Assembly: GCA_027622905.1 (NCBI GenBank)
Contig: JAQBVV010000003.1
Location: forward strand, 1 to 60,516
Direction of reading: 5' to 3'
Origin: Acidobacteriota bacterium
GTDB taxonomy: Bacteria; Acidobacteriota; Vicinamibacteria; Vicinamibacterales; UBA2999
DNA: 60,516 nt
The notes below the pieces were generated by a model. That model saw only the letters and a list, made by a program, of their open reading frames with translations, was not told the DNA's origin and searched no databases. Made by a program: the position numbers and the translations under genes. Shown one piece after another: positions 1 to 60,516 of the stretch. Positions within the stretch are counted from its first letter, which is position 1; the number at the start of each line of letters is the position of its first letter.

Positions 1-2
1 TC

Positions 3-1049
3 ACTGCCGGGTCGTACTGGCTGTCGGACTCGATCGTTCCGCTGATGCTGCTCCAGCTCGCGTCAGGGGCTGGACTTGCTGTGGTCACCAGCCTGATCGC
101 AACCCGCCTGTTCGGGGGATGGAGGGCAGGTGCGGCGGCGGGGTTACTTGTCGCCCTTCACCCGGGTCTTGTCGTGTACAGCGCAACGAAGGCTCATCCG
201 TTGGCGTTCGATGCACTGTTCTTCTCGCTCGCGCTCCTGCAGTCGTACAGGCTTGTTGAGCAGACGACCATCCGACGCGCGGTGGAACTCGGCGTCATCG
301 TCGGAATCGGAACCCTGTCGCGGGCCACGATTGTCATCTTTCTGCCCATTGCTGGACTGTGGTCGCTCATGGTGACTCCTCGGCCGTCGTGGGGGCGTGC
401 GATACGCAACACCGTGGTTGCCGGCCTTTGTGCGGGTGCGATTGTGGCGCCGTGGACCATTCGGAATTCGCTTCTGCATCAACAGTTCGTGTTCCTGTTG
501 ACCACCGACAGCGATGACTTCTGGCGAGGAAATAATCGTTTCGCTACGGGGCACTCGTATTTCGACAGCGATCGTATCGTGCTGGACATGTTGACACCGG
601 AGGAACGGCAGGATCTCCTGCAGCGGCCGGACGAACTGGCGCAGCGCGAGTGGTTCTCGACGCATGCTCGAGCATTCATCTCGGCCAATCCAGAACGGTT
701 CGTTCACCTGACGTTGATGAAGTTCTTCTACTTCTGGTGGTTCGCGCCACAGACCGGTGTGCTGTACCCGCCAGTGTGGCGTCTGTTGTACCAGGCGTAC
801 TACGTTGGGGTGCTGATCTTCACGGTGGTGGGCGTCCGTCGGATCGCGCGCGAGGGCGGTCCTCCTCTTGCAAAGGCGGTCGTATTGGGCGCGTTTCTTC
901 TGTCGTTGTCCGCGCTTCAGAGTCTCTACTATGTCGAGGGACGTCATCGATGGGCGGTCGAGCCGATGTTGCTGGCGTTAGCTGGAGGTGGCGCGGCCTG
1001 TCTGGCGGAACGGGGTAGACATCAACCGTCACTTCGGTCGGTCCAGTGA
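3..1049 (+). CDS. ArnT/PMT-like (GT-C) membrane glycosyltransferase, 5'-truncated by window edge
   Basis: Frame is open from nt 3 (TAGSYWLSDSIVPLM...). Many hydrophobic helices, plus PWTIRN, WRGNN and RHRWAVEP segments typical of GT39/ArnT-like proteins. Confidence 0.7.
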   Translation, partial: TAGSYWLSDSIVPLMLLQLASGAGLAVVTSLIATRLFGGWRAGAAAGLLVALHPGLVVYSATKAHPLAFDALFFSLALLQSYRLVEQTTIRRAVELGVIVGIGTLSRATIVIFLPIAGLWSLMVTPRPSWGRAIRNTVVAGLCAGAIVAPWTIRNSLLHQQFVFLLTTDSDDFWRGNNRFATGHSYFDSDRIVLDMLTPEERQDLLQRPDELAQREWFSTHARAFISANPERFVHLTLMKFFYFWWFAPQTGVLYPPVWRLLYQAYYVGVLIFTVVGVRRIAREGGPPLAKAVVLGAFLLSLSALQSLYYVEGRHRWAVEPMLLALAGGGAACLAERGRHQPSLRSVQ

Positions 1050-1954
1050 CGGCTGGATTGCCCTTGCGTGACTCGCGCCGCGACGTTGTCCCAGCACCGC
1101 GACGATTCGGTTTACTGTCCTCGAGACTCGGTATCGCGCTCTACTTGCTGCTCCCGAATCACTGGGTGCAGAAGTGTCTGTCTCCTGAGGAGCAGGTGCT
1201 GATTCGAAAGGGCAATCAGCGTCACAACACACAGCGCCCAGACTACGCCGATCCAACCCAGTATCAGGGGGGGACTGGGTATGACTCATTGATAGACCCG
1301 CGACGAGAGCGTAGCCGTCGGCGACTGGTCGCTTTTCTCGACCGAGTCAGGCCAGCATCTGTCGTCGAGATAGGGCCAGGATCGGGGTATCTGACGAAGA
1401 CGATCGTTGAGCATCCGGCCGTTTGTCGCTATGTTGCTGTCGATGTCAACGAGGCATTTCTGTCGTACCTGGACCAGAGACTCGCCAGTGTGTCGAAGCC
1501 CGGATTCACCTACAGCCTTGTTACTGGAACTGTCGACGACCTCCCAGCAGATTGTGTTGACGCCGCGGTGATGTTGTCGGTGGTTCACCATATTCCTGGC
1601 AGGGAGAATCTGTTTCGTGAACTCGCCTTGCGGCTGAAGCGGCCGGGACATGTCCTTGCGATCGATCCGACGCACTATTTCTTGCGTTGGTACAAGCTCA
1701 TTCGAAAGATCTCACGGGGCGGGTACCTCAGTCACCATCTCGCCGAAGCCCAGCTTGGGAAACTGTCCACACACGCCATGTGTCAGCTTTCTAAATATCG
1801 TGCGGTGACGCAGAGCGCGGGGTTCGATATCGTTCGGGTCGAGTTTGATGATCACCCAAGGAAGGTACGCCGTCTGGCTGGGGCAGGGGTTCCGCTGGGT
1901 CCGCTCTGGCGGTGGACGTCCCAGGAAATGGCCATCGAATGTGTTCAGCACTAG
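1046..1954 (+). CDS. Class I SAM-dependent methyltransferase
   Basis: Motif I VVEIGPGSG, acidic VDVN, and later SVVHHIP and LKRPGHV segments. GTGA overlap with the upstream stop. Confidence 0.8.
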   Translation: MTAGLPLRDSRRDVVPAPRRFGLLSSRLGIALYLLLPNHWVQKCLSPEEQVLIRKGNQRHNTQRPDYADPTQYQGGTGYDSLIDPRRERSRRRLVAFLDRVRPASVVEIGPGSGYLTKTIVEHPAVCRYVAVDVNEAFLSYLDQRLASVSKPGFTYSLVTGTVDDLPADCVDAAVMLSVVHHIPGRENLFRELALRLKRPGHVLAIDPTHYFLRWYKLIRKISRGGYLSHHLAEAQLGKLSTHAMCQLSKYRAVTQSAGFDIVRVEFDDHPRKVRRLAGAGVPLGPLWRWTSQEMAIECVQH

Positions 1955-1966
1955 GTCTGGATTGGC

Positions 1967-3616
1967 GTGACTGAGGGGCCAGGCAGATGGGAGAGCTTCG
2001 TGGCTAGGAGGTCAGAGATTGACCACGATCGTCGTTGGCGGCTCAGCTATGCGGCGTCGCTGGCTGTCGGCTTCAGCACGCTGTACCTGTTGACACGGTC
2101 GACCTTTCTGACCGGAGGCACGGAGGCATGGATCAACTCTGCGCGCAACGGGAATCCGTCGGACATGCATTACGCGGAGCCAGCCCACTTCCTCCAGGTG
2201 GTCCTGTCGCGTCTGATTTGGGTCACAACCGATAAAATTGGCCTTCCCGTTTCACTGGAGAGTGTGGCGTTTAGCCTGTCACTGGCGGGGACAATAGCGG
2301 CGATCATCTTCTTCGGGCTTATCGCCGAGCAAGTGCTTCGGACGAGGGCGGCTGCGTGGCTGGCCGCGCTTCTCTTCGGCACATCTCACCTGGTCTGGAT
2401 TCAGTCGAATGGCGAACTGTCTGGGCTTGCCCACGGGTTCGTCACGGCGGCCCTTTTTCTGGCGTTGCGCGGATGGGTATTCTTGCCGGCGTTGCTGTGG
2501 GCGATGGCTGTTCTGGCTCACGCAGCATTCGCTCTGGTTACCCCGGCCTTCGTTCTGGCGGTCTGGATGGTTCGGCCGGCCGATGCCACGATCGCGAACA
2601 CAGCTCGCCGAGCCTCCACGTTGCTGCTGGTAGGCGGGAGCGTCACGATAGCTGTTCTACTGTGGGGTTCGTTTGAAATCGGGAAGTGGCACGATTCGGC
2701 GTCGCTCGCGCAGTATCTGATGGACACGAGCGAGTCGCGTGATGCCGACAGCTTCGAAGTTGTCCGCGCCGCCAAGGGTCTCCTCACCGCCTTCACAGTC
2801 GGTGGTCACTATTGGCGTGACATTCTGACCGGGCGTGGCTCCTTTTCCAATCCGTTCTTCATCCCCGCGTCCGGGCTGGCACTATTTGTTATCGGGATAT
2901 TGGGTGTCTGCATCGTTGCGTCGCTTCGGCGATTCGGTGTCGCGATGCTTGGCGTGGCGTGGTTTCTTCCTCCACACGTGCTCCTGAACTGGCAGTTTGC
3001 CCCGACTGTCGAAAAGCATCACGCGGCTGCGCTACCGGGATTGGTCCTGCTATTTACCGCGGGTCTCATCGTGCTCACCGAACGGATGTCACCGAGGGTT
3101 CGGTTCCGGACCTGCGCTGGCGTCGTTCTGGCCTGTGCCGGCCTCAGCTTCTTCGGCTCCATACTGCCCTTGCAGGCGGTTGGACGTGAGTCGGACGCCG
3201 CCCAACGGGCGATCCTGACACTGAACGACGAAAGATCTGGAAACGTCGCGTTTGTCAGCTGCGACGATACCAAGGCGGTGGCGCAGCCAGGGATCAGTTA
3301 TCTTCGGCTCAAGTCGATCTGGAGGGAGCCTCAGCGTGAGATGCAGGCGGCAATCCTGTCCTGGACGCGGGCGCGGATCGACGAGGGTGTGGACGTCTAC
3401 GTCCTCCTTCGTTGGTGCCGCCCGGATCAGTGGTCCACAGCGTGGTCCGAGGAGCCGTTCGATCTGCTGTTCCTTGAACGCGAATTCGCGCTCGTTCCAA
3501 CGTTGATCGCGAATGTTCCAGTGTTGCAGGGACCTGCGACGGATCCCTTCGCATGGACGACGGGTAGTGTTGCCCGAGTGGTTCCGAAAGCCCGTTCGAT
3601 GCCGGGCGCTCCGTGA
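1967..3616 (+). CDS. Polytopic membrane protein, probable GT-C-fold glycosyltransferase
   Basis: 549 aa with about 10 or more hydrophobic segments and a soluble C-terminal domain. Glycan-locus context. Confidence 0.55.
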   Translation: MTEGPGRWESFVARRSEIDHDRRWRLSYAASLAVGFSTLYLLTRSTFLTGGTEAWINSARNGNPSDMHYAEPAHFLQVVLSRLIWVTTDKIGLPVSLESVAFSLSLAGTIAAIIFFGLIAEQVLRTRAAAWLAALLFGTSHLVWIQSNGELSGLAHGFVTAALFLALRGWVFLPALLWAMAVLAHAAFALVTPAFVLAVWMVRPADATIANTARRASTLLLVGGSVTIAVLLWGSFEIGKWHDSASLAQYLMDTSESRDADSFEVVRAAKGLLTAFTVGGHYWRDILTGRGSFSNPFFIPASGLALFVIGILGVCIVASLRRFGVAMLGVAWFLPPHVLLNWQFAPTVEKHHAAALPGLVLLFTAGLIVLTERMSPRVRFRTCAGVVLACAGLSFFGSILPLQAVGRESDAAQRAILTLNDERSGNVAFVSCDDTKAVAQPGISYLRLKSIWREPQREMQAAILSWTRARIDEGVDVYVLLRWCRPDQWSTAWSEEPFDLLFLEREFALVPTLIANVPVLQGPATDPFAWTTGSVARVVPKARSMPGAP

Positions 3617-4788
3617 GACCTGGCGTCCTGCTCGTGACGGGGGCCTACTACCCCGAGCTGAGCGGGGCTGGGCTGCAGACGCGATCTCTCATCACGCGTC
3701 TGTGCGACCAGGTGCGATTCACCGTACTGACCACGACGGCCGATCGGTCCCTGCCATCTGCCGATAGGCGAGACGGCATCGAGGTACACCGGGTATTCGT
3801 AGATCCGCGCAGCCGGTGGTCGAAGGTTGTCGGGGCAGTACGCTTCACGCTTAGGTACCTTCGCCTGTCATCGCGATTTTCCGTCGTGCACCTCGTGGGG
3901 TTTTCGCAGAAGTCGATTCTGTTCGTCGTTCTCGCACGCCTGTCGCGCAAGAAGATCGCCATCAAGCTGACCTCGTTTGGACACGACGATCCGATCTCGA
4001 TGCGTCGACGCGGTGGAGTTGCGGCGGCCTGTTACCGGAGCGCCGACCTGTATCTCGCGGTGAGCCCCGCCTTCGCACCCGCATATGAAGCGGAAGCGTT
4101 GCCGCGCGATCGGTTTCGCTTAATGCCGAACGGTGTTGATATTGAACGTTTCAGGCCAGCCACCGCCGATGAGCGTGGTGCAGTCCGTCGTTCGATGGAG
4201 ATCTCCGCGACGAGCTTTGTTGTGTTGTTCGTTGGGTTCTTCTCGCGAGAGAAGCGTCCGGATGTGCTGTTCGACGCGTGGGCCAGACTCGCGATCGAGC
4301 CTGGTGCTGATTCGGTCCTGGTCTTCGTCGGTGCGACTCGCTCCGCCTATCACGAGGTCGACCAGTACCTTGCCGATGAGATTCGAGCGAGAGCGACGGC
4401 GAGCGGCGTTGCGAACCGACTGCGTTTTGTCGAGGAGACTCGTCACATTGAGGCGTTTCATCGCATGGCCGACGTATTCGTACTGCCATCCGTGCGGGAA
4501 GGAATGTCGAACGCGCTTCTCGAGGCGATGGCGTGTGGCGTGCCGAGCATCGCCACTCGTATCGAAGGTGTGACGGACGTCGTCATCGAGGACGGTGTGA
4601 CTGGCCTATTGGTGCCACCGGACGATGTCGAGGCGCTGGAGCGTGGTCTGCAGCGCATTGCTCTGGATCGGCCATGGGCTGCACGTCTGGGTCAAGAGGC
4701 TCGTCGTGCCGTGGAGACTCGGTTCAGCCTCGAGCAGTCGGCCCAGCGGCATCTGGACGCCTATCGGTGTCTGGCGGGTACGGCTTGA
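3613..4788 (+). CDS. GT4 family glycosyltransferase
   Basis: PNGVD and REKR segments, and the FVLPSVREGMSNALLEAMACGVP (Ex7E) signature. Confidence 0.9.
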   Translation: MRPGVLLVTGAYYPELSGAGLQTRSLITRLCDQVRFTVLTTTADRSLPSADRRDGIEVHRVFVDPRSRWSKVVGAVRFTLRYLRLSSRFSVVHLVGFSQKSILFVVLARLSRKKIAIKLTSFGHDDPISMRRRGGVAAACYRSADLYLAVSPAFAPAYEAEALPRDRFRLMPNGVDIERFRPATADERGAVRRSMEISATSFVVLFVGFFSREKRPDVLFDAWARLAIEPGADSVLVFVGATRSAYHEVDQYLADEIRARATASGVANRLRFVEETRHIEAFHRMADVFVLPSVREGMSNALLEAMACGVPSIATRIEGVTDVVIEDGVTGLLVPPDDVEALERGLQRIALDRPWAARLGQEARRAVETRFSLEQSAQRHLDAYRCLAGTA

Positions 4789-4950
4789 GCAGTCCTGCCG
4801 CCACGCTGGTGAAGCAGAGGGTATCTGCTGATCGGCACAGCGATGTTGAGGGTGGCTCGTGCATTCCGCGTCAGGGCCCTCGGAACGCCACACCGCCGGA
4901 GACGTTCTGCATGTCTGCGGCGCCAAGACGCGACGTGGAGAGCACCTGAA

Positions 4951-6831
4951 GTGTGCGGCATCGCTGGCATCATGCATTTCGATGGGGCACCGGTTCCGGT
5001 GGGTCTGGCGGACCAGATGGGTGCTGCGCTTCGTCACCGGGGGCCAGACGATGGCGGCGTGGTGTCCCTTCCGACCGGCGATGCAGGTGGGGACGCTCGC
5101 GCCAGGGGAGCCCTGGTCAGCCGTCGGCTCAGCATCATCGATGTCGAGGGCGGGCACCAGCCCATATCGAACGAGGACGGCACGGTATGGACCGTGCTGA
5201 ACGGGGAGATATACAACTTCGCCGAGCTACGAACGCGGCTTGAAGGATTCGGTCATCGGTTCTCCACGCGTTCGGACACCGAGGTCATTGTTCATGCCTA
5301 CGAGCAGTGGGGCGACGAGTGTCTCAAGCACCTCGATGGCATGTTCGCTCTGGCGTTGTGGGATGCGCGGGCGGAGCGATTGCTCCTGGCCCGCGACCGA
5401 TTCGGGAAGAAACCGCTGCTGTACTTTGACGACGGGGCACGGATCGCGTTCGCGTCGGAGTTTCAGTCGCTCTTGTGCGTGCCGGATGTGCCTCGCGATA
5501 TCGACACCGATGCCTTGGGCAGCTATCTGGCGTACATGGCAGTCCCTGCGCCTCGGACGATCTACGCGCGTGTCAGGAAGGTACCGCCGGCGCACGCGGT
5601 AACTCGAGACCGTGCCGGGCTTGGTGTGCAGCGGTACTGGACCCTTGCGTTTCAACCCAAGATACAGATCGGAGAGGATGCGGCTGTCGAGCAGGTGCAG
5701 TATTTGCTGCGGGCGGCCGTCCGCAAGCGCCTTGTGGGTGAGGTCCCTCTCGGGGCGTTCTTGAGCGGTGGTGTGGACTCGAGCGCGGTGGTCGCCATGA
5801 TGGCCGATGCTGCGAGCCAGCCCGTCAAGACGTTTTCCATAGGATTCGAACACCGCGAATACGACGAGTTGCCACACGCCCGGCGCGCCGCTGAGGCGTT
5901 CGGATGCGAGCACCACGAGTTCATCGTGACCCCGTCCATGGTCGATATCCTGCCGGAGATGGTGCGCCATTTCGGCGAACCCTTTGCTGATTCTTCCGCA
6001 GTGCCATCGTGGTATCTGGCTCGACTGACACGGGCTCACGTGACGGTGGCGTTGAGCGGGGACGGCGGTGACGAGGTGTTTGCGGGATACGGGAGGCATC
6101 TGGCAAACGATCTGGCGGAACGGTGGCAGGGAGTGCCTGGTCCGGTTCGGCGTTCCGCAGAGCGAGTAGCGCGGAGTCGACTGCTCGCCGACCTGGGTGG
6201 ATCGCGACTGGCCAGGTTTGCGGGGGCCGCTGCGAGTTCTCGCGCAGCGCGGTACCGCTTGTGGGCCGGCGTGTTCAGCGGCGACATGGTGCGTGAGCTG
6301 TCAGATCTCGTGCCCGCACACGAGAGCACGGTGCCCGCAGAGTTCGAGCGCGCCAGTGGGTTGGATGCGGTCGACGCCGTGCTCGCTGTGGATTCCCGCC
6401 TCTATCTGCCTTCCGACTTGCTGGTGAAGGTGGATATTTCCAGCATGGCGCACTCGCTGGAGGTGCGTTCGCCGTTCCTCGATACTGCACTTGCTGAGTT
6501 CGTGGCGTCGCTCCCGAGTGGAATGAAGCTCCATCGGTTGACGACGAAGCATCTGTTGAAAAGGGCCGTCGCAGGTCGTGTGCCGCCTCAGAACCTGAGG
6601 CGTGCGAAGCGTGGTTTCGCGGTGCCCATCGGAGACTGGATGCGTGACGATCTCCGGTCCTTTCTGTGCGACCATTTGCAGCCATCCCGGATGTCCAAGG
6701 CTGGAATCGTTCGCCAGTCAGCGATCGACCGCCTGATTGGAGAGCATCTGTCCCGTCGAGCCGACCATGCCCATCATTTATGGGTTCTGCTCATGCTCGA
6801 GGTGTGGTGGAGAACCTGTCTGACAGCATGA
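4951..6831 (+). CDS. asnB: Asparagine synthase (glutamine-hydrolysing)-type amidotransferase, glycan-associated
   Basis: GTG start at 4951 gives N-terminal (M)CGIAG, placing the Ntn Cys. Also HRGPD, NGEIYNF, LSGGVDSS and GDGGDEVFAGY. Confidence 0.92.
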   Translation: MCGIAGIMHFDGAPVPVGLADQMGAALRHRGPDDGGVVSLPTGDAGGDARARGALVSRRLSIIDVEGGHQPISNEDGTVWTVLNGEIYNFAELRTRLEGFGHRFSTRSDTEVIVHAYEQWGDECLKHLDGMFALALWDARAERLLLARDRFGKKPLLYFDDGARIAFASEFQSLLCVPDVPRDIDTDALGSYLAYMAVPAPRTIYARVRKVPPAHAVTRDRAGLGVQRYWTLAFQPKIQIGEDAAVEQVQYLLRAAVRKRLVGEVPLGAFLSGGVDSSAVVAMMADAASQPVKTFSIGFEHREYDELPHARRAAEAFGCEHHEFIVTPSMVDILPEMVRHFGEPFADSSAVPSWYLARLTRAHVTVALSGDGGDEVFAGYGRHLANDLAERWQGVPGPVRRSAERVARSRLLADLGGSRLARFAGAAASSRAARYRLWAGVFSGDMVRELSDLVPAHESTVPAEFERASGLDAVDAVLAVDSRLYLPSDLLVKVDISSMAHSLEVRSPFLDTALAEFVASLPSGMKLHRLTTKHLLKRAVAGRVPPQNLRRAKRGFAVPIGDWMRDDLRSFLCDHLQPSRMSKAGIVRQSAIDRLIGEHLSRRADHAHHLWVLLMLEVWWRTCLTA

Positions 6832-8684
6832 ACGAGCCCACTGTGCCCAGAAAACGAGACATTATCTGCTTCTCGTCTATCGACTGGCAGTTCATCTGGC
6901 AGGGTCATCAGGAAATCATGTCGACCCTGGCCGCGAATGGTCATCGCGTGCTGTTTGTCGAGAATACTGGCGTCCGAGCGCCGTCGATCCGCGATCTGCC
7001 GCGTGTCCGTCAGCGGATTGTGAACTGGTGGCGGGGTACCAAGGGATTTCGGCGCGAAGGCGACAACCTCTCCGTGTACTCCCCGCTGCTGTTGCCGTTC
7101 CCGTACTCGTCGATCGTGCTTCGGCTCAACCGTGTCCTGTTTGTGCGCGCCCTCCGTCGATGGATGCGAGCAGCCAATTTCGGGAGGCCTATCGTCTGGA
7201 CCTTTCTGCCAACGCCGCTCGTGCGTGAGGTCATACCGCGGCTGGACCCGCTTGTCTCGGTCTACTACTGCATTGACGATTTCGCGTCGAGTTCATCTGG
7301 CGCCCGCCGAATCGTCGCATCGGAAGAGCAGCTCTTCAGAGAAGCGGATCTCGTCTTCGTTACGTCTGAGAAGCTGCGCGAACGGGCGACGAAATTCAGT
7401 GGCCAGGTACACCTGTTTCCGTTCGGTGTCAGCTTCAAGAAGTTTGAGCAGGCCAGGCTGGCGTCCGTGCCGCTCCCGGAGGAGCTGGTTGGGCTTCCTG
7501 GGCCAGTGGTCGGCTACGTTGGAGGCATTCACCAGTGGGTTGATGTGGAACTGCTGAGCGAGACGGCCAGGGGGATGCCCGGAGTGTCGTTCGTGCTGGT
7601 CGGTCCGATGCAGATCGACGGCGATCCGTTCGTGGACCTCCCGAACGTGCACGTACTCGGCAAACGTCCGCACGATGAGATACCCCGCTACATCAAGGGC
7701 TTTCGTGCCGCCATCATTCCCTACACGCTGAGCGACTACACCGCCAATGTGTATCCGACGAAGCTCAACGAGTACCTGGCGATGGGCGTCCCGGTCGTGA
7801 CGACGGATCTTCCCGAAATTCGTCGCTTCAATGCTGAGCACGGGCCCCATGTCCTCATTGCGAAGGGTACCGACCAGTTCGTGGCGGCTCTCAGAAGCGT
7901 GTTGGATAGGCCGCCGGAGGAGGGCCGTACTCAGCGGATTGCGATCGCGCATAAGAATAGCTGGAACTCTCGCATCGTCACGATGTCGGCATTGGTGGAA
8001 CAGGTGGCGGAATCGAAACTCGGGGAGCGCGAAGCATGGGAAATCAGGCTGCGGCGAATCTATCGGCGCGCTCGCGGTCGGGTGGCAGCGTTCGTGGTCA
8101 CACTCGCGGTCGTGTACGGAGCGCTGTTCGAGACGTCATTGCCATGGATGCTGGCGGAACCCCTTCGCATGCGCGGTGTCCCGGGACCGGCGGACGCGAT
8201 CGTCGTGTTCGCGGGTGGTGTTGGCGAATCCGGGCAGGCTGGCGGCGGATACCAGGAGCGAGTCCTAACGGCAGTCGAGCTGTATCACGAGGGATTTGCA
8301 CCGAGGTTGATCCTGGTATCCGGGTATGTGTTCGCGTTTCGAGAGGCTGAAGTCATGAGGGATCTTGCCGTGTCGCTCGGGGTACCGCCAACTGCTATCG
8401 TGCTCGAGGCGAATGCGGGCAGTACCATCGACTACGTGCGACATACCCATGACATCCTCAACGAGGAGGAGTGGCATCGAATTCTTCTGGTCAGTTCGCC
8501 CTACCACATGCGTCGCGCGATGCTGGTGTGGGCCACGCAGGCTCCGGAGGTCGAAGTGGTGCCGACGCCTGTGTCGGAGAGCCAGTTCTATGCCCACGGG
8601 CGTGGTGCGAGTCTTACGCAACTGCAAGGTCTTGTTCGAGAGTACCTTGCGATCGGCTACTACCGATTCAGGGGTTGGCTCTGA
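6828..8684 (+). CDS. GT-B glycosyltransferase (TuaH-like) fused via a TM helix to a DUF218/YdcF (ElyC/SanA-like) domain
   Basis: ATG 6828 overlaps the asnB stop. N-terminal part has SIDW..GHQ, YYCIDDF and PTKLNEYLAMGVPVV. C-terminal part has ADAIVVFAGG, EAEVM, ST and LVSSPYHMRRA. Confidence 0.8.
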   Translation: MNEPTVPRKRDIICFSSIDWQFIWQGHQEIMSTLAANGHRVLFVENTGVRAPSIRDLPRVRQRIVNWWRGTKGFRREGDNLSVYSPLLLPFPYSSIVLRLNRVLFVRALRRWMRAANFGRPIVWTFLPTPLVREVIPRLDPLVSVYYCIDDFASSSSGARRIVASEEQLFREADLVFVTSEKLRERATKFSGQVHLFPFGVSFKKFEQARLASVPLPEELVGLPGPVVGYVGGIHQWVDVELLSETARGMPGVSFVLVGPMQIDGDPFVDLPNVHVLGKRPHDEIPRYIKGFRAAIIPYTLSDYTANVYPTKLNEYLAMGVPVVTTDLPEIRRFNAEHGPHVLIAKGTDQFVAALRSVLDRPPEEGRTQRIAIAHKNSWNSRIVTMSALVEQVAESKLGEREAWEIRLRRIYRRARGRVAAFVVTLAVVYGALFETSLPWMLAEPLRMRGVPGPADAIVVFAGGVGESGQAGGGYQERVLTAVELYHEGFAPRLILVSGYVFAFREAEVMRDLAVSLGVPPTAIVLEANAGSTIDYVRHTHDILNEEEWHRILLVSSPYHMRRAMLVWATQAPEVEVVPTPVSESQFYAHGRGASLTQLQGLVREYLAIGYYRFRGWL

Positions 8685-8890
8685 TTCGGTCGGGAATGCG
8701 CTACCCGGGCTCTCCCGGTCAAGACGACATCCGCGCAAGTGCGGCGTCAGGCGGAACCCAGGCAAGGTCATGACGGCCCTGGTTGTATCTTTCGGAGGGA
8801 CTATCGCGGCGTCAGCTCTCGTCCCTGTTCGAGCCGTCTCTCTCACGTGTGCCGCCCCACCGTCGTGCGGAAGCAACTAGGACTATTGAG

Positions 8891-10825
8891 ATGTGTGGCA
8901 TTTGTGGCGAGGTGAGGTTTGGCGGCGGAAGAGTGTCGCCGGATGACATCGTCCGCATGCGAGAGAACCTGGTGCATCGAGGACCGGACTCGGCGGGCCT
9001 CTTCGTGTCTGGCGATCGGCGTGCGGGCCTCGGGTTCCGACGGCTGCGCGTCATCGATCTGAGTCCCGAAGCCGACCAGCCAATGCCGAACGAGGACGGC
9101 TCCGTGCAGCTCGTCTTCAACGGGGAGATCTACAACTTCGTTGAGCTCAGGCGTGAGCTTGAGCAGAAGGGACACCGCTTCCGGTCAAGGTCGGACTCGG
9201 AAGTGATTGTGCACCTGTACGAAGAGGAAGGAGCAGCCGGTGTCTCCAGACTTGACGGAATGTTCGCGCTCGCCATCTGGGACGCGCGTGTCAAGAGAAT
9301 GGTTCTCGCGCGTGATCGCGCCGGGAAGAAGCCGTTGTTCTACTCGCAGACGCGCGAGGGCCTCATCTTCGCATCAGAGATGAAGTCGTTCTTCACCCGT
9401 CAAGACTATCCGATGGAGGTGGATCCGGCGACTGTACCGCAGTATTTCATCCACGGGTACGTGCCAAGTCCACGCACGTTCTATCGAAACGTCAGTCAGC
9501 TTGAGCCAGCGACCATCATGACGGTCGATGCCGGGGGACATGTGGTGCGAGAGGTCTACTGGCGGCCTCAGTTTCGTGATGCGTCATCCGCGAGCTCGGC
9601 CCCGGTCAGCGATGAGCAGGCGGCGAACGGTGTCCGGCAGTTGATGACCAAGGCCGTGGAGCGCCGCCTCATCAGTGACGTGCCGCTGGGTGCGTTCCTC
9701 AGCGGTGGGGTGGATTCGACCATCGTGGTCGGTCTGATGAGCCGTCTGATGAGTTCGCCTGTCCGCACATTTAGCATTGGCTTTGAGGGTGATCCGCGTT
9801 TCGACGAGACGGCGTATGCGCGCGAGGTGGCGGAGCGGTTCAAGACCGACCATACGGAGTTCAGGGTCACGCCATCCGCGATCGACCTCATCGACAAGTT
9901 GATCTGGCATCACGATGGGCCGTTCGGTGACGCCTCTGCCATACCCACGTACATCGTGTCTCAGCTGACAAGGCAATCGGTGACCGTCGTGCTCAATGGA
10001 GACGGTGGCGACGAGTTGTTCGCGGGCTACCAGCGGTTTGCTGCTGCGGTGCTCGCTGAGCGAATGCCGAGCTTCATCAAGCGTCCATTGCAGGGGGCGC
10101 TAGAGGTGTTGCCGTTCTCCACGGACGAGAAGCACTGGTTGTCGAGGGGACGACGATTCCTCCAGGCCATGAATCTTCCACTGAATGAACGCATGACCCG
10201 CTGGAGCGGCCTGTTTTACGATGATCTTGAGTTGCTGCTTGCTCCGGATCTTGTGTCCTCGCTGGCCGCGATTGACCGCCTTCAGTATCTGGAGGCAGAG
10301 CGGAAGCAGATGCGTGGTCTATCCACGCTCGGAGCTGTGTTGCACGCGAACTTCCGTTCGTACCTGCTCGATGACCTGCTCGTGAAGGTCGATCGGTGTT
10401 CGATGGCCAACTCGCTTGAGGCGCGTTCGCCATTTCTGGATACGGCCTTGGTCGAGTACGTGGGTGGTTTGCCGGACTCCATGAAACTTCGGGGATTGAA
10501 GACGAAATTCATTCTTCGGAAGGCGTTTGAGGACCTGCTTCCGCGCTCGGTGGCCAGGCGTGGAAAGATGGGGTTCGGCGTTCCCTTGGGCACGTGGTTT
10601 CGTACCGAGCTGAAGGACTACATCCGAGACCTTCTCCTGGATTCATCGGCGCGCTACAAGACGTTCCTCTCTGCGACGTACGTGCATGGCCTGGTGACGC
10701 GTCACCAGGCTGGCGGAGCCAACTCCGGATTGCAACTCTGGAGCGTGCTCTGCTTTGAGTTGTGGCTGCGGAGTCTGCCGCAGTGGAAGGGGCGTTTTGC
10801 GCCTGATCCAGCCGGCGTGGCGTAG
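8891..10825 (+). CDS. asnB: Second AsnB-type amidotransferase
   Basis: ATG 8891 gives MCGICG. Also HRGPD, FNGEIYNF, LSGGVDS and GDGGDELFAGY. Confidence 0.92.
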   Translation: MCGICGEVRFGGGRVSPDDIVRMRENLVHRGPDSAGLFVSGDRRAGLGFRRLRVIDLSPEADQPMPNEDGSVQLVFNGEIYNFVELRRELEQKGHRFRSRSDSEVIVHLYEEEGAAGVSRLDGMFALAIWDARVKRMVLARDRAGKKPLFYSQTREGLIFASEMKSFFTRQDYPMEVDPATVPQYFIHGYVPSPRTFYRNVSQLEPATIMTVDAGGHVVREVYWRPQFRDASSASSAPVSDEQAANGVRQLMTKAVERRLISDVPLGAFLSGGVDSTIVVGLMSRLMSSPVRTFSIGFEGDPRFDETAYAREVAERFKTDHTEFRVTPSAIDLIDKLIWHHDGPFGDASAIPTYIVSQLTRQSVTVVLNGDGGDELFAGYQRFAAAVLAERMPSFIKRPLQGALEVLPFSTDEKHWLSRGRRFLQAMNLPLNERMTRWSGLFYDDLELLLAPDLVSSLAAIDRLQYLEAERKQMRGLSTLGAVLHANFRSYLLDDLLVKVDRCSMANSLEARSPFLDTALVEYVGGLPDSMKLRGLKTKFILRKAFEDLLPRSVARRGKMGFGVPLGTWFRTELKDYIRDLLLDSSARYKTFLSATYVHGLVTRHQAGGANSGLQLWSVLCFELWLRSLPQWKGRFAPDPAGVA

Positions 10826-10960
10826 GGGAGGGGGCGGAGACCCTCGTAGATACTGGGTGGAGATTGGATCAGGGTGCTTCGCGCATGCGGTCCGGGCACA
10901 CTACACTAGTCCGACTGCCTCTGGCGCGGTTGTGGCAGGCATGAAGAAGGGATTCGCTGC

Positions 10961-11941
10961 ATGAGGGCACTGCTCACAGGGGGAGCTGGATTTGTCGGCT
11001 CGCATCTATCAGAGGCGCTGCTGGACCGGGGTGATCAGGTTCAGGTCCTCGATGACCTCTCGACCGGGTCGATCGACAACATTCAGCACCTGAAGGGACG
11101 CGACGGCTTCGAGTACGTCATCGATACCGTCATGAACGAGCGGCTGACCGCCGAACTCATCGATCGGGCAGACGTCGTCTTTCATCTGGCCGCCGCTGTT
11201 GGGGTCAAACTGATCGTCGAGGCGCCGGTTCGTACCATCGAGACCAACGTTCACGGCACGGAGGTGGTGCTGAAGCATGCCAGCAAGAAGGGCAAGCTCG
11301 TGGTGGTGTTCTCCACGTCCGAGGTGTACGGGAAGAGTATGGCGATCCCATTCGGCGAGGACGCCGATCTGGTGATCGGCCCGACGTCGAAACACCGTTG
11401 GGCGTATGCATGCAGCAAGGCGATCGATGAGTTCCTGGCGCTGGCGTATTGGAAGGAAAAGAAGCTCCCTGTCATTGTGGCGAGACTCTTCAATACCGTT
11501 GGGCCGCGGCAGACGGGGCAGTACGGGATGGTGATTCCGAACTTCGTGCGTCAGGCACTGGCCGGGGCTCCCATCACGGTGTTCGGTGATGGAGAGCAGC
11601 GCCGGGCCTTCGGATATGTCGGCGATGTGGTCGGGGCCCTGGTCAAGTTGGTTGATGAGCCCAAGTGCGTGGGTGAGGTGTTCAATATCGGCAACACTGA
11701 GGAGATCTCGATCCTCGATCTTGCGCGTCGTATCAAGACACTGACCGGAAGCGCCTCCGACATCGTGCTCGTGCCGTACGATGAGGCGTACGAGGAAGGC
11801 TTCGAGGACATGCCGCGCCGGGTTCCCGACCTCACCAAGATCAGTCGTGTCGTGGGCTACGCGCCCACCGTTGGTCTGGACGAGATTCTCAATCTGGTCA
11901 TCACGCACATGCGCGAAGCGATGACGCCGCAAGGAGTGTGA
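10961..11941 (+). CDS. NAD-dependent nucleotide-sugar epimerase/dehydratase (extended SDR)
   Basis: TGGAGFVGSH, HLAA, STSEVYG, YACSK (YxxxK) and RLFNTVGP. Confidence 0.9.
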   Translation: MRALLTGGAGFVGSHLSEALLDRGDQVQVLDDLSTGSIDNIQHLKGRDGFEYVIDTVMNERLTAELIDRADVVFHLAAAVGVKLIVEAPVRTIETNVHGTEVVLKHASKKGKLVVVFSTSEVYGKSMAIPFGEDADLVIGPTSKHRWAYACSKAIDEFLALAYWKEKKLPVIVARLFNTVGPRQTGQYGMVIPNFVRQALAGAPITVFGDGEQRRAFGYVGDVVGALVKLVDEPKCVGEVFNIGNTEEISILDLARRIKTLTGSASDIVLVPYDEAYEEGFEDMPRRVPDLTKISRVVGYAPTVGLDEILNLVITHMREAMTPQGV

Positions 11942-12660
11942 CCGCGGGAGTGACGTCGCGGCTCGACGCGCTCCGGGCGACGCTGAGGACGCCCGGGCAC
12001 TGGGCGGTCGTCGTCTGGTGCGGTGTCCCATTGGTCATCGCTACGCTGTTGGCGACGCCCAGCGTCACGACCCCTGGCGACGATCTTGGTCTTCGCCGCT
12101 TTCAGACGCCGCAGCTTGAGGCAGGTATGCTGCTTGGGCAGACATTCAGCATGCCGGGAGACGGTCTGTACGCCATCGAGGTGTTTCCGGTGGCCGTCGG
12201 TGAGCGGGTGTCCGGCTCTGTGGCGTTCGTGCTCTATGACGTGACCGAAAGTCGATTCGTTCCTGTCCGGGGTGCCGTGGTGACATCTGACAGCCTGATG
12301 CAGTCGCCGTCGTATCGCTTCGCGTTTCCGCCGATTGGTGATTCCGCCGATCACAGCTACCTGCTGAATATCGCGCCACGGCAGACTGAGGGCGTGGCCT
12401 TCTGGGCGACGAAAGGGGAGCGGTACGAAGGCGGTAGCTTGCGGATCAATAACCAGGACCGATGGGCCGATCTGGCCTTTCAGACCTATGCGCCGGCCCC
12501 GTCGATTGGGGCACTGTTCACGACGATTCGGGAAACCCATCCCGCACGCGGACATATCGTCATTGGCGCCTTCACGGCCATCTGGCTGCTGCTCGGCCTG
12601 TTGATTCGCGAGCTGGCGGCGATGAACAACACGCCTGGCGCGGATGTCACGAGCGCGTAG
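11938..12660 (+). CDS. Hypothetical membrane protein (TM - extracytoplasmic beta-rich domain - TM)
   Basis: GTGA overlap with the upstream gene. Hydrophobic segments near both termini. Confidence 0.65.
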   Translation: MTAGVTSRLDALRATLRTPGHWAVVVWCGVPLVIATLLATPSVTTPGDDLGLRRFQTPQLEAGMLLGQTFSMPGDGLYAIEVFPVAVGERVSGSVAFVLYDVTESRFVPVRGAVVTSDSLMQSPSYRFAFPPIGDSADHSYLLNIAPRQTEGVAFWATKGERYEGGSLRINNQDRWADLAFQTYAPAPSIGALFTTIRETHPARGHIVIGAFTAIWLLLGLLIRELAAMNNTPGADVTSA

Positions 12661-12936
12661 CTCCCCGGGAACCCCGGGAAGTCCACTCCTGCCTGGGGGA
12701 GCACCTCGACGGTCCGCTACGCAGAAGTGAAATCCGCGCTGGCCAGACCGAATCAATCCTCATCTCGTCGCGGTAACGGCGAGAAGTCAGTCGGACGACC
12801 GGGTCGGCCGACGGCCCCACCGGTGGATGATCGGCGAAATGCAACACCTGCCTGTCAGTGAGTCTGCTGGAGCTCCGGCTACGCCGAAGCCCTGAGGCTC
12901 GTGGCAACAGTCGCCGGCAGGCGAACTCGAAAGTGG

Positions 12937-14247
12937 TCAGCTCACGAAATCGCGCACGGCTCTCGCGGCGAACTTGGCGAGGTACGCGGGCCGATAGTAG
13001 TAGCTGACGAACGCCCATTCCTTGAGGGCCAGGATCTCGGTTGGTGTCAACGTCGGGTGCTTCGTGACAGGAGAGTAGCAGTCGAACTGTTCCCAGTCGG
13101 TTGTGATGAGATCATCCTTGACCCTGTCGTAGAGACGGGTGCCCGGAAACGGCGTATAGACAAAGAACTGCGCGACATGCGTGTTCAACCGCTTGGCGTA
13201 CGCCACCGTCTCTTCGATGGATTCCCGCGTATCCTCGGGAAGGCCGACCACGTAGAACACTGTTACCCGAATGCCGAGGCGGTCACAGGCTCGTACGATC
13301 TCCTCCTGGTGTTGCACAGGAATCGCCTTGCGCGACACGTCCTTGAGCACGGCATCGCTCGACGACTCCACCGCCACGTTGACGACGCGTAAGCCCGCCC
13401 GAGCCATCAGCTCGAGAAGCTCGACATCGAGACAATCCATTCGAGTTTCACAGGCCCAGCGAAAGTCGAATCCCCGGGCCAGCATTCCCTCCATGAGTTC
13501 GACGACACGCGTGCGACGCAGGGTGAAGATCGGATCGCGAAACAGAAAGGCGCGCAAGCCGTATCGATCGCGCCACTGCGCGAGCTCGTCAAGGACGTTC
13601 TCCGTAGACCGTTCGCGGAACTTGATGATCTCGTAGGGGCAATATTCGCAGGTGTACGGGCATCCGCGGCTCGAGAGAATGGGCAGAAACGGACGCTGCC
13701 GCAGCGCGGGAAAATACGAGTACGAGCGAACAGGAAAGGTGGACCAGTCCGGAAAGGGCAGGCTGTCGAGGTCCAGGACGTTCGGGCTTGGAACGACGCC
13801 TGACGGCAGGGTTCCACTCAAGACGAGGTCGATGGCAAACTGCTCCGGCTCTCCCGCGACGACGATGTCCGCCACGTCCAGAAACTGATCTGGACAGTGG
13901 CTGGCAAACGGCCCGATGAATGCCACGGTGGCGCGTGTCTCCTGTTTGTAGCGCATCGCCATCGCGCGCTCGGCGCGGTGATCGACAAGCGATGAGTAGA
14001 TCAGGGCCAGATCGGCATCTGGAACGACGCCGTTGGTGTACTCGCAGACATACCCTGCGCGGGAAAAAATACCCGCCAGATATCCCAAAGACATGAGTGG
14101 TAGCCGTTCGCCGAAGCGCTTGACCACTTCAATAGCACGGGCGCGCAGGGAGTCTCCGACCTTGAAGGCCCAGCCGTAGCCTCCCATGAAGTCCTTGTTC
14201 ACGCACCGCTTGTGGTCGGCGACGACCTCGACGAGTGCGACTTTCAA
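12937..14247 (-). CDS. B12-binding-domain radical SAM protein
   Basis: SRGCPYTCEYC (CxxxCxxC), FIGPFAS..GEPE, and the TPFPGT segment. TTG start. Confidence 0.85.
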   Translation of the reverse strand: MKVALVEVVADHKRCVNKDFMGGYGWAFKVGDSLRARAIEVVKRFGERLPLMSLGYLAGIFSRAGYVCEYTNGVVPDADLALIYSSLVDHRAERAMAMRYKQETRATVAFIGPFASHCPDQFLDVADIVVAGEPEQFAIDLVLSGTLPSGVVPSPNVLDLDSLPFPDWSTFPVRSYSYFPALRQRPFLPILSSRGCPYTCEYCPYEIIKFRERSTENVLDELAQWRDRYGLRAFLFRDPIFTLRRTRVVELMEGMLARGFDFRWACETRMDCLDVELLELMARAGLRVVNVAVESSSDAVLKDVSRKAIPVQHQEEIVRACDRLGIRVTVFYVVGLPEDTRESIEETVAYAKRLNTHVAQFFVYTPFPGTRLYDRVKDDLITTDWEQFDCYSPVTKHPTLTPTEILALKEWAFVSYYYRPAYLAKFAARAVRDFVS

Positions 14248-14278
14248 ATTGATGACACCCAGGCAGGGAGAGGAGCTC

Positions 14279-15844
14279 TCATCTCGGAGGGGGGGGCGCT
14301 ACGGCTTCCGAGCCGCGAATGCGGAAGAACAGATCCCGCAGGGACATCTCTCCGCGGGATTCCTGGCGGTTACTGAACACGTTGACGGCCGTCTTGACAA
14401 TGCGCCACGGTCGCGCAGTGAAAGCCACGCCGTAGAACAGCAGCATGCCGAAGCTCCGATACAGCCCCAGGGCCCGTCCTCCGACATGCTCTGACATCGA
14501 GATGGTGTGCAGCAGGTCGGTGTAGGTCTCCAGCGAGTAGAAGTAGTCGTCCGACAGTTCCGGAATCTTTCCGTCCCTTCGAAGGTCGTCAAACAATTCT
14601 GACCCTGGGTAGGGAGAAAACGGCGAAATCGACATGTCGTGGACGCCAATCAATGCCATCTCGACGAGAAACTTCAGCGTCTCGAAGATCTCGCGGTGCG
14701 TCTCACCGGGAAAGCCGATGATGATGTTGGCTTTGACGTTGAGGCCACTCGTGATGGCCGATCGCATCGAGCTCTTCATGCGATCGAGCGCGACCTTCTT
14801 CTTGATGCGCTTCAAAACAGAGGGTGATCCACTTTCGGGAGCGTAGCTGACGTTGCGACATCCCGACTCGTAGAGCAGCCGAGCGACCGTGCCGTCGATT
14901 GCCTCCGAGCGGGTCCCACTTGGAAGCTGCCAGGTGAATCGATGCCCGCGCTCGATGATTTTCTGGCAGAAGTCGATGATCCAATCGCGTCGCACGATGG
15001 CCGTCAAGTCGTAGAAGTCGAAGTTCTCGATCTGGTACTGCTCGATGTACCCGAGCATTTCGTCGAGCAAGATGTCTGGATCGCGTGCGATCCAGCGCGT
15101 GGTCCACATCGTGGGATTCGAGCAGAACGTGCATTCGTACGGACACCCTCTGCTCGCCAGCACCGGCAGGCACCGTCCCCGGTTGACGCCGAATCCCAAT
15201 CCACTATCAAGGTAATTGGCCAGGGGCACCAGATCCCATGCTGGTGGTGCGATCTCATTCAATTGTCGAATGCGGCCACGCGTCGCAGTCCGAACGATGT
15301 CGCCGTTCTCCCGATACACGATCCCGGGCACTTCAGCGATCGGTCTGTCCGCGTCGAGCGACGCCACAAGGTCGACGATCGTTTCTTCGCCCTCGCCGAC
15401 GACGCAATAGTCCAGCGACTGACAGTCGGTGAGGCTGAACTCTGGCATCGCGGTGATGTGCTCGCCACCTGCGACGATCGTGGCGCGTGGAAGCGCCCTC
15501 CGCAGTTCGTTGATGACCAGCCTGGTCATCGGCCACTCATGGGAAAACATGCAGGAGAGGCCAACATGGGTGGTCTCTCGATCGATGCGTCGAACAAGTG
15601 CCTCGATGGAGAGCCCGCGGGTCAGGAAGCCTGGACGTCCATCGACTGCTCGCGTCTCAAGCACTGCCTCTCCCAGAGCGTCTACGATAGCGACACGGTA
15701 GCCCGCTTCCCGCAAAGCGGAACCGACGTACGCAACACCGAGGGGCGGGCAGATGGGAGTCGTATGCGCCCACTTCGGTACGACCGTCGGTGGCCGTACC
15801 AGCGTGACGAACGATCCGCGTGATGATGCTGGAGCGGCGTTCAC
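14279..15844 (-). CDS. B12-binding-domain radical SAM protein
   Basis: PPLGVAY, GGEH, GEGE, SRGCPYECTFC, ESGS, IIGFPGET and PYPGS. Confidence 0.9.
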   Translation of the reverse strand: MNAAPASSRGSFVTLVRPPTVVPKWAHTTPICPPLGVAYVGSALREAGYRVAIVDALGEAVLETRAVDGRPGFLTRGLSIEALVRRIDRETTHVGLSCMFSHEWPMTRLVINELRRALPRATIVAGGEHITAMPEFSLTDCQSLDYCVVGEGEETIVDLVASLDADRPIAEVPGIVYRENGDIVRTATRGRIRQLNEIAPPAWDLVPLANYLDSGLGFGVNRGRCLPVLASRGCPYECTFCSNPTMWTTRWIARDPDILLDEMLGYIEQYQIENFDFYDLTAIVRRDWIIDFCQKIIERGHRFTWQLPSGTRSEAIDGTVARLLYESGCRNVSYAPESGSPSVLKRIKKKVALDRMKSSMRSAITSGLNVKANIIIGFPGETHREIFETLKFLVEMALIGVHDMSISPFSPYPGSELFDDLRRDGKIPELSDDYFYSLETYTDLLHTISMSEHVGGRALGLYRSFGMLLFYGVAFTARPWRIVKTAVNVFSNRQESRGEMSLRDLFFRIRGSEAVAPPPPR

Positions 15845-15986
15845 GTGTTCTGGATGGACGGCGGACCGAAGGAACCAAGCACGACCCTTATATTATGCGT
15901 TCTGAGGCTGGCCAGGCAGGATGTGCTGGCGACTGTAGTGCCACGGAACCCGACTCGCCAGGAATCTGCTCTTTCCGGTCAGATCC

Positions 15987-16844
15987 GTGGACTCAGGCAC
16001 CCCGTGTAAGATTCCTCGACGTTGTTCGTCACGTGCAGGAGACTGCTTTCTGAGTAACGCCGCCCCGTCTTCGACGCAGCCCCCGATTGAGTTGTCGATC
16101 ATTATTCCCGCGTACAACGAGGCACTGCGTATTGAAGAGACCCTGCGGACGGTCGAGAGCTTCCTTGCCCTCCAGACATACCGCTCGGAGGTCATCGTCA
16201 TCGATGACGGATCTACCGATGCTACTGCCGCGCTCCTGGACGACTACAGCAAGCACCGTCCTTCCGTACGAGTACTTCGCCATCAGTCGAACACCGGGAA
16301 GGGCGCCAGCGTCAGAACAGGTGTCCTGGCGGCGCGGGGCCGGTATGTGTTCTTCATGGACGCGGATCTCTCTGTGCCGATCACTGAACTGACAGGCGCG
16401 CTGACTGCGTTGGCTGATGGAGACGCGCCCATCGTGATCGGATCACGAAAGGTTCAGGGTGCGCGCATCGAACAGCGGCAGCCGTGGCTGCGTGAGATTC
16501 TTGGGCACGGCTTTACGTGGTTCACCGGTTTGCTTCTCTGGCGCACGATCGTTGATTTCACGTGCGGTTTCAAAGGGTTTCGCCGTGACGAAGCCATGGC
16601 GATCTTTTCTCGGCAGCGGTGCAACGACTGGGCCTTCGACGCCGAGGTGCTGTACCTGGCGCGTCTCATGGGCATGTCGGTACATCAGTATCCTGTTCGC
16701 TGGAGCCATCGAAGTAACTCACGAGTCAGGTTTCCACGCGACATTTACCAGACGCTGGGTGCGCTGATTAGTATTCGCTGGCGAGTCAGCCGGGCCATGC
16801 GTAAGGGCTCAGCGGCGTCTCAGGTCGATCGTGTCGCGGATTGA
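15987..16844 (+). CDS. GT2 polyprenyl-phosphate glycosyltransferase (Dol-P-Glc/DPM synthase-like); true start possibly CTG 16050
   Basis: LSIIIPAYNE, IDDGSTD, NTGKGASV, FMDADLS, DFTCGFKGF and WAFDAEVL. Confidence 0.88.
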   Translation: MDSGTPCKIPRRCSSRAGDCFLSNAAPSSTQPPIELSIIIPAYNEALRIEETLRTVESFLALQTYRSEVIVIDDGSTDATAALLDDYSKHRPSVRVLRHQSNTGKGASVRTGVLAARGRYVFFMDADLSVPITELTGALTALADGDAPIVIGSRKVQGARIEQRQPWLREILGHGFTWFTGLLLWRTIVDFTCGFKGFRRDEAMAIFSRQRCNDWAFDAEVLYLARLMGMSVHQYPVRWSHRSNSRVRFPRDIYQTLGALISIRWRVSRAMRKGSAASQVDRVAD

Positions 16845-16883
16845 GCGCGCGTGATCTTCGCTGCTCAGAGTGGCTGGACGCAG

Positions 16884-17345
16884 TCAGCTCCCGGCCGTTG
16901 TCTTGCGCGTCCGCGTATCAAGCACCTGGATCGCCGCTTCGACGAGATCGAGTTTGACCTCGGTGGCCATCAAGTGCTCCCGTGCCAGCGCGGTCGCCTG
17001 GTTCGCGTGGTCGAGACGTTCGCGGAGGGAGCGGAGTTGTTCCTTCAGCCCGACGGCTCGTGCCTTCCATTCCTCGGCTGACGCTTCCGTTCGTGTGGCA
17101 TGAGCAGCTGAACGCTCCGCTTTCGCGTTGGCGGTGGCAGCGGCCTGCTTCCATTCAGCGGCGGTCCTGGCCGACGCCTCGTGGTGGCTCTTCCAGGTCT
17201 CAACATCGGCGCGCAGCTTTGCCAGTCGTGCTTCCAGCTCAGACACTTTCACGGTCGCTCGCCGTGCCTGGTCGGTGACATGCTGCACCTGGCTGGCCGG
17301 AGCGAGATGAACGGCGGCGAGTAATCTCTTGATGGCGGTCTTCAT
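16884..17345 (-). CDS. Hypothetical coiled-coil protein
   Basis: ATG at 17345 (MKTAIKRLL). Ala/Glu/Lys/Arg-rich heptad-like sequence with no Pro after the N-terminus. Confidence 0.65.
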   Translation of the reverse strand: MKTAIKRLLAAVHLAPASQVQHVTDQARRATVKVSELEARLAKLRADVETWKSHHEASARTAAEWKQAAATANAKAERSAAHATRTEASAEEWKARAVGLKEQLRSLRERLDHANQATALAREHLMATEVKLDLVEAAIQVLDTRTRKTTAGS

Positions 17346-17384
17346 TCGGCAGCTACTCCCGGCCAAACAATCGTATGATGAGCC

Positions 17385-17708
17385 GTGGCTGATCGTGCAA
17401 TCTCGTCAGACGACCTGGTCAGACTACTTGAGCAGCGGCACCTTCCGCCAGCGGGAGCAACCCATACGGCAGATGTCACCCGTGAGCAGGTCGACATCCT
17501 GATCGCGCGCATCGCGTCCCTGACCGAAGCGCTACGCGATGCGGCTGAGGATGACACTGCGCGGCTCGCGAGTCGAATGCTCCTCGAGGACCTGGCTCTG
17601 GTGGTGGCCCAGTTCCGGGGGCGCGCCAATGAGCTGGTCGACTTGCTGACTCGAGCGCGGGACGGCATTCGTAGCGAGAGCGACGGTCCCGAGCCGTCGG
17701 TGTCCTAG
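17385..17708 (+). CDS. Hypothetical helical protein
   Basis: 107-aa ORF filling the gap between genes. TATGAT lies 5 nt upstream of the GTG. Confidence 0.55.
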   Translation: MADRAISSDDLVRLLEQRHLPPAGATHTADVTREQVDILIARIASLTEALRDAAEDDTARLASRMLLEDLALVVAQFRGRANELVDLLTRARDGIRSESDGPEPSVS

Positions 17709-17756
17709 CCAGAACCCGGGTCGCCGGGCGTGGGCTGAACTACGGCGTTCGTCGCG

Positions 17757-18236
17757 CTACCGTTTCTGCCTTCGTCGGCCCTGGGTGAGCCTCGCCGTGC
17801 CAGCGACAAGCGCGATGAAGCACGTCATCACGAGTGCTTCAACGACGCCGGGTGCCCTCAGTCCTGGAATCCGGTGCGCAAGCCACATCCAGCTCTCGCC
17901 ATACGAAATGTCTGGAGGGAGGCTACGATTCAGGCTCTCTGTGTCGGCCACGGCCGGGTCGTACATCAGTGCCTCGATGTTGTCCGGCCGAGTGTCGAGC
18001 AGGTCGTATCTGTCGTGCCCTTCTTCCGACACGCCATTCACGAGTCTGAACCGTCGCTCCAACTCCGCGCGTCGCTCCAGGCTCAGGCCATCCCGCCAGC
18101 GGACTCCGACTCTGACTGAAGGCTCGTAGGTGAAGCAGTACGCGACGCCGAGTATGACGAGGACGGATGCCGCAACGACTGTCGTGAGGCGCGCCCACCA
18201 TGTCTGGCGGCTGTCAGTCGGTCCTCGGGCAGTCAT
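17757..18236 (-). CDS. Small membrane protein: TM - shared VRW...DPxVxDT domain - TM
   Basis: Central domain aligns by eye with domains in CDS 25543-27057 and 29889-31751. Confidence 0.75.
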   Translation of the reverse strand: MTARGPTDSRQTWWARLTTVVAASVLVILGVAYCFTYEPSVRVGVRWRDGLSLERRAELERRFRLVNGVSEEGHDRYDLLDTRPDNIEALMYDPAVADTESLNRSLPPDISYGESWMWLAHRIPGLRAPGVVEALVMTCFIALVAGTARLTQGRRRQKR

Positions 18237-18449
18237 TGACCATACTTATACCGTGAACGTAGCGTTCTGAACCTCGCGCTCGGCTTTGTTGACTTCCTGC
18301 GTGGCCCCGGTGTTGCCCCGTGAACTGAAATTGACCCTGCACCCTGCGTGGCCTACGATCACAAACACATCGTGGTTCGGCAGATGACGCTTCAGCTGAT
18401 GATGGCTTGGTAGCGTGCGTCGTGATGGCTCGGTCGAGAGGTCCGCGGG

Positions 18450-18842
18450 ATGCTGCATGTAATCTACGACGGACAGTGCGGATTCTGCGTGCGGGCGCTC
18501 AGGATCTGCCGCGCGCTCGATGTGCGTGGGTCGCTGCGTTTTCACGATGCAAACGCGCGGGTGCACGTTCACGAAACGTTCCCAGAGCTGCACGCTGCCG
18601 ACTTTGACGATGCCATGTTCGCTGTGGCGCCAGACCGAGGTGTCACGCGGGGGTTCTTCGCGTTCCGCCGGGTCCTCTGGGAAAGTCCGCTCATGTGGCC
18701 CTTTCTCCCGTTGTTCTACTTTCCCGGCACGAGATGGCTAGGCCCGAGAGTATACGCGTGGGTCGCGAAGAATCGCCGTCGATTCGGTTGTGACAACGAC
18801 AGGTGCGACCTGTCGGCTTCCTCGCGAGATTCCCGCCCCTGA
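18450..18842 (+). CDS. DCC1-like thiol-disulfide oxidoreductase (DUF393)
   Basis: N-terminal YDGQCGFC (DxxCxxC) and C-terminal YAWVAKNR. Confidence 0.85.
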   Translation: MLHVIYDGQCGFCVRALRICRALDVRGSLRFHDANARVHVHETFPELHAADFDDAMFAVAPDRGVTRGFFAFRRVLWESPLMWPFLPLFYFPGTRWLGPRVYAWVAKNRRRFGCDNDRCDLSASSRDSRP

Positions 18843-18986
18843 GACGGGGCTGAGCGCATCAGTCCTTCCCTGGCAGTTCGCCGATACTTCCAGGACAGCG
18901 CATGGAGGGGGCACTCGAACGGTGGCCTTCACCCCGCGGCAACATCCTTTGCAGTGTGCGCCTGTGCCGGAGCGATAGAATGTCGC

Positions 18987-20471
18987 ATGGGCATTCGCCG
19001 CCTGCTGACATCACTTCGGGCATTGGTGGCGATGCCCGACCGTCTGTCTCGCGATCTTCGTCACCTCAAGAGCGACCTCGGCAGCACGATTGCGGAAGCG
19101 AATCAGCGGACCGCGGAGACGAGCGAACGGACGGCGAGGAAACATCAGGTCGATATCAGCGCACTTCGGAGCGAGCTGGCTGCCTTGCGTGCGGAGGTGG
19201 GCGACCGTCTGCTGCAGAATCAGCTGCAACTCGGACGCCTCGCCACGCTCGTCAACTCTGGCGAAGAGGTCTTGCCTCTCGGCCGCCGTGTGCCGACCGC
19301 GGTGGCGCGCGTGCGGGCTCCCCAGGGCGTGTCGACGGCATCCGATCTCGCGGCCGGTACTTCAAATGAGTGGCTGGAGTTATCGGCCTGTCCGGCCTGC
19401 GGCACCGCCGAGCGAACGGTCGTCTGCGAGTGGAACAAGCTGGTGTTGCTGGAGACCGCTCCAGACGAACACGCGATGCGCTATGACTACGCGATCTGTC
19501 ATGGGTGCGGCATTCTGTACGCGACCCGACGACCGTTCGGACGACGGTATGGCTACCTTCTTGAACACTTTGAAGACGTCATCGACAAGAATGGTAAAAA
19601 TCCCCTCCTCAATCCCCATCCTCTGACCGACAAGGATCGCGATCGATACCGACAGCTCATTGCGCGCGGCGTGTTTGTGTCCGATCACGAGGACGGCGAT
19701 TACCTGTCAGGCGTTTTCAAGGACCGGTTCGCGAACGCGGGACACGTCGACATCCTCGGCTCGTTGCTCACGCCGCGCGGCGCCCGGGTGCTTGAGGTCA
19801 GGCCGCGAGCCGGCACCATCCTGGAGGGTCTCAGGCGTCACTACGGGGCGGACGTCTACGCGATGCCGATCTGGGAGAGTCAGCAGTTCATCTTGCGCGA
19901 ACTGTATGGCATCCAGACGTCTGAACTCATCGATTTCGACGACTTTGCCATTCCCTTCGACGAGCCGTTCGATCTCATTGTCTGCAACCACATGTTCAAC
20001 CACGCGGTTCGACTCGATCGGTTTCTCGCTGAGGTCAGGGGAGCCCTGAAACCTGGGGGACATCTGTATCTCTACAACGAGATCGATGACGGCGAGTTCT
20101 TGCAGAGTGGGCAGTCGATGATCGCGACGATGAATCCGCTGCATCTGCAAGCCTGCGATCGGCCATCGCTCGTACGTGCGGTCGCATCGTCCGGTTTCGA
20201 GCCTGTCTTCGTCAAGGGACGCGACAGGCGCAATTTCTGTCTGATGCGGCGGGTTGATGCGCCTGATTGGACGCCCGTACCGCAGGCGGACCTCGGGAAG
20301 CGCATCGACCTGTACCGGCGCGCGCGCGACCGCGCAGTACTGCGCGCGCCCGAAGGCCTTCGTGCCAGGTTCGCGGATGTGTGGCCGGTCACCGTGGAGC
20401 GTGCCGTCGCGTCCGGTGTCGCTCGTTTTGACGACGAAGGCCAGCTCAGAATCGTGAAGCAGTACGAATAA
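18987..20471 (+). CDS. Methyltransferase-fold protein with N-terminal coiled coil and Zn ribbon
   Basis: CPACG and CHGCG pairs, FDLIVCNHMFNH and LKPGGHLY. Motif I is atypical (VLEVRPRAG). Confidence 0.7.
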   Translation: MGIRRLLTSLRALVAMPDRLSRDLRHLKSDLGSTIAEANQRTAETSERTARKHQVDISALRSELAALRAEVGDRLLQNQLQLGRLATLVNSGEEVLPLGRRVPTAVARVRAPQGVSTASDLAAGTSNEWLELSACPACGTAERTVVCEWNKLVLLETAPDEHAMRYDYAICHGCGILYATRRPFGRRYGYLLEHFEDVIDKNGKNPLLNPHPLTDKDRDRYRQLIARGVFVSDHEDGDYLSGVFKDRFANAGHVDILGSLLTPRGARVLEVRPRAGTILEGLRRHYGADVYAMPIWESQQFILRELYGIQTSELIDFDDFAIPFDEPFDLIVCNHMFNHAVRLDRFLAEVRGALKPGGHLYLYNEIDDGEFLQSGQSMIATMNPLHLQACDRPSLVRAVASSGFEPVFVKGRDRRNFCLMRRVDAPDWTPVPQADLGKRIDLYRRARDRAVLRAPEGLRARFADVWPVTVERAVASGVARFDDEGQLRIVKQYE

Positions 20472-20499
20472 AAGCCTGTTCGCCGGCCCCTCCTTACGT

Positions 20500-22266
20500 T
20501 CATCGGAAACAGGGCAGCCCGAATTCCTCGTCGGTTCCGCTGGGAGGTCGGGCGGTCTCGGCGAAGACAATGAACCGTGGCTCACCATCCACCGAGATCA
20601 CCCCGGCCCGTTGGTAATGCGTGGACACGTATTCCCACAGCAGCGGATAGTCCGTGACGAATGCCTCTTCGAACTCTTCGTAGTTAGCGAGCACGATCGG
20701 CACCGACTGTCGCTCTAACTTTTCCAGCGCGCGCCGCTGGTCGAAGTCCGATGTGTAGAACGAGAAGGCCATCTTTGATTGCCCCGCTGCGAACGGACGG
20801 CGGGCCAGCACTGATACTTCCGGCGCATACCCGGCAACCATGAGATGGTCCTCGTTGCGAGTACATTCCGCGACGTATCGCGCGACCCGGAGCGTGCCGG
20901 CAATCTCGCCACCGTGCCACGCCTCTGGCGGCAGGCTCAGGAGCTCTTCCCTGACCGCGGCGGACCGGTAGGCCATTTGATCGCGGGACCGCGAGAGGCC
21001 GCCCGCGTAGAGTTCGGCCGGCACCTCACCGACAATCCACATCGCGCCGAGCATCGATACCAGGAGCGCCGTGGTCGGCGCCGCTGCCAGCAGCCGGTAC
21101 GTGCGCGCCTGAAATACGGCTGTAGCGCCAACGCACCAGGCCCCGAGCAAGGCCACCGGCACGATCGCGTCGCCGAACCTCGCCGGCAGGTTGGATCGGA
21201 GGAAGAAGAACGTGACCATGATCCCCATCGCCAGCAACCCGGCGCCCACCCCTCGCTCGACGGGCGTCGCCCGCGCAGTGCTCGCGGTCGTTCGCACGGC
21301 GAGCACAAGCGCACCCAGGGCGAGGAGCAGCCAGAACGCGTAGTACACGAACGGGACGAGGTTATCCACGCTGAAGAGCGACGCACCGTCAAACACGGGC
21401 CACGAAAGGTGAGTCCGCTCTTCCTCAAGACGACTGATCTCCATATTCCGTGCCAGGTACGAGGGGATGCCCTGATAAAACTGGACCCAGACTGCACCGG
21501 GTAGGAGAAGGACGGTTGTGATGGTCGCGTACATGCCGATGTGGCGGGTGATCGCCGGCCAGGCCCATGCGTCCCGCGCGACAAGGCCGACGATCGTCGC
21601 AGCCCCCAGGTAGACGCCGTAATCGTGCCTGAAGAGCGCGGCAAAGGCCGTAGCCGCGGCCGCGCACGACAGGCGTCGAGTTGTCGGGTTACCGACTGCT
21701 CCACGAAGGGCCAGCACGCCCAGCGTCAGGGTCAGAACCTTGGTGTAGTTGTACAGCTTCGGGCCGGTGGCGACGACCAGTAGCACCACGAGCAACGCAA
21801 TGAGCCAGCGCCGCGACAGATCCAGGGCCAGGAGGAATACCAGTGCCGCGGAAAAGGCGAGCGCCCCGACGGTCAGGTAGGCCTCCGACAACATGTTGCG
21901 CCCGCCGATCTTCTGCGCCCATGCCGGCACGGCGTAGCTCAGCGCCGGCCAGGCACCCCTGAGCTCGACATCCACGAAGTCGCGCAGGGGTTGCTCTCCC
22001 CGAAGGAGCATTTCCGATCGCATCAGGATGTCGTAGTGATCGTTGTCGAATCCACCGAGCGACCCGCCAAGCATGTTGAATCGGTAGGTGAATGCCGCTC
22101 CGGCGACCAGGCACGCCAGGAGGACCGCCAGGCATACGCGCCAGGGGCGCCACCAGCCGGCACTGGGGGCGACGAAACGGCCGTCGCCTGTTGCTGTTGA
22201 GTTATGCACGGGTGCCCCCGCGCCACACGAAGCCCGGGTGTGGCGTCGCGATCGCGGCGATGTCAC
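20500..22266 (-). CDS. Polytopic membrane protein, probable GT-C glycosyltransferase (start uncertain)
   Basis: Acidic loop GGFDNDHY after TM1, PLRDF and FRHDYG segments, many TM helices and a soluble C-terminal domain. Confidence 0.6.
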   Translation of the reverse strand: MTSPRSRRHTRASCGAGAPVHNSTATGDGRFVAPSAGWWRPWRVCLAVLLACLVAGAAFTYRFNMLGGSLGGFDNDHYDILMRSEMLLRGEQPLRDFVDVELRGAWPALSYAVPAWAQKIGGRNMLSEAYLTVGALAFSAALVFLLALDLSRRWLIALLVVLLVVATGPKLYNYTKVLTLTLGVLALRGAVGNPTTRRLSCAAAATAFAALFRHDYGVYLGAATIVGLVARDAWAWPAITRHIGMYATITTVLLLPGAVWVQFYQGIPSYLARNMEISRLEEERTHLSWPVFDGASLFSVDNLVPFVYYAFWLLLALGALVLAVRTTASTARATPVERGVGAGLLAMGIMVTFFFLRSNLPARFGDAIVPVALLGAWCVGATAVFQARTYRLLAAAPTTALLVSMLGAMWIVGEVPAELYAGGLSRSRDQMAYRSAAVREELLSLPPEAWHGGEIAGTLRVARYVAECTRNEDHLMVAGYAPEVSVLARRPFAAGQSKMAFSFYTSDFDQRRALEKLERQSVPIVLANYEEFEEAFVTDYPLLWEYVSTHYQRAGVISVDGEPRFIVFAETARPPSGTDEEFGLPCFR

Positions 22267-22446
22267 CCGTCGGCGCCAGGCAGTTGAGGCGGCCGCCCGG
22301 CATCGTCAGTCGGCTGGTTGTTGATGTTCTCAACTCGAACAGGCTGGTCACTGAGGTTAGACGCGCGTTTGGCCAAGTGCCCAGGAGTCCCGGTGACGGC
22401 TCCTGCCAGCGAAGACCGCGCACCCACCGGTTCTCATCGTGACAGT

Positions 22447-22452
22447 TATAAT
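22447..22452 (+). promoter_or_regulatory. Candidate -10 box upstream of wzt, in a divergent intergenic region
   Basis: Perfect TATAAT in GC-rich DNA about 57 nt upstream of the ATG. No clear -35. Confidence 0.4.
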
Positions 22453-22509
22453 CGATCACGTGCTTCGCCCGGGCGTTCGAGATCGAGGGCCGGCACGTCT
22501 CAGCTTCCT

Positions 22510-23784
22510 ATGGACAGTCTAGTCGTCGAGGATCTCGGTAAACGATACATCGTGGCGTCCAAGAAGGCAGCGGCCGAGAGGCCGAGGCCGACCCTGAATC
22601 TTGGTGTCGCCCGACTTCCGCTGCCGAGGATATCACTGCCGGGGCGACCGGCTGCGGGGAACGAGCTGTGGGCTCTGCGCCATGCAACGTTCTCCGTGCC
22701 GCAGGGCACCTTGCTGGGAATTATCGGCCCGAACGGAGCAGGGAAATCAACGCTGCTCAAGATTCTGGCTCGCGTCACCAGGCCGACCGAAGGACGGGTG
22801 ACCGGTCATGGGCGGGTGGTGTCCCTGCTGGAACTGGGCGCCGGATTCAACCCCGATTTTTCTGCCCACGACAACATCCTGATGAACGCCGCGATGCATG
22901 GCATCTCTCGCCGCGAAGCGCTCGAACGCATGCCCGAGATCATCGAGTTCGCCGAACTGGAGGATTTCACGGACAATCCGGTGCGGCAGTATTCCAGCGG
23001 CATGTACCTGCGGCTGGCGTTCTCGGTCGCCATCAACATGCAGCCCGATGTTCTGCTGGCTGACGAGATCCTGGCTGTGGGTGACATGGCGTTCCAGGAG
23101 CGGTGTCTGGATCGTGTCGCGCAGGAGGCGGAGCGCGGTCTCACGGTGTTGTTTGTCTCTCACGACATGTCCGCGGTGTCGCGACTCTGTCACCGGATTA
23201 TCTGGCTGGATAAGGGGCAGATCGCGGGTGACGGTGAGCCGGAGAAGGTGGTCGCCGAGTACGAAGAGGCGGCGCTGGGCAAAGGATCCGGCGAGGTGGC
23301 CTTCGGAGCTCGGTCCGGTCGCCATGCGAACGTCACGGCCGAGATCGCCTCCGTCCGGCTGCTGAACGCACGAGGCGAGGAAATCGGAGCCGCGCCGACG
23401 GTCGAGGATGTGTTCGTACGGATACGGCTGAAGAATCGAAAGCCTGGCGCCGCAATTCGAGGAGTCGTCGATGTCTACTCCAAGCGGTTTCTGGTGTTTC
23501 GTTCGGCGCAGGCAGAAGACGTCGTCGTGGAACGCCGCGGGGTCGTCGATCTCCTCATGAAGATCCCCGCACATCTGCTGGCGGAGACTTCGTATACGGT
23601 GAACGTCACGGTATACACCTTCTCCGTCAAGGAGTCGAAGGTCGTCCTGAACAACGCGCTCACCTTCTTGGCGTACGGGCACGATTCTGGTGGCCAGCTC
23701 AAGCGGGGCGCGATCGCGCCACGTCTGGACTGGAGTGCCCACGTTCATCAACGAATCCCCAAGAAGCGCGCATCCGTTGTCTGA
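22510..23784 (+). CDS. wzt: Polysaccharide ABC exporter ATP-binding subunit with C-terminal carbohydrate-binding (Wzt_C-like) extension
   Basis: Walker A GPNGAGKST, LLELGAGF, signature YSSGMYLRLAF, Walker B LLADEILAVGD and VSHD. About 150 aa of C-terminal beta-rich extension. Confidence 0.92.
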   Translation: MDSLVVEDLGKRYIVASKKAAAERPRPTLNLGVARLPLPRISLPGRPAAGNELWALRHATFSVPQGTLLGIIGPNGAGKSTLLKILARVTRPTEGRVTGHGRVVSLLELGAGFNPDFSAHDNILMNAAMHGISRREALERMPEIIEFAELEDFTDNPVRQYSSGMYLRLAFSVAINMQPDVLLADEILAVGDMAFQERCLDRVAQEAERGLTVLFVSHDMSAVSRLCHRIIWLDKGQIAGDGEPEKVVAEYEEAALGKGSGEVAFGARSGRHANVTAEIASVRLLNARGEEIGAAPTVEDVFVRIRLKNRKPGAAIRGVVDVYSKRFLVFRSAQAEDVVVERRGVVDLLMKIPAHLLAETSYTVNVTVYTFSVKESKVVLNNALTFLAYGHDSGGQLKRGAIAPRLDWSAHVHQRIPKKRASVV

Positions 23785-24631
23785 GCGAGCCGCCGAGTGG
23801 GTCATCGCGGCCGACGCCCGCGACCGGGTTGGCGACCGTGCCGCTGAAGTGTGGCAGTACCGTCAGATTCTCTGGTTCTTCTCTCTCAAGGCCCTGCGGA
23901 CGCTGTACTCGAAAACCCATCTCGGCGTCTGGTGGATATTTCTTCGCACGCTGATACCACTGCTGGTGGGCAGCTTCGTCTATGGTTCGGTGATGAACAT
24001 CGCGTCGGGCGGTGTGCCGTACCTGGTCTTCTTTCTCGCCGGCCAGGTCCCGTGGAGCTGTTTCGACGGACCGCTTGTGCGCGGGAGTCGCGGTCTCGAA
24101 ATCAACAGGCAGCTTCTCGTCAAGCTCTACGTTCCGAGGATTATTCTGCCGCTGGGCGGAATGACACCTGGCCTCGTCGAGCCCGCCATCGTGGGCGTCG
24201 TTCTGCTCTGTACGTTGGCGTACTACCGCATCAACGAGGGCATATGGTACGTATCCTCGGATCCGCGGCCTCTGGTAGCGGTAGCAGCGATGGTCCTCGT
24301 ACTCGCGTTCACCTTTTCTGTGACGCTCTTCACGTCGGTTTGGCAAGCTCGGGCGCGTGATGCACGGTTCGTGTTGCGCTATGTGGTCGGATTCTGGGTG
24401 TTCTTCACGCCTGTGATCTACCCGTTGTCGCAAGTACCGGCTGAGCTTCGCTGGCTGATGCACTTGAATCCGCTGACGGCACCTGTCGAGACCTTCAAGT
24501 GGGCGGTCCTGCCGGGGCTGGAGCACTCATGGGCGTGGTTGTGCTACACCGCGGCGATCACCGTCGTGATGTTTCTCGCCGGCGTTCGGTTCTTCATGAG
24601 GGCTGAGAGCGAGACGATGGACAAGATATGA
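23777..24631 (+). CDS. wzm: Polysaccharide ABC exporter permease 1
   Basis: YSKTHLGVWW, KLYVPR, ARDA, TPVIYPLS and LNPL (ABC-2 type). TTG start overlaps the end of wzt. Confidence 0.88.
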   Translation: MSERAAEWVIAADARDRVGDRAAEVWQYRQILWFFSLKALRTLYSKTHLGVWWIFLRTLIPLLVGSFVYGSVMNIASGGVPYLVFFLAGQVPWSCFDGPLVRGSRGLEINRQLLVKLYVPRIILPLGGMTPGLVEPAIVGVVLLCTLAYYRINEGIWYVSSDPRPLVAVAAMVLVLAFTFSVTLFTSVWQARARDARFVLRYVVGFWVFFTPVIYPLSQVPAELRWLMHLNPLTAPVETFKWAVLPGLEHSWAWLCYTAAITVVMFLAGVRFFMRAESETMDKI

Positions 24632-25470
24632 ACGGGCGGTGGGAGGTGTCGCCCCAGTCCCCTGGCGTAGCCGCGACGATCGGCGAGGTCTGGCAGCACC
24701 GAGGACTCCTTCGCTTTGTTGGCGATCGGGCCCTTCGAAAGACGTATCGACGTACTGTGCTCGGCTGGCTCTGGCTGTTCATCAATCCGCTGTTCCCGCT
24801 TGCGCTGCGCGCCCTCGTGTTCGGAGCGCTGCTTGGAGTAGGCTCGGATGGCCTTCCGTATTTCCTGTTCCTGCTCGCCGGCACGGTTGTCTGGGAGGTG
24901 TTTTCCACGAGTGTCATGTGGGGCACACGCTCACTGGAGATGAACCGCGATCTGTACGGGCAGGTCTACCATCCTCGCGCGATTCTGCCATTCGGCAACA
25001 TGACACCGTCGATGCTCAATCTGGCGCTCAAAATAGGCATCTTCGCGCTGGCGCTGGCGTATTACACCGTGCGTGACGATCGTGTGTACCTGCGCGGGGA
25101 TTGGGGACTGCTGCTGGCTGTCGGGGCCCTCCTGCTCGCGTTTCTGTTTGCGCTGGCCTTGTCGTTCTTCACGTCCATCTGGGGAGAAAAGACACGCGAC
25201 ATGCGATTCGCGCTCGGTGGATTCATGGGCGTGTGGTACCTCCTGACACCGGTCATGTACCCGCTGTCGCAGGTGCCAGCGGAGTATCAGGGTTGGATGT
25301 TGCTCAATCCCCTCGCGATCATCGTTGAGACCTTCAAGTGGGGGTTGTTTGGAGTCGGGGCGTTCTACGGCGACGCGTTCGCCGGTACGGCCTTAGGTGT
25401 CCTGCTCCTGCTCCTCGGCGGGTTGACCTATTTCACGCGAAGAGAGGCGCGCGTTGTCGCGGAGCGCTAG
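24628..25470 (+). CDS. wzm: Polysaccharide ABC exporter permease 2
   Basis: YRRTVLGWLW, QVYHPR, TRDM, TPVMYPLS and LNPL. ATGA overlap with permease 1. Confidence 0.88.
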   Translation: MNGRWEVSPQSPGVAATIGEVWQHRGLLRFVGDRALRKTYRRTVLGWLWLFINPLFPLALRALVFGALLGVGSDGLPYFLFLLAGTVVWEVFSTSVMWGTRSLEMNRDLYGQVYHPRAILPFGNMTPSMLNLALKIGIFALALAYYTVRDDRVYLRGDWGLLLAVGALLLAFLFALALSFFTSIWGEKTRDMRFALGGFMGVWYLLTPVMYPLSQVPAEYQGWMLLNPLAIIVETFKWGLFGVGAFYGDAFAGTALGVLLLLLGGLTYFTRREARVVAER

Positions 25471-25542
25471 GACGATGCACGACTGCCTGCGCTATGACGA
25501 GGACTGGTGCGCCTGTGGCTCGGTCGTGTCGCCGCGAGTCGC

Positions 25543-27057
25543 ATGAAACGGTGGACGCTTGCGCTGGCCGCGCTGCTGGTGCTCGCGGCGGTGTTCGTCG
25601 AGGTCACCATCATTCCTCCCCGCGTCACCGTGCGCTGGCAAGACGACGTGAGCGCGGGTGAACGGGCGGAACTGGAAGGGCGCTACCGGCTCGAGTCGGG
25701 GAGATTCATCGAAGGGACCACCTGGCGGTACGAGCTATTCGATCGTTCGCGTGAGAACGTGCGGGCCATCGTGACCGACCCCGCCGTTGACGACACCGGC
25801 TACATCGATCGACCGACCTTCGAGGCGCCCGGATGGGGGATCGACGTGAGTGTCGACCGTGCTCGCTTCCTGATCGGATCGACGCCCACCCAGCTGATTC
25901 AGCCTCAAAGCGTGCTGCTCTTCGCTATTGGATTGACGCTTCTCTGGGGCGCCGGCATTGCCACGTACGGCGGCAGGCGCGCGCTGGGCGTTGCGGTGCT
26001 GCTCACCGTTGCTGTGGGTGCATATCTGGTCCCGTTGCGCCAGCCGATCCGGATGGGTGATTCAGGAACGTATGTCGATAGTCGGGAACTATTCGAGACG
26101 TACAGCGGTGTACGGCAGATACGGTTCGAGGCTCACCTGTCGCATGCGATCCTGGGTCGTCTCGACCAGGCCTTCGGCAGCACCGACCAGGCCCCTGGGC
26201 AAGCGCTCGATTGGCTGATGCGGGGCGCGACCGCGTGGTTCGTGCTATCCGCCCTGGCGATCGGTGCGATCGAGCGCTGGTCGGCGGTGGTCCTGCGTTA
26301 TCTCGCACTGGCGCTGCTGGCGCCCTCGACGCTTCTCTACTTCGGCTACCGCGAGCTTGGACACCTGTCGCTGAGCATCGCGGCATTTCCGCTCATTCTG
26401 CGGGGGCTGCAGACTGGCGGCAGGCGTCTTGAAGCGGGAAGCGTGCTGAGTGGACTCGGTGCCGCGCTGCATGGTTTCGGCTTGTTGTCCCTGGCGGGTT
26501 CCGGGCTCGCTGCGTGTGCCGTCCGTGCGCGTGCGGCTGACCGCGTTCGAATGATCCTGCGCTTTTCGGTTTGGGGGACAGCCGCCTATCTTGGTTGGGT
26601 AGCGGTGTATCTGATCGTCTTCAATCTTCCCCTTGTCCCTGGGCATTCGGAGGCGATTCCCTGGAGACCTTGGCTGACCGACGAGGTGACGGACCGCATC
26701 AACGTTGCGATCCTGTCGATCACCGGGGGGCGTGACCTGCTCTTCAGCGCGTGGGCGGTCGGGGTGCCTCTGGTGGTCGTCGCGGCGGGCATGTGGCGTG
26801 AGAGGCGGGAGGAGGTGCGTGCAGCACTCTTGTACGCGGTTCCGTCGCTGATCTTTCTGGTGCTCTTTTGGCCGATCCAGGGTCTCGGCATGGAAATGGA
26901 CCTGGTGTTTGCCGCATTCCCGGCTGTCTACGCACTCGCGTGGGTGTGCGCTCACGACGAGAAGCGAACCGCGATTGCGGCGGTGTTGCTGGTCTCAGCT
27001 CACGTGGCGTTCTGGCGCATCGTGCTCGGTATCGACTTCCTCAATTCACGGCTGTGA
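25543..27057 (+). CDS. Polytopic membrane protein (GT-C-like) with N-terminal shared VRW...DPxVxDT domain; start 25507 or 25543
   Basis: Shared domain at about 25624-25812, a MGDSGTY loop and many TM helices. Confidence 0.65.
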   Translation: MKRWTLALAALLVLAAVFVEVTIIPPRVTVRWQDDVSAGERAELEGRYRLESGRFIEGTTWRYELFDRSRENVRAIVTDPAVDDTGYIDRPTFEAPGWGIDVSVDRARFLIGSTPTQLIQPQSVLLFAIGLTLLWGAGIATYGGRRALGVAVLLTVAVGAYLVPLRQPIRMGDSGTYVDSRELFETYSGVRQIRFEAHLSHAILGRLDQAFGSTDQAPGQALDWLMRGATAWFVLSALAIGAIERWSAVVLRYLALALLAPSTLLYFGYRELGHLSLSIAAFPLILRGLQTGGRRLEAGSVLSGLGAALHGFGLLSLAGSGLAACAVRARAADRVRMILRFSVWGTAAYLGWVAVYLIVFNLPLVPGHSEAIPWRPWLTDEVTDRINVAILSITGGRDLLFSAWAVGVPLVVVAAGMWRERREEVRAALLYAVPSLIFLVLFWPIQGLGMEMDLVFAAFPAVYALAWVCAHDEKRTAIAAVLLVSAHVAFWRIVLGIDFLNSRL

Positions 27058-28503
27058 CGGAGCGTGCTTCGGTGATCGGCCGAAGCCGCGCGTGAGCGCA
27101 GCGCGTAACGCCATGCGCGCGGGGTAGTGCCAGAGCGGTGTCCGACGCGGACGCTTCCTGATGGCCGCCACGTGTTCGATCTCCTCCGCCAGTATCGAGG
27201 CAACCGGCCGGTCAAGACCACGCGGTCGGACGAATGTTTCGATGAAGCGCCGGATGCGATCCGCGCTCGCCTCGGGGTTCGCAAGTCCATTGGCTACCTG
27301 CAAGAGATGTTCATGTAGCGTGGCGGCAACTTCGACCGGGCCGCCGTTTCTCGCGAGCAGATAATGGAAGTGCAGCGTCTGCTCCTGGCCGCCCGCGAAC
27401 TCCTGCGTCTGGATCGCATACACAGGTTTACCGAGGATTCCAGCTTCGATCATGGCACTGGTATTGAGTCCTGCGACCGCGGCCGAGTAGTACAGGGCAT
27501 CGTAGAGGGCGGGGTCGGCCTGGACCTTCGCCGGCTCTGGCCAGACAGCTGCGTTCTCGCTGTCGCCGAAGCGAATGTCCGACCATGATTCGGCATTTGC
27601 TGGATGGGGGCGAACGAGCACGCCGCATGCGGCGACCGCTGGATCCTGTGCTCCCCGTACCGCGCTCACCCACTCCCGAGCAAACGCCGCTTCATTGGGT
27701 GCCACGAAGCGGGACGAGCAGAGGTAGAGGAGAAACGGTCGTGAGGGATCGAGGCCAGCTCGCCGACAGAACTCTTCGCGTGAACTGGACGGGCCCATCT
27801 CGAAGAAGTCGTCGAAGCGAGCGGCGCCCGTCACGACGATCCGGTTCTCGGGTACATCGTGATACGTGATGGCTTCGTTCTTCTGCGTCTCGTTCCACGC
27901 GAGCATCCGGTCGGGAGCGATACGTACCAGCCCCCTGTTTGTCAGGTTGTCCCAGCTGAACGGCAAGAACGCCACGGGGAGACCAAGTCGATGCGCGCTT
28001 TTGACGTAGTCCGTCTGGTACGACCCGAAGTCGATCAGCGGCGTCACGAGTACGACGTCAGGGGCATGAGACCGCAGGTACAACTCGTAGTAGCGCTCGC
28101 TCGGGACGAGGTCTTCGGCAGTTTCAAGCGCTCGTTTGATCCACCTTCGGCGACGACGCCAGGGCCCGCCGTCAGCCAGCCGTTCGGGCCATCCCGGTGG
28201 CGCGTAGGCGCGGGCCCGTTCAGCAAGCTTGTTCGCATGTGCATATCCAGGTCCGAGATACCGCAGGTAATCACGAGCCTGGCGCAGAGGCCGGACCAGT
28301 GGCTCCCACTCGTCGGTGCGCCGCACCGGATTGGTGACCACGTCCACGCGTGGATTGTCGCGAAAGTCCCCGAGCTTCAGCGGCTTGTTCCGTTTGTGGG
28401 CGGCGCACACCGTGACGTCGTGCCCGCGATCCGTTAAGGCCTGAATCACCCGGTCGAAGTGGCGCGTCTTTCCGAGGTTATGTGCGAGAAATAGGACTCT
28501 CAT
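27046..28503 (-). CDS. Family A GT-B-like protein (inverted copy)
   Basis: SWDNLTNRG, VRPHP, GLNTSAMIEAG and QEQTLHFHYL are shared with six paralogs. Confidence 0.8.
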   Translation of the reverse strand: MRVLFLAHNLGKTRHFDRVIQALTDRGHDVTVCAAHKRNKPLKLGDFRDNPRVDVVTNPVRRTDEWEPLVRPLRQARDYLRYLGPGYAHANKLAERARAYAPPGWPERLADGGPWRRRRRWIKRALETAEDLVPSERYYELYLRSHAPDVVLVTPLIDFGSYQTDYVKSAHRLGLPVAFLPFSWDNLTNRGLVRIAPDRMLAWNETQKNEAITYHDVPENRIVVTGAARFDDFFEMGPSSSREEFCRRAGLDPSRPFLLYLCSSRFVAPNEAAFAREWVSAVRGAQDPAVAACGVLVRPHPANAESWSDIRFGDSENAAVWPEPAKVQADPALYDALYYSAAVAGLNTSAMIEAGILGKPVYAIQTQEFAGGQEQTLHFHYLLARNGGPVEVAATLHEHLLQVANGLANPEASADRIRRFIETFVRPRGLDRPVASILAEEIEHVAAIRKRPRRTPLWHYPARMALRAALTRGFGRSPKHAPSQP

Positions 28504-28879
28504 CGTGGCGTCATGTCCCCCGGTATCGTTTGGTATGCGTGCGATGGGTAATGGATCGCCGTGAGCGTTCGCACGATGGTCAGTTTATTCGATGGCGAAT
28601 GGTGCGAGATGCATGGCGACCTGATGTTGTATCTTGGTCGAAAGGACGCTGGCGGATGACGCGATGACCCAAGTGGTGTGCGCCGTGCCGACCGCGGTGC
28701 GTGTGACCGCAGGGCGCGGTGCCGTGTCCAGCGTGGAACGGGTAACGCGGACAGCGACACGACCATCGTCGTGATGGCTGAGGTAGGCCTTCTGAGATTC
28801 CGATGAAGGGTGCACTGGTGTCGCGACGGCACCCTGGGATCATGAGGGGCATGCCGACAGCGTGATAAACGTCAGGACT

Positions 28880-29713
28880 ATGCATCTCACCACCTCGTGT
28901 CCCGCCTGCGACAGTCATCAGGTGGAGGTTGTGGACGCCTGGCCGATGCGCTCGCGGAGGCACGCAGTGGCGTGTCAGGATTGCGGGTTGCTCTTCGTCC
29001 ATCCCCAACCGGTGCCAGGGGCGCTGGCCGCGCAGTATGCACCCGAGGGTACATATCGCGAGAAGCGGATCGCCAAGGTTACCAACGCGCAGACAAAGAC
29101 GAAGGGCGGCGCGCCGATCATGCTTGCGGCCCTTGACAGACACTTTGCGGCGAGTCGACCACCTGCCGGCGCCAGCGTCCTGGAGTTCGGATGCGGTACC
29201 GGCACCTGGCTGAATACGTTTCAGGATCACGGGTGGGAGACATTCGGGATCGAGCCGTCGACCGATGTGGCGTTTACCCGACATCATCGCCTGGTGACCA
29301 TCCCAGCCGAACCGCGGTTCGACTTCTTGATTGCCTACCAGGTGCTCGAACATTTGGGACGCCCGCTGGACATTCTGCGGGAGTTGGCGCGATCCCTGAG
29401 ACCTGGTGGTCATTGCCTCGTCAGCGTGCCGCGGGTCGACACTATCGAGATCCATCGCGACGTGGATTACTGTCTGCAGCCACGTACGCACATCGTCGCG
29501 TTCACCGAAGCCTGCCTCACCGGCTTGCTGGCGCGCGCCGGGTTGGGGGTCGTCGAGGCGTTGCACGGCCTGGCGGGCACGCTCGACAACGGGAGGCAGA
29601 CAAAGCTCCGGCTGCTGGCGCGGAAGGGTGCAGATCCAGTTGCGACCGAATCGCCGGCTGACTCACTTAAGCGGATCGCAAGCGTGTTGCCAGCGATCCT
29701 CAAAGACCGATGA
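28880..29713 (+). CDS. Class I SAM methyltransferase with N-terminal Zn ribbon
   Basis: CPAC and CQDC pairs, VLEFGCGTG, GIEPS, VLEHL and LRPGG. Confidence 0.85.
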   Translation: MHLTTSCPACDSHQVEVVDAWPMRSRRHAVACQDCGLLFVHPQPVPGALAAQYAPEGTYREKRIAKVTNAQTKTKGGAPIMLAALDRHFAASRPPAGASVLEFGCGTGTWLNTFQDHGWETFGIEPSTDVAFTRHHRLVTIPAEPRFDFLIAYQVLEHLGRPLDILRELARSLRPGGHCLVSVPRVDTIEIHRDVDYCLQPRTHIVAFTEACLTGLLARAGLGVVEALHGLAGTLDNGRQTKLRLLARKGADPVATESPADSLKRIASVLPAILKDR

Positions 29714-29888
29714 GAGCGCTGACAACGATCGCTGCCGCTGACATGCCGATGTGGCCGAGAGGCACGCGTGGTCATGCGGCGCCGATCGGGTTGGAGGTGT
29801 GCGTCTGCGCCGTCGAGCCGCACCCCGATGCCCCGTGTCAGTCCCCCTCGGGATCCTGGAGGACGTGGGAACGGGCTGGTGGCACGCG

Positions 29889-31751
29889 ATGAGCGGGGGG
29901 ATCGACAGACCACGTCGGACGGTGGTGTCGGCTCTTCGGTGGGCGAGTGGTGCGCTTCTGCTTCTTGCCGTGGGCGTCGGTGTTGCCCGACCGCTGCTGG
30001 TCGTGGACGGGTTAGGGATCATCAACGTGCGGTGGCGCGCGGACCTGCCGATCGATCAGAGATCGGCTCTGGAGCGTCGTTTCGGGCTCGCGGTTCTCGA
30101 GCGTGATCCTCCGACGTGGAGGTACACGATCGCTGATGCCGGGCGCGCGAACCTCGAAGCGCTGGTCATGCACCCGGACGTTGCTGACACGCATTTCGTC
30201 GATCGCCAGGAGTTCCGTCTCAGTGCCGACGCGTCCGTGACTGAACCGCGCTTCGTCAGTCAGCGTTTTCCGGTTGTCGGGCGGTGGGCGGCGGAGCAGG
30301 GGCCTCGAGATCTATTGATACTTGCGCTCGCAGTTGCGATGCTGACCGCAGTGCCCGGCGTGCCGGTGTTCCTGTGGGGTCTACCGATGTCCCTCTGGGT
30401 GTGGTGGCGATCGATGCTCGCCCGCGCGGTTCCGACCCTGACGGCGCGAACGCTGGGACAATTTCGGGTGGCGTTCGGCCTGGCGCTGTTTTGTGTCGTG
30501 CTCGGCGACCCGCCTCCCGCGCTTCCCCTCGATTTGCACACCAGCCTCAGCGTACTCGCTGACTGGCCGCCGGTGCATGCGGTGGCAGCGAGCGAGACGG
30601 CTTGCCGGGTTCTCCACGTCACTACCCTGGTGCTGGCCGGTCTCTTCATCATCGGTTACTGGACGCGGTCGGCGTACGTGGCGCTGGTCATGGGAATATT
30701 CGCCAGTCGGCTGGTGGAGTTGCAGGGTCGCGGCATGCACGACTGGGACCTGGCGATGCCGACGCTCTTCGTGCTCGCCGTGGTGCCCTGGGGCGACGGC
30801 TTCAGCCTCGATGCGCGTCTGGCCCATCGTCCGTCCGGGGAGGTGCCCGCCGGGAGGCTCTACGGACTCGCGATCTGGATTCCGGGATTCATGTTGGGGC
30901 TCGCCCTGGCGGCGGCTGCGTACGCCAAGCTGAGTGAAAGCGGTCTTGCGTGGATTACATCCGGCGCAGTCAAGTACCACTTTCTCGAGGACGCCGCCAA
31001 CGCGCCGTTGACGTGGGGCTTGTGGGTGGCGTCGCATCCGACCGTCGCCGTGCTGATGTCACTCGGCGTCATCGTCGCCGAGGCTTCCTTCATAGGGATC
31101 ATCTTCGTGCGTTCGCCGTGGCTCCGCTTCGCGCTCGGCTGCGTCGGACTCTCCTTGTTCGCTGGGTTCTACCTTTTTCAGGGAGTCATCTGGTGGCCAT
31201 GGCTCATGTTGTTTACGGCACTGCTCCCGTGGCCGTTGCTTGACCGCGGCGCCGGGTCAACGGCGCCCCCTGTAACGACCACGACCCCGCTGCGCGCCTG
31301 GCATGTGGCGTTGCTGGCCGCCCTGGCGGTGCAACAGGCCCTCGTGTCGGTCTCGGCGGTGGAGGTCGAGCCGATCATGTCCAATTTCCCCATGTACTCG
31401 AACACGGTTGACTCTCCCGAGGAGTTCCGCCGGACCAGAAGATTTCTCTTCGAAGTCGGAGGCATCGACGTCACCGCGCGCGTCCATGCCATCCCGAACG
31501 CGCCGGACATTCTGCGGCGAGTCGCAGAGGGTGTCGCGGATGGCGAGGGCATCGCCGCGCAGGGGGCGACGGTCATGACGATGCTGCGCACGATCCGGGG
31601 CGAGTACCAGGCGCGGTACGGTGTCAACCTGGAGGCCGTGACGGTCGCAGCCGAGCAGGTAACGTTTGATTGGCAGCGAGGGCAGTTCAACCCTCCGACC
31701 CGAGTGCTGATTGCGGACGTGCCGTTCCAGGATATCGATCTCGGTTTTTAA
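29889..31751 (+). CDS. HTTM-like membrane protein with N-terminal shared VRW...DPxVxDT domain
   Basis: Shared domain at about 30021-30206. LGQFRVAFG, IGYWTR, FSLDA and AAYAKL...W..G segments resemble HTTM/gamma-carboxylase-like proteins. Confidence 0.6.
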   Translation: MSGGIDRPRRTVVSALRWASGALLLLAVGVGVARPLLVVDGLGIINVRWRADLPIDQRSALERRFGLAVLERDPPTWRYTIADAGRANLEALVMHPDVADTHFVDRQEFRLSADASVTEPRFVSQRFPVVGRWAAEQGPRDLLILALAVAMLTAVPGVPVFLWGLPMSLWVWWRSMLARAVPTLTARTLGQFRVAFGLALFCVVLGDPPPALPLDLHTSLSVLADWPPVHAVAASETACRVLHVTTLVLAGLFIIGYWTRSAYVALVMGIFASRLVELQGRGMHDWDLAMPTLFVLAVVPWGDGFSLDARLAHRPSGEVPAGRLYGLAIWIPGFMLGLALAAAAYAKLSESGLAWITSGAVKYHFLEDAANAPLTWGLWVASHPTVAVLMSLGVIVAEASFIGIIFVRSPWLRFALGCVGLSLFAGFYLFQGVIWWPWLMLFTALLPWPLLDRGAGSTAPPVTTTTPLRAWHVALLAALAVQQALVSVSAVEVEPIMSNFPMYSNTVDSPEEFRRTRRFLFEVGGIDVTARVHAIPNAPDILRRVAEGVADGEGIAAQGATVMTMLRTIRGEYQARYGVNLEAVTVAAEQVTFDWQRGQFNPPTRVLIADVPFQDIDLGF

Positions 31752-32054
31752 CAAAGGGTCAGGCGACAGCCACACCCCACCTGCAGGCCTCGGCGGTCCA
31801 TCGCGGCTGTCGACAGCGCGCCAGGCGGTTGCGCAACCGTCGTCGACGCGACCAGGGATCGCGCGTTGAACTGCGTGGCCGTCGTACGAGTGCGACGCGA
31901 CGCAGGGCTCCCGCGGCGTCGAGTTCATTCCCCATTGCCGCTGCATTCGGTTTCCGCCGCGCCACAGTTCGCTCCGACATATCGTCGGGAGAACAAAAGA
32001 CGAAAACAGGCGTGTTATTTGACGTGAACCGCGAAAAAACGCCGCCTCGCGCAG

Positions 32055-32084
32055 TTGACCCTCTTCTCTCAAATCTCTTAATAT
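32055..32084 (+). promoter_or_regulatory. Sigma70-type promoter for the large downstream gene run
   Basis: TTGACC, 18-nt spacer, TAATAT in a locally AT-rich patch about 200 nt upstream of ATG 32281. Confidence 0.55.
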
Positions 32085-32280
32085 CTACGAGTTAGAGGCG
32101 CGCCACCTCTTTTGCCAGGCACCACTCGAGCCAAAATCTGCCCGTTGCAGCGGTCGCCATTACTCAGTCTCGGAGTGTGAGGTAAATGAGGGCGTGGTGT
32201 GCGAGTACGCGCGTCTGCAGTGGTCTGTAGGTGAGAGGGCGGGAGCCTGTACGCACGCTGATCGGTCGGTTCCGCATCGC

Positions 32281-33996
32281 ATGAAAATTCTCTTTTCCGC
32301 GACCCATTTCGGGTTCCTTCGCAACTTTCAGTCAACCATTCGGGAACTCGCCGAGCGGGGACACGAATTGCACCTGCTGGCCGAGCGACGCGATGCCATC
32401 GACGGCCAGAAGATGGCAGATCTGCTGGTTGCTGATCATCCCTCGATCACGCTCGAACTCCTTCCGTCGAGTCGTCATCGCCTCTGGTACGCATTGGCTA
32501 CCGGCGTGCGGGCCTCGCTGGACTACTGGCGGTATCTCGACCCGCGCTGGGATCGGGCGGAAAAGCTCCGCGCCCGCGCTGCCGAGCAGGCGCCGCCTTT
32601 CGCCGTTGCCATGGCCCGCGTGCCGATCATCCGGTCGAGAACGGGGCTGGCAATGCTGGCTCGCGTATTTCGCACGGTCGAGCGCGTGTTGCTCCCCCCC
32701 GGTGAAATCGCGGACGTGTTCAGGCGTATCGACCCGGATGTACTGTTCCTGACTCCGCTCTTGTACTTCCGGTCGCATCAGGTCGACCATGTGCGGTGTG
32801 CGCGGCAACTCGGTATCAAGAGCGTACTGGGGGTCGGGAGCTGGGATCACCTGACGACGAAGGGCCTGATTCACGAGGTGCCCGATCGCGTCCTGGTCTG
32901 GAACGAGTTGCAGAAGCGTGAGGCAATCGACCTTCACGACGTACCTGCCGAGCGAGTCGCAGTCACAGGCGCGCAAGCCTACGATCATTGGTTCGCGACC
33001 GAGCCCAGCCTGGACCGTGTGGCTTTCTGTCGGCAAGTGGGCCTCGACGCTGAGCGGCCGATTCTGTTGTATCTGTGCTCGTCGCCCTTCATCGCTCCAC
33101 ACGAAGTGGGATTCGTTCGGAGCTGGATAGGTGCCGTTCGCTCGAGCGCGGCAACGTCTCTCTCGACCGCGGCACTCCTAGTGAGACCGCATCCGCAAAA
33201 CGCGAAGCAGTGGCGGGGCGTCGACCTGGCGGGCGAATTTGGCAACGTGGCGTTGTGGCCGAACACCGGAGTGAATCCGATCGGCGGTTCGGCCCGGGCC
33301 GACTACTTCGATTCGATCTATCACGCGGAAGCCGTGGTGGGGGTCAATACGAGCGCGATGATCGAAGCTGGCATTATCGGCCGGCCGGTCTACTCGGTGA
33401 AGACAGAAGAGTTTGAGGGCACACAGGAAGGCACGCTCCACTTCCAGCATTTGAAGAACGCTGGGGGAGGTCTCTTGCACCTCGCCGCCGATCTTGGGGA
33501 GCACGTGGAACAGCTCGCGGGGCTCCTGGCGGACGAAGGCGGTGCTCGCGAACGCGCACGACAGTTCATGCAGGCCTTTATCCGTCCGCATGGACTCGAC
33601 GTGCCGGCGACGCCCCTTGTGGTCGCCGAAGTAGAGCATCTGGCGTCGGGCCCGGCCCTCGTACCAAGTGCCGTTTCTACCGGCGCGCGTCTCCTGCGCG
33701 TCGCGCTCATTCCGGCGGCGGTCCTCACGACGGTGCTCACAATGGAGCGCGTGAAACTCCGCTCGATGGTGCTCCACTGGACGCGTCCAGCCCGACTGGC
33801 GATCCGCCGCCTGCTGTCACGGTGCGTCTACGCTGTGCGTTTTCTCAGACGCTTGCCGCAGCTGGTGCTTCGAATCCTGGCCGGAGGAATACGTCGCCTC
33901 GTCATCAAACCATTCAGGTGGGCGGTGCGCCTGGGTAAACTGGGCCTCCACGCGTTTCTCGTCTGGCGCAAGGGGCAGCCGGATCAGGTGCCGTAG
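32281..33996 (+). CDS. Family A GT-B-like protein
   Basis: MKILF..RGH, DYWRYL, SWDHLTTKG, VRPHP, GVNTSAMIEAG, QEGTLHF, and an Arg/Leu amphipathic tail. Confidence 0.82.
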   Translation: MKILFSATHFGFLRNFQSTIRELAERGHELHLLAERRDAIDGQKMADLLVADHPSITLELLPSSRHRLWYALATGVRASLDYWRYLDPRWDRAEKLRARAAEQAPPFAVAMARVPIIRSRTGLAMLARVFRTVERVLLPPGEIADVFRRIDPDVLFLTPLLYFRSHQVDHVRCARQLGIKSVLGVGSWDHLTTKGLIHEVPDRVLVWNELQKREAIDLHDVPAERVAVTGAQAYDHWFATEPSLDRVAFCRQVGLDAERPILLYLCSSPFIAPHEVGFVRSWIGAVRSSAATSLSTAALLVRPHPQNAKQWRGVDLAGEFGNVALWPNTGVNPIGGSARADYFDSIYHAEAVVGVNTSAMIEAGIIGRPVYSVKTEEFEGTQEGTLHFQHLKNAGGGLLHLAADLGEHVEQLAGLLADEGGARERARQFMQAFIRPHGLDVPATPLVVAEVEHLASGPALVPSAVSTGARLLRVALIPAAVLTTVLTMERVKLRSMVLHWTRPARLAIRRLLSRCVYAVRFLRRLPQLVLRILAGGIRRLVIKPFRWAVRLGKLGLHAFLVWRKGQPDQVP

Positions 33997-34007
33997 GTGG
34001 GGGCCTA

Positions 34008-35756
34008 GTGCGCATTCTCTTCTCGATGCGTCACCTCGGCTCGCTGCGGATCTACGAATCGGTGCTGCTCCGATTGGCCGCCGCCGGACATGACATCCAG
34101 ATTCTCTCAAGCAGGCGGGACAGTACGACGCTGTTGTCGGATGTGCCCGAGATCCGCTGGAGCTGGGAGGACGTGCGCCCGAGCGCATGGAGCGAACTGG
34201 CCGCGGCAGTTCGCATCTGGCTCGACTACCTGCGCTTTTTCGAGCCGACGTACGGAGACGCGCCACGCCTGCGCATGCGAGTCGGAGAGCGCGTGCCTCC
34301 GATGCTCAGGCGTGTCACGGACTGGCCGATTCTACGCACTAATCGTTGGCGTCGGGCCCTGGTCGCCGTTCTTCGGTCTGTCGAGCGCGCATTGCCGTGG
34401 TCGCCAGAGATTGACGCCGTCATGCGCGACTACCAGCCGGACCTGGTCGTTGTCACGCCGATGCTCGATCTGGGGTCACGACAAATCGATGTGCTGCGCA
34501 GCGCGCGAGCGTTCGGCGCCCGCACGCTCCTCAGCATCGGAAGCTGGGATCACTTGTCAAGCAAGGGACGAATCAGTGCGTTGCCAGACCGGGTGCTGGT
34601 CTGGAACGAGACGCAAGTCGACGAAGCGGTGGAACTACACGGCGTTCCCCGGGATCGAGTGGTTGTCGTCGGCGCCCAGTGCTACGACCAGTGGTTCAAC
34701 CGTGTACCAGTTCGTTCGCGGGAGCAGTTCTGCGGGATGTTGAAGCTGCCTCCCGACCGACCGTTTCTGTTGTACGCCTGCTCGGCGCTGTACCCGCAGA
34801 CCCCGACCGAGGCTCGATTCGTGAGGCGATGGATAGAGGAGGTCCGGGCGAGCGAGGATCCGGTGTTGCGGTCGGCGGCTGTGCTGGTACGTCCGCACCC
34901 GACGCGGCTGGAAGAGTGGAATGACGTCGACCTGTCGGACCTGCAGGACGTGACGCTGTACGGTTCGCTTCCTGTTGATGAGCGCTCGAAGGAGGACTAT
35001 TTCGAATCCTTGTACTACAGCGCCGCAATGGTGGGGTTGAATACCAGCGCGTTTATCGAGGCGGCGATCGTCGGTCGACCGGTGCACACCATTGCTGTGC
35101 CGGAATTCACCGAGCGGCAGGAGGGCACGATCCACTTCCATTATTTGACGAGGGTCGGGGGCGGCGTGCTCCGTCTGGCACGTAGCTTCGTGGAGCATCG
35201 AACACAGCTCTCGGCGTCGCTGCACGAGCCGGTTGCTGCGGATGTGCACACCCCGTTCGTGGCTGCGTTTGTCCGACCCCTCGGACTCCATCTTGCGGCG
35301 ACGGACGCGTTCGTCGCGTCGGTCGAAGACCTCGGCCGCGCGGCTGCGCCAGATCCGTTACGCGAACCGTTGTGGGCACCGGCGTTGAGATTGGTGCTCC
35401 GCCCGGCTGCGGTGGCGATGCGCTCGATGGTTGCGCGGGTTGAGCGCCCTGCGGACAAAACGCTCCTCGAGCTACAGCGTGCGCGCCGGCGCGACTCGTA
35501 TCGGCGCGAGCGAGAAGCGGAGCGGCAGCAGCGTCAAGCGGAGCGGGAGGCTGCGCGCGCAGACAAGGCCCGGCTGGCCGTCGAGACTCGAGAGGAAGCA
35601 CAACGGGTGCGCGACGCGCGCATCGAGGCGTCCGAGCGCGAGAAGCTGGCCGGGAAGGCCGCTCGGGAGCGCCGCAATCTGCAGCACCGGCGCGCGAAGC
35701 GGAGGGCTGCGGTGATGGGCCAGATCAGGCGTCGACTGGGTCTCGGACGCAGTTGA
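34008..35756 (+). CDS. Family A GT-B-like protein with Glu/Arg-rich helical tail
   Basis: SWDHLSSKG, VRPHP, GLNTSAFIEAA and QEGTIHFHYL. Confidence 0.82.
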   Translation: MRILFSMRHLGSLRIYESVLLRLAAAGHDIQILSSRRDSTTLLSDVPEIRWSWEDVRPSAWSELAAAVRIWLDYLRFFEPTYGDAPRLRMRVGERVPPMLRRVTDWPILRTNRWRRALVAVLRSVERALPWSPEIDAVMRDYQPDLVVVTPMLDLGSRQIDVLRSARAFGARTLLSIGSWDHLSSKGRISALPDRVLVWNETQVDEAVELHGVPRDRVVVVGAQCYDQWFNRVPVRSREQFCGMLKLPPDRPFLLYACSALYPQTPTEARFVRRWIEEVRASEDPVLRSAAVLVRPHPTRLEEWNDVDLSDLQDVTLYGSLPVDERSKEDYFESLYYSAAMVGLNTSAFIEAAIVGRPVHTIAVPEFTERQEGTIHFHYLTRVGGGVLRLARSFVEHRTQLSASLHEPVAADVHTPFVAAFVRPLGLHLAATDAFVASVEDLGRAAAPDPLREPLWAPALRLVLRPAAVAMRSMVARVERPADKTLLELQRARRRDSYRREREAERQQRQAEREAARADKARLAVETREEAQRVRDARIEASEREKLAGKAARERRNLQHRRAKRRAAVMGQIRRRLGLGRS

Positions 35757-35775
35757 GCGCCGCAAGCGAACTCAG

Positions 35776-36881
35776 GTGAAGATCTTCTTTTCAATGCGGC
35801 ATCTGGGATCGTTCCGGATGTACGAGTCGGTCATCCGTGAACTCGCGGAACGCGGCCATGAGGTCCACCTGGCGCTTGGCCGTGGCGCCTGGCTTGCAGT
35901 CGGTCTGCGTCCCGCGCTCGAGAGCCTGCTCGCGGAGTATCCGCGCGTGACGTGGAGCCAGGTGTCGCCGTTGATGTCGCCGGTGTGGGCGGATATGGCG
36001 AGAACGATCCGCATCTGGGTGGATTACTTGCGCTATTTTCTGCCCGAATACGACGCCACACCCAAGCTCATGACGCGTCCAGGGACGATTATTTTGAGTC
36101 GCTGTTTTACTGCAGCGCTGTGGTTGGCATGAACACGAGCGCGTTTCTGGAGGCCGCGGTCGTGGATCGTCCCGTCCACACGATTCTGCTGCCAGAGTTC
36201 CATGAGAACCAGGAAGGGACGTTGCACTTTCACTACCTGCTCACGGTTGGTGGCGGAGTGCTGTTGGCCAGCCGCACCTTCGAGACGCATCATGAGCAAC
36301 TCGTGGCGTCGTTGCGGCGCTCTCCGGACCAACCAGGGACAAACCCACAGTTCGTGCGAGCATTCATCCGTCCGAACGGCCTCGACACCCGCTCGACGCC
36401 CATCTTTTGTGACGCGGTTGACGATCTCACGAGAGCACCAGCGCCGGCACCGTCCGCTACACCGTTTCGGTTCCGGTTGCTTCGTGTCGCGATGGTGCCG
36501 ACGTTTCTGATGTTGCGATGGATCTTTGGGTCTGAGGTCGTGCGCGACGATCGGCACCTCAGGGAGCGGGAACGTGGTCGCCAGCATGAGGAGCACCAGC
36601 GAAAGCACCAGGAGCGCCGTCGTTCCGAAAGGGCCAGGGCACGCGAGCGGGCACGGGTTCGCGCCGAGAGGCTGAAGGCGCGAGAGGCGGTGGCGCGGGC
36701 GAAGGAAGCGGAGCGCCAGCGCGTCGAGGCCGAGAAGGTGCGACGGAGGCGTGCGAGGGAGAGCGCGAAGGCCGTGCGCATGCGGCAGCGTGAACGAGCC
36801 GCGATGCGCACGCGGCTCAAGCAAGGCGCAAGGCGCTGGATGAGTCGTTGGCGACCCGGGCAGGAGCGGCAGGCGCCGTGA
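35776..36881 (+). pseudogene. Family A paralog with ~700-nt internal deletion and frameshift (or an assembly artefact)
   Basis: The N-terminal ~100 aa (to DYLRYF..ATPKL) is joined at about 36070-36080, in another frame, to DDYFESLFY..NTSAFLEAA..QEGTLHFHYL. The SWD and RPHP region is absent. Confidence 0.75.
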
Positions 36882-36885
36882 CCAC
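36870..36885 (+). repeat. 16-bp direct repeat CAGGCGCCGTGACCAC, second copy at 45350-45365
   Basis: Identical sequence spanning the stop/start junction after two family A genes. Confidence 0.7.
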
Positions 36886-38134
36886 ACGCGGTCGATTCGG
36901 TCGACTGTGGGCCCGCATCACGGGCCAGTGGCATCTCGAGCGTCTTGCCGCGGTGGAGGAGAAGGTCGCCAAGTTCGGCCGCGCCCAGCGAGAGGAGCTT
37001 GGGATTCAGCGCGAACGGCTCGACGGAGTGAGTGCCACGTTGGCGACGCGTGCCAGCGCGGAGTCGCTCCGCGACGTGTCTCGCCGTTTGGAGGACCTGC
37101 ACGTTGCGTTCGCGCAGCAGGACCGCGCGTTTTCTGAAGCCTTCGAGCGTTCGCGCCTCCTCGACGAACAGGGCGTTGACGACCGCCGCTTGGCCCGACG
37201 CGTCGAGGCGTTTCTTCGCCACGATCGACCGGTGATCGTCGGTCCCTGGACGGGTGAAGTGGGGTTCGAGCTGCTGTACTGGGTGCCGTTCGTCCGAAGG
37301 ATGGTCGCGGTGTACGGGCTGCCGCCTGAGCGGCTGATCGTCGTTTCGCGAGGCGGCGTGGCGCCCTGGTACGGCGCGCTCGCCACCGACTACAGCGATG
37401 TGTTCTCGTTCTTCTCCCCTGGAGAGTTTCGCGCTGCGACGGAAGCCAGAAAGAAACAGCGCCTGGTCGGAGCGTTCGACGTGGACGTCGTCAAGCGAGT
37501 CGTGGCGGCGCGCAAACTCGGCCGGGTGGACATGTTGCACCCCGGGATGATGTACCGGCTGTTCATGCCGGTATGGAAGGATCTGGCGACGTGTTCTCGT
37601 GTGGACAAGTACGCTGCCTACGAGAAGATCGATGCGGCGGATGTGGCCGTTCCCCCTGGGCTTCCGGCATCCTATGTTGCGGCGCGGTTCTATTTCAGCG
37701 ATTGCTTTCCGGACACGCCGGAGAATCGTGCGTTCGTCGTATCGACCATCAATACGATCAGCCGGCAGACGCCGGTCGTCCTGCTCAACACGCCGTTCGC
37801 GGTTGACGACCACCACGACTTCGACGCCGCCGGCGATCGCGTGTTCGGGATTGCCGCCGAACACATGGCGCCGGAGCAGAATCTGGCGGTACAGACGGCG
37901 GTCATTGCGCGTGCCCGTGCGTTCGTCGGCACCTATGGTGGATATGCGTACCTGGCGCCATTGTGTGGCGTCCCATCGCTGGCGTTCTATTCACACAAGA
38001 CCTTCAAGGTGCAGCACCTGAACGTCGCCCAGCGGGCGTTCGAGCAGCTTGTCGGCCCCTCGCTCGTGACGATCGACGTGTCAGATCTCGCGCTGGTCCA
38101 CCTTGCGCTCGCCAGCGGTGTCCACGCGGGATGA
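36878..38134 (+). CDS. Family B GT-B-like protein with N-terminal coiled coil
   Basis: GPWTGEVGFELLYWVPF, SRGG..WY, HPGMMY, DDHHDF and FVGTYGG..LAP. GTGA overlap. Confidence 0.8.
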   Translation: MTTRGRFGRLWARITGQWHLERLAAVEEKVAKFGRAQREELGIQRERLDGVSATLATRASAESLRDVSRRLEDLHVAFAQQDRAFSEAFERSRLLDEQGVDDRRLARRVEAFLRHDRPVIVGPWTGEVGFELLYWVPFVRRMVAVYGLPPERLIVVSRGGVAPWYGALATDYSDVFSFFSPGEFRAATEARKKQRLVGAFDVDVVKRVVAARKLGRVDMLHPGMMYRLFMPVWKDLATCSRVDKYAAYEKIDAADVAVPPGLPASYVAARFYFSDCFPDTPENRAFVVSTINTISRQTPVVLLNTPFAVDDHHDFDAAGDRVFGIAAEHMAPEQNLAVQTAVIARARAFVGTYGGYAYLAPLCGVPSLAFYSHKTFKVQHLNVAQRAFEQLVGPSLVTIDVSDLALVHLALASGVHAG

Positions 38135-39771
38135 AGATCCTCTTCATCATGGACTCGCCGGAGTATCTCCGGTTCTACGACTCGGTGATCGAGGAATGCG
38201 CTGCGCGCGGGCATGCCCTGAGTCTCGCGGTCAGCCACGGGCGAGAAAAAAAACCGGTTGGCGTCGAAGGCTTGCAGGCGTACGCGGACCGCGTCCGGAT
38301 CCTTGGCGTGGCGCCCCAGCATGAAGGAGCGTGGGGCAGCGCGGCGTACAGGCTGCGTGGCGTCATGGATTTCATTCGGTACTTGCATCCAGACTTCGCC
38401 TCGGCGCCAGCGTTGCGCGCGAGAATCAAGCGGAAGGTGCTGCCGTCGGCCTATCGGTGGCTCGATGCGATCCCGCGCCTTCCGCCCGTCGCGGTACGGG
38501 CTATCGAACGGGCACTGATGACGGCCGATCGAGCGATCCCGGTGAGCGAGCCGTTGGTGGCGTTCCTCCGGGAGCACGACCCCGACGTGCTGATGGTGTC
38601 CCCGCTTGTCGCCGCTGCGTCTGAGCAGGTGGACTGGATCAAGGCGGCGCGGGCATGTGGCCTGCGCACGATGGTCTGCATCGCGAGCTGGGACAATCTC
38701 ACCAACAAGGGCCTGATGAGGATCGAGCCCGATCTCGTCGCCGTATGGAATGACGTGCAGAAGCGAGAGGCGCAGCAGTACCACTACATTCCCGCCCACA
38801 AAGTCGTCACCACTGGCGCGCAGCTGTTCGACCGGTGGTTTGTGCAACGGGCGAGCCGCCAGCGGGAGGAGTTCTGCATACGCGCTGGATTACCGGACAC
38901 CCAGCCGTTCCTGCTCTTCACCTGTTCATCGAGCTTCATTTCTCGATCGAACGTGGAGGTGCCGTTTGTACGACGATGGATAACGGCGCTCCGTGCGGCC
39001 GACGATCCGCGTGTGCGGAACGTACGAGTCCTCGTGCGCCCGCACCCCTACAACTGCCAAGAGTGGGAGTCGAACCCCCTTGCCGACCTGGCTGGCGTCG
39101 GTATGTACCCCACTCGGGCGTACAACCCCGTCGAACCATCGAGCCGGACAGATTTCTTTGACTCGATCTATCACAGCGCTGGCGTCGTCGGAGTCAATAC
39201 CAGCGCGATGATCGAGGCGGCGATCATCGGGAGGCCTGTGTTTTCGCTGTTGACCGAGGAGTTCGCGAACACGCAGGAAGGCACCATCCATTTTCATCAT
39301 TTGCTTCCCGAGAATGGCGGGTTCCTTCGTGTTGCCCCAACGATCGAGGCGCACGTACACCAGCTCAGCGAGTGTCTTCAGGATCCCGATCGGGCTCTCG
39401 CTCAGACTCAGCGATTTGTCGCCTCGTTCATTCGGCCGCATGGCATCGAGCGGCCCGCGACGCCGATTTTCGTGGATGCGATCGAGCAGCTCGGCGCCCA
39501 GAGTGCTGAGAAGCCCGAATCGACACCCATATGGGCGTTCCTGCTCCGCCCCGTTGTACGTACCGCGTCGGCGCTCGCTGGGGCGGTCGACTGGCTCCAA
39601 CGCGATCCGCTCAAGCGCTTGCGCAGGAGATGTGAACGGATCGCCCACCGCACTCGGAAGGTGTTCAGCCGGATCACGGAGTCAGCCTCGTCGCGTGTGC
39701 GACGCCGGGCCAGGCTTGTCAAGAAACGGTGGCAGAGGTCCGTGGTGAAGCCACTGCGCAGCCGTTGGTGA
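38131..39771 (+). CDS. Family A GT-B-like protein
   Basis: ATG 38131 (MKILF). SWDNLTNKG, VRPHP, GVNTSAMIEAA and QEGTIHFHHL. Confidence 0.82.
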   Translation: MKILFIMDSPEYLRFYDSVIEECAARGHALSLAVSHGREKKPVGVEGLQAYADRVRILGVAPQHEGAWGSAAYRLRGVMDFIRYLHPDFASAPALRARIKRKVLPSAYRWLDAIPRLPPVAVRAIERALMTADRAIPVSEPLVAFLREHDPDVLMVSPLVAAASEQVDWIKAARACGLRTMVCIASWDNLTNKGLMRIEPDLVAVWNDVQKREAQQYHYIPAHKVVTTGAQLFDRWFVQRASRQREEFCIRAGLPDTQPFLLFTCSSSFISRSNVEVPFVRRWITALRAADDPRVRNVRVLVRPHPYNCQEWESNPLADLAGVGMYPTRAYNPVEPSSRTDFFDSIYHSAGVVGVNTSAMIEAAIIGRPVFSLLTEEFANTQEGTIHFHHLLPENGGFLRVAPTIEAHVHQLSECLQDPDRALAQTQRFVASFIRPHGIERPATPIFVDAIEQLGAQSAEKPESTPIWAFLLRPVVRTASALAGAVDWLQRDPLKRLRRRCERIAHRTRKVFSRITESASSRVRRRARLVKKRWQRSVVKPLRSRW

Positions 39772-39877
39772 CTCGGGTCGCCAGGGTTGGCCTGCTCGCG
39801 AGGAGGTGCCCTCGGCGGCGGCACCGACATGGATCGCGCGCATGCGAGCAGGCGCGATTCCAGGTTGACGGCCCCCG

Positions 39878-40684
39878 ATGAGAGCGATTGTGCTGACCAG
39901 TACGTTCCGCCGGCATGTGTTCGTCGCGAACACCGTCGCCGCCGGTTGCGATCTGATGGGTGTGTGGCAGGAGGAGAAGACGTTTCGCCCCGAGCGGTAC
40001 GCGCACGATGCCGCCGACGAGAAGGCCATTCAGCGTCATTTCGCGGAGCGGGACGCGTCTGAAGCTCGCTACTTCTCGGCGGATTCCGCCCTGCAGCTCG
40101 ATCAAGGCGCCGTGCAGCGAACGGTTGCGGCCGGAGCCTGCAACGAGCCCGCTGAGGTGACGCTCATGGAGGCGGCCAGGCCTGACGTTGTCCTGGTCTT
40201 CGGCACGGGGATCCTTCGCGAACCTCTGTTGTCCGCATTTGAAGGTCGGATTCTCAATATTCACCTGGGACTCTCACCGTACTACCGTGGAGCCGGGACG
40301 AATTTCTGGCCGTTAGTGAACCGCCAACCAGAGTATGTCGGGGCCACGATTCACTATCTGGACGCCGGAATCGACACGGGGCCAATCCTGTCGCATGCGC
40401 GCCCGCTCATCGAACATGGCGACGGCCCGCACGACCTTGGCAACAAGACCATCGTCGCGGCGGCGGCGGGACTGCTGCGAGCCGCCGCGGCCCACGTGTC
40501 TGGATCCGCCAGGGCGGTGCCACAATGGAGCGGCGGCCGGCTTTATCAACGGAAGGACTTCAGCGCCGATGCCGTTCGGGCGATGTACAGAAACTTTGAC
40601 ACGTCAATGATCGCCGAGTATCTATCGGCGCGCGACTCTCGTGACGCCGCACTGAGATTGATCGCGCCAGGGAGCGTCGCGTGA
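39878..40684 (+). CDS. Formyltransferase (formyl_trans_N), probable sugar N-formyltransferase
   Basis: ILNIHLGLSPYYRG and GATIHYLDAGIDTGPIL. Confidence 0.85.
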   Translation: MRAIVLTSTFRRHVFVANTVAAGCDLMGVWQEEKTFRPERYAHDAADEKAIQRHFAERDASEARYFSADSALQLDQGAVQRTVAAGACNEPAEVTLMEAARPDVVLVFGTGILREPLLSAFEGRILNIHLGLSPYYRGAGTNFWPLVNRQPEYVGATIHYLDAGIDTGPILSHARPLIEHGDGPHDLGNKTIVAAAAGLLRAAAAHVSGSARAVPQWSGGRLYQRKDFSADAVRAMYRNFDTSMIAEYLSARDSRDAALRLIAPGSVA

Positions 40685-41664
40685 GCGCCCACGGCTGCAC
40701 GATTGTGTTTTATCACTACGTCCGGGACGTCGAACGCACGCCTTTTCCAGGGATCAAAGCGCTGTCGGTGGCCGACTTCACCAGACAACTGGACTGGCTG
40801 CAGGCACGATTCGAGATCATCGATGGCCCCACGTTCGAACGGGCGGTCACGGCGCGAGTTGGTTTCGACCGGCCCACGGCACTCCTGACGTTCGATGACG
40901 GGTTCGTCGATCACTACGCACATTGCTTCCCGATTTTGCGCTCTCGCGGGCTGGGTGGCATCTTCTTTCTTGCCGGTGCAACGCTCGGCGCGCGGCCAGT
41001 GTTGCTGAACGTGCACAAGACCCACTTTCTTCTGAGTCAACTCGGAGCCGGGCGGTTTGTGCGGGAAGTCTCCGCGGCGCTCGAGCGAGAAGGGGTACAG
41101 CTGAACGGAGCGGGGGGCAGCGAACGCGAAGGCGTCTACCGCTACGACGAGGCGCCGGACGTCGCGATCAAGCGGGTGCTGAACTATGAAACTCCGTACG
41201 CCCTCGCTGACGGTGTATTGTCGACGTTGTTCAGTCGTCACGTTGGCGAGAGCGACGCATTCGCGCGGGAGTTGTACCTGTCAGCCGATCAGGTCCGTGA
41301 GATGGCACGGGACGGTATGACATTCGGCTTTCATACGGAGACCCACCCGGTGCTGTCGCGCCTCGATCGCGAAGGACAGCACGCGGAGCTCCGCAGCGGC
41401 CCGGCGACTGTGCGCGAGCTGACGGGGCAGCACGCGGTGTCGTTCTGTTATCCGTACGGGCTCTCCCACACGTACAACGCAGACACGCTGAGCGTGCTTG
41501 AGGAGTGCGGCTATAGCATGGCGTTCAACACGGTACGGCGCGAGGTCACCGTCGATCGAGAGTCACGCTACGAGCTGCCGCGATTCGATACCCGCGACCT
41601 GCCGATCGTTGAGGGCTCTGTGCGCTCGAAGGCTGCGCAGGGTTCCGTGGATGGTGTCCGATGA
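40681..41664 (+). CDS. Polysaccharide deacetylase (CE4/NodB-like)
   Basis: YHYV, LTFDDG, FHTETHP, FCYPYG and LPRFD. Confidence 0.88.
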   Translation: MSAHGCTIVFYHYVRDVERTPFPGIKALSVADFTRQLDWLQARFEIIDGPTFERAVTARVGFDRPTALLTFDDGFVDHYAHCFPILRSRGLGGIFFLAGATLGARPVLLNVHKTHFLLSQLGAGRFVREVSAALEREGVQLNGAGGSEREGVYRYDEAPDVAIKRVLNYETPYALADGVLSTLFSRHVGESDAFARELYLSADQVREMARDGMTFGFHTETHPVLSRLDREGQHAELRSGPATVRELTGQHAVSFCYPYGLSHTYNADTLSVLEECGYSMAFNTVRREVTVDRESRYELPRFDTRDLPIVEGSVRSKAAQGSVDGVR

Positions 41665-41748
41665 CGTGTGAACAGGTTTCGGTGGCGCGGACACACCTTC
41701 TGCACCTGTTGAGCCTATTGAACCCGAAGGTTCGGAATTCCAAGAATC

Positions 41749-42903
41749 ATGCGTAAAGTCTGTGTCGTCATCGGATCTCGTGCCAACTACGGCAGCATCA
41801 AATCAGTCATGCGTGCGGTACAGGCCCACCCCGGCCTCCAGCTTCAGATCATTGTTGCCGCCTCGGCACTGCTCGATCGTTTCGGATCGGTTGTCGACGT
41901 GATCGAGCAGGATGGCTTCACGCCGGATGCCCGCGTCAACATGATTGTGGAAGGCGAGACTCCGGTGACGATGGCCAAGTCCACCGGCCTTGGCCTGCTC
42001 GAATTGCCCACGCTGTTCGAGTTGTTTCGGCCGGACGTCGTTGTCACGGTCGGCGACCGATTCGAGACAATGGCTACTGCCATCGCAAGCGCGTACATGA
42101 ATATCCCGCTGGCCCACACGATGGGCGGCGAGGTGACTGGCACGATCGACGAAAGCATCAGGCACGCCATCACCAAAATGGCGCATATTCATTTCCCGGC
42201 GAATCAGGGGGCGGCCGACCGCATCATCCGTCTCGGGGAGGCCGCTGACGCCGTCCATGTCGTCGGCTGCCCGCGTATCGATCTGGTGTCAGAGATCATC
42301 AACGGCGAGGGTTCCGATACCGACACCGAGTGGCTCGATCGAGAGGGTGTCGGTGGACATATTTCGACGGAGAAGCCGTTCCTGCTCGTGAGTCAGCACC
42401 CGATCACCACCGAGTACGGTCAGGGGGAGGCTCAGATCTGGGAAACGCTGATGGCGCTGCATGAGTTACGGATGCCGACGGTGATGCTGTGGCCGAATAT
42501 TGACGCGGGCTCGGAAGACGTGTCTCGTGGCATGCGGAAGTTCCGGGAGGACTACAGCCCAGAGTACATGCGGTTCTACAAGAACTTCCCGGTCGAGACG
42601 TACTTGCGTCTGATGAAGGGCGCCGCCTGTCTGGTCGGAAACTCCAGCGCGTCGATTCGGGAAGGCGCGTTTCTCGGAAGTCCAGCTGTGAACATCGGCA
42701 GCCGGCAGGATGGGCGCGAGCGTGGTTCGAACGTGGCGGACGTCGATCATGAACGCGCCGCGATCGTAGGCGCCGTCCGGCGCCAGATCGAGCGGGGACG
42801 GTATTCTCCCGAACACATCTACGGCGATGGACGGGCTGGTGCGCGCATAGCCGACATCCTGTCGACGACCTCGTTACACGTGCAGAAGCGGATCCAGTAC
42901 TGA
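41749..42903 (+). CDS. neuC: UDP/GDP-N-acetylhexosamine 2-epimerase (hydrolysing), copy 1
   Basis: GSRANY, GDRFE, GGEVTGTIDESIRHAITK, PNIDAG, GNSS and NIGSRQ. Confidence 0.88.
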   Translation: MRKVCVVIGSRANYGSIKSVMRAVQAHPGLQLQIIVAASALLDRFGSVVDVIEQDGFTPDARVNMIVEGETPVTMAKSTGLGLLELPTLFELFRPDVVVTVGDRFETMATAIASAYMNIPLAHTMGGEVTGTIDESIRHAITKMAHIHFPANQGAADRIIRLGEAADAVHVVGCPRIDLVSEIINGEGSDTDTEWLDREGVGGHISTEKPFLLVSQHPITTEYGQGEAQIWETLMALHELRMPTVMLWPNIDAGSEDVSRGMRKFREDYSPEYMRFYKNFPVETYLRLMKGAACLVGNSSASIREGAFLGSPAVNIGSRQDGRERGSNVADVDHERAAIVGAVRRQIERGRYSPEHIYGDGRAGARIADILSTTSLHVQKRIQY

Positions 42904-43610
42904 CGGTTCTGGGGGTGATCCCGGCGCGCGGAGGCTCGAAGGCCATTCCACGCAAGAATCTGGCTTTGCTCGGCGGCCGGCCGCTCATCGCCTATACCGT
43001 CGACGCGGCGCGCGCGAGCACGGTCCTCGCACGGGTGGTGGTGAGCACTGACGATCAGGACATCGCGGCCGCGGCGAAGGAGCTCGGTGCTGACGTGCCG
43101 TTCCTCCGGCCATCGCATCTCGCGGGCGATGAAACACCGATGCTCGACGTCCTCCTTGACCTCGTCGATGCCCTCGAGCAGCGCGAGGCGTATCGAGCCG
43201 ACATCCTCGTCTTGCTGCAGCCGACATCTCCCTTCCGCCGGGCGGAGCAGATCGACGCCGCGGTCGATCTGCTCACGAGGTCCGGCGCTGATTCGGTTGT
43301 GACGGTGGTGCCTGTACCCCATCAGTTCTCACCAGAGTCACTGATGCAACTGCACGACAACCGCTTGCTGCCCTATGTGTCAGGGCCCGCGCAATTGCGG
43401 CGGCAGGACAAGCCCCGTCTCTTTGCGCGTAACGGGCCGGCCATCGTGGCGGTTCGGACACAGGTGCTCACCGAGCAGAGAACTCTTTACGGTGTCGATA
43501 CGCGAGGACTGGTCATGACCCGCGAGGAGTCCCTGGATATCGATGACGTCTTCGACCTCGAGCTTGCTGAGCTGATGCTCAACGCGCGCAGTGGCGGGAC
43601 AGCAACGTGA
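42900..43610 (+). CDS. neuA: Acylneuraminate cytidylyltransferase (CMP-NulO synthetase), copy 1; start CTG 42900 or GTG 42915
   Basis: IPARGGSKAIPRKN, STDD, LLQPTSPFR, RRQD, NG and DIDD. Confidence 0.9.
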   Translation: MTVLGVIPARGGSKAIPRKNLALLGGRPLIAYTVDAARASTVLARVVVSTDDQDIAAAAKELGADVPFLRPSHLAGDETPMLDVLLDLVDALEQREAYRADILVLLQPTSPFRRAEQIDAAVDLLTRSGADSVVTVVPVPHQFSPESLMQLHDNRLLPYVSGPAQLRRQDKPRLFARNGPAIVAVRTQVLTEQRTLYGVDTRGLVMTREESLDIDDVFDLELAELMLNARSGGTAT

Positions 43611-45361
43611 AGGTTCTGTTTTGCGCCGCGCACTTCGGATACATGCGCAACTTCGAGTCGGCGATCGCCGCGCTCGCGCTGCGGGGGCATCACGTGCACC
43701 TGGTGGCCGACGAGGCAGACTCGATCGGCGGTAGCCCGCTGGTGGAGCGTCTGGCGGCCGAGCATGCGACGGTCACGTATGGATTCGGGCCGTCGCTCGA
43801 TGCCGAGCCCTGGTTTCGCCTGGCTCGCAAGCTGCGCAGCGCCTCAGACTATGTGCGTTTTCATGAGGGGGCCTTCACCACCTTTTACAAGACGCGCCTG
43901 ACGCTCCGCGAACGCATTCCCCGAAGCGTCCTCTGGCTCATGGATGCTGGCTGCGGAAGGATCGGAGTTGCACGCCGTGCCATCGCCGCCGCACTGCGCC
44001 TCGCGGAAGCCGTGATGCCGGTCAGTTCCGCCAGTCGTGCGTTCATCGAGGCCGAGGATCCGGATGTCGTGCTCATGGCCTCGGTGACGGCCTGGCGCGT
44101 GCCTCAGATTGACCACTTCAGAGCGGCCCGGGCGATCGGGCGTCGTACCGCCGTGTGTGTGTACAGCTGGGATCAGCTCTCCAGTAAAGCGCTGCTGCGG
44201 AACGTGCCCGATCGGGTCATTCTGTGGAACGAGACACAGCGTCGGGAGGCAATGGAGTGGCATGGAGTGCCGGCCGACAGGATCGTCGTGACGGGTGCGC
44301 AGTGCTACGACCGCTGGTTTGGGCGTCAGCCATCGAGGAATCGTGATGACTTTTGTCGGGCCGTCGGCCTGTCCTCGGCCCATCCGATACTCCTGTATAT
44401 CTGCTCGGTCCTGACGCCGAACCCGTACGAGTCCAAGTTCATTCTGCGTTGGCTGGAAGAGATCAGGGGGAGCGCGGATCCTGGATTGCGTGACGCATCG
44501 ATTCTTGTTCGACCGCATCCGGAACGCATGGACGAATGGAAGGATGTCTCGCTCGAACGATTTGGAAACGTAGCGCTGTTTGGACGCAATCCCGTCAGTC
44601 CGGATGCGCAGGCCGACTATTTCGATTCGCTTTATCACAGTCATGCCGTGGTTGGTCTGGTCACGAGCGGATTTCTCGAGGCGGCGGTCGTCGGTCGTCC
44701 CGTGTACTCGCTGCTGCTGCCTGAGATGCAGATGTACCAGGAAGGGATGCAGCACTTCCGCTATCTCATAGACGTTGAAGGCGGATTACTGAAGGTGGCC
44801 CGCGAGTTTCCCGACCACCTGTCGGCGCTCGCGACGGCCCTGCGGCAACCCGATGAGCGCGACGAACAGAATCGCAGGTTCGTGCGCGCCTTCGTCAGAC
44901 CCAATGGCCTCGACGTACCGGCGACACCTGGCTTTGTCGCCGCAGTGGAGCAACTCGCAGAAGCCGCGCCTCTCCCACCGGAGGCGCCACCAGCGTGGTG
45001 CACGGTGGTCCAGCCGCTCGCGCTGTGGGTGGCGCAGTCGTCCGAGACCGGATGGTTGCGCCCGCTGTTCCGCGACACGCCGGAGATGAACAACGACCGA
45101 GGGAGATCCAGGAAGATTGCTCGGAAGCAGGCCGCCGCCGCGGCCCGGACCCAGCGTGTTGCAGAGAAGCAGCGAGTGCTCGATGCGCGTCGCAGAGAAC
45201 GCCGGCGCGCGCATTGGGCTGAGACCAGACGGAAACAGCTTGCGCGAGTGGCCGCGGGCGCAAAGGGGATCGTGCGGTCGAGCGGTTCTGGTGCTGCGTG
45301 GCGCAAGCAACTGGCACGGTTCAAGGGACGGGTCAAGACGATGATCGGTCAGGCGCCGTGA
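43607..45361 (+). CDS. Family A GT-B-like protein with basic helical tail
   Basis: SWDQLSSKA, VRPHP, GLVTSGFLEAA and QEGMQHF. Confidence 0.8.
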   Translation: MKVLFCAAHFGYMRNFESAIAALALRGHHVHLVADEADSIGGSPLVERLAAEHATVTYGFGPSLDAEPWFRLARKLRSASDYVRFHEGAFTTFYKTRLTLRERIPRSVLWLMDAGCGRIGVARRAIAAALRLAEAVMPVSSASRAFIEAEDPDVVLMASVTAWRVPQIDHFRAARAIGRRTAVCVYSWDQLSSKALLRNVPDRVILWNETQRREAMEWHGVPADRIVVTGAQCYDRWFGRQPSRNRDDFCRAVGLSSAHPILLYICSVLTPNPYESKFILRWLEEIRGSADPGLRDASILVRPHPERMDEWKDVSLERFGNVALFGRNPVSPDAQADYFDSLYHSHAVVGLVTSGFLEAAVVGRPVYSLLLPEMQMYQEGMQHFRYLIDVEGGLLKVAREFPDHLSALATALRQPDERDEQNRRFVRAFVRPNGLDVPATPGFVAAVEQLAEAAPLPPEAPPAWCTVVQPLALWVAQSSETGWLRPLFRDTPEMNNDRGRSRKIARKQAAAAARTQRVAEKQRVLDARRRERRRAHWAETRRKQLARVAAGAKGIVRSSGSGAAWRKQLARFKGRVKTMIGQAP

Positions 45362-46419
45362 CCACGACGATGCGCCAGGTGGCGATCGGGGTGGCGTTGC
45401 ACAATCGTGTCGCGTACCTCCCCGAGGCGCTCGACTCGCTGCTGGCCCAGTCTTTCGAGGACTTCGATCTGATCCTCGTCGACGATGGATCGACCGACGG
45501 CACCGAGGGGGTGGCGCGTGCGTATGAGCGACGTGATGCGCGGGTGCGCTATCTCAGGTTCGCCGAGCGCCGCGGGATGGTTGTTGCCTGGCGAACAGCG
45601 TTTGACGAGGCCGCTGCGTCAGGAGCGACGTACTTTGCCTGGGGCAGCGACCATGATCGGTGGCATCCGGAGTGGCTGACCAGGCTGGTCTCCGCGCTTG
45701 CGGGTCACCCCGAGATCGTGCTGGCCTATCCCCTGACCCAGCGAATCGATCCGGACGGTGCGCCATTGGCAAAGCCCGCACGCCAGTTCGAGACAGCAGG
45801 CATAGTGGACAGGCGAGTGCGCTGGAGGCGTCTGAGTCGCAGCGACTCACTGGCGGCCGGTGACGCCGTGTACGGGCTCATGCGCGCGGAGGCAGTACGC
45901 CGCGCCGGTGTGTTTCGTGGGGTACTGTCGCCCGATCGCCTCCTGATCGCGGAACTCTCGTTGCAGGGGCAGATTCGCCAGGTGCCCGAGGTTCTCTGGT
46001 GTCGTCGCCAGTTCGCGGAGGGAAGTGTCGGACGTCAGCGAGACTCGCTCTTCGCGCCGGGCGCACCGAGGCCGTCTGCCCGTACCCCCGCCTGGTACCT
46101 GCACGCGCGCTCACTCTGGACGACCTACGCGTATCCCGGGGGCTCCTCGCTTCAGCTCTCACGTGGTGAGGTTGCCGGTATGGTGCTCGAATATTCGGTC
46201 GCCTACGCATGGCGGCACTACGGCAAGTCGAGCGCGCAGCGCGGCCTGTTATCGGTGTTCGGATGGCCGAGGTGGGTGTACAAGCGGGTGAAGCACGCAG
46301 CGTTGCTCGCCCTCTATACTGTGCTGATCACTTTACGAAAGGCAGGCGCCACGCCCTGTGCCGAGCGCCTGTGCGCCAGGCTCACGGGACGAGAGCGCCC
46401 GTGGCGAAGATCCGCATGA
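45358..46419 (+). CDS. GT2 family glycosyltransferase
   Basis: SLLAQSFEDF, VDDGSTDGT and WGSDHD (DxD). GTGA overlap. Confidence 0.85.
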   Translation: MTTTMRQVAIGVALHNRVAYLPEALDSLLAQSFEDFDLILVDDGSTDGTEGVARAYERRDARVRYLRFAERRGMVVAWRTAFDEAAASGATYFAWGSDHDRWHPEWLTRLVSALAGHPEIVLAYPLTQRIDPDGAPLAKPARQFETAGIVDRRVRWRRLSRSDSLAAGDAVYGLMRAEAVRRAGVFRGVLSPDRLLIAELSLQGQIRQVPEVLWCRRQFAEGSVGRQRDSLFAPGAPRPSARTPAWYLHARSLWTTYAYPGGSSLQLSRGEVAGMVLEYSVAYAWRHYGKSSAQRGLLSVFGWPRWVYKRVKHAALLALYTVLITLRKAGATPCAERLCARLTGRERPWRRSA

Positions 46420-49100
46420 AGATTCTGTTTCTCGCTCGTCATTTCTCGTACCTGCGCCTCTTCGAGTCGGCCATTGCCGAACTGGCCGAGCGTGGCCACA
46501 CCATTCACCTGTCGGCCGATCGCGAGGAGGAGCTGGGTGGCGCGGAGCTGGTCGAGCGCCTTGCCGTGCGGTACCCCGCGGTAACTGTTGGATGGACGCC
46601 GGGGCGACAGGCTGGTGCCTGGGCGGACCTCGGACGGAAACTCCGTCTGGGCATCGACTACCTGCGCTTTCTCGATCCTCGGTACGACTCGACTCCTCGC
46701 TTACGAGGACGATCCGAGGAGCGAACGCCGTCCCTGGTGCGGTGGCTGGTGAAGCTGCCGGTGTTACGAGGACCAGCCGGTCGGCGAGTGATTCGCTGGT
46801 GTCTGCGTCAGTTCGAACAGGCCGTGCCCCGGAGTCGCGAACTCACGGCGTACCTTGAGGAGCAAGCGCCAGACGTTGTGCTGATCACGCCGCTGGTCGA
46901 TCTCGGATCACCGCAGCTCGATCACTTTGTGAGCGCCCGGTCGCTCGGTTTGCGGACGGTGCTGTGCGTAGGCAGCTGGGATCACCTGTCCAGCAAGGGC
47001 TTATTGCGGGCGGCCCCGAATCTCGTGACAGTGTGGAACGAGACGCAGAAGAAGGAAGCGATCGAATTCCATCGCGTTCCGGCCGAGCGAGTGGTCGTGA
47101 CGGGCGCGCAGTGCTACGACCAGTGGTTCGGGCGTCAGCCATCACGCTCGCGTGATGAATTTTGCGAACGCGCGGGACTCGACCCGGGGCGTCCCTTCGT
47201 GCTCTACGTGTGCTCGTCGCTGTTCAAGAACACCGCCAACGAGGCGCGATTCGCGGAGAGCTGGATTCAGCAGGTCCGCGGCAGCGCCGACCCAGCGCTT
47301 CGTGAGGCCGGTCTGTTGATCCGGCCGCACCCTCGGCGCCTTGACGAGTGGCAGCAGGTTGACCTGACAGGATTCAGGAACGTCACGTTGTTCGGCAGTC
47401 ACCCCGTCGACCCTGGCACCAAGGACGACTATTTCGACTCGCTGTACTACGCGTCCGCTGTGGTTGGACTCAACACGAGCGCGTTCCTGGAAGCGGGGGT
47501 TGCCGGGAAGCCAGTGCTTTCGATACTGGTACCGGAAATTTCCGAAGACAACCAGGAAGGGACCATTCACTTTCACTATCTGCTCGGGGTTGGCGGCGGA
47601 CTGCTGGAGACAGCTCGCAGCCTCGGGGAGCACGTGACCCAGCTTGCGGCGGCGCTGGCTGATCCGGGACCGGGCATCGAGCGGGCGCGGCGTTTTACCG
47701 AGGGGTTCATCCGACCTTACGGCCTGGACGAGCCGGCCACCCCACGGTTCGCACGCGCGATTGAAGATGTGGCCTTGGTCCCGTCACCAACCCGGGTCGG
47801 CGCACCGCCAGCGGCGATCGTGGCCCGAGCGCTGCTCTTGCCGTGGCTTGCCTTCGCACAGCTCAGATACGCGACGCAGCCGCTGCGAAAGGAGTCGAGG
47901 TACAAGTACCGTCGTTTCCGTCGCCACGCGAAGAAGCAGGTGTTCCTGAAGATTCGTCATTTCGCCGTGACTCGGCTGAGGCGGATCGTGGGCGAGGAGC
48001 CGCCGCAGCTTCGTCAGGGGACGGGAGCCATCTTGACGCCCAAGCTCAACAAACATCGTGACCCGGCGAAGAACCTTCGGTTTCCGGGCGTGCCGGAGGT
48101 TGACGAAACCAAGGAACTCGTGACGATGCTGGGACGCCAGGATCGACCGATCATCGTCGGTCCGTGGCTCACCGAGGCCGGCTTCGAACTGTTGTACTGG
48201 ATTCCGTTTCTTGCCTGGGTGAAGTCGTACGCCAGTCTGCATGACGACCAGCTGATCGTGGTGTCGCGGGGCGGTGCTGCGCCCTGGTACCGACACATCA
48301 CCCCCCATTATCACGACATCCTCTCGCTCTACACGGCTGATGAGTTTCGGCTCAGGAATGAAACCCGGGTACATGAGCAGAGGGGGCGCCTGAAGCATTT
48401 TGATATTGGCGATTTCGATCGCGAAGTCATCGAGCGCGTCAAACGAAAACGCGGTCTGGACAAGGTCAAGATCCTGCATCCGTCGCTGATGTACAACCTG
48501 TTCAACGTCTTCTGGCGGCAACAGGCACCGATCACGCTGGTGGAGGCGTTCGGCATTTTTCGGCAACTGCCAAAGCTTCCCCTTGGCGACCTCGCGGCTG
48601 CATTGCCACGTGACTACGTGGCGGTCAAGTTCTACGCAAACTCCGCGCTTCCGGACTCGGCGGCGAACAACGCGTTCATCGCGCAGGTGCTCGCGGATAT
48701 CTCGCAGACCACGGACGTGGTCCTTCTCAATACAGGGCAGCGCTATGACGACCATTCTGACTTCACGATGCCGCGCCGAGATCGGCTGCACTCGGTCGAG
48801 CATCTGATGACCCCGGAGACCAACCTGGAGGTACAGACGCGCATCATCTGCGGTGCGCGTGCCTTTGTTGGCACTTATGGTGGTTTTTCGTATCTGGCGC
48901 CATTCTGCGGCACCAACGCGGTCGCCTTCTTCTCCAATCCCACGGCATTTCGTTTCGACCATCTTGAGGTGTCGAAGCGCGTCTTTTCGAGCCTGAGGAG
49001 CGGCTCGTTCGTGCCGCTGGATGTCAAGGATGTCGATGTGGTCCGTTTGTCGCTGGGCCGAGTCGACAAGGAACAGCAGGCCGGAGTAGGAGTGCCCTAG
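46416..49100 (+). CDS. Fusion of a family A module and a family B module
   Basis: ATG 46416. N-terminal half has SWDHLSSKG, RPHP and QEGTIHFHYL. C-terminal half has GPWLTEAGFELLYWIPF and FVGTYGGFSYLAP. Confidence 0.82.
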   Translation: MKILFLARHFSYLRLFESAIAELAERGHTIHLSADREEELGGAELVERLAVRYPAVTVGWTPGRQAGAWADLGRKLRLGIDYLRFLDPRYDSTPRLRGRSEERTPSLVRWLVKLPVLRGPAGRRVIRWCLRQFEQAVPRSRELTAYLEEQAPDVVLITPLVDLGSPQLDHFVSARSLGLRTVLCVGSWDHLSSKGLLRAAPNLVTVWNETQKKEAIEFHRVPAERVVVTGAQCYDQWFGRQPSRSRDEFCERAGLDPGRPFVLYVCSSLFKNTANEARFAESWIQQVRGSADPALREAGLLIRPHPRRLDEWQQVDLTGFRNVTLFGSHPVDPGTKDDYFDSLYYASAVVGLNTSAFLEAGVAGKPVLSILVPEISEDNQEGTIHFHYLLGVGGGLLETARSLGEHVTQLAAALADPGPGIERARRFTEGFIRPYGLDEPATPRFARAIEDVALVPSPTRVGAPPAAIVARALLLPWLAFAQLRYATQPLRKESRYKYRRFRRHAKKQVFLKIRHFAVTRLRRIVGEEPPQLRQGTGAILTPKLNKHRDPAKNLRFPGVPEVDETKELVTMLGRQDRPIIVGPWLTEAGFELLYWIPFLAWVKSYASLHDDQLIVVSRGGAAPWYRHITPHYHDILSLYTADEFRLRNETRVHEQRGRLKHFDIGDFDREVIERVKRKRGLDKVKILHPSLMYNLFNVFWRQQAPITLVEAFGIFRQLPKLPLGDLAAALPRDYVAVKFYANSALPDSAANNAFIAQVLADISQTTDVVLLNTGQRYDDHSDFTMPRRDRLHSVEHLMTPETNLEVQTRIICGARAFVGTYGGFSYLAPFCGTNAVAFFSNPTAFRFDHLEVSKRVFSSLRSGSFVPLDVKDVDVVRLSLGRVDKEQQAGVGVP

Positions 49101-49234
49101 ATGATCGACCGGTGCGGCGACCCGATCGTGATTGAGAGGCCGTTGACCAGAGTCCTGTTGCGAGCACAGCGATCTCATGGCCGCTGCTTGGACGATGGTG
49201 ACCGGGAGTTCGAGGCTGCGGCGGTGCACATCTG

Positions 49235-50266
49235 ATGTCGTCGAGTCCGTCAGGCTTGCAGACCGGGCGCAGCTTCATCATCGGAGAGGTGGGGCTTGCG
49301 CACGACGGGAGCCTCGGCTACGCGCACGCCTTCGTCGACGAGGTCGCGCGCGCGGGAGCCGACGCCGTCAAGTTCCAGACGCATATCGCGGAGGCCGAGA
49401 GCACGGCCACGGAACCATTTCGCGTGGCGTTCAGTCGGAAGGATGCGACGCGTTACGACTACTGGAAGCGCCTCGAATTTTCCGAGGCCGAGTGGCAGGG
49501 ACTTGCGGATCACGCACGCGACCGGGGCCTGGTGTTTCTAAGCTCGCCGTTCTCGCGGGAAGCTGTCCAGATGCTGACCCGCGTTGGCATGGCGATGTGG
49601 AAGGTCGGTTCCGGCGAGGTAGGCAACCTGCCGCTGCTGGACGCGATGACGGCGACGGGGCGGCCGGTGATTCTGTCAAGCGGCATGAGCGACCTCTCGG
49701 AACTGGACTCCGCCGTTGCGCGCGTCCGACACGCTGGCGTGCAGCTGGCGGTATTGCAGTGCACCACGGCCTATCCCTGTCCTCCCGAGCGAATCGGCTT
49801 GAACATGATGCAGGTCTTTCGCGATCGCTACGGCTGCTTCGTGGGGCTCTCCGATCACTCGGGTACCGTGTACCCAGGGATTGCTGCCGCGGCGCTCGGC
49901 GCTGACGTGCTGGAAGTACATGTCACCATGAGTCGGGGCATGTTCGGTCCGGACGTACCCGCGTCGGTCACCATGGAGGAGTTGCGGGTGCTGGTTGACG
50001 GCGTACGCTTCGTGGAGCGCATGCAGGCGAATCCCGTCGACAAGGACGCTGCCGCCAGAGACGTGAGTGCGCTTCGCGACATCTTCACGAAGAGCCTCGT
50101 CGCTCAGGGCGACCTGCCGGTCGGCACGGTGCTCACGGAGTCCCACCTCGGCATGAAGAAGCCGGGTACGGGGATCCCGGCGAATCAGCTGGCGAGCGTG
50201 GTCGGTCGCCGTCTTCGCCGCTCGCTCGTCGCAGACGAGCAGATCCGAACGGAGGACCTTGAGTAG
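49235..50266 (+). CDS. neuB: N-acetylneuraminate/nonulosonate synthase with C-terminal SAF domain
   Basis: IIGEVGLAHDG, AVKFQTH, SSPF, KVGSGE, ILSSGM, QCTTAYP, GLSDHS, EVH and KKPGTGI. Confidence 0.92.
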   Translation: MSSSPSGLQTGRSFIIGEVGLAHDGSLGYAHAFVDEVARAGADAVKFQTHIAEAESTATEPFRVAFSRKDATRYDYWKRLEFSEAEWQGLADHARDRGLVFLSSPFSREAVQMLTRVGMAMWKVGSGEVGNLPLLDAMTATGRPVILSSGMSDLSELDSAVARVRHAGVQLAVLQCTTAYPCPPERIGLNMMQVFRDRYGCFVGLSDHSGTVYPGIAAAALGADVLEVHVTMSRGMFGPDVPASVTMEELRVLVDGVRFVERMQANPVDKDAAARDVSALRDIFTKSLVAQGDLPVGTVLTESHLGMKKPGTGIPANQLASVVGRRLRRSLVADEQIRTEDLE

Positions 50267-50582
50267 CTCGCTCCGCACGACCCGTCCGGAAGTCTGTCGG
50301 GAATGAGCCTCAAGGGCGATCTGGCGGTCTGGTTGTCGAGGCCCTCGCGGCGGATCGCCTCGCTCCGAACGAAGGTTGCGGCGCTGCGTGCCGACGCACC
50401 CCAAGCCGGGAGGGCCATCAGCGGCGTGAATCGCGAAACAGCGTTGTACTTGCTGCGCGCTGACACAGACGCGACAGCTATCGCTTAAGACGCACTGGCA
50501 CCGCTTGGCATGTCGGCATACAGAGGACTGAGAACGTGAAACTGTCACTTGAGAACTGGGTGCGCACAGGCGTGCAGGCGCC

Positions 50583-51761
50583 ATGGTAGCGTCGCCGTGG
50601 ACGACGCCACGGCGTCGTATCTGCGTGCTGGTGACGGCGAGGCCGAGCTATTCCCGAATTCGTTCGGCGCTCCAGGCCATTCGAGATCACCCGGATCTGG
50701 AGTTGCAGCTGGTCGTGGGCGCCTCGGCGTTGCTCGAGCGGTACGGCAATGCGATCCAGGCCATCGAACATGACGGTTTCGAGCCAGCTGCGCGGGTGTT
50801 CATGGTGCTCGAGGGTGAGAACCTTGTGACATCGGCCAAGTCCACGGGCCTCGGACTGGTGGAGCTCGCCACGGTGTTTGACAACCTGAAACCTGACGCC
50901 GTTGTGACCGTGGCAGATCGATACGAAACCCTCGCGACAGCTGTCGCCGCGTCGTACATGAACATCCCGGTTGTCCACGTGCAGGGCGGAGAAGTGACCG
51001 GCTCGATCGACGAGAAGGTTCGCCACGCGGTCACGAAGCTCTCGAACCTCCATCTGGTATCGACCGCGCTCTCGCGCGAGCGCGTCATCAGGCTCGGCGA
51101 AGAACCGGATACGGTCGTGCTGACCGGGTGTCCGTCGATTGACATCGCGGCACAGGTGCAGCTCAGGCCGTCGCTCGATTTCGACCCATTCGAGAAGTAC
51201 GGCGGTGTGGGACCGCGGGGGGACTTGTCGAGAGGGTACCTGGTCGTGATGCAGCATTCCGTCACGACCGAGTGGAACGAGGCTCGGCAGCAGGTGGGCG
51301 AAACGCTGTACGCCGTCAAAGATCTCGGCCTGCCGGTGTTGTGGTTCTGGCCGAACGTCGATGCGGGATCAGATGGCACGTCCAAGGGGATCAGGATGTT
51401 CCGGGAGCAGGAAAAACCCGAGAACTTTCATTTTTTTCGGAACATGTCACCGGAAGATTTCCTGCGGCTACTGTGTGGTGCGACGGCGATCGTTGGCAAT
51501 TCCAGCGTTGCCATTCGCGAAGGTTCGTTCCTGGGCGTCCCGGCAGTCAACATCGGAACACGGCAGTTCGGGCGGGAGCGAGGGCACAACGTGATCGACG
51601 TCGATCATGATCGACGTGCGATCGTGGGTGCCGTCCAGGAGCACATGCGGCGCGGTAAACCAGCAGCGGATGTTCTGTATGGTGACGGTCGGGCCGGCGA
51701 GCGCATCGCCGACGCGCTGGCACAGCGCGAACTTCGGGTTGAGAAGCGCCTGACGTATTGA
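50583..51761 (+). CDS. neuC: UDP/GDP-N-acetylhexosamine 2-epimerase (hydrolysing), copy 2
   Basis: TARPSY, ADRYE, GGEVTGSIDEKVRHAVTKL, PNVDAG, GNSS and NIGTRQ. Confidence 0.9.
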   Translation: MVASPWTTPRRRICVLVTARPSYSRIRSALQAIRDHPDLELQLVVGASALLERYGNAIQAIEHDGFEPAARVFMVLEGENLVTSAKSTGLGLVELATVFDNLKPDAVVTVADRYETLATAVAASYMNIPVVHVQGGEVTGSIDEKVRHAVTKLSNLHLVSTALSRERVIRLGEEPDTVVLTGCPSIDIAAQVQLRPSLDFDPFEKYGGVGPRGDLSRGYLVVMQHSVTTEWNEARQQVGETLYAVKDLGLPVLWFWPNVDAGSDGTSKGIRMFREQEKPENFHFFRNMSPEDFLRLLCGATAIVGNSSVAIREGSFLGVPAVNIGTRQFGRERGHNVIDVDHDRRAIVGAVQEHMRRGKPAADVLYGDGRAGERIADALAQRELRVEKRLTY

Positions 51762-52684
51762 TGACGACCGAAGAACGCGACAGGCGCGCGACACGGATCG
51801 CGGCGCTGGGATTTGACTACGGGCGTCAGCCGAAGGGGTCGGTTGGGCACTGCAATCTCTGCGGCGGGTCGGCGTTCACTGGACTCACGCATGTGGACCG
51901 TTACGGCTATAGCGCCACGGCCGTCGGATGCGGTGGCTGCGGGTTGGTGTTTCTCGATCCGGTCATGACGGGCGAGGCGTACGGGCAGTTCTACGCGGAC
52001 ACGTACCGCCCGCTCGTCAGCGCGTATCACGGGCGTGTGATTGACGCGCGCAGCATCCAGCAGGAACAGCGCGAGTACGCCCGTGAGCGTGGGGACCTGC
52101 TGGCACCGTATCTGGCTGGTCACGGTTATCGGACGCTACTCGACATCGGCGGGTCGACCGGGGTCGTCGCGCGCGCGATCGCGCAGCGATTCGGACTGAG
52201 CGCGACGGTCGTGGATCCCGCTCCGCTCGAGACTGCCGAGGCGCACCGACTCGGAATCGAGACGATCGAAGGCCTCGTTGAGACCGTAGATTTCGGCGAT
52301 AGATGTTTCGATGTCGTGCTGCTGTGTCAGACGGTCGACCACCTGCTCGACATCGGGGGGACGCTGCGCCGCGTCAGAGCGCTCCTGGCTCCAACCGGCC
52401 TTCTCTTCGTGGACATCGTGGACTTCCGGGCGGCCTACCTGCGCAACTGGTCCATTGAAGAGGCGATCAAGATCGATCACCCGTACTACCTCACCGAATC
52501 GACGATGGTCGCGTATCTGAGGCAGGCCGGTTTTGATGTCGTACGAACGGACTTCGCCGCCGATCATCTCCATGTGAGCTATGTCGCGCGACCATCCCAG
52601 CCCGCGTCGTGCTCGCCCTCAGACGAGGATGTCAGGGCTTTGTGGCGTGAGATTCGATTCGTGCAGAACGCGTCGCAACCGTGA
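51761..52684 (+). CDS. Class I SAM methyltransferase with N-terminal Zn ribbon
   Basis: CNLC and CGGC pairs, LLDIGGSTG and QTVDHL. Start 51758 or 51761. Confidence 0.8.
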   Translation: MTTEERDRRATRIAALGFDYGRQPKGSVGHCNLCGGSAFTGLTHVDRYGYSATAVGCGGCGLVFLDPVMTGEAYGQFYADTYRPLVSAYHGRVIDARSIQQEQREYARERGDLLAPYLAGHGYRTLLDIGGSTGVVARAIAQRFGLSATVVDPAPLETAEAHRLGIETIEGLVETVDFGDRCFDVVLLCQTVDHLLDIGGTLRRVRALLAPTGLLFVDIVDFRAAYLRNWSIEEAIKIDHPYYLTESTMVAYLRQAGFDVVRTDFAADHLHVSYVARPSQPASCSPSDEDVRALWREIRFVQNASQP

Positions 52685-53385
52685 GTACACCGAGGGTCCT
52701 CGCGCTGGTTCCCGCCCGAGGCGGCTCGAAAGGTGTCCCTGACAAGAACACGAAATTGCTGGCCGGGCGTACGTTGCTCGACTACGTAGCGGCGGCAGCG
52801 ACCGCTTCAGGCGTTGTCGATCGGATCGTGCTATCGACGGATTCTGAACGGATAGCCGCCGAGGGACGGCGGGCAGGACTGGACGTGCCGTTTCTCCGGC
52901 CTGCCGATCTTGCGCGTGACGACACGCCGATGTTCCCGGTGATCGAGCACGCCGTGGACGCGCTCCGGAACGACGGATGGGTCGCGGACATCGTCGTCCT
53001 TCTGCAGCCGACCTCTCCCCTGCGGCGCGGCGAGCACATTCGGCGGGCCGTGCAGCAGCTTCGGACATCCGGCGCCGACTCCGTGGTGACAGTCGTCGAA
53101 CTCCCGAGGCATCTTTCCCCGGACTATGTGATGCGTGTGGTTGCCGGGCGACTGGAGCCGTTCCTGGCCGAGGGCGAGCATGTGACCAGGCGGCAGGATG
53201 CGCGGGCGGCGTTCGTCCGGGACGGGACGGTCTACGCGTTCTGGAGTCGAACGCTTCAGGAGACGCGGAGTATTTACGGACGTGACTGCCGTCCCCTCGT
53301 TCTTGACGAGGCGGAGTCGATCACGATCGACACGCCGCGAGACTGGGCTGAGGCGGAGCGCCGGCTTCGCGTGGCGGATGCGTGA
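52681..53385 (+). CDS. neuA: Acylneuraminate cytidylyltransferase, copy 2
   Basis: VPARGGSKGVPDKN, STDS, LLQPTSPLR, RRQD and TIDT. Confidence 0.9.
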   Translation: MSTPRVLALVPARGGSKGVPDKNTKLLAGRTLLDYVAAAATASGVVDRIVLSTDSERIAAEGRRAGLDVPFLRPADLARDDTPMFPVIEHAVDALRNDGWVADIVVLLQPTSPLRRGEHIRRAVQQLRTSGADSVVTVVELPRHLSPDYVMRVVAGRLEPFLAEGEHVTRRQDARAAFVRDGTVYAFWSRTLQETRSIYGRDCRPLVLDEAESITIDTPRDWAEAERRLRVADA

Positions 53386-54505
53386 TCGCCCGCGCGATCC
53401 GCTGACGGCTGCCAGGAACCTCTCTGCCAAGGCGTGGCGGCGTGCGGCGGCTGTCCCGAAGCGTGGAGTCAAGCTGGCCAGGCGACTCGACCGTCTGCGC
53501 GAGGCCGCGACCGCCTGTCACTCGGAGTGGAACGTCGAACGCGCCATCGCCGCAGTGGCACGCGGTCGACGGCCGATCATCGTGGGACCCTGGTTGTCGG
53601 AGGTGGGGTTCGAGGTGCTGTACTGGATACCCTTTCTCCGGTGGTTCGAGGACCGCTATCGCGTCGACCGGGAGCGGGTCGTGGCCGTCTCGCGGGGGGG
53701 CGTTGCCGATTGGTACAGGGACGTGGCGGACGGGTACGTTGAGATCTTCGATCACGTAACTCCGGACACGTTCAGCCGCCGGAATGCACAGCGCCGGGAA
53801 GAACACGAGTCTGGAGGCCAGAAGCAGACGGTTCAAGGTTCGCTGGATCGCGACATCCTCTCAGCCGTCAGGCGCCAGACGGGGCTGGAGGACGCGGCGG
53901 TGTGTCACCCGTCGCTCATGTACCGCCTGTTCAACCAGTTCTGGCTCGGCAATCGTGCGCTCGACCTCGTCGTGTCCCATACCCGGCACCTGCCGTTGAG
54001 CGTGGAGCCGGCGTCCGATCTCGACCTGCCAGCGCGCTATGTCGCCGCGAAGTTTTACACCGGGGCGGCGCTGCCAGACACATCCGCGCATCGCGGAGCC
54101 CTGCGTGACCTGGTGCGCACGGTGGCCCGCCGGATACCGGTCGTGACGCTCGACACGGGGATGGCGACCGACGAGCACGAGGACTATCTGTTTCGCGACA
54201 TCCCGAACGTGCGGAGTCTGCATGATCGGCTGACGCCGCGGACGAACCTCGGCGTGCAAGCGTCGGTGATCGCCGGGGCCGAGAGGTTCATCGGTACATG
54301 CGGAAGCGTGGCCTGGATAGCGCCGATGCTTGGTGTCAACACGACGGCGGTATACGCGGAGGATCGCTTTCTTGCCTCGCACATCATGTTTGCTGGTCAG
54401 GTCTACGGACGGATGGGTGCGGCCAGGTTCGAGACGCTGGACGTGAGCGCGGTGATGCAGACCGATGGGCTGGCGTCTCTGGCGGTTGACACGGTGAGAG
54501 GTTGA
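53378..54505 (+). CDS. Family B GT-B-like protein
   Basis: GPWLSEVGFEVLYWIPF, SRGG..WY, HPSLMY, DEHEDY and FIGTCGS..IAP. Confidence 0.8.
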   Translation: MRDRPRDPLTAARNLSAKAWRRAAAVPKRGVKLARRLDRLREAATACHSEWNVERAIAAVARGRRPIIVGPWLSEVGFEVLYWIPFLRWFEDRYRVDRERVVAVSRGGVADWYRDVADGYVEIFDHVTPDTFSRRNAQRREEHESGGQKQTVQGSLDRDILSAVRRQTGLEDAAVCHPSLMYRLFNQFWLGNRALDLVVSHTRHLPLSVEPASDLDLPARYVAAKFYTGAALPDTSAHRGALRDLVRTVARRIPVVTLDTGMATDEHEDYLFRDIPNVRSLHDRLTPRTNLGVQASVIAGAERFIGTCGSVAWIAPMLGVNTTAVYAEDRFLASHIMFAGQVYGRMGAARFETLDVSAVMQTDGLASLAVDTVRG

Positions 54506-54656
54506 CGAACGTCGAAGGCCATAGCCCTCCTTCCGGCTGGCGCGCGCGTGCACGTCGCCGCCGCAGGGTATTCGGGGTTGGTCGCAGCGCGGGTACCCGT
54601 GTCGGTAGGGCAGTGATTCGAGTGACGAACCCTGTGGATACACATTTCCGACGATC

Positions 54657-55694
54657 GTGCTGCGGGTGACGTTGGAGCGACGCGGACAGAGCCGCGTGCG
54701 GCGCGTGGTGCCCGCGCCGATCCGTCGCGTCCTGGCTCGCGCGGTTGCCACGAGAAGGGCCGCCCAGATCGAGCGCCAGCTGCTGACGCTGGCTCGTGGT
54801 GACCAGGTGGTCGTGCTCGGCCCGTGGCTCGGGGAAGTCGGCTTCGAACTGTTGTACTGGATTCCGTTCCTGCGCTGGTTTGCAGAGCACTACGACGTGG
54901 CCCCGGAGCGCCTGATCGCGGTCTCGCGTGGCGGTAGCGCTGCAGCCTGGTACGGGGCGTGTGCGGCTAGGTCGTACGACGCGCTGTCATTCATGTCGCC
55001 GCAGGAGTTCCGGCGGAGGAATCAGGACCGTCACGGGCAATTCGGAGAGCAGAAGCAGGTCGCGGCGGCGCCGCTGGACGACGATATCGTCAGCGCCGTG
55101 TCTCGGGCCGAGGGGCAGGGCGTGTCGGTGCTCCACCCGTCGACGATGTACCGGCTCTTCGCGCCGTACTGGTGGGGACACCGGCCTCTTGCGTGGGTAC
55201 GGCGATACACACGATTCGCCCTGCTACAGCCCCCACCGATTGCGGTGGACCTTCCGGCGAATTACACGGCAGTGAAGTTCTACTTCAACGATTGCTTCAA
55301 GGACACGCCGGAGAACCGCGCATTCGTGCACCGGACGATTCAAGCGCTCTCGGAAGAGGGTCCGGTGATCTCGCTGTCGACAGGAGTTGCCGTCGACGAC
55401 CACGCGCCATGTGAGCCTGACGTCGCGGCCTTGCAGAGTATTCGTGATCTCTTGACGCCAGAGAACAACCTGGCGGTCCAGTCGGCCATTGTTGCCGGTG
55501 CTCGCCGCTTCGTGGGGACCTACGGCGGGTTCGCGTATCTCGCGCCTCTCTGTGGTGTCCCCGCCGTGAGCTATCACTCCGACCCGGGTGGCTTTTCCAT
55601 GCGGCACCTCGATCTGGCGCGGGACGTACTGGCGTCGAACGGTGATGCCGATCTGTTGGAGGTCGTCGAGGTGGCGCGGGAGGCCAGGCGGTGA
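54657..55694 (+). CDS. Family B GT-B-like protein
   Basis: GPWLGEVGFELLYWIPF, HPSTMY, DDH and FVGTYGGFAYLAP. Confidence 0.8.
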   Translation: MLRVTLERRGQSRVRRVVPAPIRRVLARAVATRRAAQIERQLLTLARGDQVVVLGPWLGEVGFELLYWIPFLRWFAEHYDVAPERLIAVSRGGSAAAWYGACAARSYDALSFMSPQEFRRRNQDRHGQFGEQKQVAAAPLDDDIVSAVSRAEGQGVSVLHPSTMYRLFAPYWWGHRPLAWVRRYTRFALLQPPPIAVDLPANYTAVKFYFNDCFKDTPENRAFVHRTIQALSEEGPVISLSTGVAVDDHAPCEPDVAALQSIRDLLTPENNLAVQSAIVAGARRFVGTYGGFAYLAPLCGVPAVSYHSDPGGFSMRHLDLARDVLASNGDADLLEVVEVAREARR

Positions 55695-56737
55695 GGATAG
55701 TGTCGCGCTGGCGGTCACGTGCCCACCGAGTCGGCGAGCAGTGGTCGACGTGGCACGAGGAGTGGGGGGTCGAGCGAGACCTCGAACGCGTGCTCGCCGG
55801 GACGCAGCCGGTGATTGTTGGTCCCTGGCTCTCCGAGGTCGGCTACGAGGTGCTCTACTGGGTGCCATTTTTGCGTTGGATCGCAGCCGCGTACCGGATT
55901 CCCGAAGAGCGCTTGATCGTGCTATCGCGTGGAGGGACTGCCAGCTGGTACCAGGGCATCGCGTCGAGGTACGTCGAGGTGTTTGACTACGCGACGGCGA
56001 GCGAGTTGTCCGACCGCGTTGCCGCCGGGACGCTCAAGCAGCGAGACGTCTCTGAGTTCGATCGCGGCCTCGTCCGGCGGGCTGTTGAGGGACTTGGTCT
56101 GGACCCCGACGTGTCGGTATTGCACCCATCGCTGATGTTTCGCTGGTTCGCGCCATTCTGGTCCGGGAAGGAGACACTGGGTTTCGCCGAGCGGCACACC
56201 AGATATACACGGGTGACACCACCTGCCGCCACACTCCCGGTTCAGCTGCCCGACGAGTACGCTGCGGTGAAGCTGTATGCGGCGCGCTCGCTACCTGATG
56301 AGCCTGCCGTACGCACGCAGCTGCGGGCCCTTGTACATGGTTTGAGCGAATGGCTGCCGGTCGTGCAGCTGGAGACCGGCCTCGGACTCGATGACCATGC
56401 CGACTACGATCTCGGCATGAACGAGCGGGTGGTCAGCCTCAGTGGACGCCTTGACGTGCGCACCAACCTCGCCGTGCAGACGCAAGTCATTTCGGGAGCG
56501 CGGCTGTTTCTTGGGACCTGCGGTGGGCTGGCTTGGCTGGCGCCGCTACTGGGAGTCGCGACAGTTCCAGTCCTGGCGGACGCGTCGTTCCTCCATGCGC
56601 ACCTGCATCTGGCGCGCCGCGTCTATGGCCGAACTGGCGCAGGGTCGTTTTCACCCGTGGATCTGCATGGGCTGACAATCGCCGGATTGACTGCCGGCCG
56701 TGGCCTGGGCGTCGGCGACGGTCAGCGGTCGTTTTGA
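55691..56737 (+). CDS. Family B GT-B-like protein
   Basis: GPWLSEVGYEVLYWVPF, HPSLMF, DDHADY and FLGTCGGLAWLAP. Confidence 0.8.
   Translation: MRIVSRWRSRAHRVGEQWSTWHEEWGVERDLERVLAGTQPVIVGPWLSEVGYEVLYWVPFLRWIAAAYRIPEERLIVLSRGGTASWYQGIASRYVEVFDYATASELSDRVAAGTLKQRDVSEFDRGLVRRAVEGLGLDPDVSVLHPSLMFRWFAPFWSGKETLGFAERHTRYTRVTPPAATLPVQLPDEYAAVKLYAARSLPDEPAVRTQLRALVHGLSEWLPVVQLETGLGLDDHADYDLGMNERVVSLSGRLDVRTNLAVQTQVISGARLFLGTCGGLAWLAPLLGVATVPVLADASFLHAHLHLARRVYGRTGAGSFSPVDLHGLTIAGLTAGRGLGVGDGQRSF

Positions 56738-60516: not shown

Follow-up and report, generated by a model that had tools for sequence, protein, structure and literature searches.

WbdA and WbbB are multi-domain polymerases of ABC-transporter-dependent glycans; like the capsule polymerases Bcs3 (8a0c) and Cps3D (8qoy), which contain TagF-like modules, they apply serial glycosyltransferase (GT) modules, free or fused, to one lipid-linked chain exported through Wzm/Wzt or KpsMT. 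Bacterial GT-B sialyltransferases and polysialyltransferases, grouped in CAZy families GT38, GT52 and GT80, take CMP-nonulosonate donors. The CDP-alditol phosphotransferases TagF, TarL and TagB (PF04464; 3l7i, 8va1) are membrane-associated GT-B enzymes with a cytidine nucleotide as leaving group, and according to PMC10901376 an essential histidine (TarL H433, TagF H584) contacts the CDP alpha-phosphate in the TarL-CDP-ribitol structure. The TagB-like SpsB of Bacillus subtilis, encoded beside legionaminic acid genes, was reported to be dispensable for Leg transfer (PMC7439481).

In Tannerella forsythia, two-domain GT-B-type enzymes (Tanf_01245, TFUB4_00887 and BFO_1060; NF046086) are encoded beside synthesis genes for CMP-activated nonulosonic acids (CMP-NulO). 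As described in PMC5420450, knock-out and complementation linked this family to the transfer of Pse/Leg derivatives, and the enzymes cap a protein O-glycan with a single terminal residue. The O-antigen of Legionella pneumophila serogroup 1 is reported as a poly-legionaminic acid homopolymer exported by Wzm/Wzt, and its locus carries NeuA/B/C-type, AsnB-like amidotransferase, methyltransferase and radical-SAM genes (PMC3766260); the available part of this source does not name the legionaminic acid transferase.

The window analyzed here, a stretch of 60,516 nucleotides from an uncultured Acidobacteriota bacterium (GCA_027622905.1), encodes an array of paralogous proteins, Family A, together with the gene types of that Legionella locus, including an AsnB-like amidotransferase, a methyltransferase and radical-SAM genes. 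Like the NF046086 enzymes, Family A proteins are two-domain, GT-B-type and encoded beside CMP-NulO synthesis genes, but they carry a helical N-domain insert of about 90 residues (model residues ~60-146), the motifs SWD, QE..HF and F[VI]RP.G and, in many cases, long charged tails, and their genes form arrays of 2-10 accompanied by an ABC exporter. The proposed serial use of modules, free or fused, recalls the polymerases above, while the modules here are BFO_1060/TagF-related (Family A) and GT9-like (Family B) and far more numerous per locus (6-10 A and 4-6 B).

Family A paralogs of the window

The window encodes six Family A paralogs that are intact and a seventh reduced by an internal deletion:

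27046..28503, minus strand: Family A copy 1 (open reading frame and alignment), 485 aa, the shortest copy, without a long basic tail; the protein modelled with AlphaFold (AF2)
32281..33996, plus strand: copy 2, 571 aa counted from the MKILF start, with SWDHL
34008..35756, plus strand: copy 3, 582 aa, with an Arg/Glu-rich, highly charged C-terminal tail
35776..36881, plus strand: Family A remnant (sequence, translation and tblastn)
38131..39771, plus strand: copy 5, 546 aa, with SWDNL
43607..45361, plus strand: copy 6, 584 aa, with SWDQL and VTSG
46416..49100, plus strand: copy 7 fused to a Family B domain (A at about residues 1-510, B at about 570-894)

All seven copies of the original prediction were recovered by tblastn and alignment, position 27046 being the 3' end of a minus-strand gene. 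The paralogs shared 36-52% pairwise identity with tblastn E-values of 1e-74 to 1e-134, which excludes chance resemblance, and within the 3.43-Mb assembly (97% complete) Family A was confined to this contig. Invariant columns in the six-copy alignment comprised SWD.L, WN..Q..EA, GA...D, RPHP, TS..EA...G.PV and QE...HF. The D[YF]F[DE]S motif was missing from copy 1, in keeping with its description as present in most copies.

The copy at 35776, earlier called broken, was indeed damaged, and could be specified as an internal-deletion remnant with two pieces in different frames. By tblastn, the N-terminal piece (35776-36084, about 100 codons) corresponded to residues 1-93 of copy 3 and the C-terminal piece (36078-36434, continuing to 36881 in the other frame and representing the C-terminal third) to residues 327-444; since these pieces abut, about 233 residues have been lost, SWD and RPHP among them. 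The array had been placed as ending near 47900, but copy 7 extends to 49100 through its fusion to the unrelated Family B domain. The starts of copies 5, 6 and 7 overlap the stops of a Family B gene (36848-38134), a CMP-NulO synthetase gene (42915-43610) and a GT2 gene (45298-46419), respectively.

Each copy belonged to a separate, old orthogroup (SH-aLRT 98-100) with orthologs in other genomes, and the locus was syntenic in three related genera. Copy 1 grouped with Vicinamibacterales/Acidobacteriota copies (support 99), and copy 6 had a support of 99. Copies 2 and 5 (100 each) had orthologs as domain 1 and domain 2, respectively, of the same A-A fusion proteins in three other genomes. A-A, A-A-A, A-B and A-B-A fusions were found, A-B accounting for 28 of the 267 retrieved relatives.

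Relatives and fold of Family A

In profile searches against Pfam and NCBIfam, every Family A copy stayed below the model cut-offs. The family encompassed 7070 cluster representatives (E<=1e-3), and copy 3 as query obtained 2791 matches at the same threshold among 7999 scored candidates. Among curated families, the Pse/Leg transferases of the Tannerella BFO_1060 family came closest in profile comparison. NF046086 was matched by each of the six intact copies and, across the family, by 46 of 47 members, always far below its cut-off of 200 bits (best for copy 1, 47.8 bits, E 1.1e-12), with sub-threshold matches also present in control genomes (5/14 at E<=0.01 and 2/14 at E<=1e-8). In genome G221, a true NF046086 member (260 bits) adjoins two distant A-like genes, and hhalign aligned the Family A profile with it over 265 columns across both domains (Prob 86.8%, E 4.2e-6). 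HP and TSA.EA..GKPV were common to both, while the DEEG of the BFO_1060 family lay opposite T-N-[KR]-G, not SWD, in Family A. Family A is best explained as a set of paralogs that separated long ago within a large GT-B family lacking annotation, itself an offshoot of the TagF/BFO_1060 superfamily of cytidine-nucleotide-dependent transferases.

The copy 1 model (pLDDT 90.9, pTM 0.91) displayed a GT-B fold, as originally predicted. Foldseek returned only GT-B proteins among the matches listed (E ~1e-10), and a wide structure search gave GT-B enzymes at Z 21.1 to 14.7, including NeuC (5zlr, Z 21.1), TarL (8va1, Z 19.6), WaaA (2xci, Z 19.1), TagF (3l7i, Z 17.0), Cps3D (Z 16.8), Bcs3 (Z 15.3) and polysialyltransferase (5wc6, Z 14.9). 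This ranking shows no preference for cytidine-dependent enzymes.

It is very improbable that Family A proteins are non-transferases, whether nucleotide-sugar epimerases or hydrolases of the NeuC/WecB kind, or scaffolds without activity in an assembly complex, as could be read from the top fold matches (NeuC and UDP-GlcNAc 2-epimerases, Z 20.6-21.1) and from weak Epimerase_2 matches in 3 of the 47 members (best E 0.0032). Sequence homology leads to transferases, the locus already holds two bona fide NeuC genes, and 6-10 specialised copies per locus fit linkage-specific transferases better than epimerases. In addition, 28 columns were invariant over the 47 sequences, cleft-type motifs included, which argues against inactive scaffolds.

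Residues 202-446 of Family A aligned with ten PF04464 ORFs (hhalign, Prob 72%, E 3.4e-5). In the profile alignment the RPHP His paired with the K-x-H-P His of the TagF-like enzymes, the alpha-phosphate-contacting residue (TarL H433, TagF H584), so that neither of the findings that would have refuted the original prediction, a non-GT-B fold or an HP motif away from the nucleotide pocket, was obtained. This retained His and the homologous C-domain, the TarL and TagF fold matches, PF04464 in 48% of the members of the nearest named ESM Atlas cluster, a JGI record labelling one relative TagB/SpsB and the precedent of SpsB would all suit TagF-like phosphotransferases, which would use a CDP-activated donor to make a phosphodiester-linked, teichoic-acid-like polymer. 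That activity nevertheless appears improbable. The catalytic W-H-G His of TagF/TarL (TarL H300, TagF H444) is not matched by any invariant residue of the Family A N-domain, where W-D stands instead, and DYSS is replaced by NTSA..EA. Only 1 of the 47 members touched PF04464 (E 0.042), neither PF04464 members nor CDP-alditol genes were seen in the window, no PF04464 member was found in its own genome, and the eight PF04464-positive genomes of a 251-genome phylum sample did not overlap with the 19 carriers of A or A-like genes. All cytidylyltransferases of the locus were of CMP-NulO/Kdo type. The expected Family A chemistry would be attack at the anomeric carbon rather than at phosphorus, presumably with the cytidine nucleotide again as leaving group.

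The cytidine-nucleotide reading of the original prediction is partly supported by the fold, the RPHP His and a gene context that supplies CMP-nonulosonate donors. No sequence relationship to the KpsC/KpsS enzymes and sialyltransferases that it named was detected. Among the 16 Pfam families matched by the 47 members at E<=1, neither KpsC/KpsS nor sialyltransferase families appeared. Family A shares with GT38, GT52, GT80 and 5wc6 the fold class, a C-domain HP motif and a carboxylate as presumed general base, but has no detectable sequence relationship with them and lacks their D/E-D/E-G at the aligned position. The TS..EA..G.PV segment is a generic GT-B nucleotide-binding element rather than a mark of CMP donors.

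Gene neighbourhood and association with NulO synthesis

Family A genes share the window with the following features:

22318..25470, plus strand: ABC exporter with a Wzt-like ATPase (488 aa) and two tandem ABC-2 permease genes (Pfam/NCBIfam)
36848..38134, plus strand: Family B copy, a GT9-like GT-B enzyme (alignment, AF2 model)
39878..43610, plus strand: NulO module 1, with formyltransferase, polysaccharide deacetylase, NeuC-type hydrolysing 2-epimerase and CMP-NulO synthetase (Pfam, NCBIfam)
45298..46419, plus strand: GT2 glycosyltransferase within the array (Pfam)
49235..53385, plus strand: NulO module 2, with NeuB-type synthase, second NeuC-type epimerase, methyltransferase and second CMP-NulO synthetase (profiles, synteny)
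53198-54505, 54657-55694, 55691-56737 and 56533-57954, plus strand: four tandem Family B genes (tblastn, alignment)

In total, the operon harbored two NeuC-type epimerases, one NeuB-type synthase and two CMP-NulO synthetases, and Pfam and NCBIfam detected no other cytidylyltransferase in it. Module 1 matched TIGR03568 above its cut-off (383 bits), and its synteny was kept in three related genomes. A homolog of the GT2 gene was present in 27 of 73 related loci.

A NeuB-family gene was present in 49 of 50 Family A carrier genomes. In the phylum sample, a NeuB-type synthase (E<=1e-40) was encoded in every one of the 19 carriers of A or A-like genes and in 51 of the 232 genomes without them; NeuB was frequent (70/251), and these counts include related genomes, which are non-independent observations. 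Where close A copies occurred (8 genomes), NeuB shared a contig with the array in six cases, and a NulO gene lay within the fetched flanks (<=10 kb) in just 25 of the 73 related loci. Genome G271, in which no Family B was found, had a minimal locus (Wzm-NeuB-NeuC-NeuA-MT-...-Wzt-Alike-Alike-GT2).

Family B was present in precisely the 8 of 251 genomes having close Family A, its genes group around NulO module 2, and its model (pLDDT 90.8, AF2) is also GT-B. Its best fold matches are heptosyltransferases (3tov, Z 14.9; 1psw, Z 13.8; 2h1f, Z 13.0), which argues against Family B, or another enzyme, adding the NulO while Family A transfers an ordinary NDP-sugar to NulO-containing acceptors. Such a division is rather unlikely, even with the strict co-occurrence of B, the closeness of the Family A fold to UDP-dependent enzymes and the generic TS..EA..G.PV element in its favor: distant A-like genes sit beside NeuB/NeuC/NeuA and Wzm/Wzt in genomes where Family B was not found (0/11), and both kinship with the BFO_1060 Pse/Leg transferases and the phosphate-contacting His of TagF type are features of A, not of B.

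Predicted donor and mechanism

Family A proteins are probably CMP-nonulosonate (Neu/Leg type) glycosyltransferases building a surface polymer exported by Wzm/Wzt, a donor suggested by gene context and distant homology. Each copy would take a CMP-activated Neu/Leg-type nonulosonic acid, presumably made by the two NulO modules, and transfer it, at the cytoplasmic membrane face, to one particular hydroxyl of the growing lipid-linked acceptor glycan. The C-terminal Rossmann domain may bind CMP via the LY.CSS loop, the RPHP His, the N-T-S loop and the Glu after it, with the His contacting and protonating the leaving phosphate. A NulO-rich heteropolymer containing more than one type of linkage, for export by the Wzm/Wzt ABC transporter, could be the joint product of six specialised enzymes of Family A, six GT9-like ones of Family B and the GT2.

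Since the N-terminal domain gave no significant alignment with TagF-like enzymes (Prob 1.3%), it is the position of the SWD Asp, on an N-domain loop facing the cleft, and its invariance that suggest it as the residue deprotonating the acceptor. The residue after SWD was fixed in three orthogroups (N 7/7, H 6/6, N 7/7) and mixed in two, so that it may possibly tune specificity.

Family A copies and the surrounding operon

Family A was represented by six intact copies and one remnant, named here by their lower coordinates, in a 3.43-Mb metagenome-assembled genome (MAG; 97% complete, about 63% G+C) in which the window is an entire 60.5-kb contig. No family A gene was found by tblastn elsewhere in this assembly, outside the window contig. 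The nearest named relatives were Vicinamibacterales or Acidobacteriota MAGs (69-72% identity).

Features of family A (ORF listing and translation; remnant, translation and tblastn), of family B (alignment) and of the operon (transporter genes, Pfam/NCBIfam context; other genes, context)
22318-25470, plus strand, Wzt-like ATPase and two ABC-2 permeases
27046-28503, minus strand, intact family A copy
32281-33996, plus strand, intact family A copy
34008-35756, plus strand, intact family A copy
35776-36881, plus strand, family A remnant (seventh copy)
36848-38134, plus strand, free-standing family B
38131-39771, plus strand, intact family A copy
39878-43610, plus strand, formyltransferase, deacetylase, NeuC-type epimerase, CMP-NulO synthetase
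43607-45361, plus strand, intact family A copy
45298-46419, plus strand, GT2
46416-49100, plus strand, intact family A copy, fused to family B
48100-49100, plus strand, family B in the C-terminal part of the 46416 gene
49235-53385, plus strand, NeuB-type synthase, second NeuC, methyltransferase, second CMP-NulO synthetase
53198-54505, plus strand, family B, first of a tandem of four
54657-55694, plus strand, family B, second of the tandem
55691-56737, plus strand, family B, third of the tandem
56533-57954, plus strand, family B, fourth of the tandem

The original prediction of a paralogous family was borne out, as the six intact copies matched each other with tblastn E-values of 1e-74 to 1e-134 (pairwise identity 36-52%), and the motifs it had named (SWD.L, RPHP, TS..EA, QE...HF) are invariant columns of the six-way alignment. 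In this alignment, TS..EA extends to TS..EA...G.PV, and WN..Q..EA, GA...D and F..F.RP.G were also invariant. Across 47 family A members, 28 columns were invariant, including W184, D185, R298-P299-H300, E353 and H378-F379. Of the seven copies claimed, six are intact; the one at 35776, already called broken, holds as a remnant whose first ~100 codons join the last third of the gene directly and out of frame, with about 233 residues gone, SWD and RPHP among them. The remnant (35776-36881) displayed one clean internal deletion of ~700 bp with a frame change and no scattered point mutations, and its C-terminal piece stays open for 309 codons, beginning with a GTG (35952-36881).

The 46416 gene is an A-B fusion, its last ~320 residues (48100-49100) belonging to family B, the GT9-like partner family. 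The six family B members shared the invariant motifs GPW..E.G.E.LYW.PF, SRGG, HP, D.H and F.GT.G..A..AP..G, and no Pfam or NCBIfam match to them was obtained. The family B model (pLDDT 90.8) is of the GT-B type, and its nearest fold matches were GT9 heptosyltransferases (3tov, Z 14.9; 1psw, Z 13.8; 2h1f, Z 13.0; TibC, Z 11.6). Long, probably helical stretches rich in Arg, Glu and Ala were found behind the A catalytic domain in 34008-35756, 43607-45361 and 35952-36881, and ahead of the B domain in 36848-38134, 53198-54505 and 56533-57954; they could attach the enzymes to the membrane, assemble them through coiled coils or control chain length.

The family A paralogs belong to a single long surface-glycan operon, most of whose genes point the same way. 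Taken as a whole, it is reminiscent of ABC-transporter-dependent assembly lines for O-antigen or capsule, with a gene content similar to that described for the Legionella poly-legionaminic-acid locus (PMC3766260). Start and stop codons overlap by four bases (GTGA, ATGA) between NeuA and A (43607-43610), GT2 and A (46416-46419) and B and A (38131-38134), which suggests translational coupling. Upstream, the operon encoded two AsnB-like amidotransferases, SDR enzymes, two radical-SAM proteins and methyltransferases. The two AsnB-type genes lie at 4843-10825, and the radical-SAM genes form a pair (one of them B12-binding) on the opposite strand (12937-15844, minus). The Legionella legionaminic-acid O-antigen locus likewise has radical-SAM and AsnB types, and there the AsnB-like enzyme makes an acetamidino group.

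Two nonulosonic acid (NulO) modules were present, Fmt-Deac-NeuC-NeuA and NeuB-NeuC-MT-NeuA, and a third, more distant NeuB/NeuA/methyltransferase set was located on two further contigs of this genome, C47 and C48. The presence of a formyltransferase-deacetylase pair and of methyltransferases suggests two differently modified NulOs, or three with the third set, one of them possibly N-formylated; two such sugars could account for part of the enzyme multiplicity. No gene of a CDP-alditol pathway was seen in the window. Behind the single Wzt-like ATPase (488 aa, with additional N- and C-terminal regions) lie two different ABC-2 permease genes in tandem (23690-24631 and 24628-25470), which hints at a heterodimeric permease and a cap-recognizing Wzt domain. 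Two large polytopic membrane proteins without family assignment (25507-27057 and 29751-31751) have a common N-terminal domain of ~110 residues (31% identity, E 7e-12), and a copy of the former was found on contig C99 (51% identity).

Fold and relationship to known transferases

The 27046 copy, modelled with AlphaFold2 from the 47-sequence alignment (pLDDT 90.9, pTM 0.91), consisted of two Rossmann-like domains separated by a cleft. All listed Foldseek matches were GT-B proteins (UDP-GlcNAc 2-epimerases, GT1, GT4; E ~1e-10), and a fold-only search of 48,161 chains gave Z scores of 21.1 to 14.7 for GT-B enzymes among the 50 matches listed. The predicted fold of family A, expected to be GT-B, is so beyond doubt. 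Cytidine- and UDP-dependent GT-B enzymes were not separable in either ranking, and the donor is not told by rank.

Fold matches to the family A model, among the 50 best listed
NeuC 5zlr, Z 21.1, rmsd 4.2, 330 aligned
epimerase 4nes, Z 21.0
TarL 8va1, Z 19.6
Kdo transferase WaaA 2xci, Z 19.1
TagF 3l7i, Z 17.0
Cps3D 8qoy, Z 16.8
Bcs3 8a0c, Z 15.3
polysialyltransferase 5wc6, Z 14.9

In the model, SWD lies just after an N-domain strand (177-179), RPHP just after the second C-domain strand (294-298) and N-T-S just before the helix 350-356, which bears the invariant Glu353; a helical insert spans residues ~60-146. None of the 47 members scanned against Pfam, nor any intact window copy against NCBIfam, reached a cut-off. 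Weak N-terminal matches to Glyco_transf_4 were obtained in 24 of the 47 (best E 1.1e-6). As a candidate PDB relative by sequence, the best match to a profile of the six copies (E 0.3) was an unrelated oxygenase and was discarded.

The one consistent family-model signal was NF046086, the BFO_1060 family, matched by all six intact copies (E 1e-12 to 1e-4) and by 46 of 47 members (E<=0.01). Its cut-off of 200 bits was reached by none of the 47 (best window copy, 47.8 bits), and weak matches to the model also occurred in unrelated control genomes. A true member (260 bits) was found in the same phylum, in genome G221 (L096:1210-2739, minus strand). When the family A profile was aligned to this member with hhalign (Prob 86.8%, E 4.2e-6, 265 columns), both domains were spanned, with V-H-P on R-P-H-P and NCTSATEAWMFGKPV on NTSA.IEA...G.PV; the homology thus extends over both domains and includes HP as well as the nucleotide-binding segment of the C-domain. 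The true BFO_1060 gene adjoins two distant A-like genes (G221:C6:63100-67213), so that two branches of the superfamily coexist in one locus. The BFO_1060 family takes its name from Tannerella forsythia enzymes; as described in PMC5420450, the O-glycan lacks its terminal Pse or Leg derivative once these are knocked out, and the authors remarked on an HP motif and a TagB-like domain in them. These Pse/Leg transferases are the closest characterized enzymes to family A, which stands outside them by the curated threshold.

Homology to TagF-like proteins was seen in the C-terminal half. The PF04464 threshold was reached by none of eight window proteins scanned, and the MAG itself gave no match; one of the 47 members matched, at E 0.042. 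Against ten PF04464 ORFs from the phylum sample, the family A profile aligned locally over residues 202-446 (Prob 72%, E 3.4e-5), while the global alignment reached a Prob of 15.9%, and the local C-domain alignment is the usable one. It pairs the RPHP His300 with the K-F-H-P His of one such ORF (L086), which phmmer pairs with TarL H433 and TagF H584. In the TarL-CDP-ribitol structure, H433 contacts the alpha-phosphate, and H433A is inactive, as given in PMC10901376. Through these alignments, the TagF-type C-domain His that contacts the alpha-phosphate is present in family A, and the predicted placement of the HP motif in the nucleotide pocket is thereby supported by homology.

The catalytic W-H-G His that deprotonates the acceptor (TagF H444/TarL H300, positions taken from the phmmer alignment and PMC10901376) had no counterpart: no W-H occurred in the six-way or the 47-member alignment, and the invariant W184-D185 was found instead. 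A W-[HD]-x4-K pattern follows a strand in both groups, a resemblance by eye. Aligned by their N-domains only (SWD versus W-H-G), the two gave a Prob of 1.3% (local) or 0.1% (global); the N-domains being not significantly alignable, W-D and W-H are equivalent by hypothesis only. Judged by sequence, family A is not part of the TagF family, as it falls below the threshold and is without the catalytic His.

None of the sialyltransferase families GT38, GT52 and GT80 was among the 16 Pfam families matched by the 47 members at E<=1; KpsC/KpsS was absent from these 16 and from the 50 fold matches listed. HP and D/E-D/E-G are described as bacterial sialyltransferase motifs in PMC5420450; HP is present and invariant in family A, while D/E-D/E-G is absent, the DEEG of the BFO_1060 member aligning with T-N-[KR]-G. 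Family A would act most like an inverting GT-B sialyltransferase, without detectable sequence relationship to those families. Another GT-B enzyme, FlmG, which was considered as a possible relative, is described as a flagellin Pse/Leg transferase (bioRxiv 10.1101/2022.03.25.485807).

Distribution, age and association with NulO synthesis

Searched with a profile, 1.84 billion cluster representatives yielded 7070 proteins at E<=1e-3 (2128 at E<=1e-30), and a word-based search gave 2791 family A relatives at E<=1e-3 among 7999 candidates scored. Among the 120 relatives listed, the named ones were nearly all annotated "hypothetical protein" and one had a precomputed Pfam domain. Relatives were encoded by 771 stretches in species genomes, from which 73 loci were kept. 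By record titles, these were mostly from Acidobacteriota (Vicinamibacterales), the others from Chloroflexota, Planctomycetota, Nitrospinota, Actinomycetota, a cyanobacterium and Alphaproteobacteria (at least seven phyla overall).

A NeuB-family gene was found in 49 of the 50 carrier genomes searched (two of them unpublished), the exception being a 1.9-Mb assembly. In 27 of the 50, it was no more than ~50 kb away from the A locus on a contig of the same number, an approximate count from hand-compared coordinates which assumes that contig numbers track accession serials. Family A or A-like genes (E<=1e-20) were carried by 19 of the 251 phylum-sample genomes, eight with close and eleven with distant relatives. 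NeuB (E<=1e-40) was present in 70 of the 251 (one unpublished), namely in 19/19 carriers versus 51/232 others; related genomes are not independent, so these figures are an association and not a statistic. PF04464 was detected in eight of the 251, none of them carriers. Within flanks of up to 10 kb, a NulO gene occurred in 25/73 loci, an ABC-transporter gene in 26/73 and either in 47/73; A arrays often occupy the flanks themselves (at least two A copies in 58/73 loci, up to seven). One compact distant A-like locus was ordered Wzm-NeuB-NeuC-NeuA-methyltransferase-...-AsnB-Wzt-Alike-Alike-GT2.

Family B was present in exactly eight of the 251 genomes, those with close A, and was not found in any of the eleven whose A-likes are distant. 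A and B thus form one system, and the NulO transferase could in principle be B instead of A; within this system, the link to NulO transferases is borne by A.

The operon plan recurred in three genera of the same taxonomic family, with about eight to ten A copies each, in the order Wzt-Wzm, A copies, Fmt-Deac-NeuC-NeuA, A copies, B, NeuB-NeuC-MT-NeuA, B, B, SDR. A tree was built from 77 A domains of 17 genomes (quick IQ-TREE, LG+G4, SH-aLRT only, rooted on eight distant A-likes); in it, the window copies fell into separate groups, each with copies from other genomes (SH-aLRT 98-100). A recent amplification of the seven copies was also considered and is ruled out, since each has its own orthologs elsewhere. 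The window A paralogs are old and specialized. At the position after SWD, the distant outgroup and most copies have N, and 25/77 have H; three orthogroups are uniform there and two are mixed. In three other genomes, single A-A proteins combine an ortholog of 32281 with one of 38131, each making up one half.

Domain architectures among 267 retrieved relatives
A alone, 209/267
A-B, 28/267
A-A, 25/267
A-A-A, 2/267
A-B-A, 1/267
A-deacetylase, 1/267
A-GT2, 1/267

Proposed role of family A

The original inference of cytidine-nucleotide-donor transferases is supported by homology (BFO_1060, TagF C-domain) and by NulO context, with the donor itself a prediction. For CMP-NulO, this context consists of the NulO modules in the operon and of NeuB in 19/19 and 49/50 carriers. 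Each A enzyme would bind a CMP-NulO in its C-domain, His300 would help CMP to leave and Asp185 would activate the acceptor hydroxyl. On a lipid-linked chain exported by Wzm/Wzt, the A, B and GT2 enzymes would act serially. A precedent that calls for caution is SpsB of Bacillus subtilis, which is TagB-like and lies in a Leg operon, yet is reported as dispensable for Leg transfer (PMC7439481).

Tentatively, and with a probability we place clearly short of even, A and its obligate partner B may constitute a modular system of a new kind that polymerizes NulO-rich heteropolymers. The modules, whether free or fused (A-A, A-B, A-B-A), would then each form one linkage, and the product would be a long, complex surface polymer with two or three differently modified NulOs. 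To our knowledge, few bacterial NulO transferases are known for sugars other than Neu5Ac. As stated in 2020 in PMC7439481, a bacterial enzyme moving Leg to cell surfaces had not yet been reported. Our literature search, which left subscription journals mostly uncovered, found no paper on family A or on NulO glycans of Acidobacteria.

If the modular polymerase proposal is true, family A would be a new glycosyltransferase family, filling the largely missing set of legionaminic- and neuraminic-type polymerizing enzymes of environmental bacteria (Acidobacteriota, Chloroflexota, Actinomycetota, Planctomycetota, Cyanobacteria, Alphaproteobacteria). As NulO transferases, its members would explain sialic-acid-like surface polymers of many soil and water bacteria, and would offer glyco-engineers a panel of linkage-specific enzymes. 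The old paralog arrays and fusions are a natural experiment in the evolution of donor and acceptor specificity within one fold, and the apparent change of the TagF W-H base to W-D offers a simple test of a phosphotransferase scaffold turned glycosyltransferase. A possible experimental model is the cultured alphaproteobacterium Tistlia consotensis USBA 355, in which 21 kb (locus L042) contain four A and three B copies.
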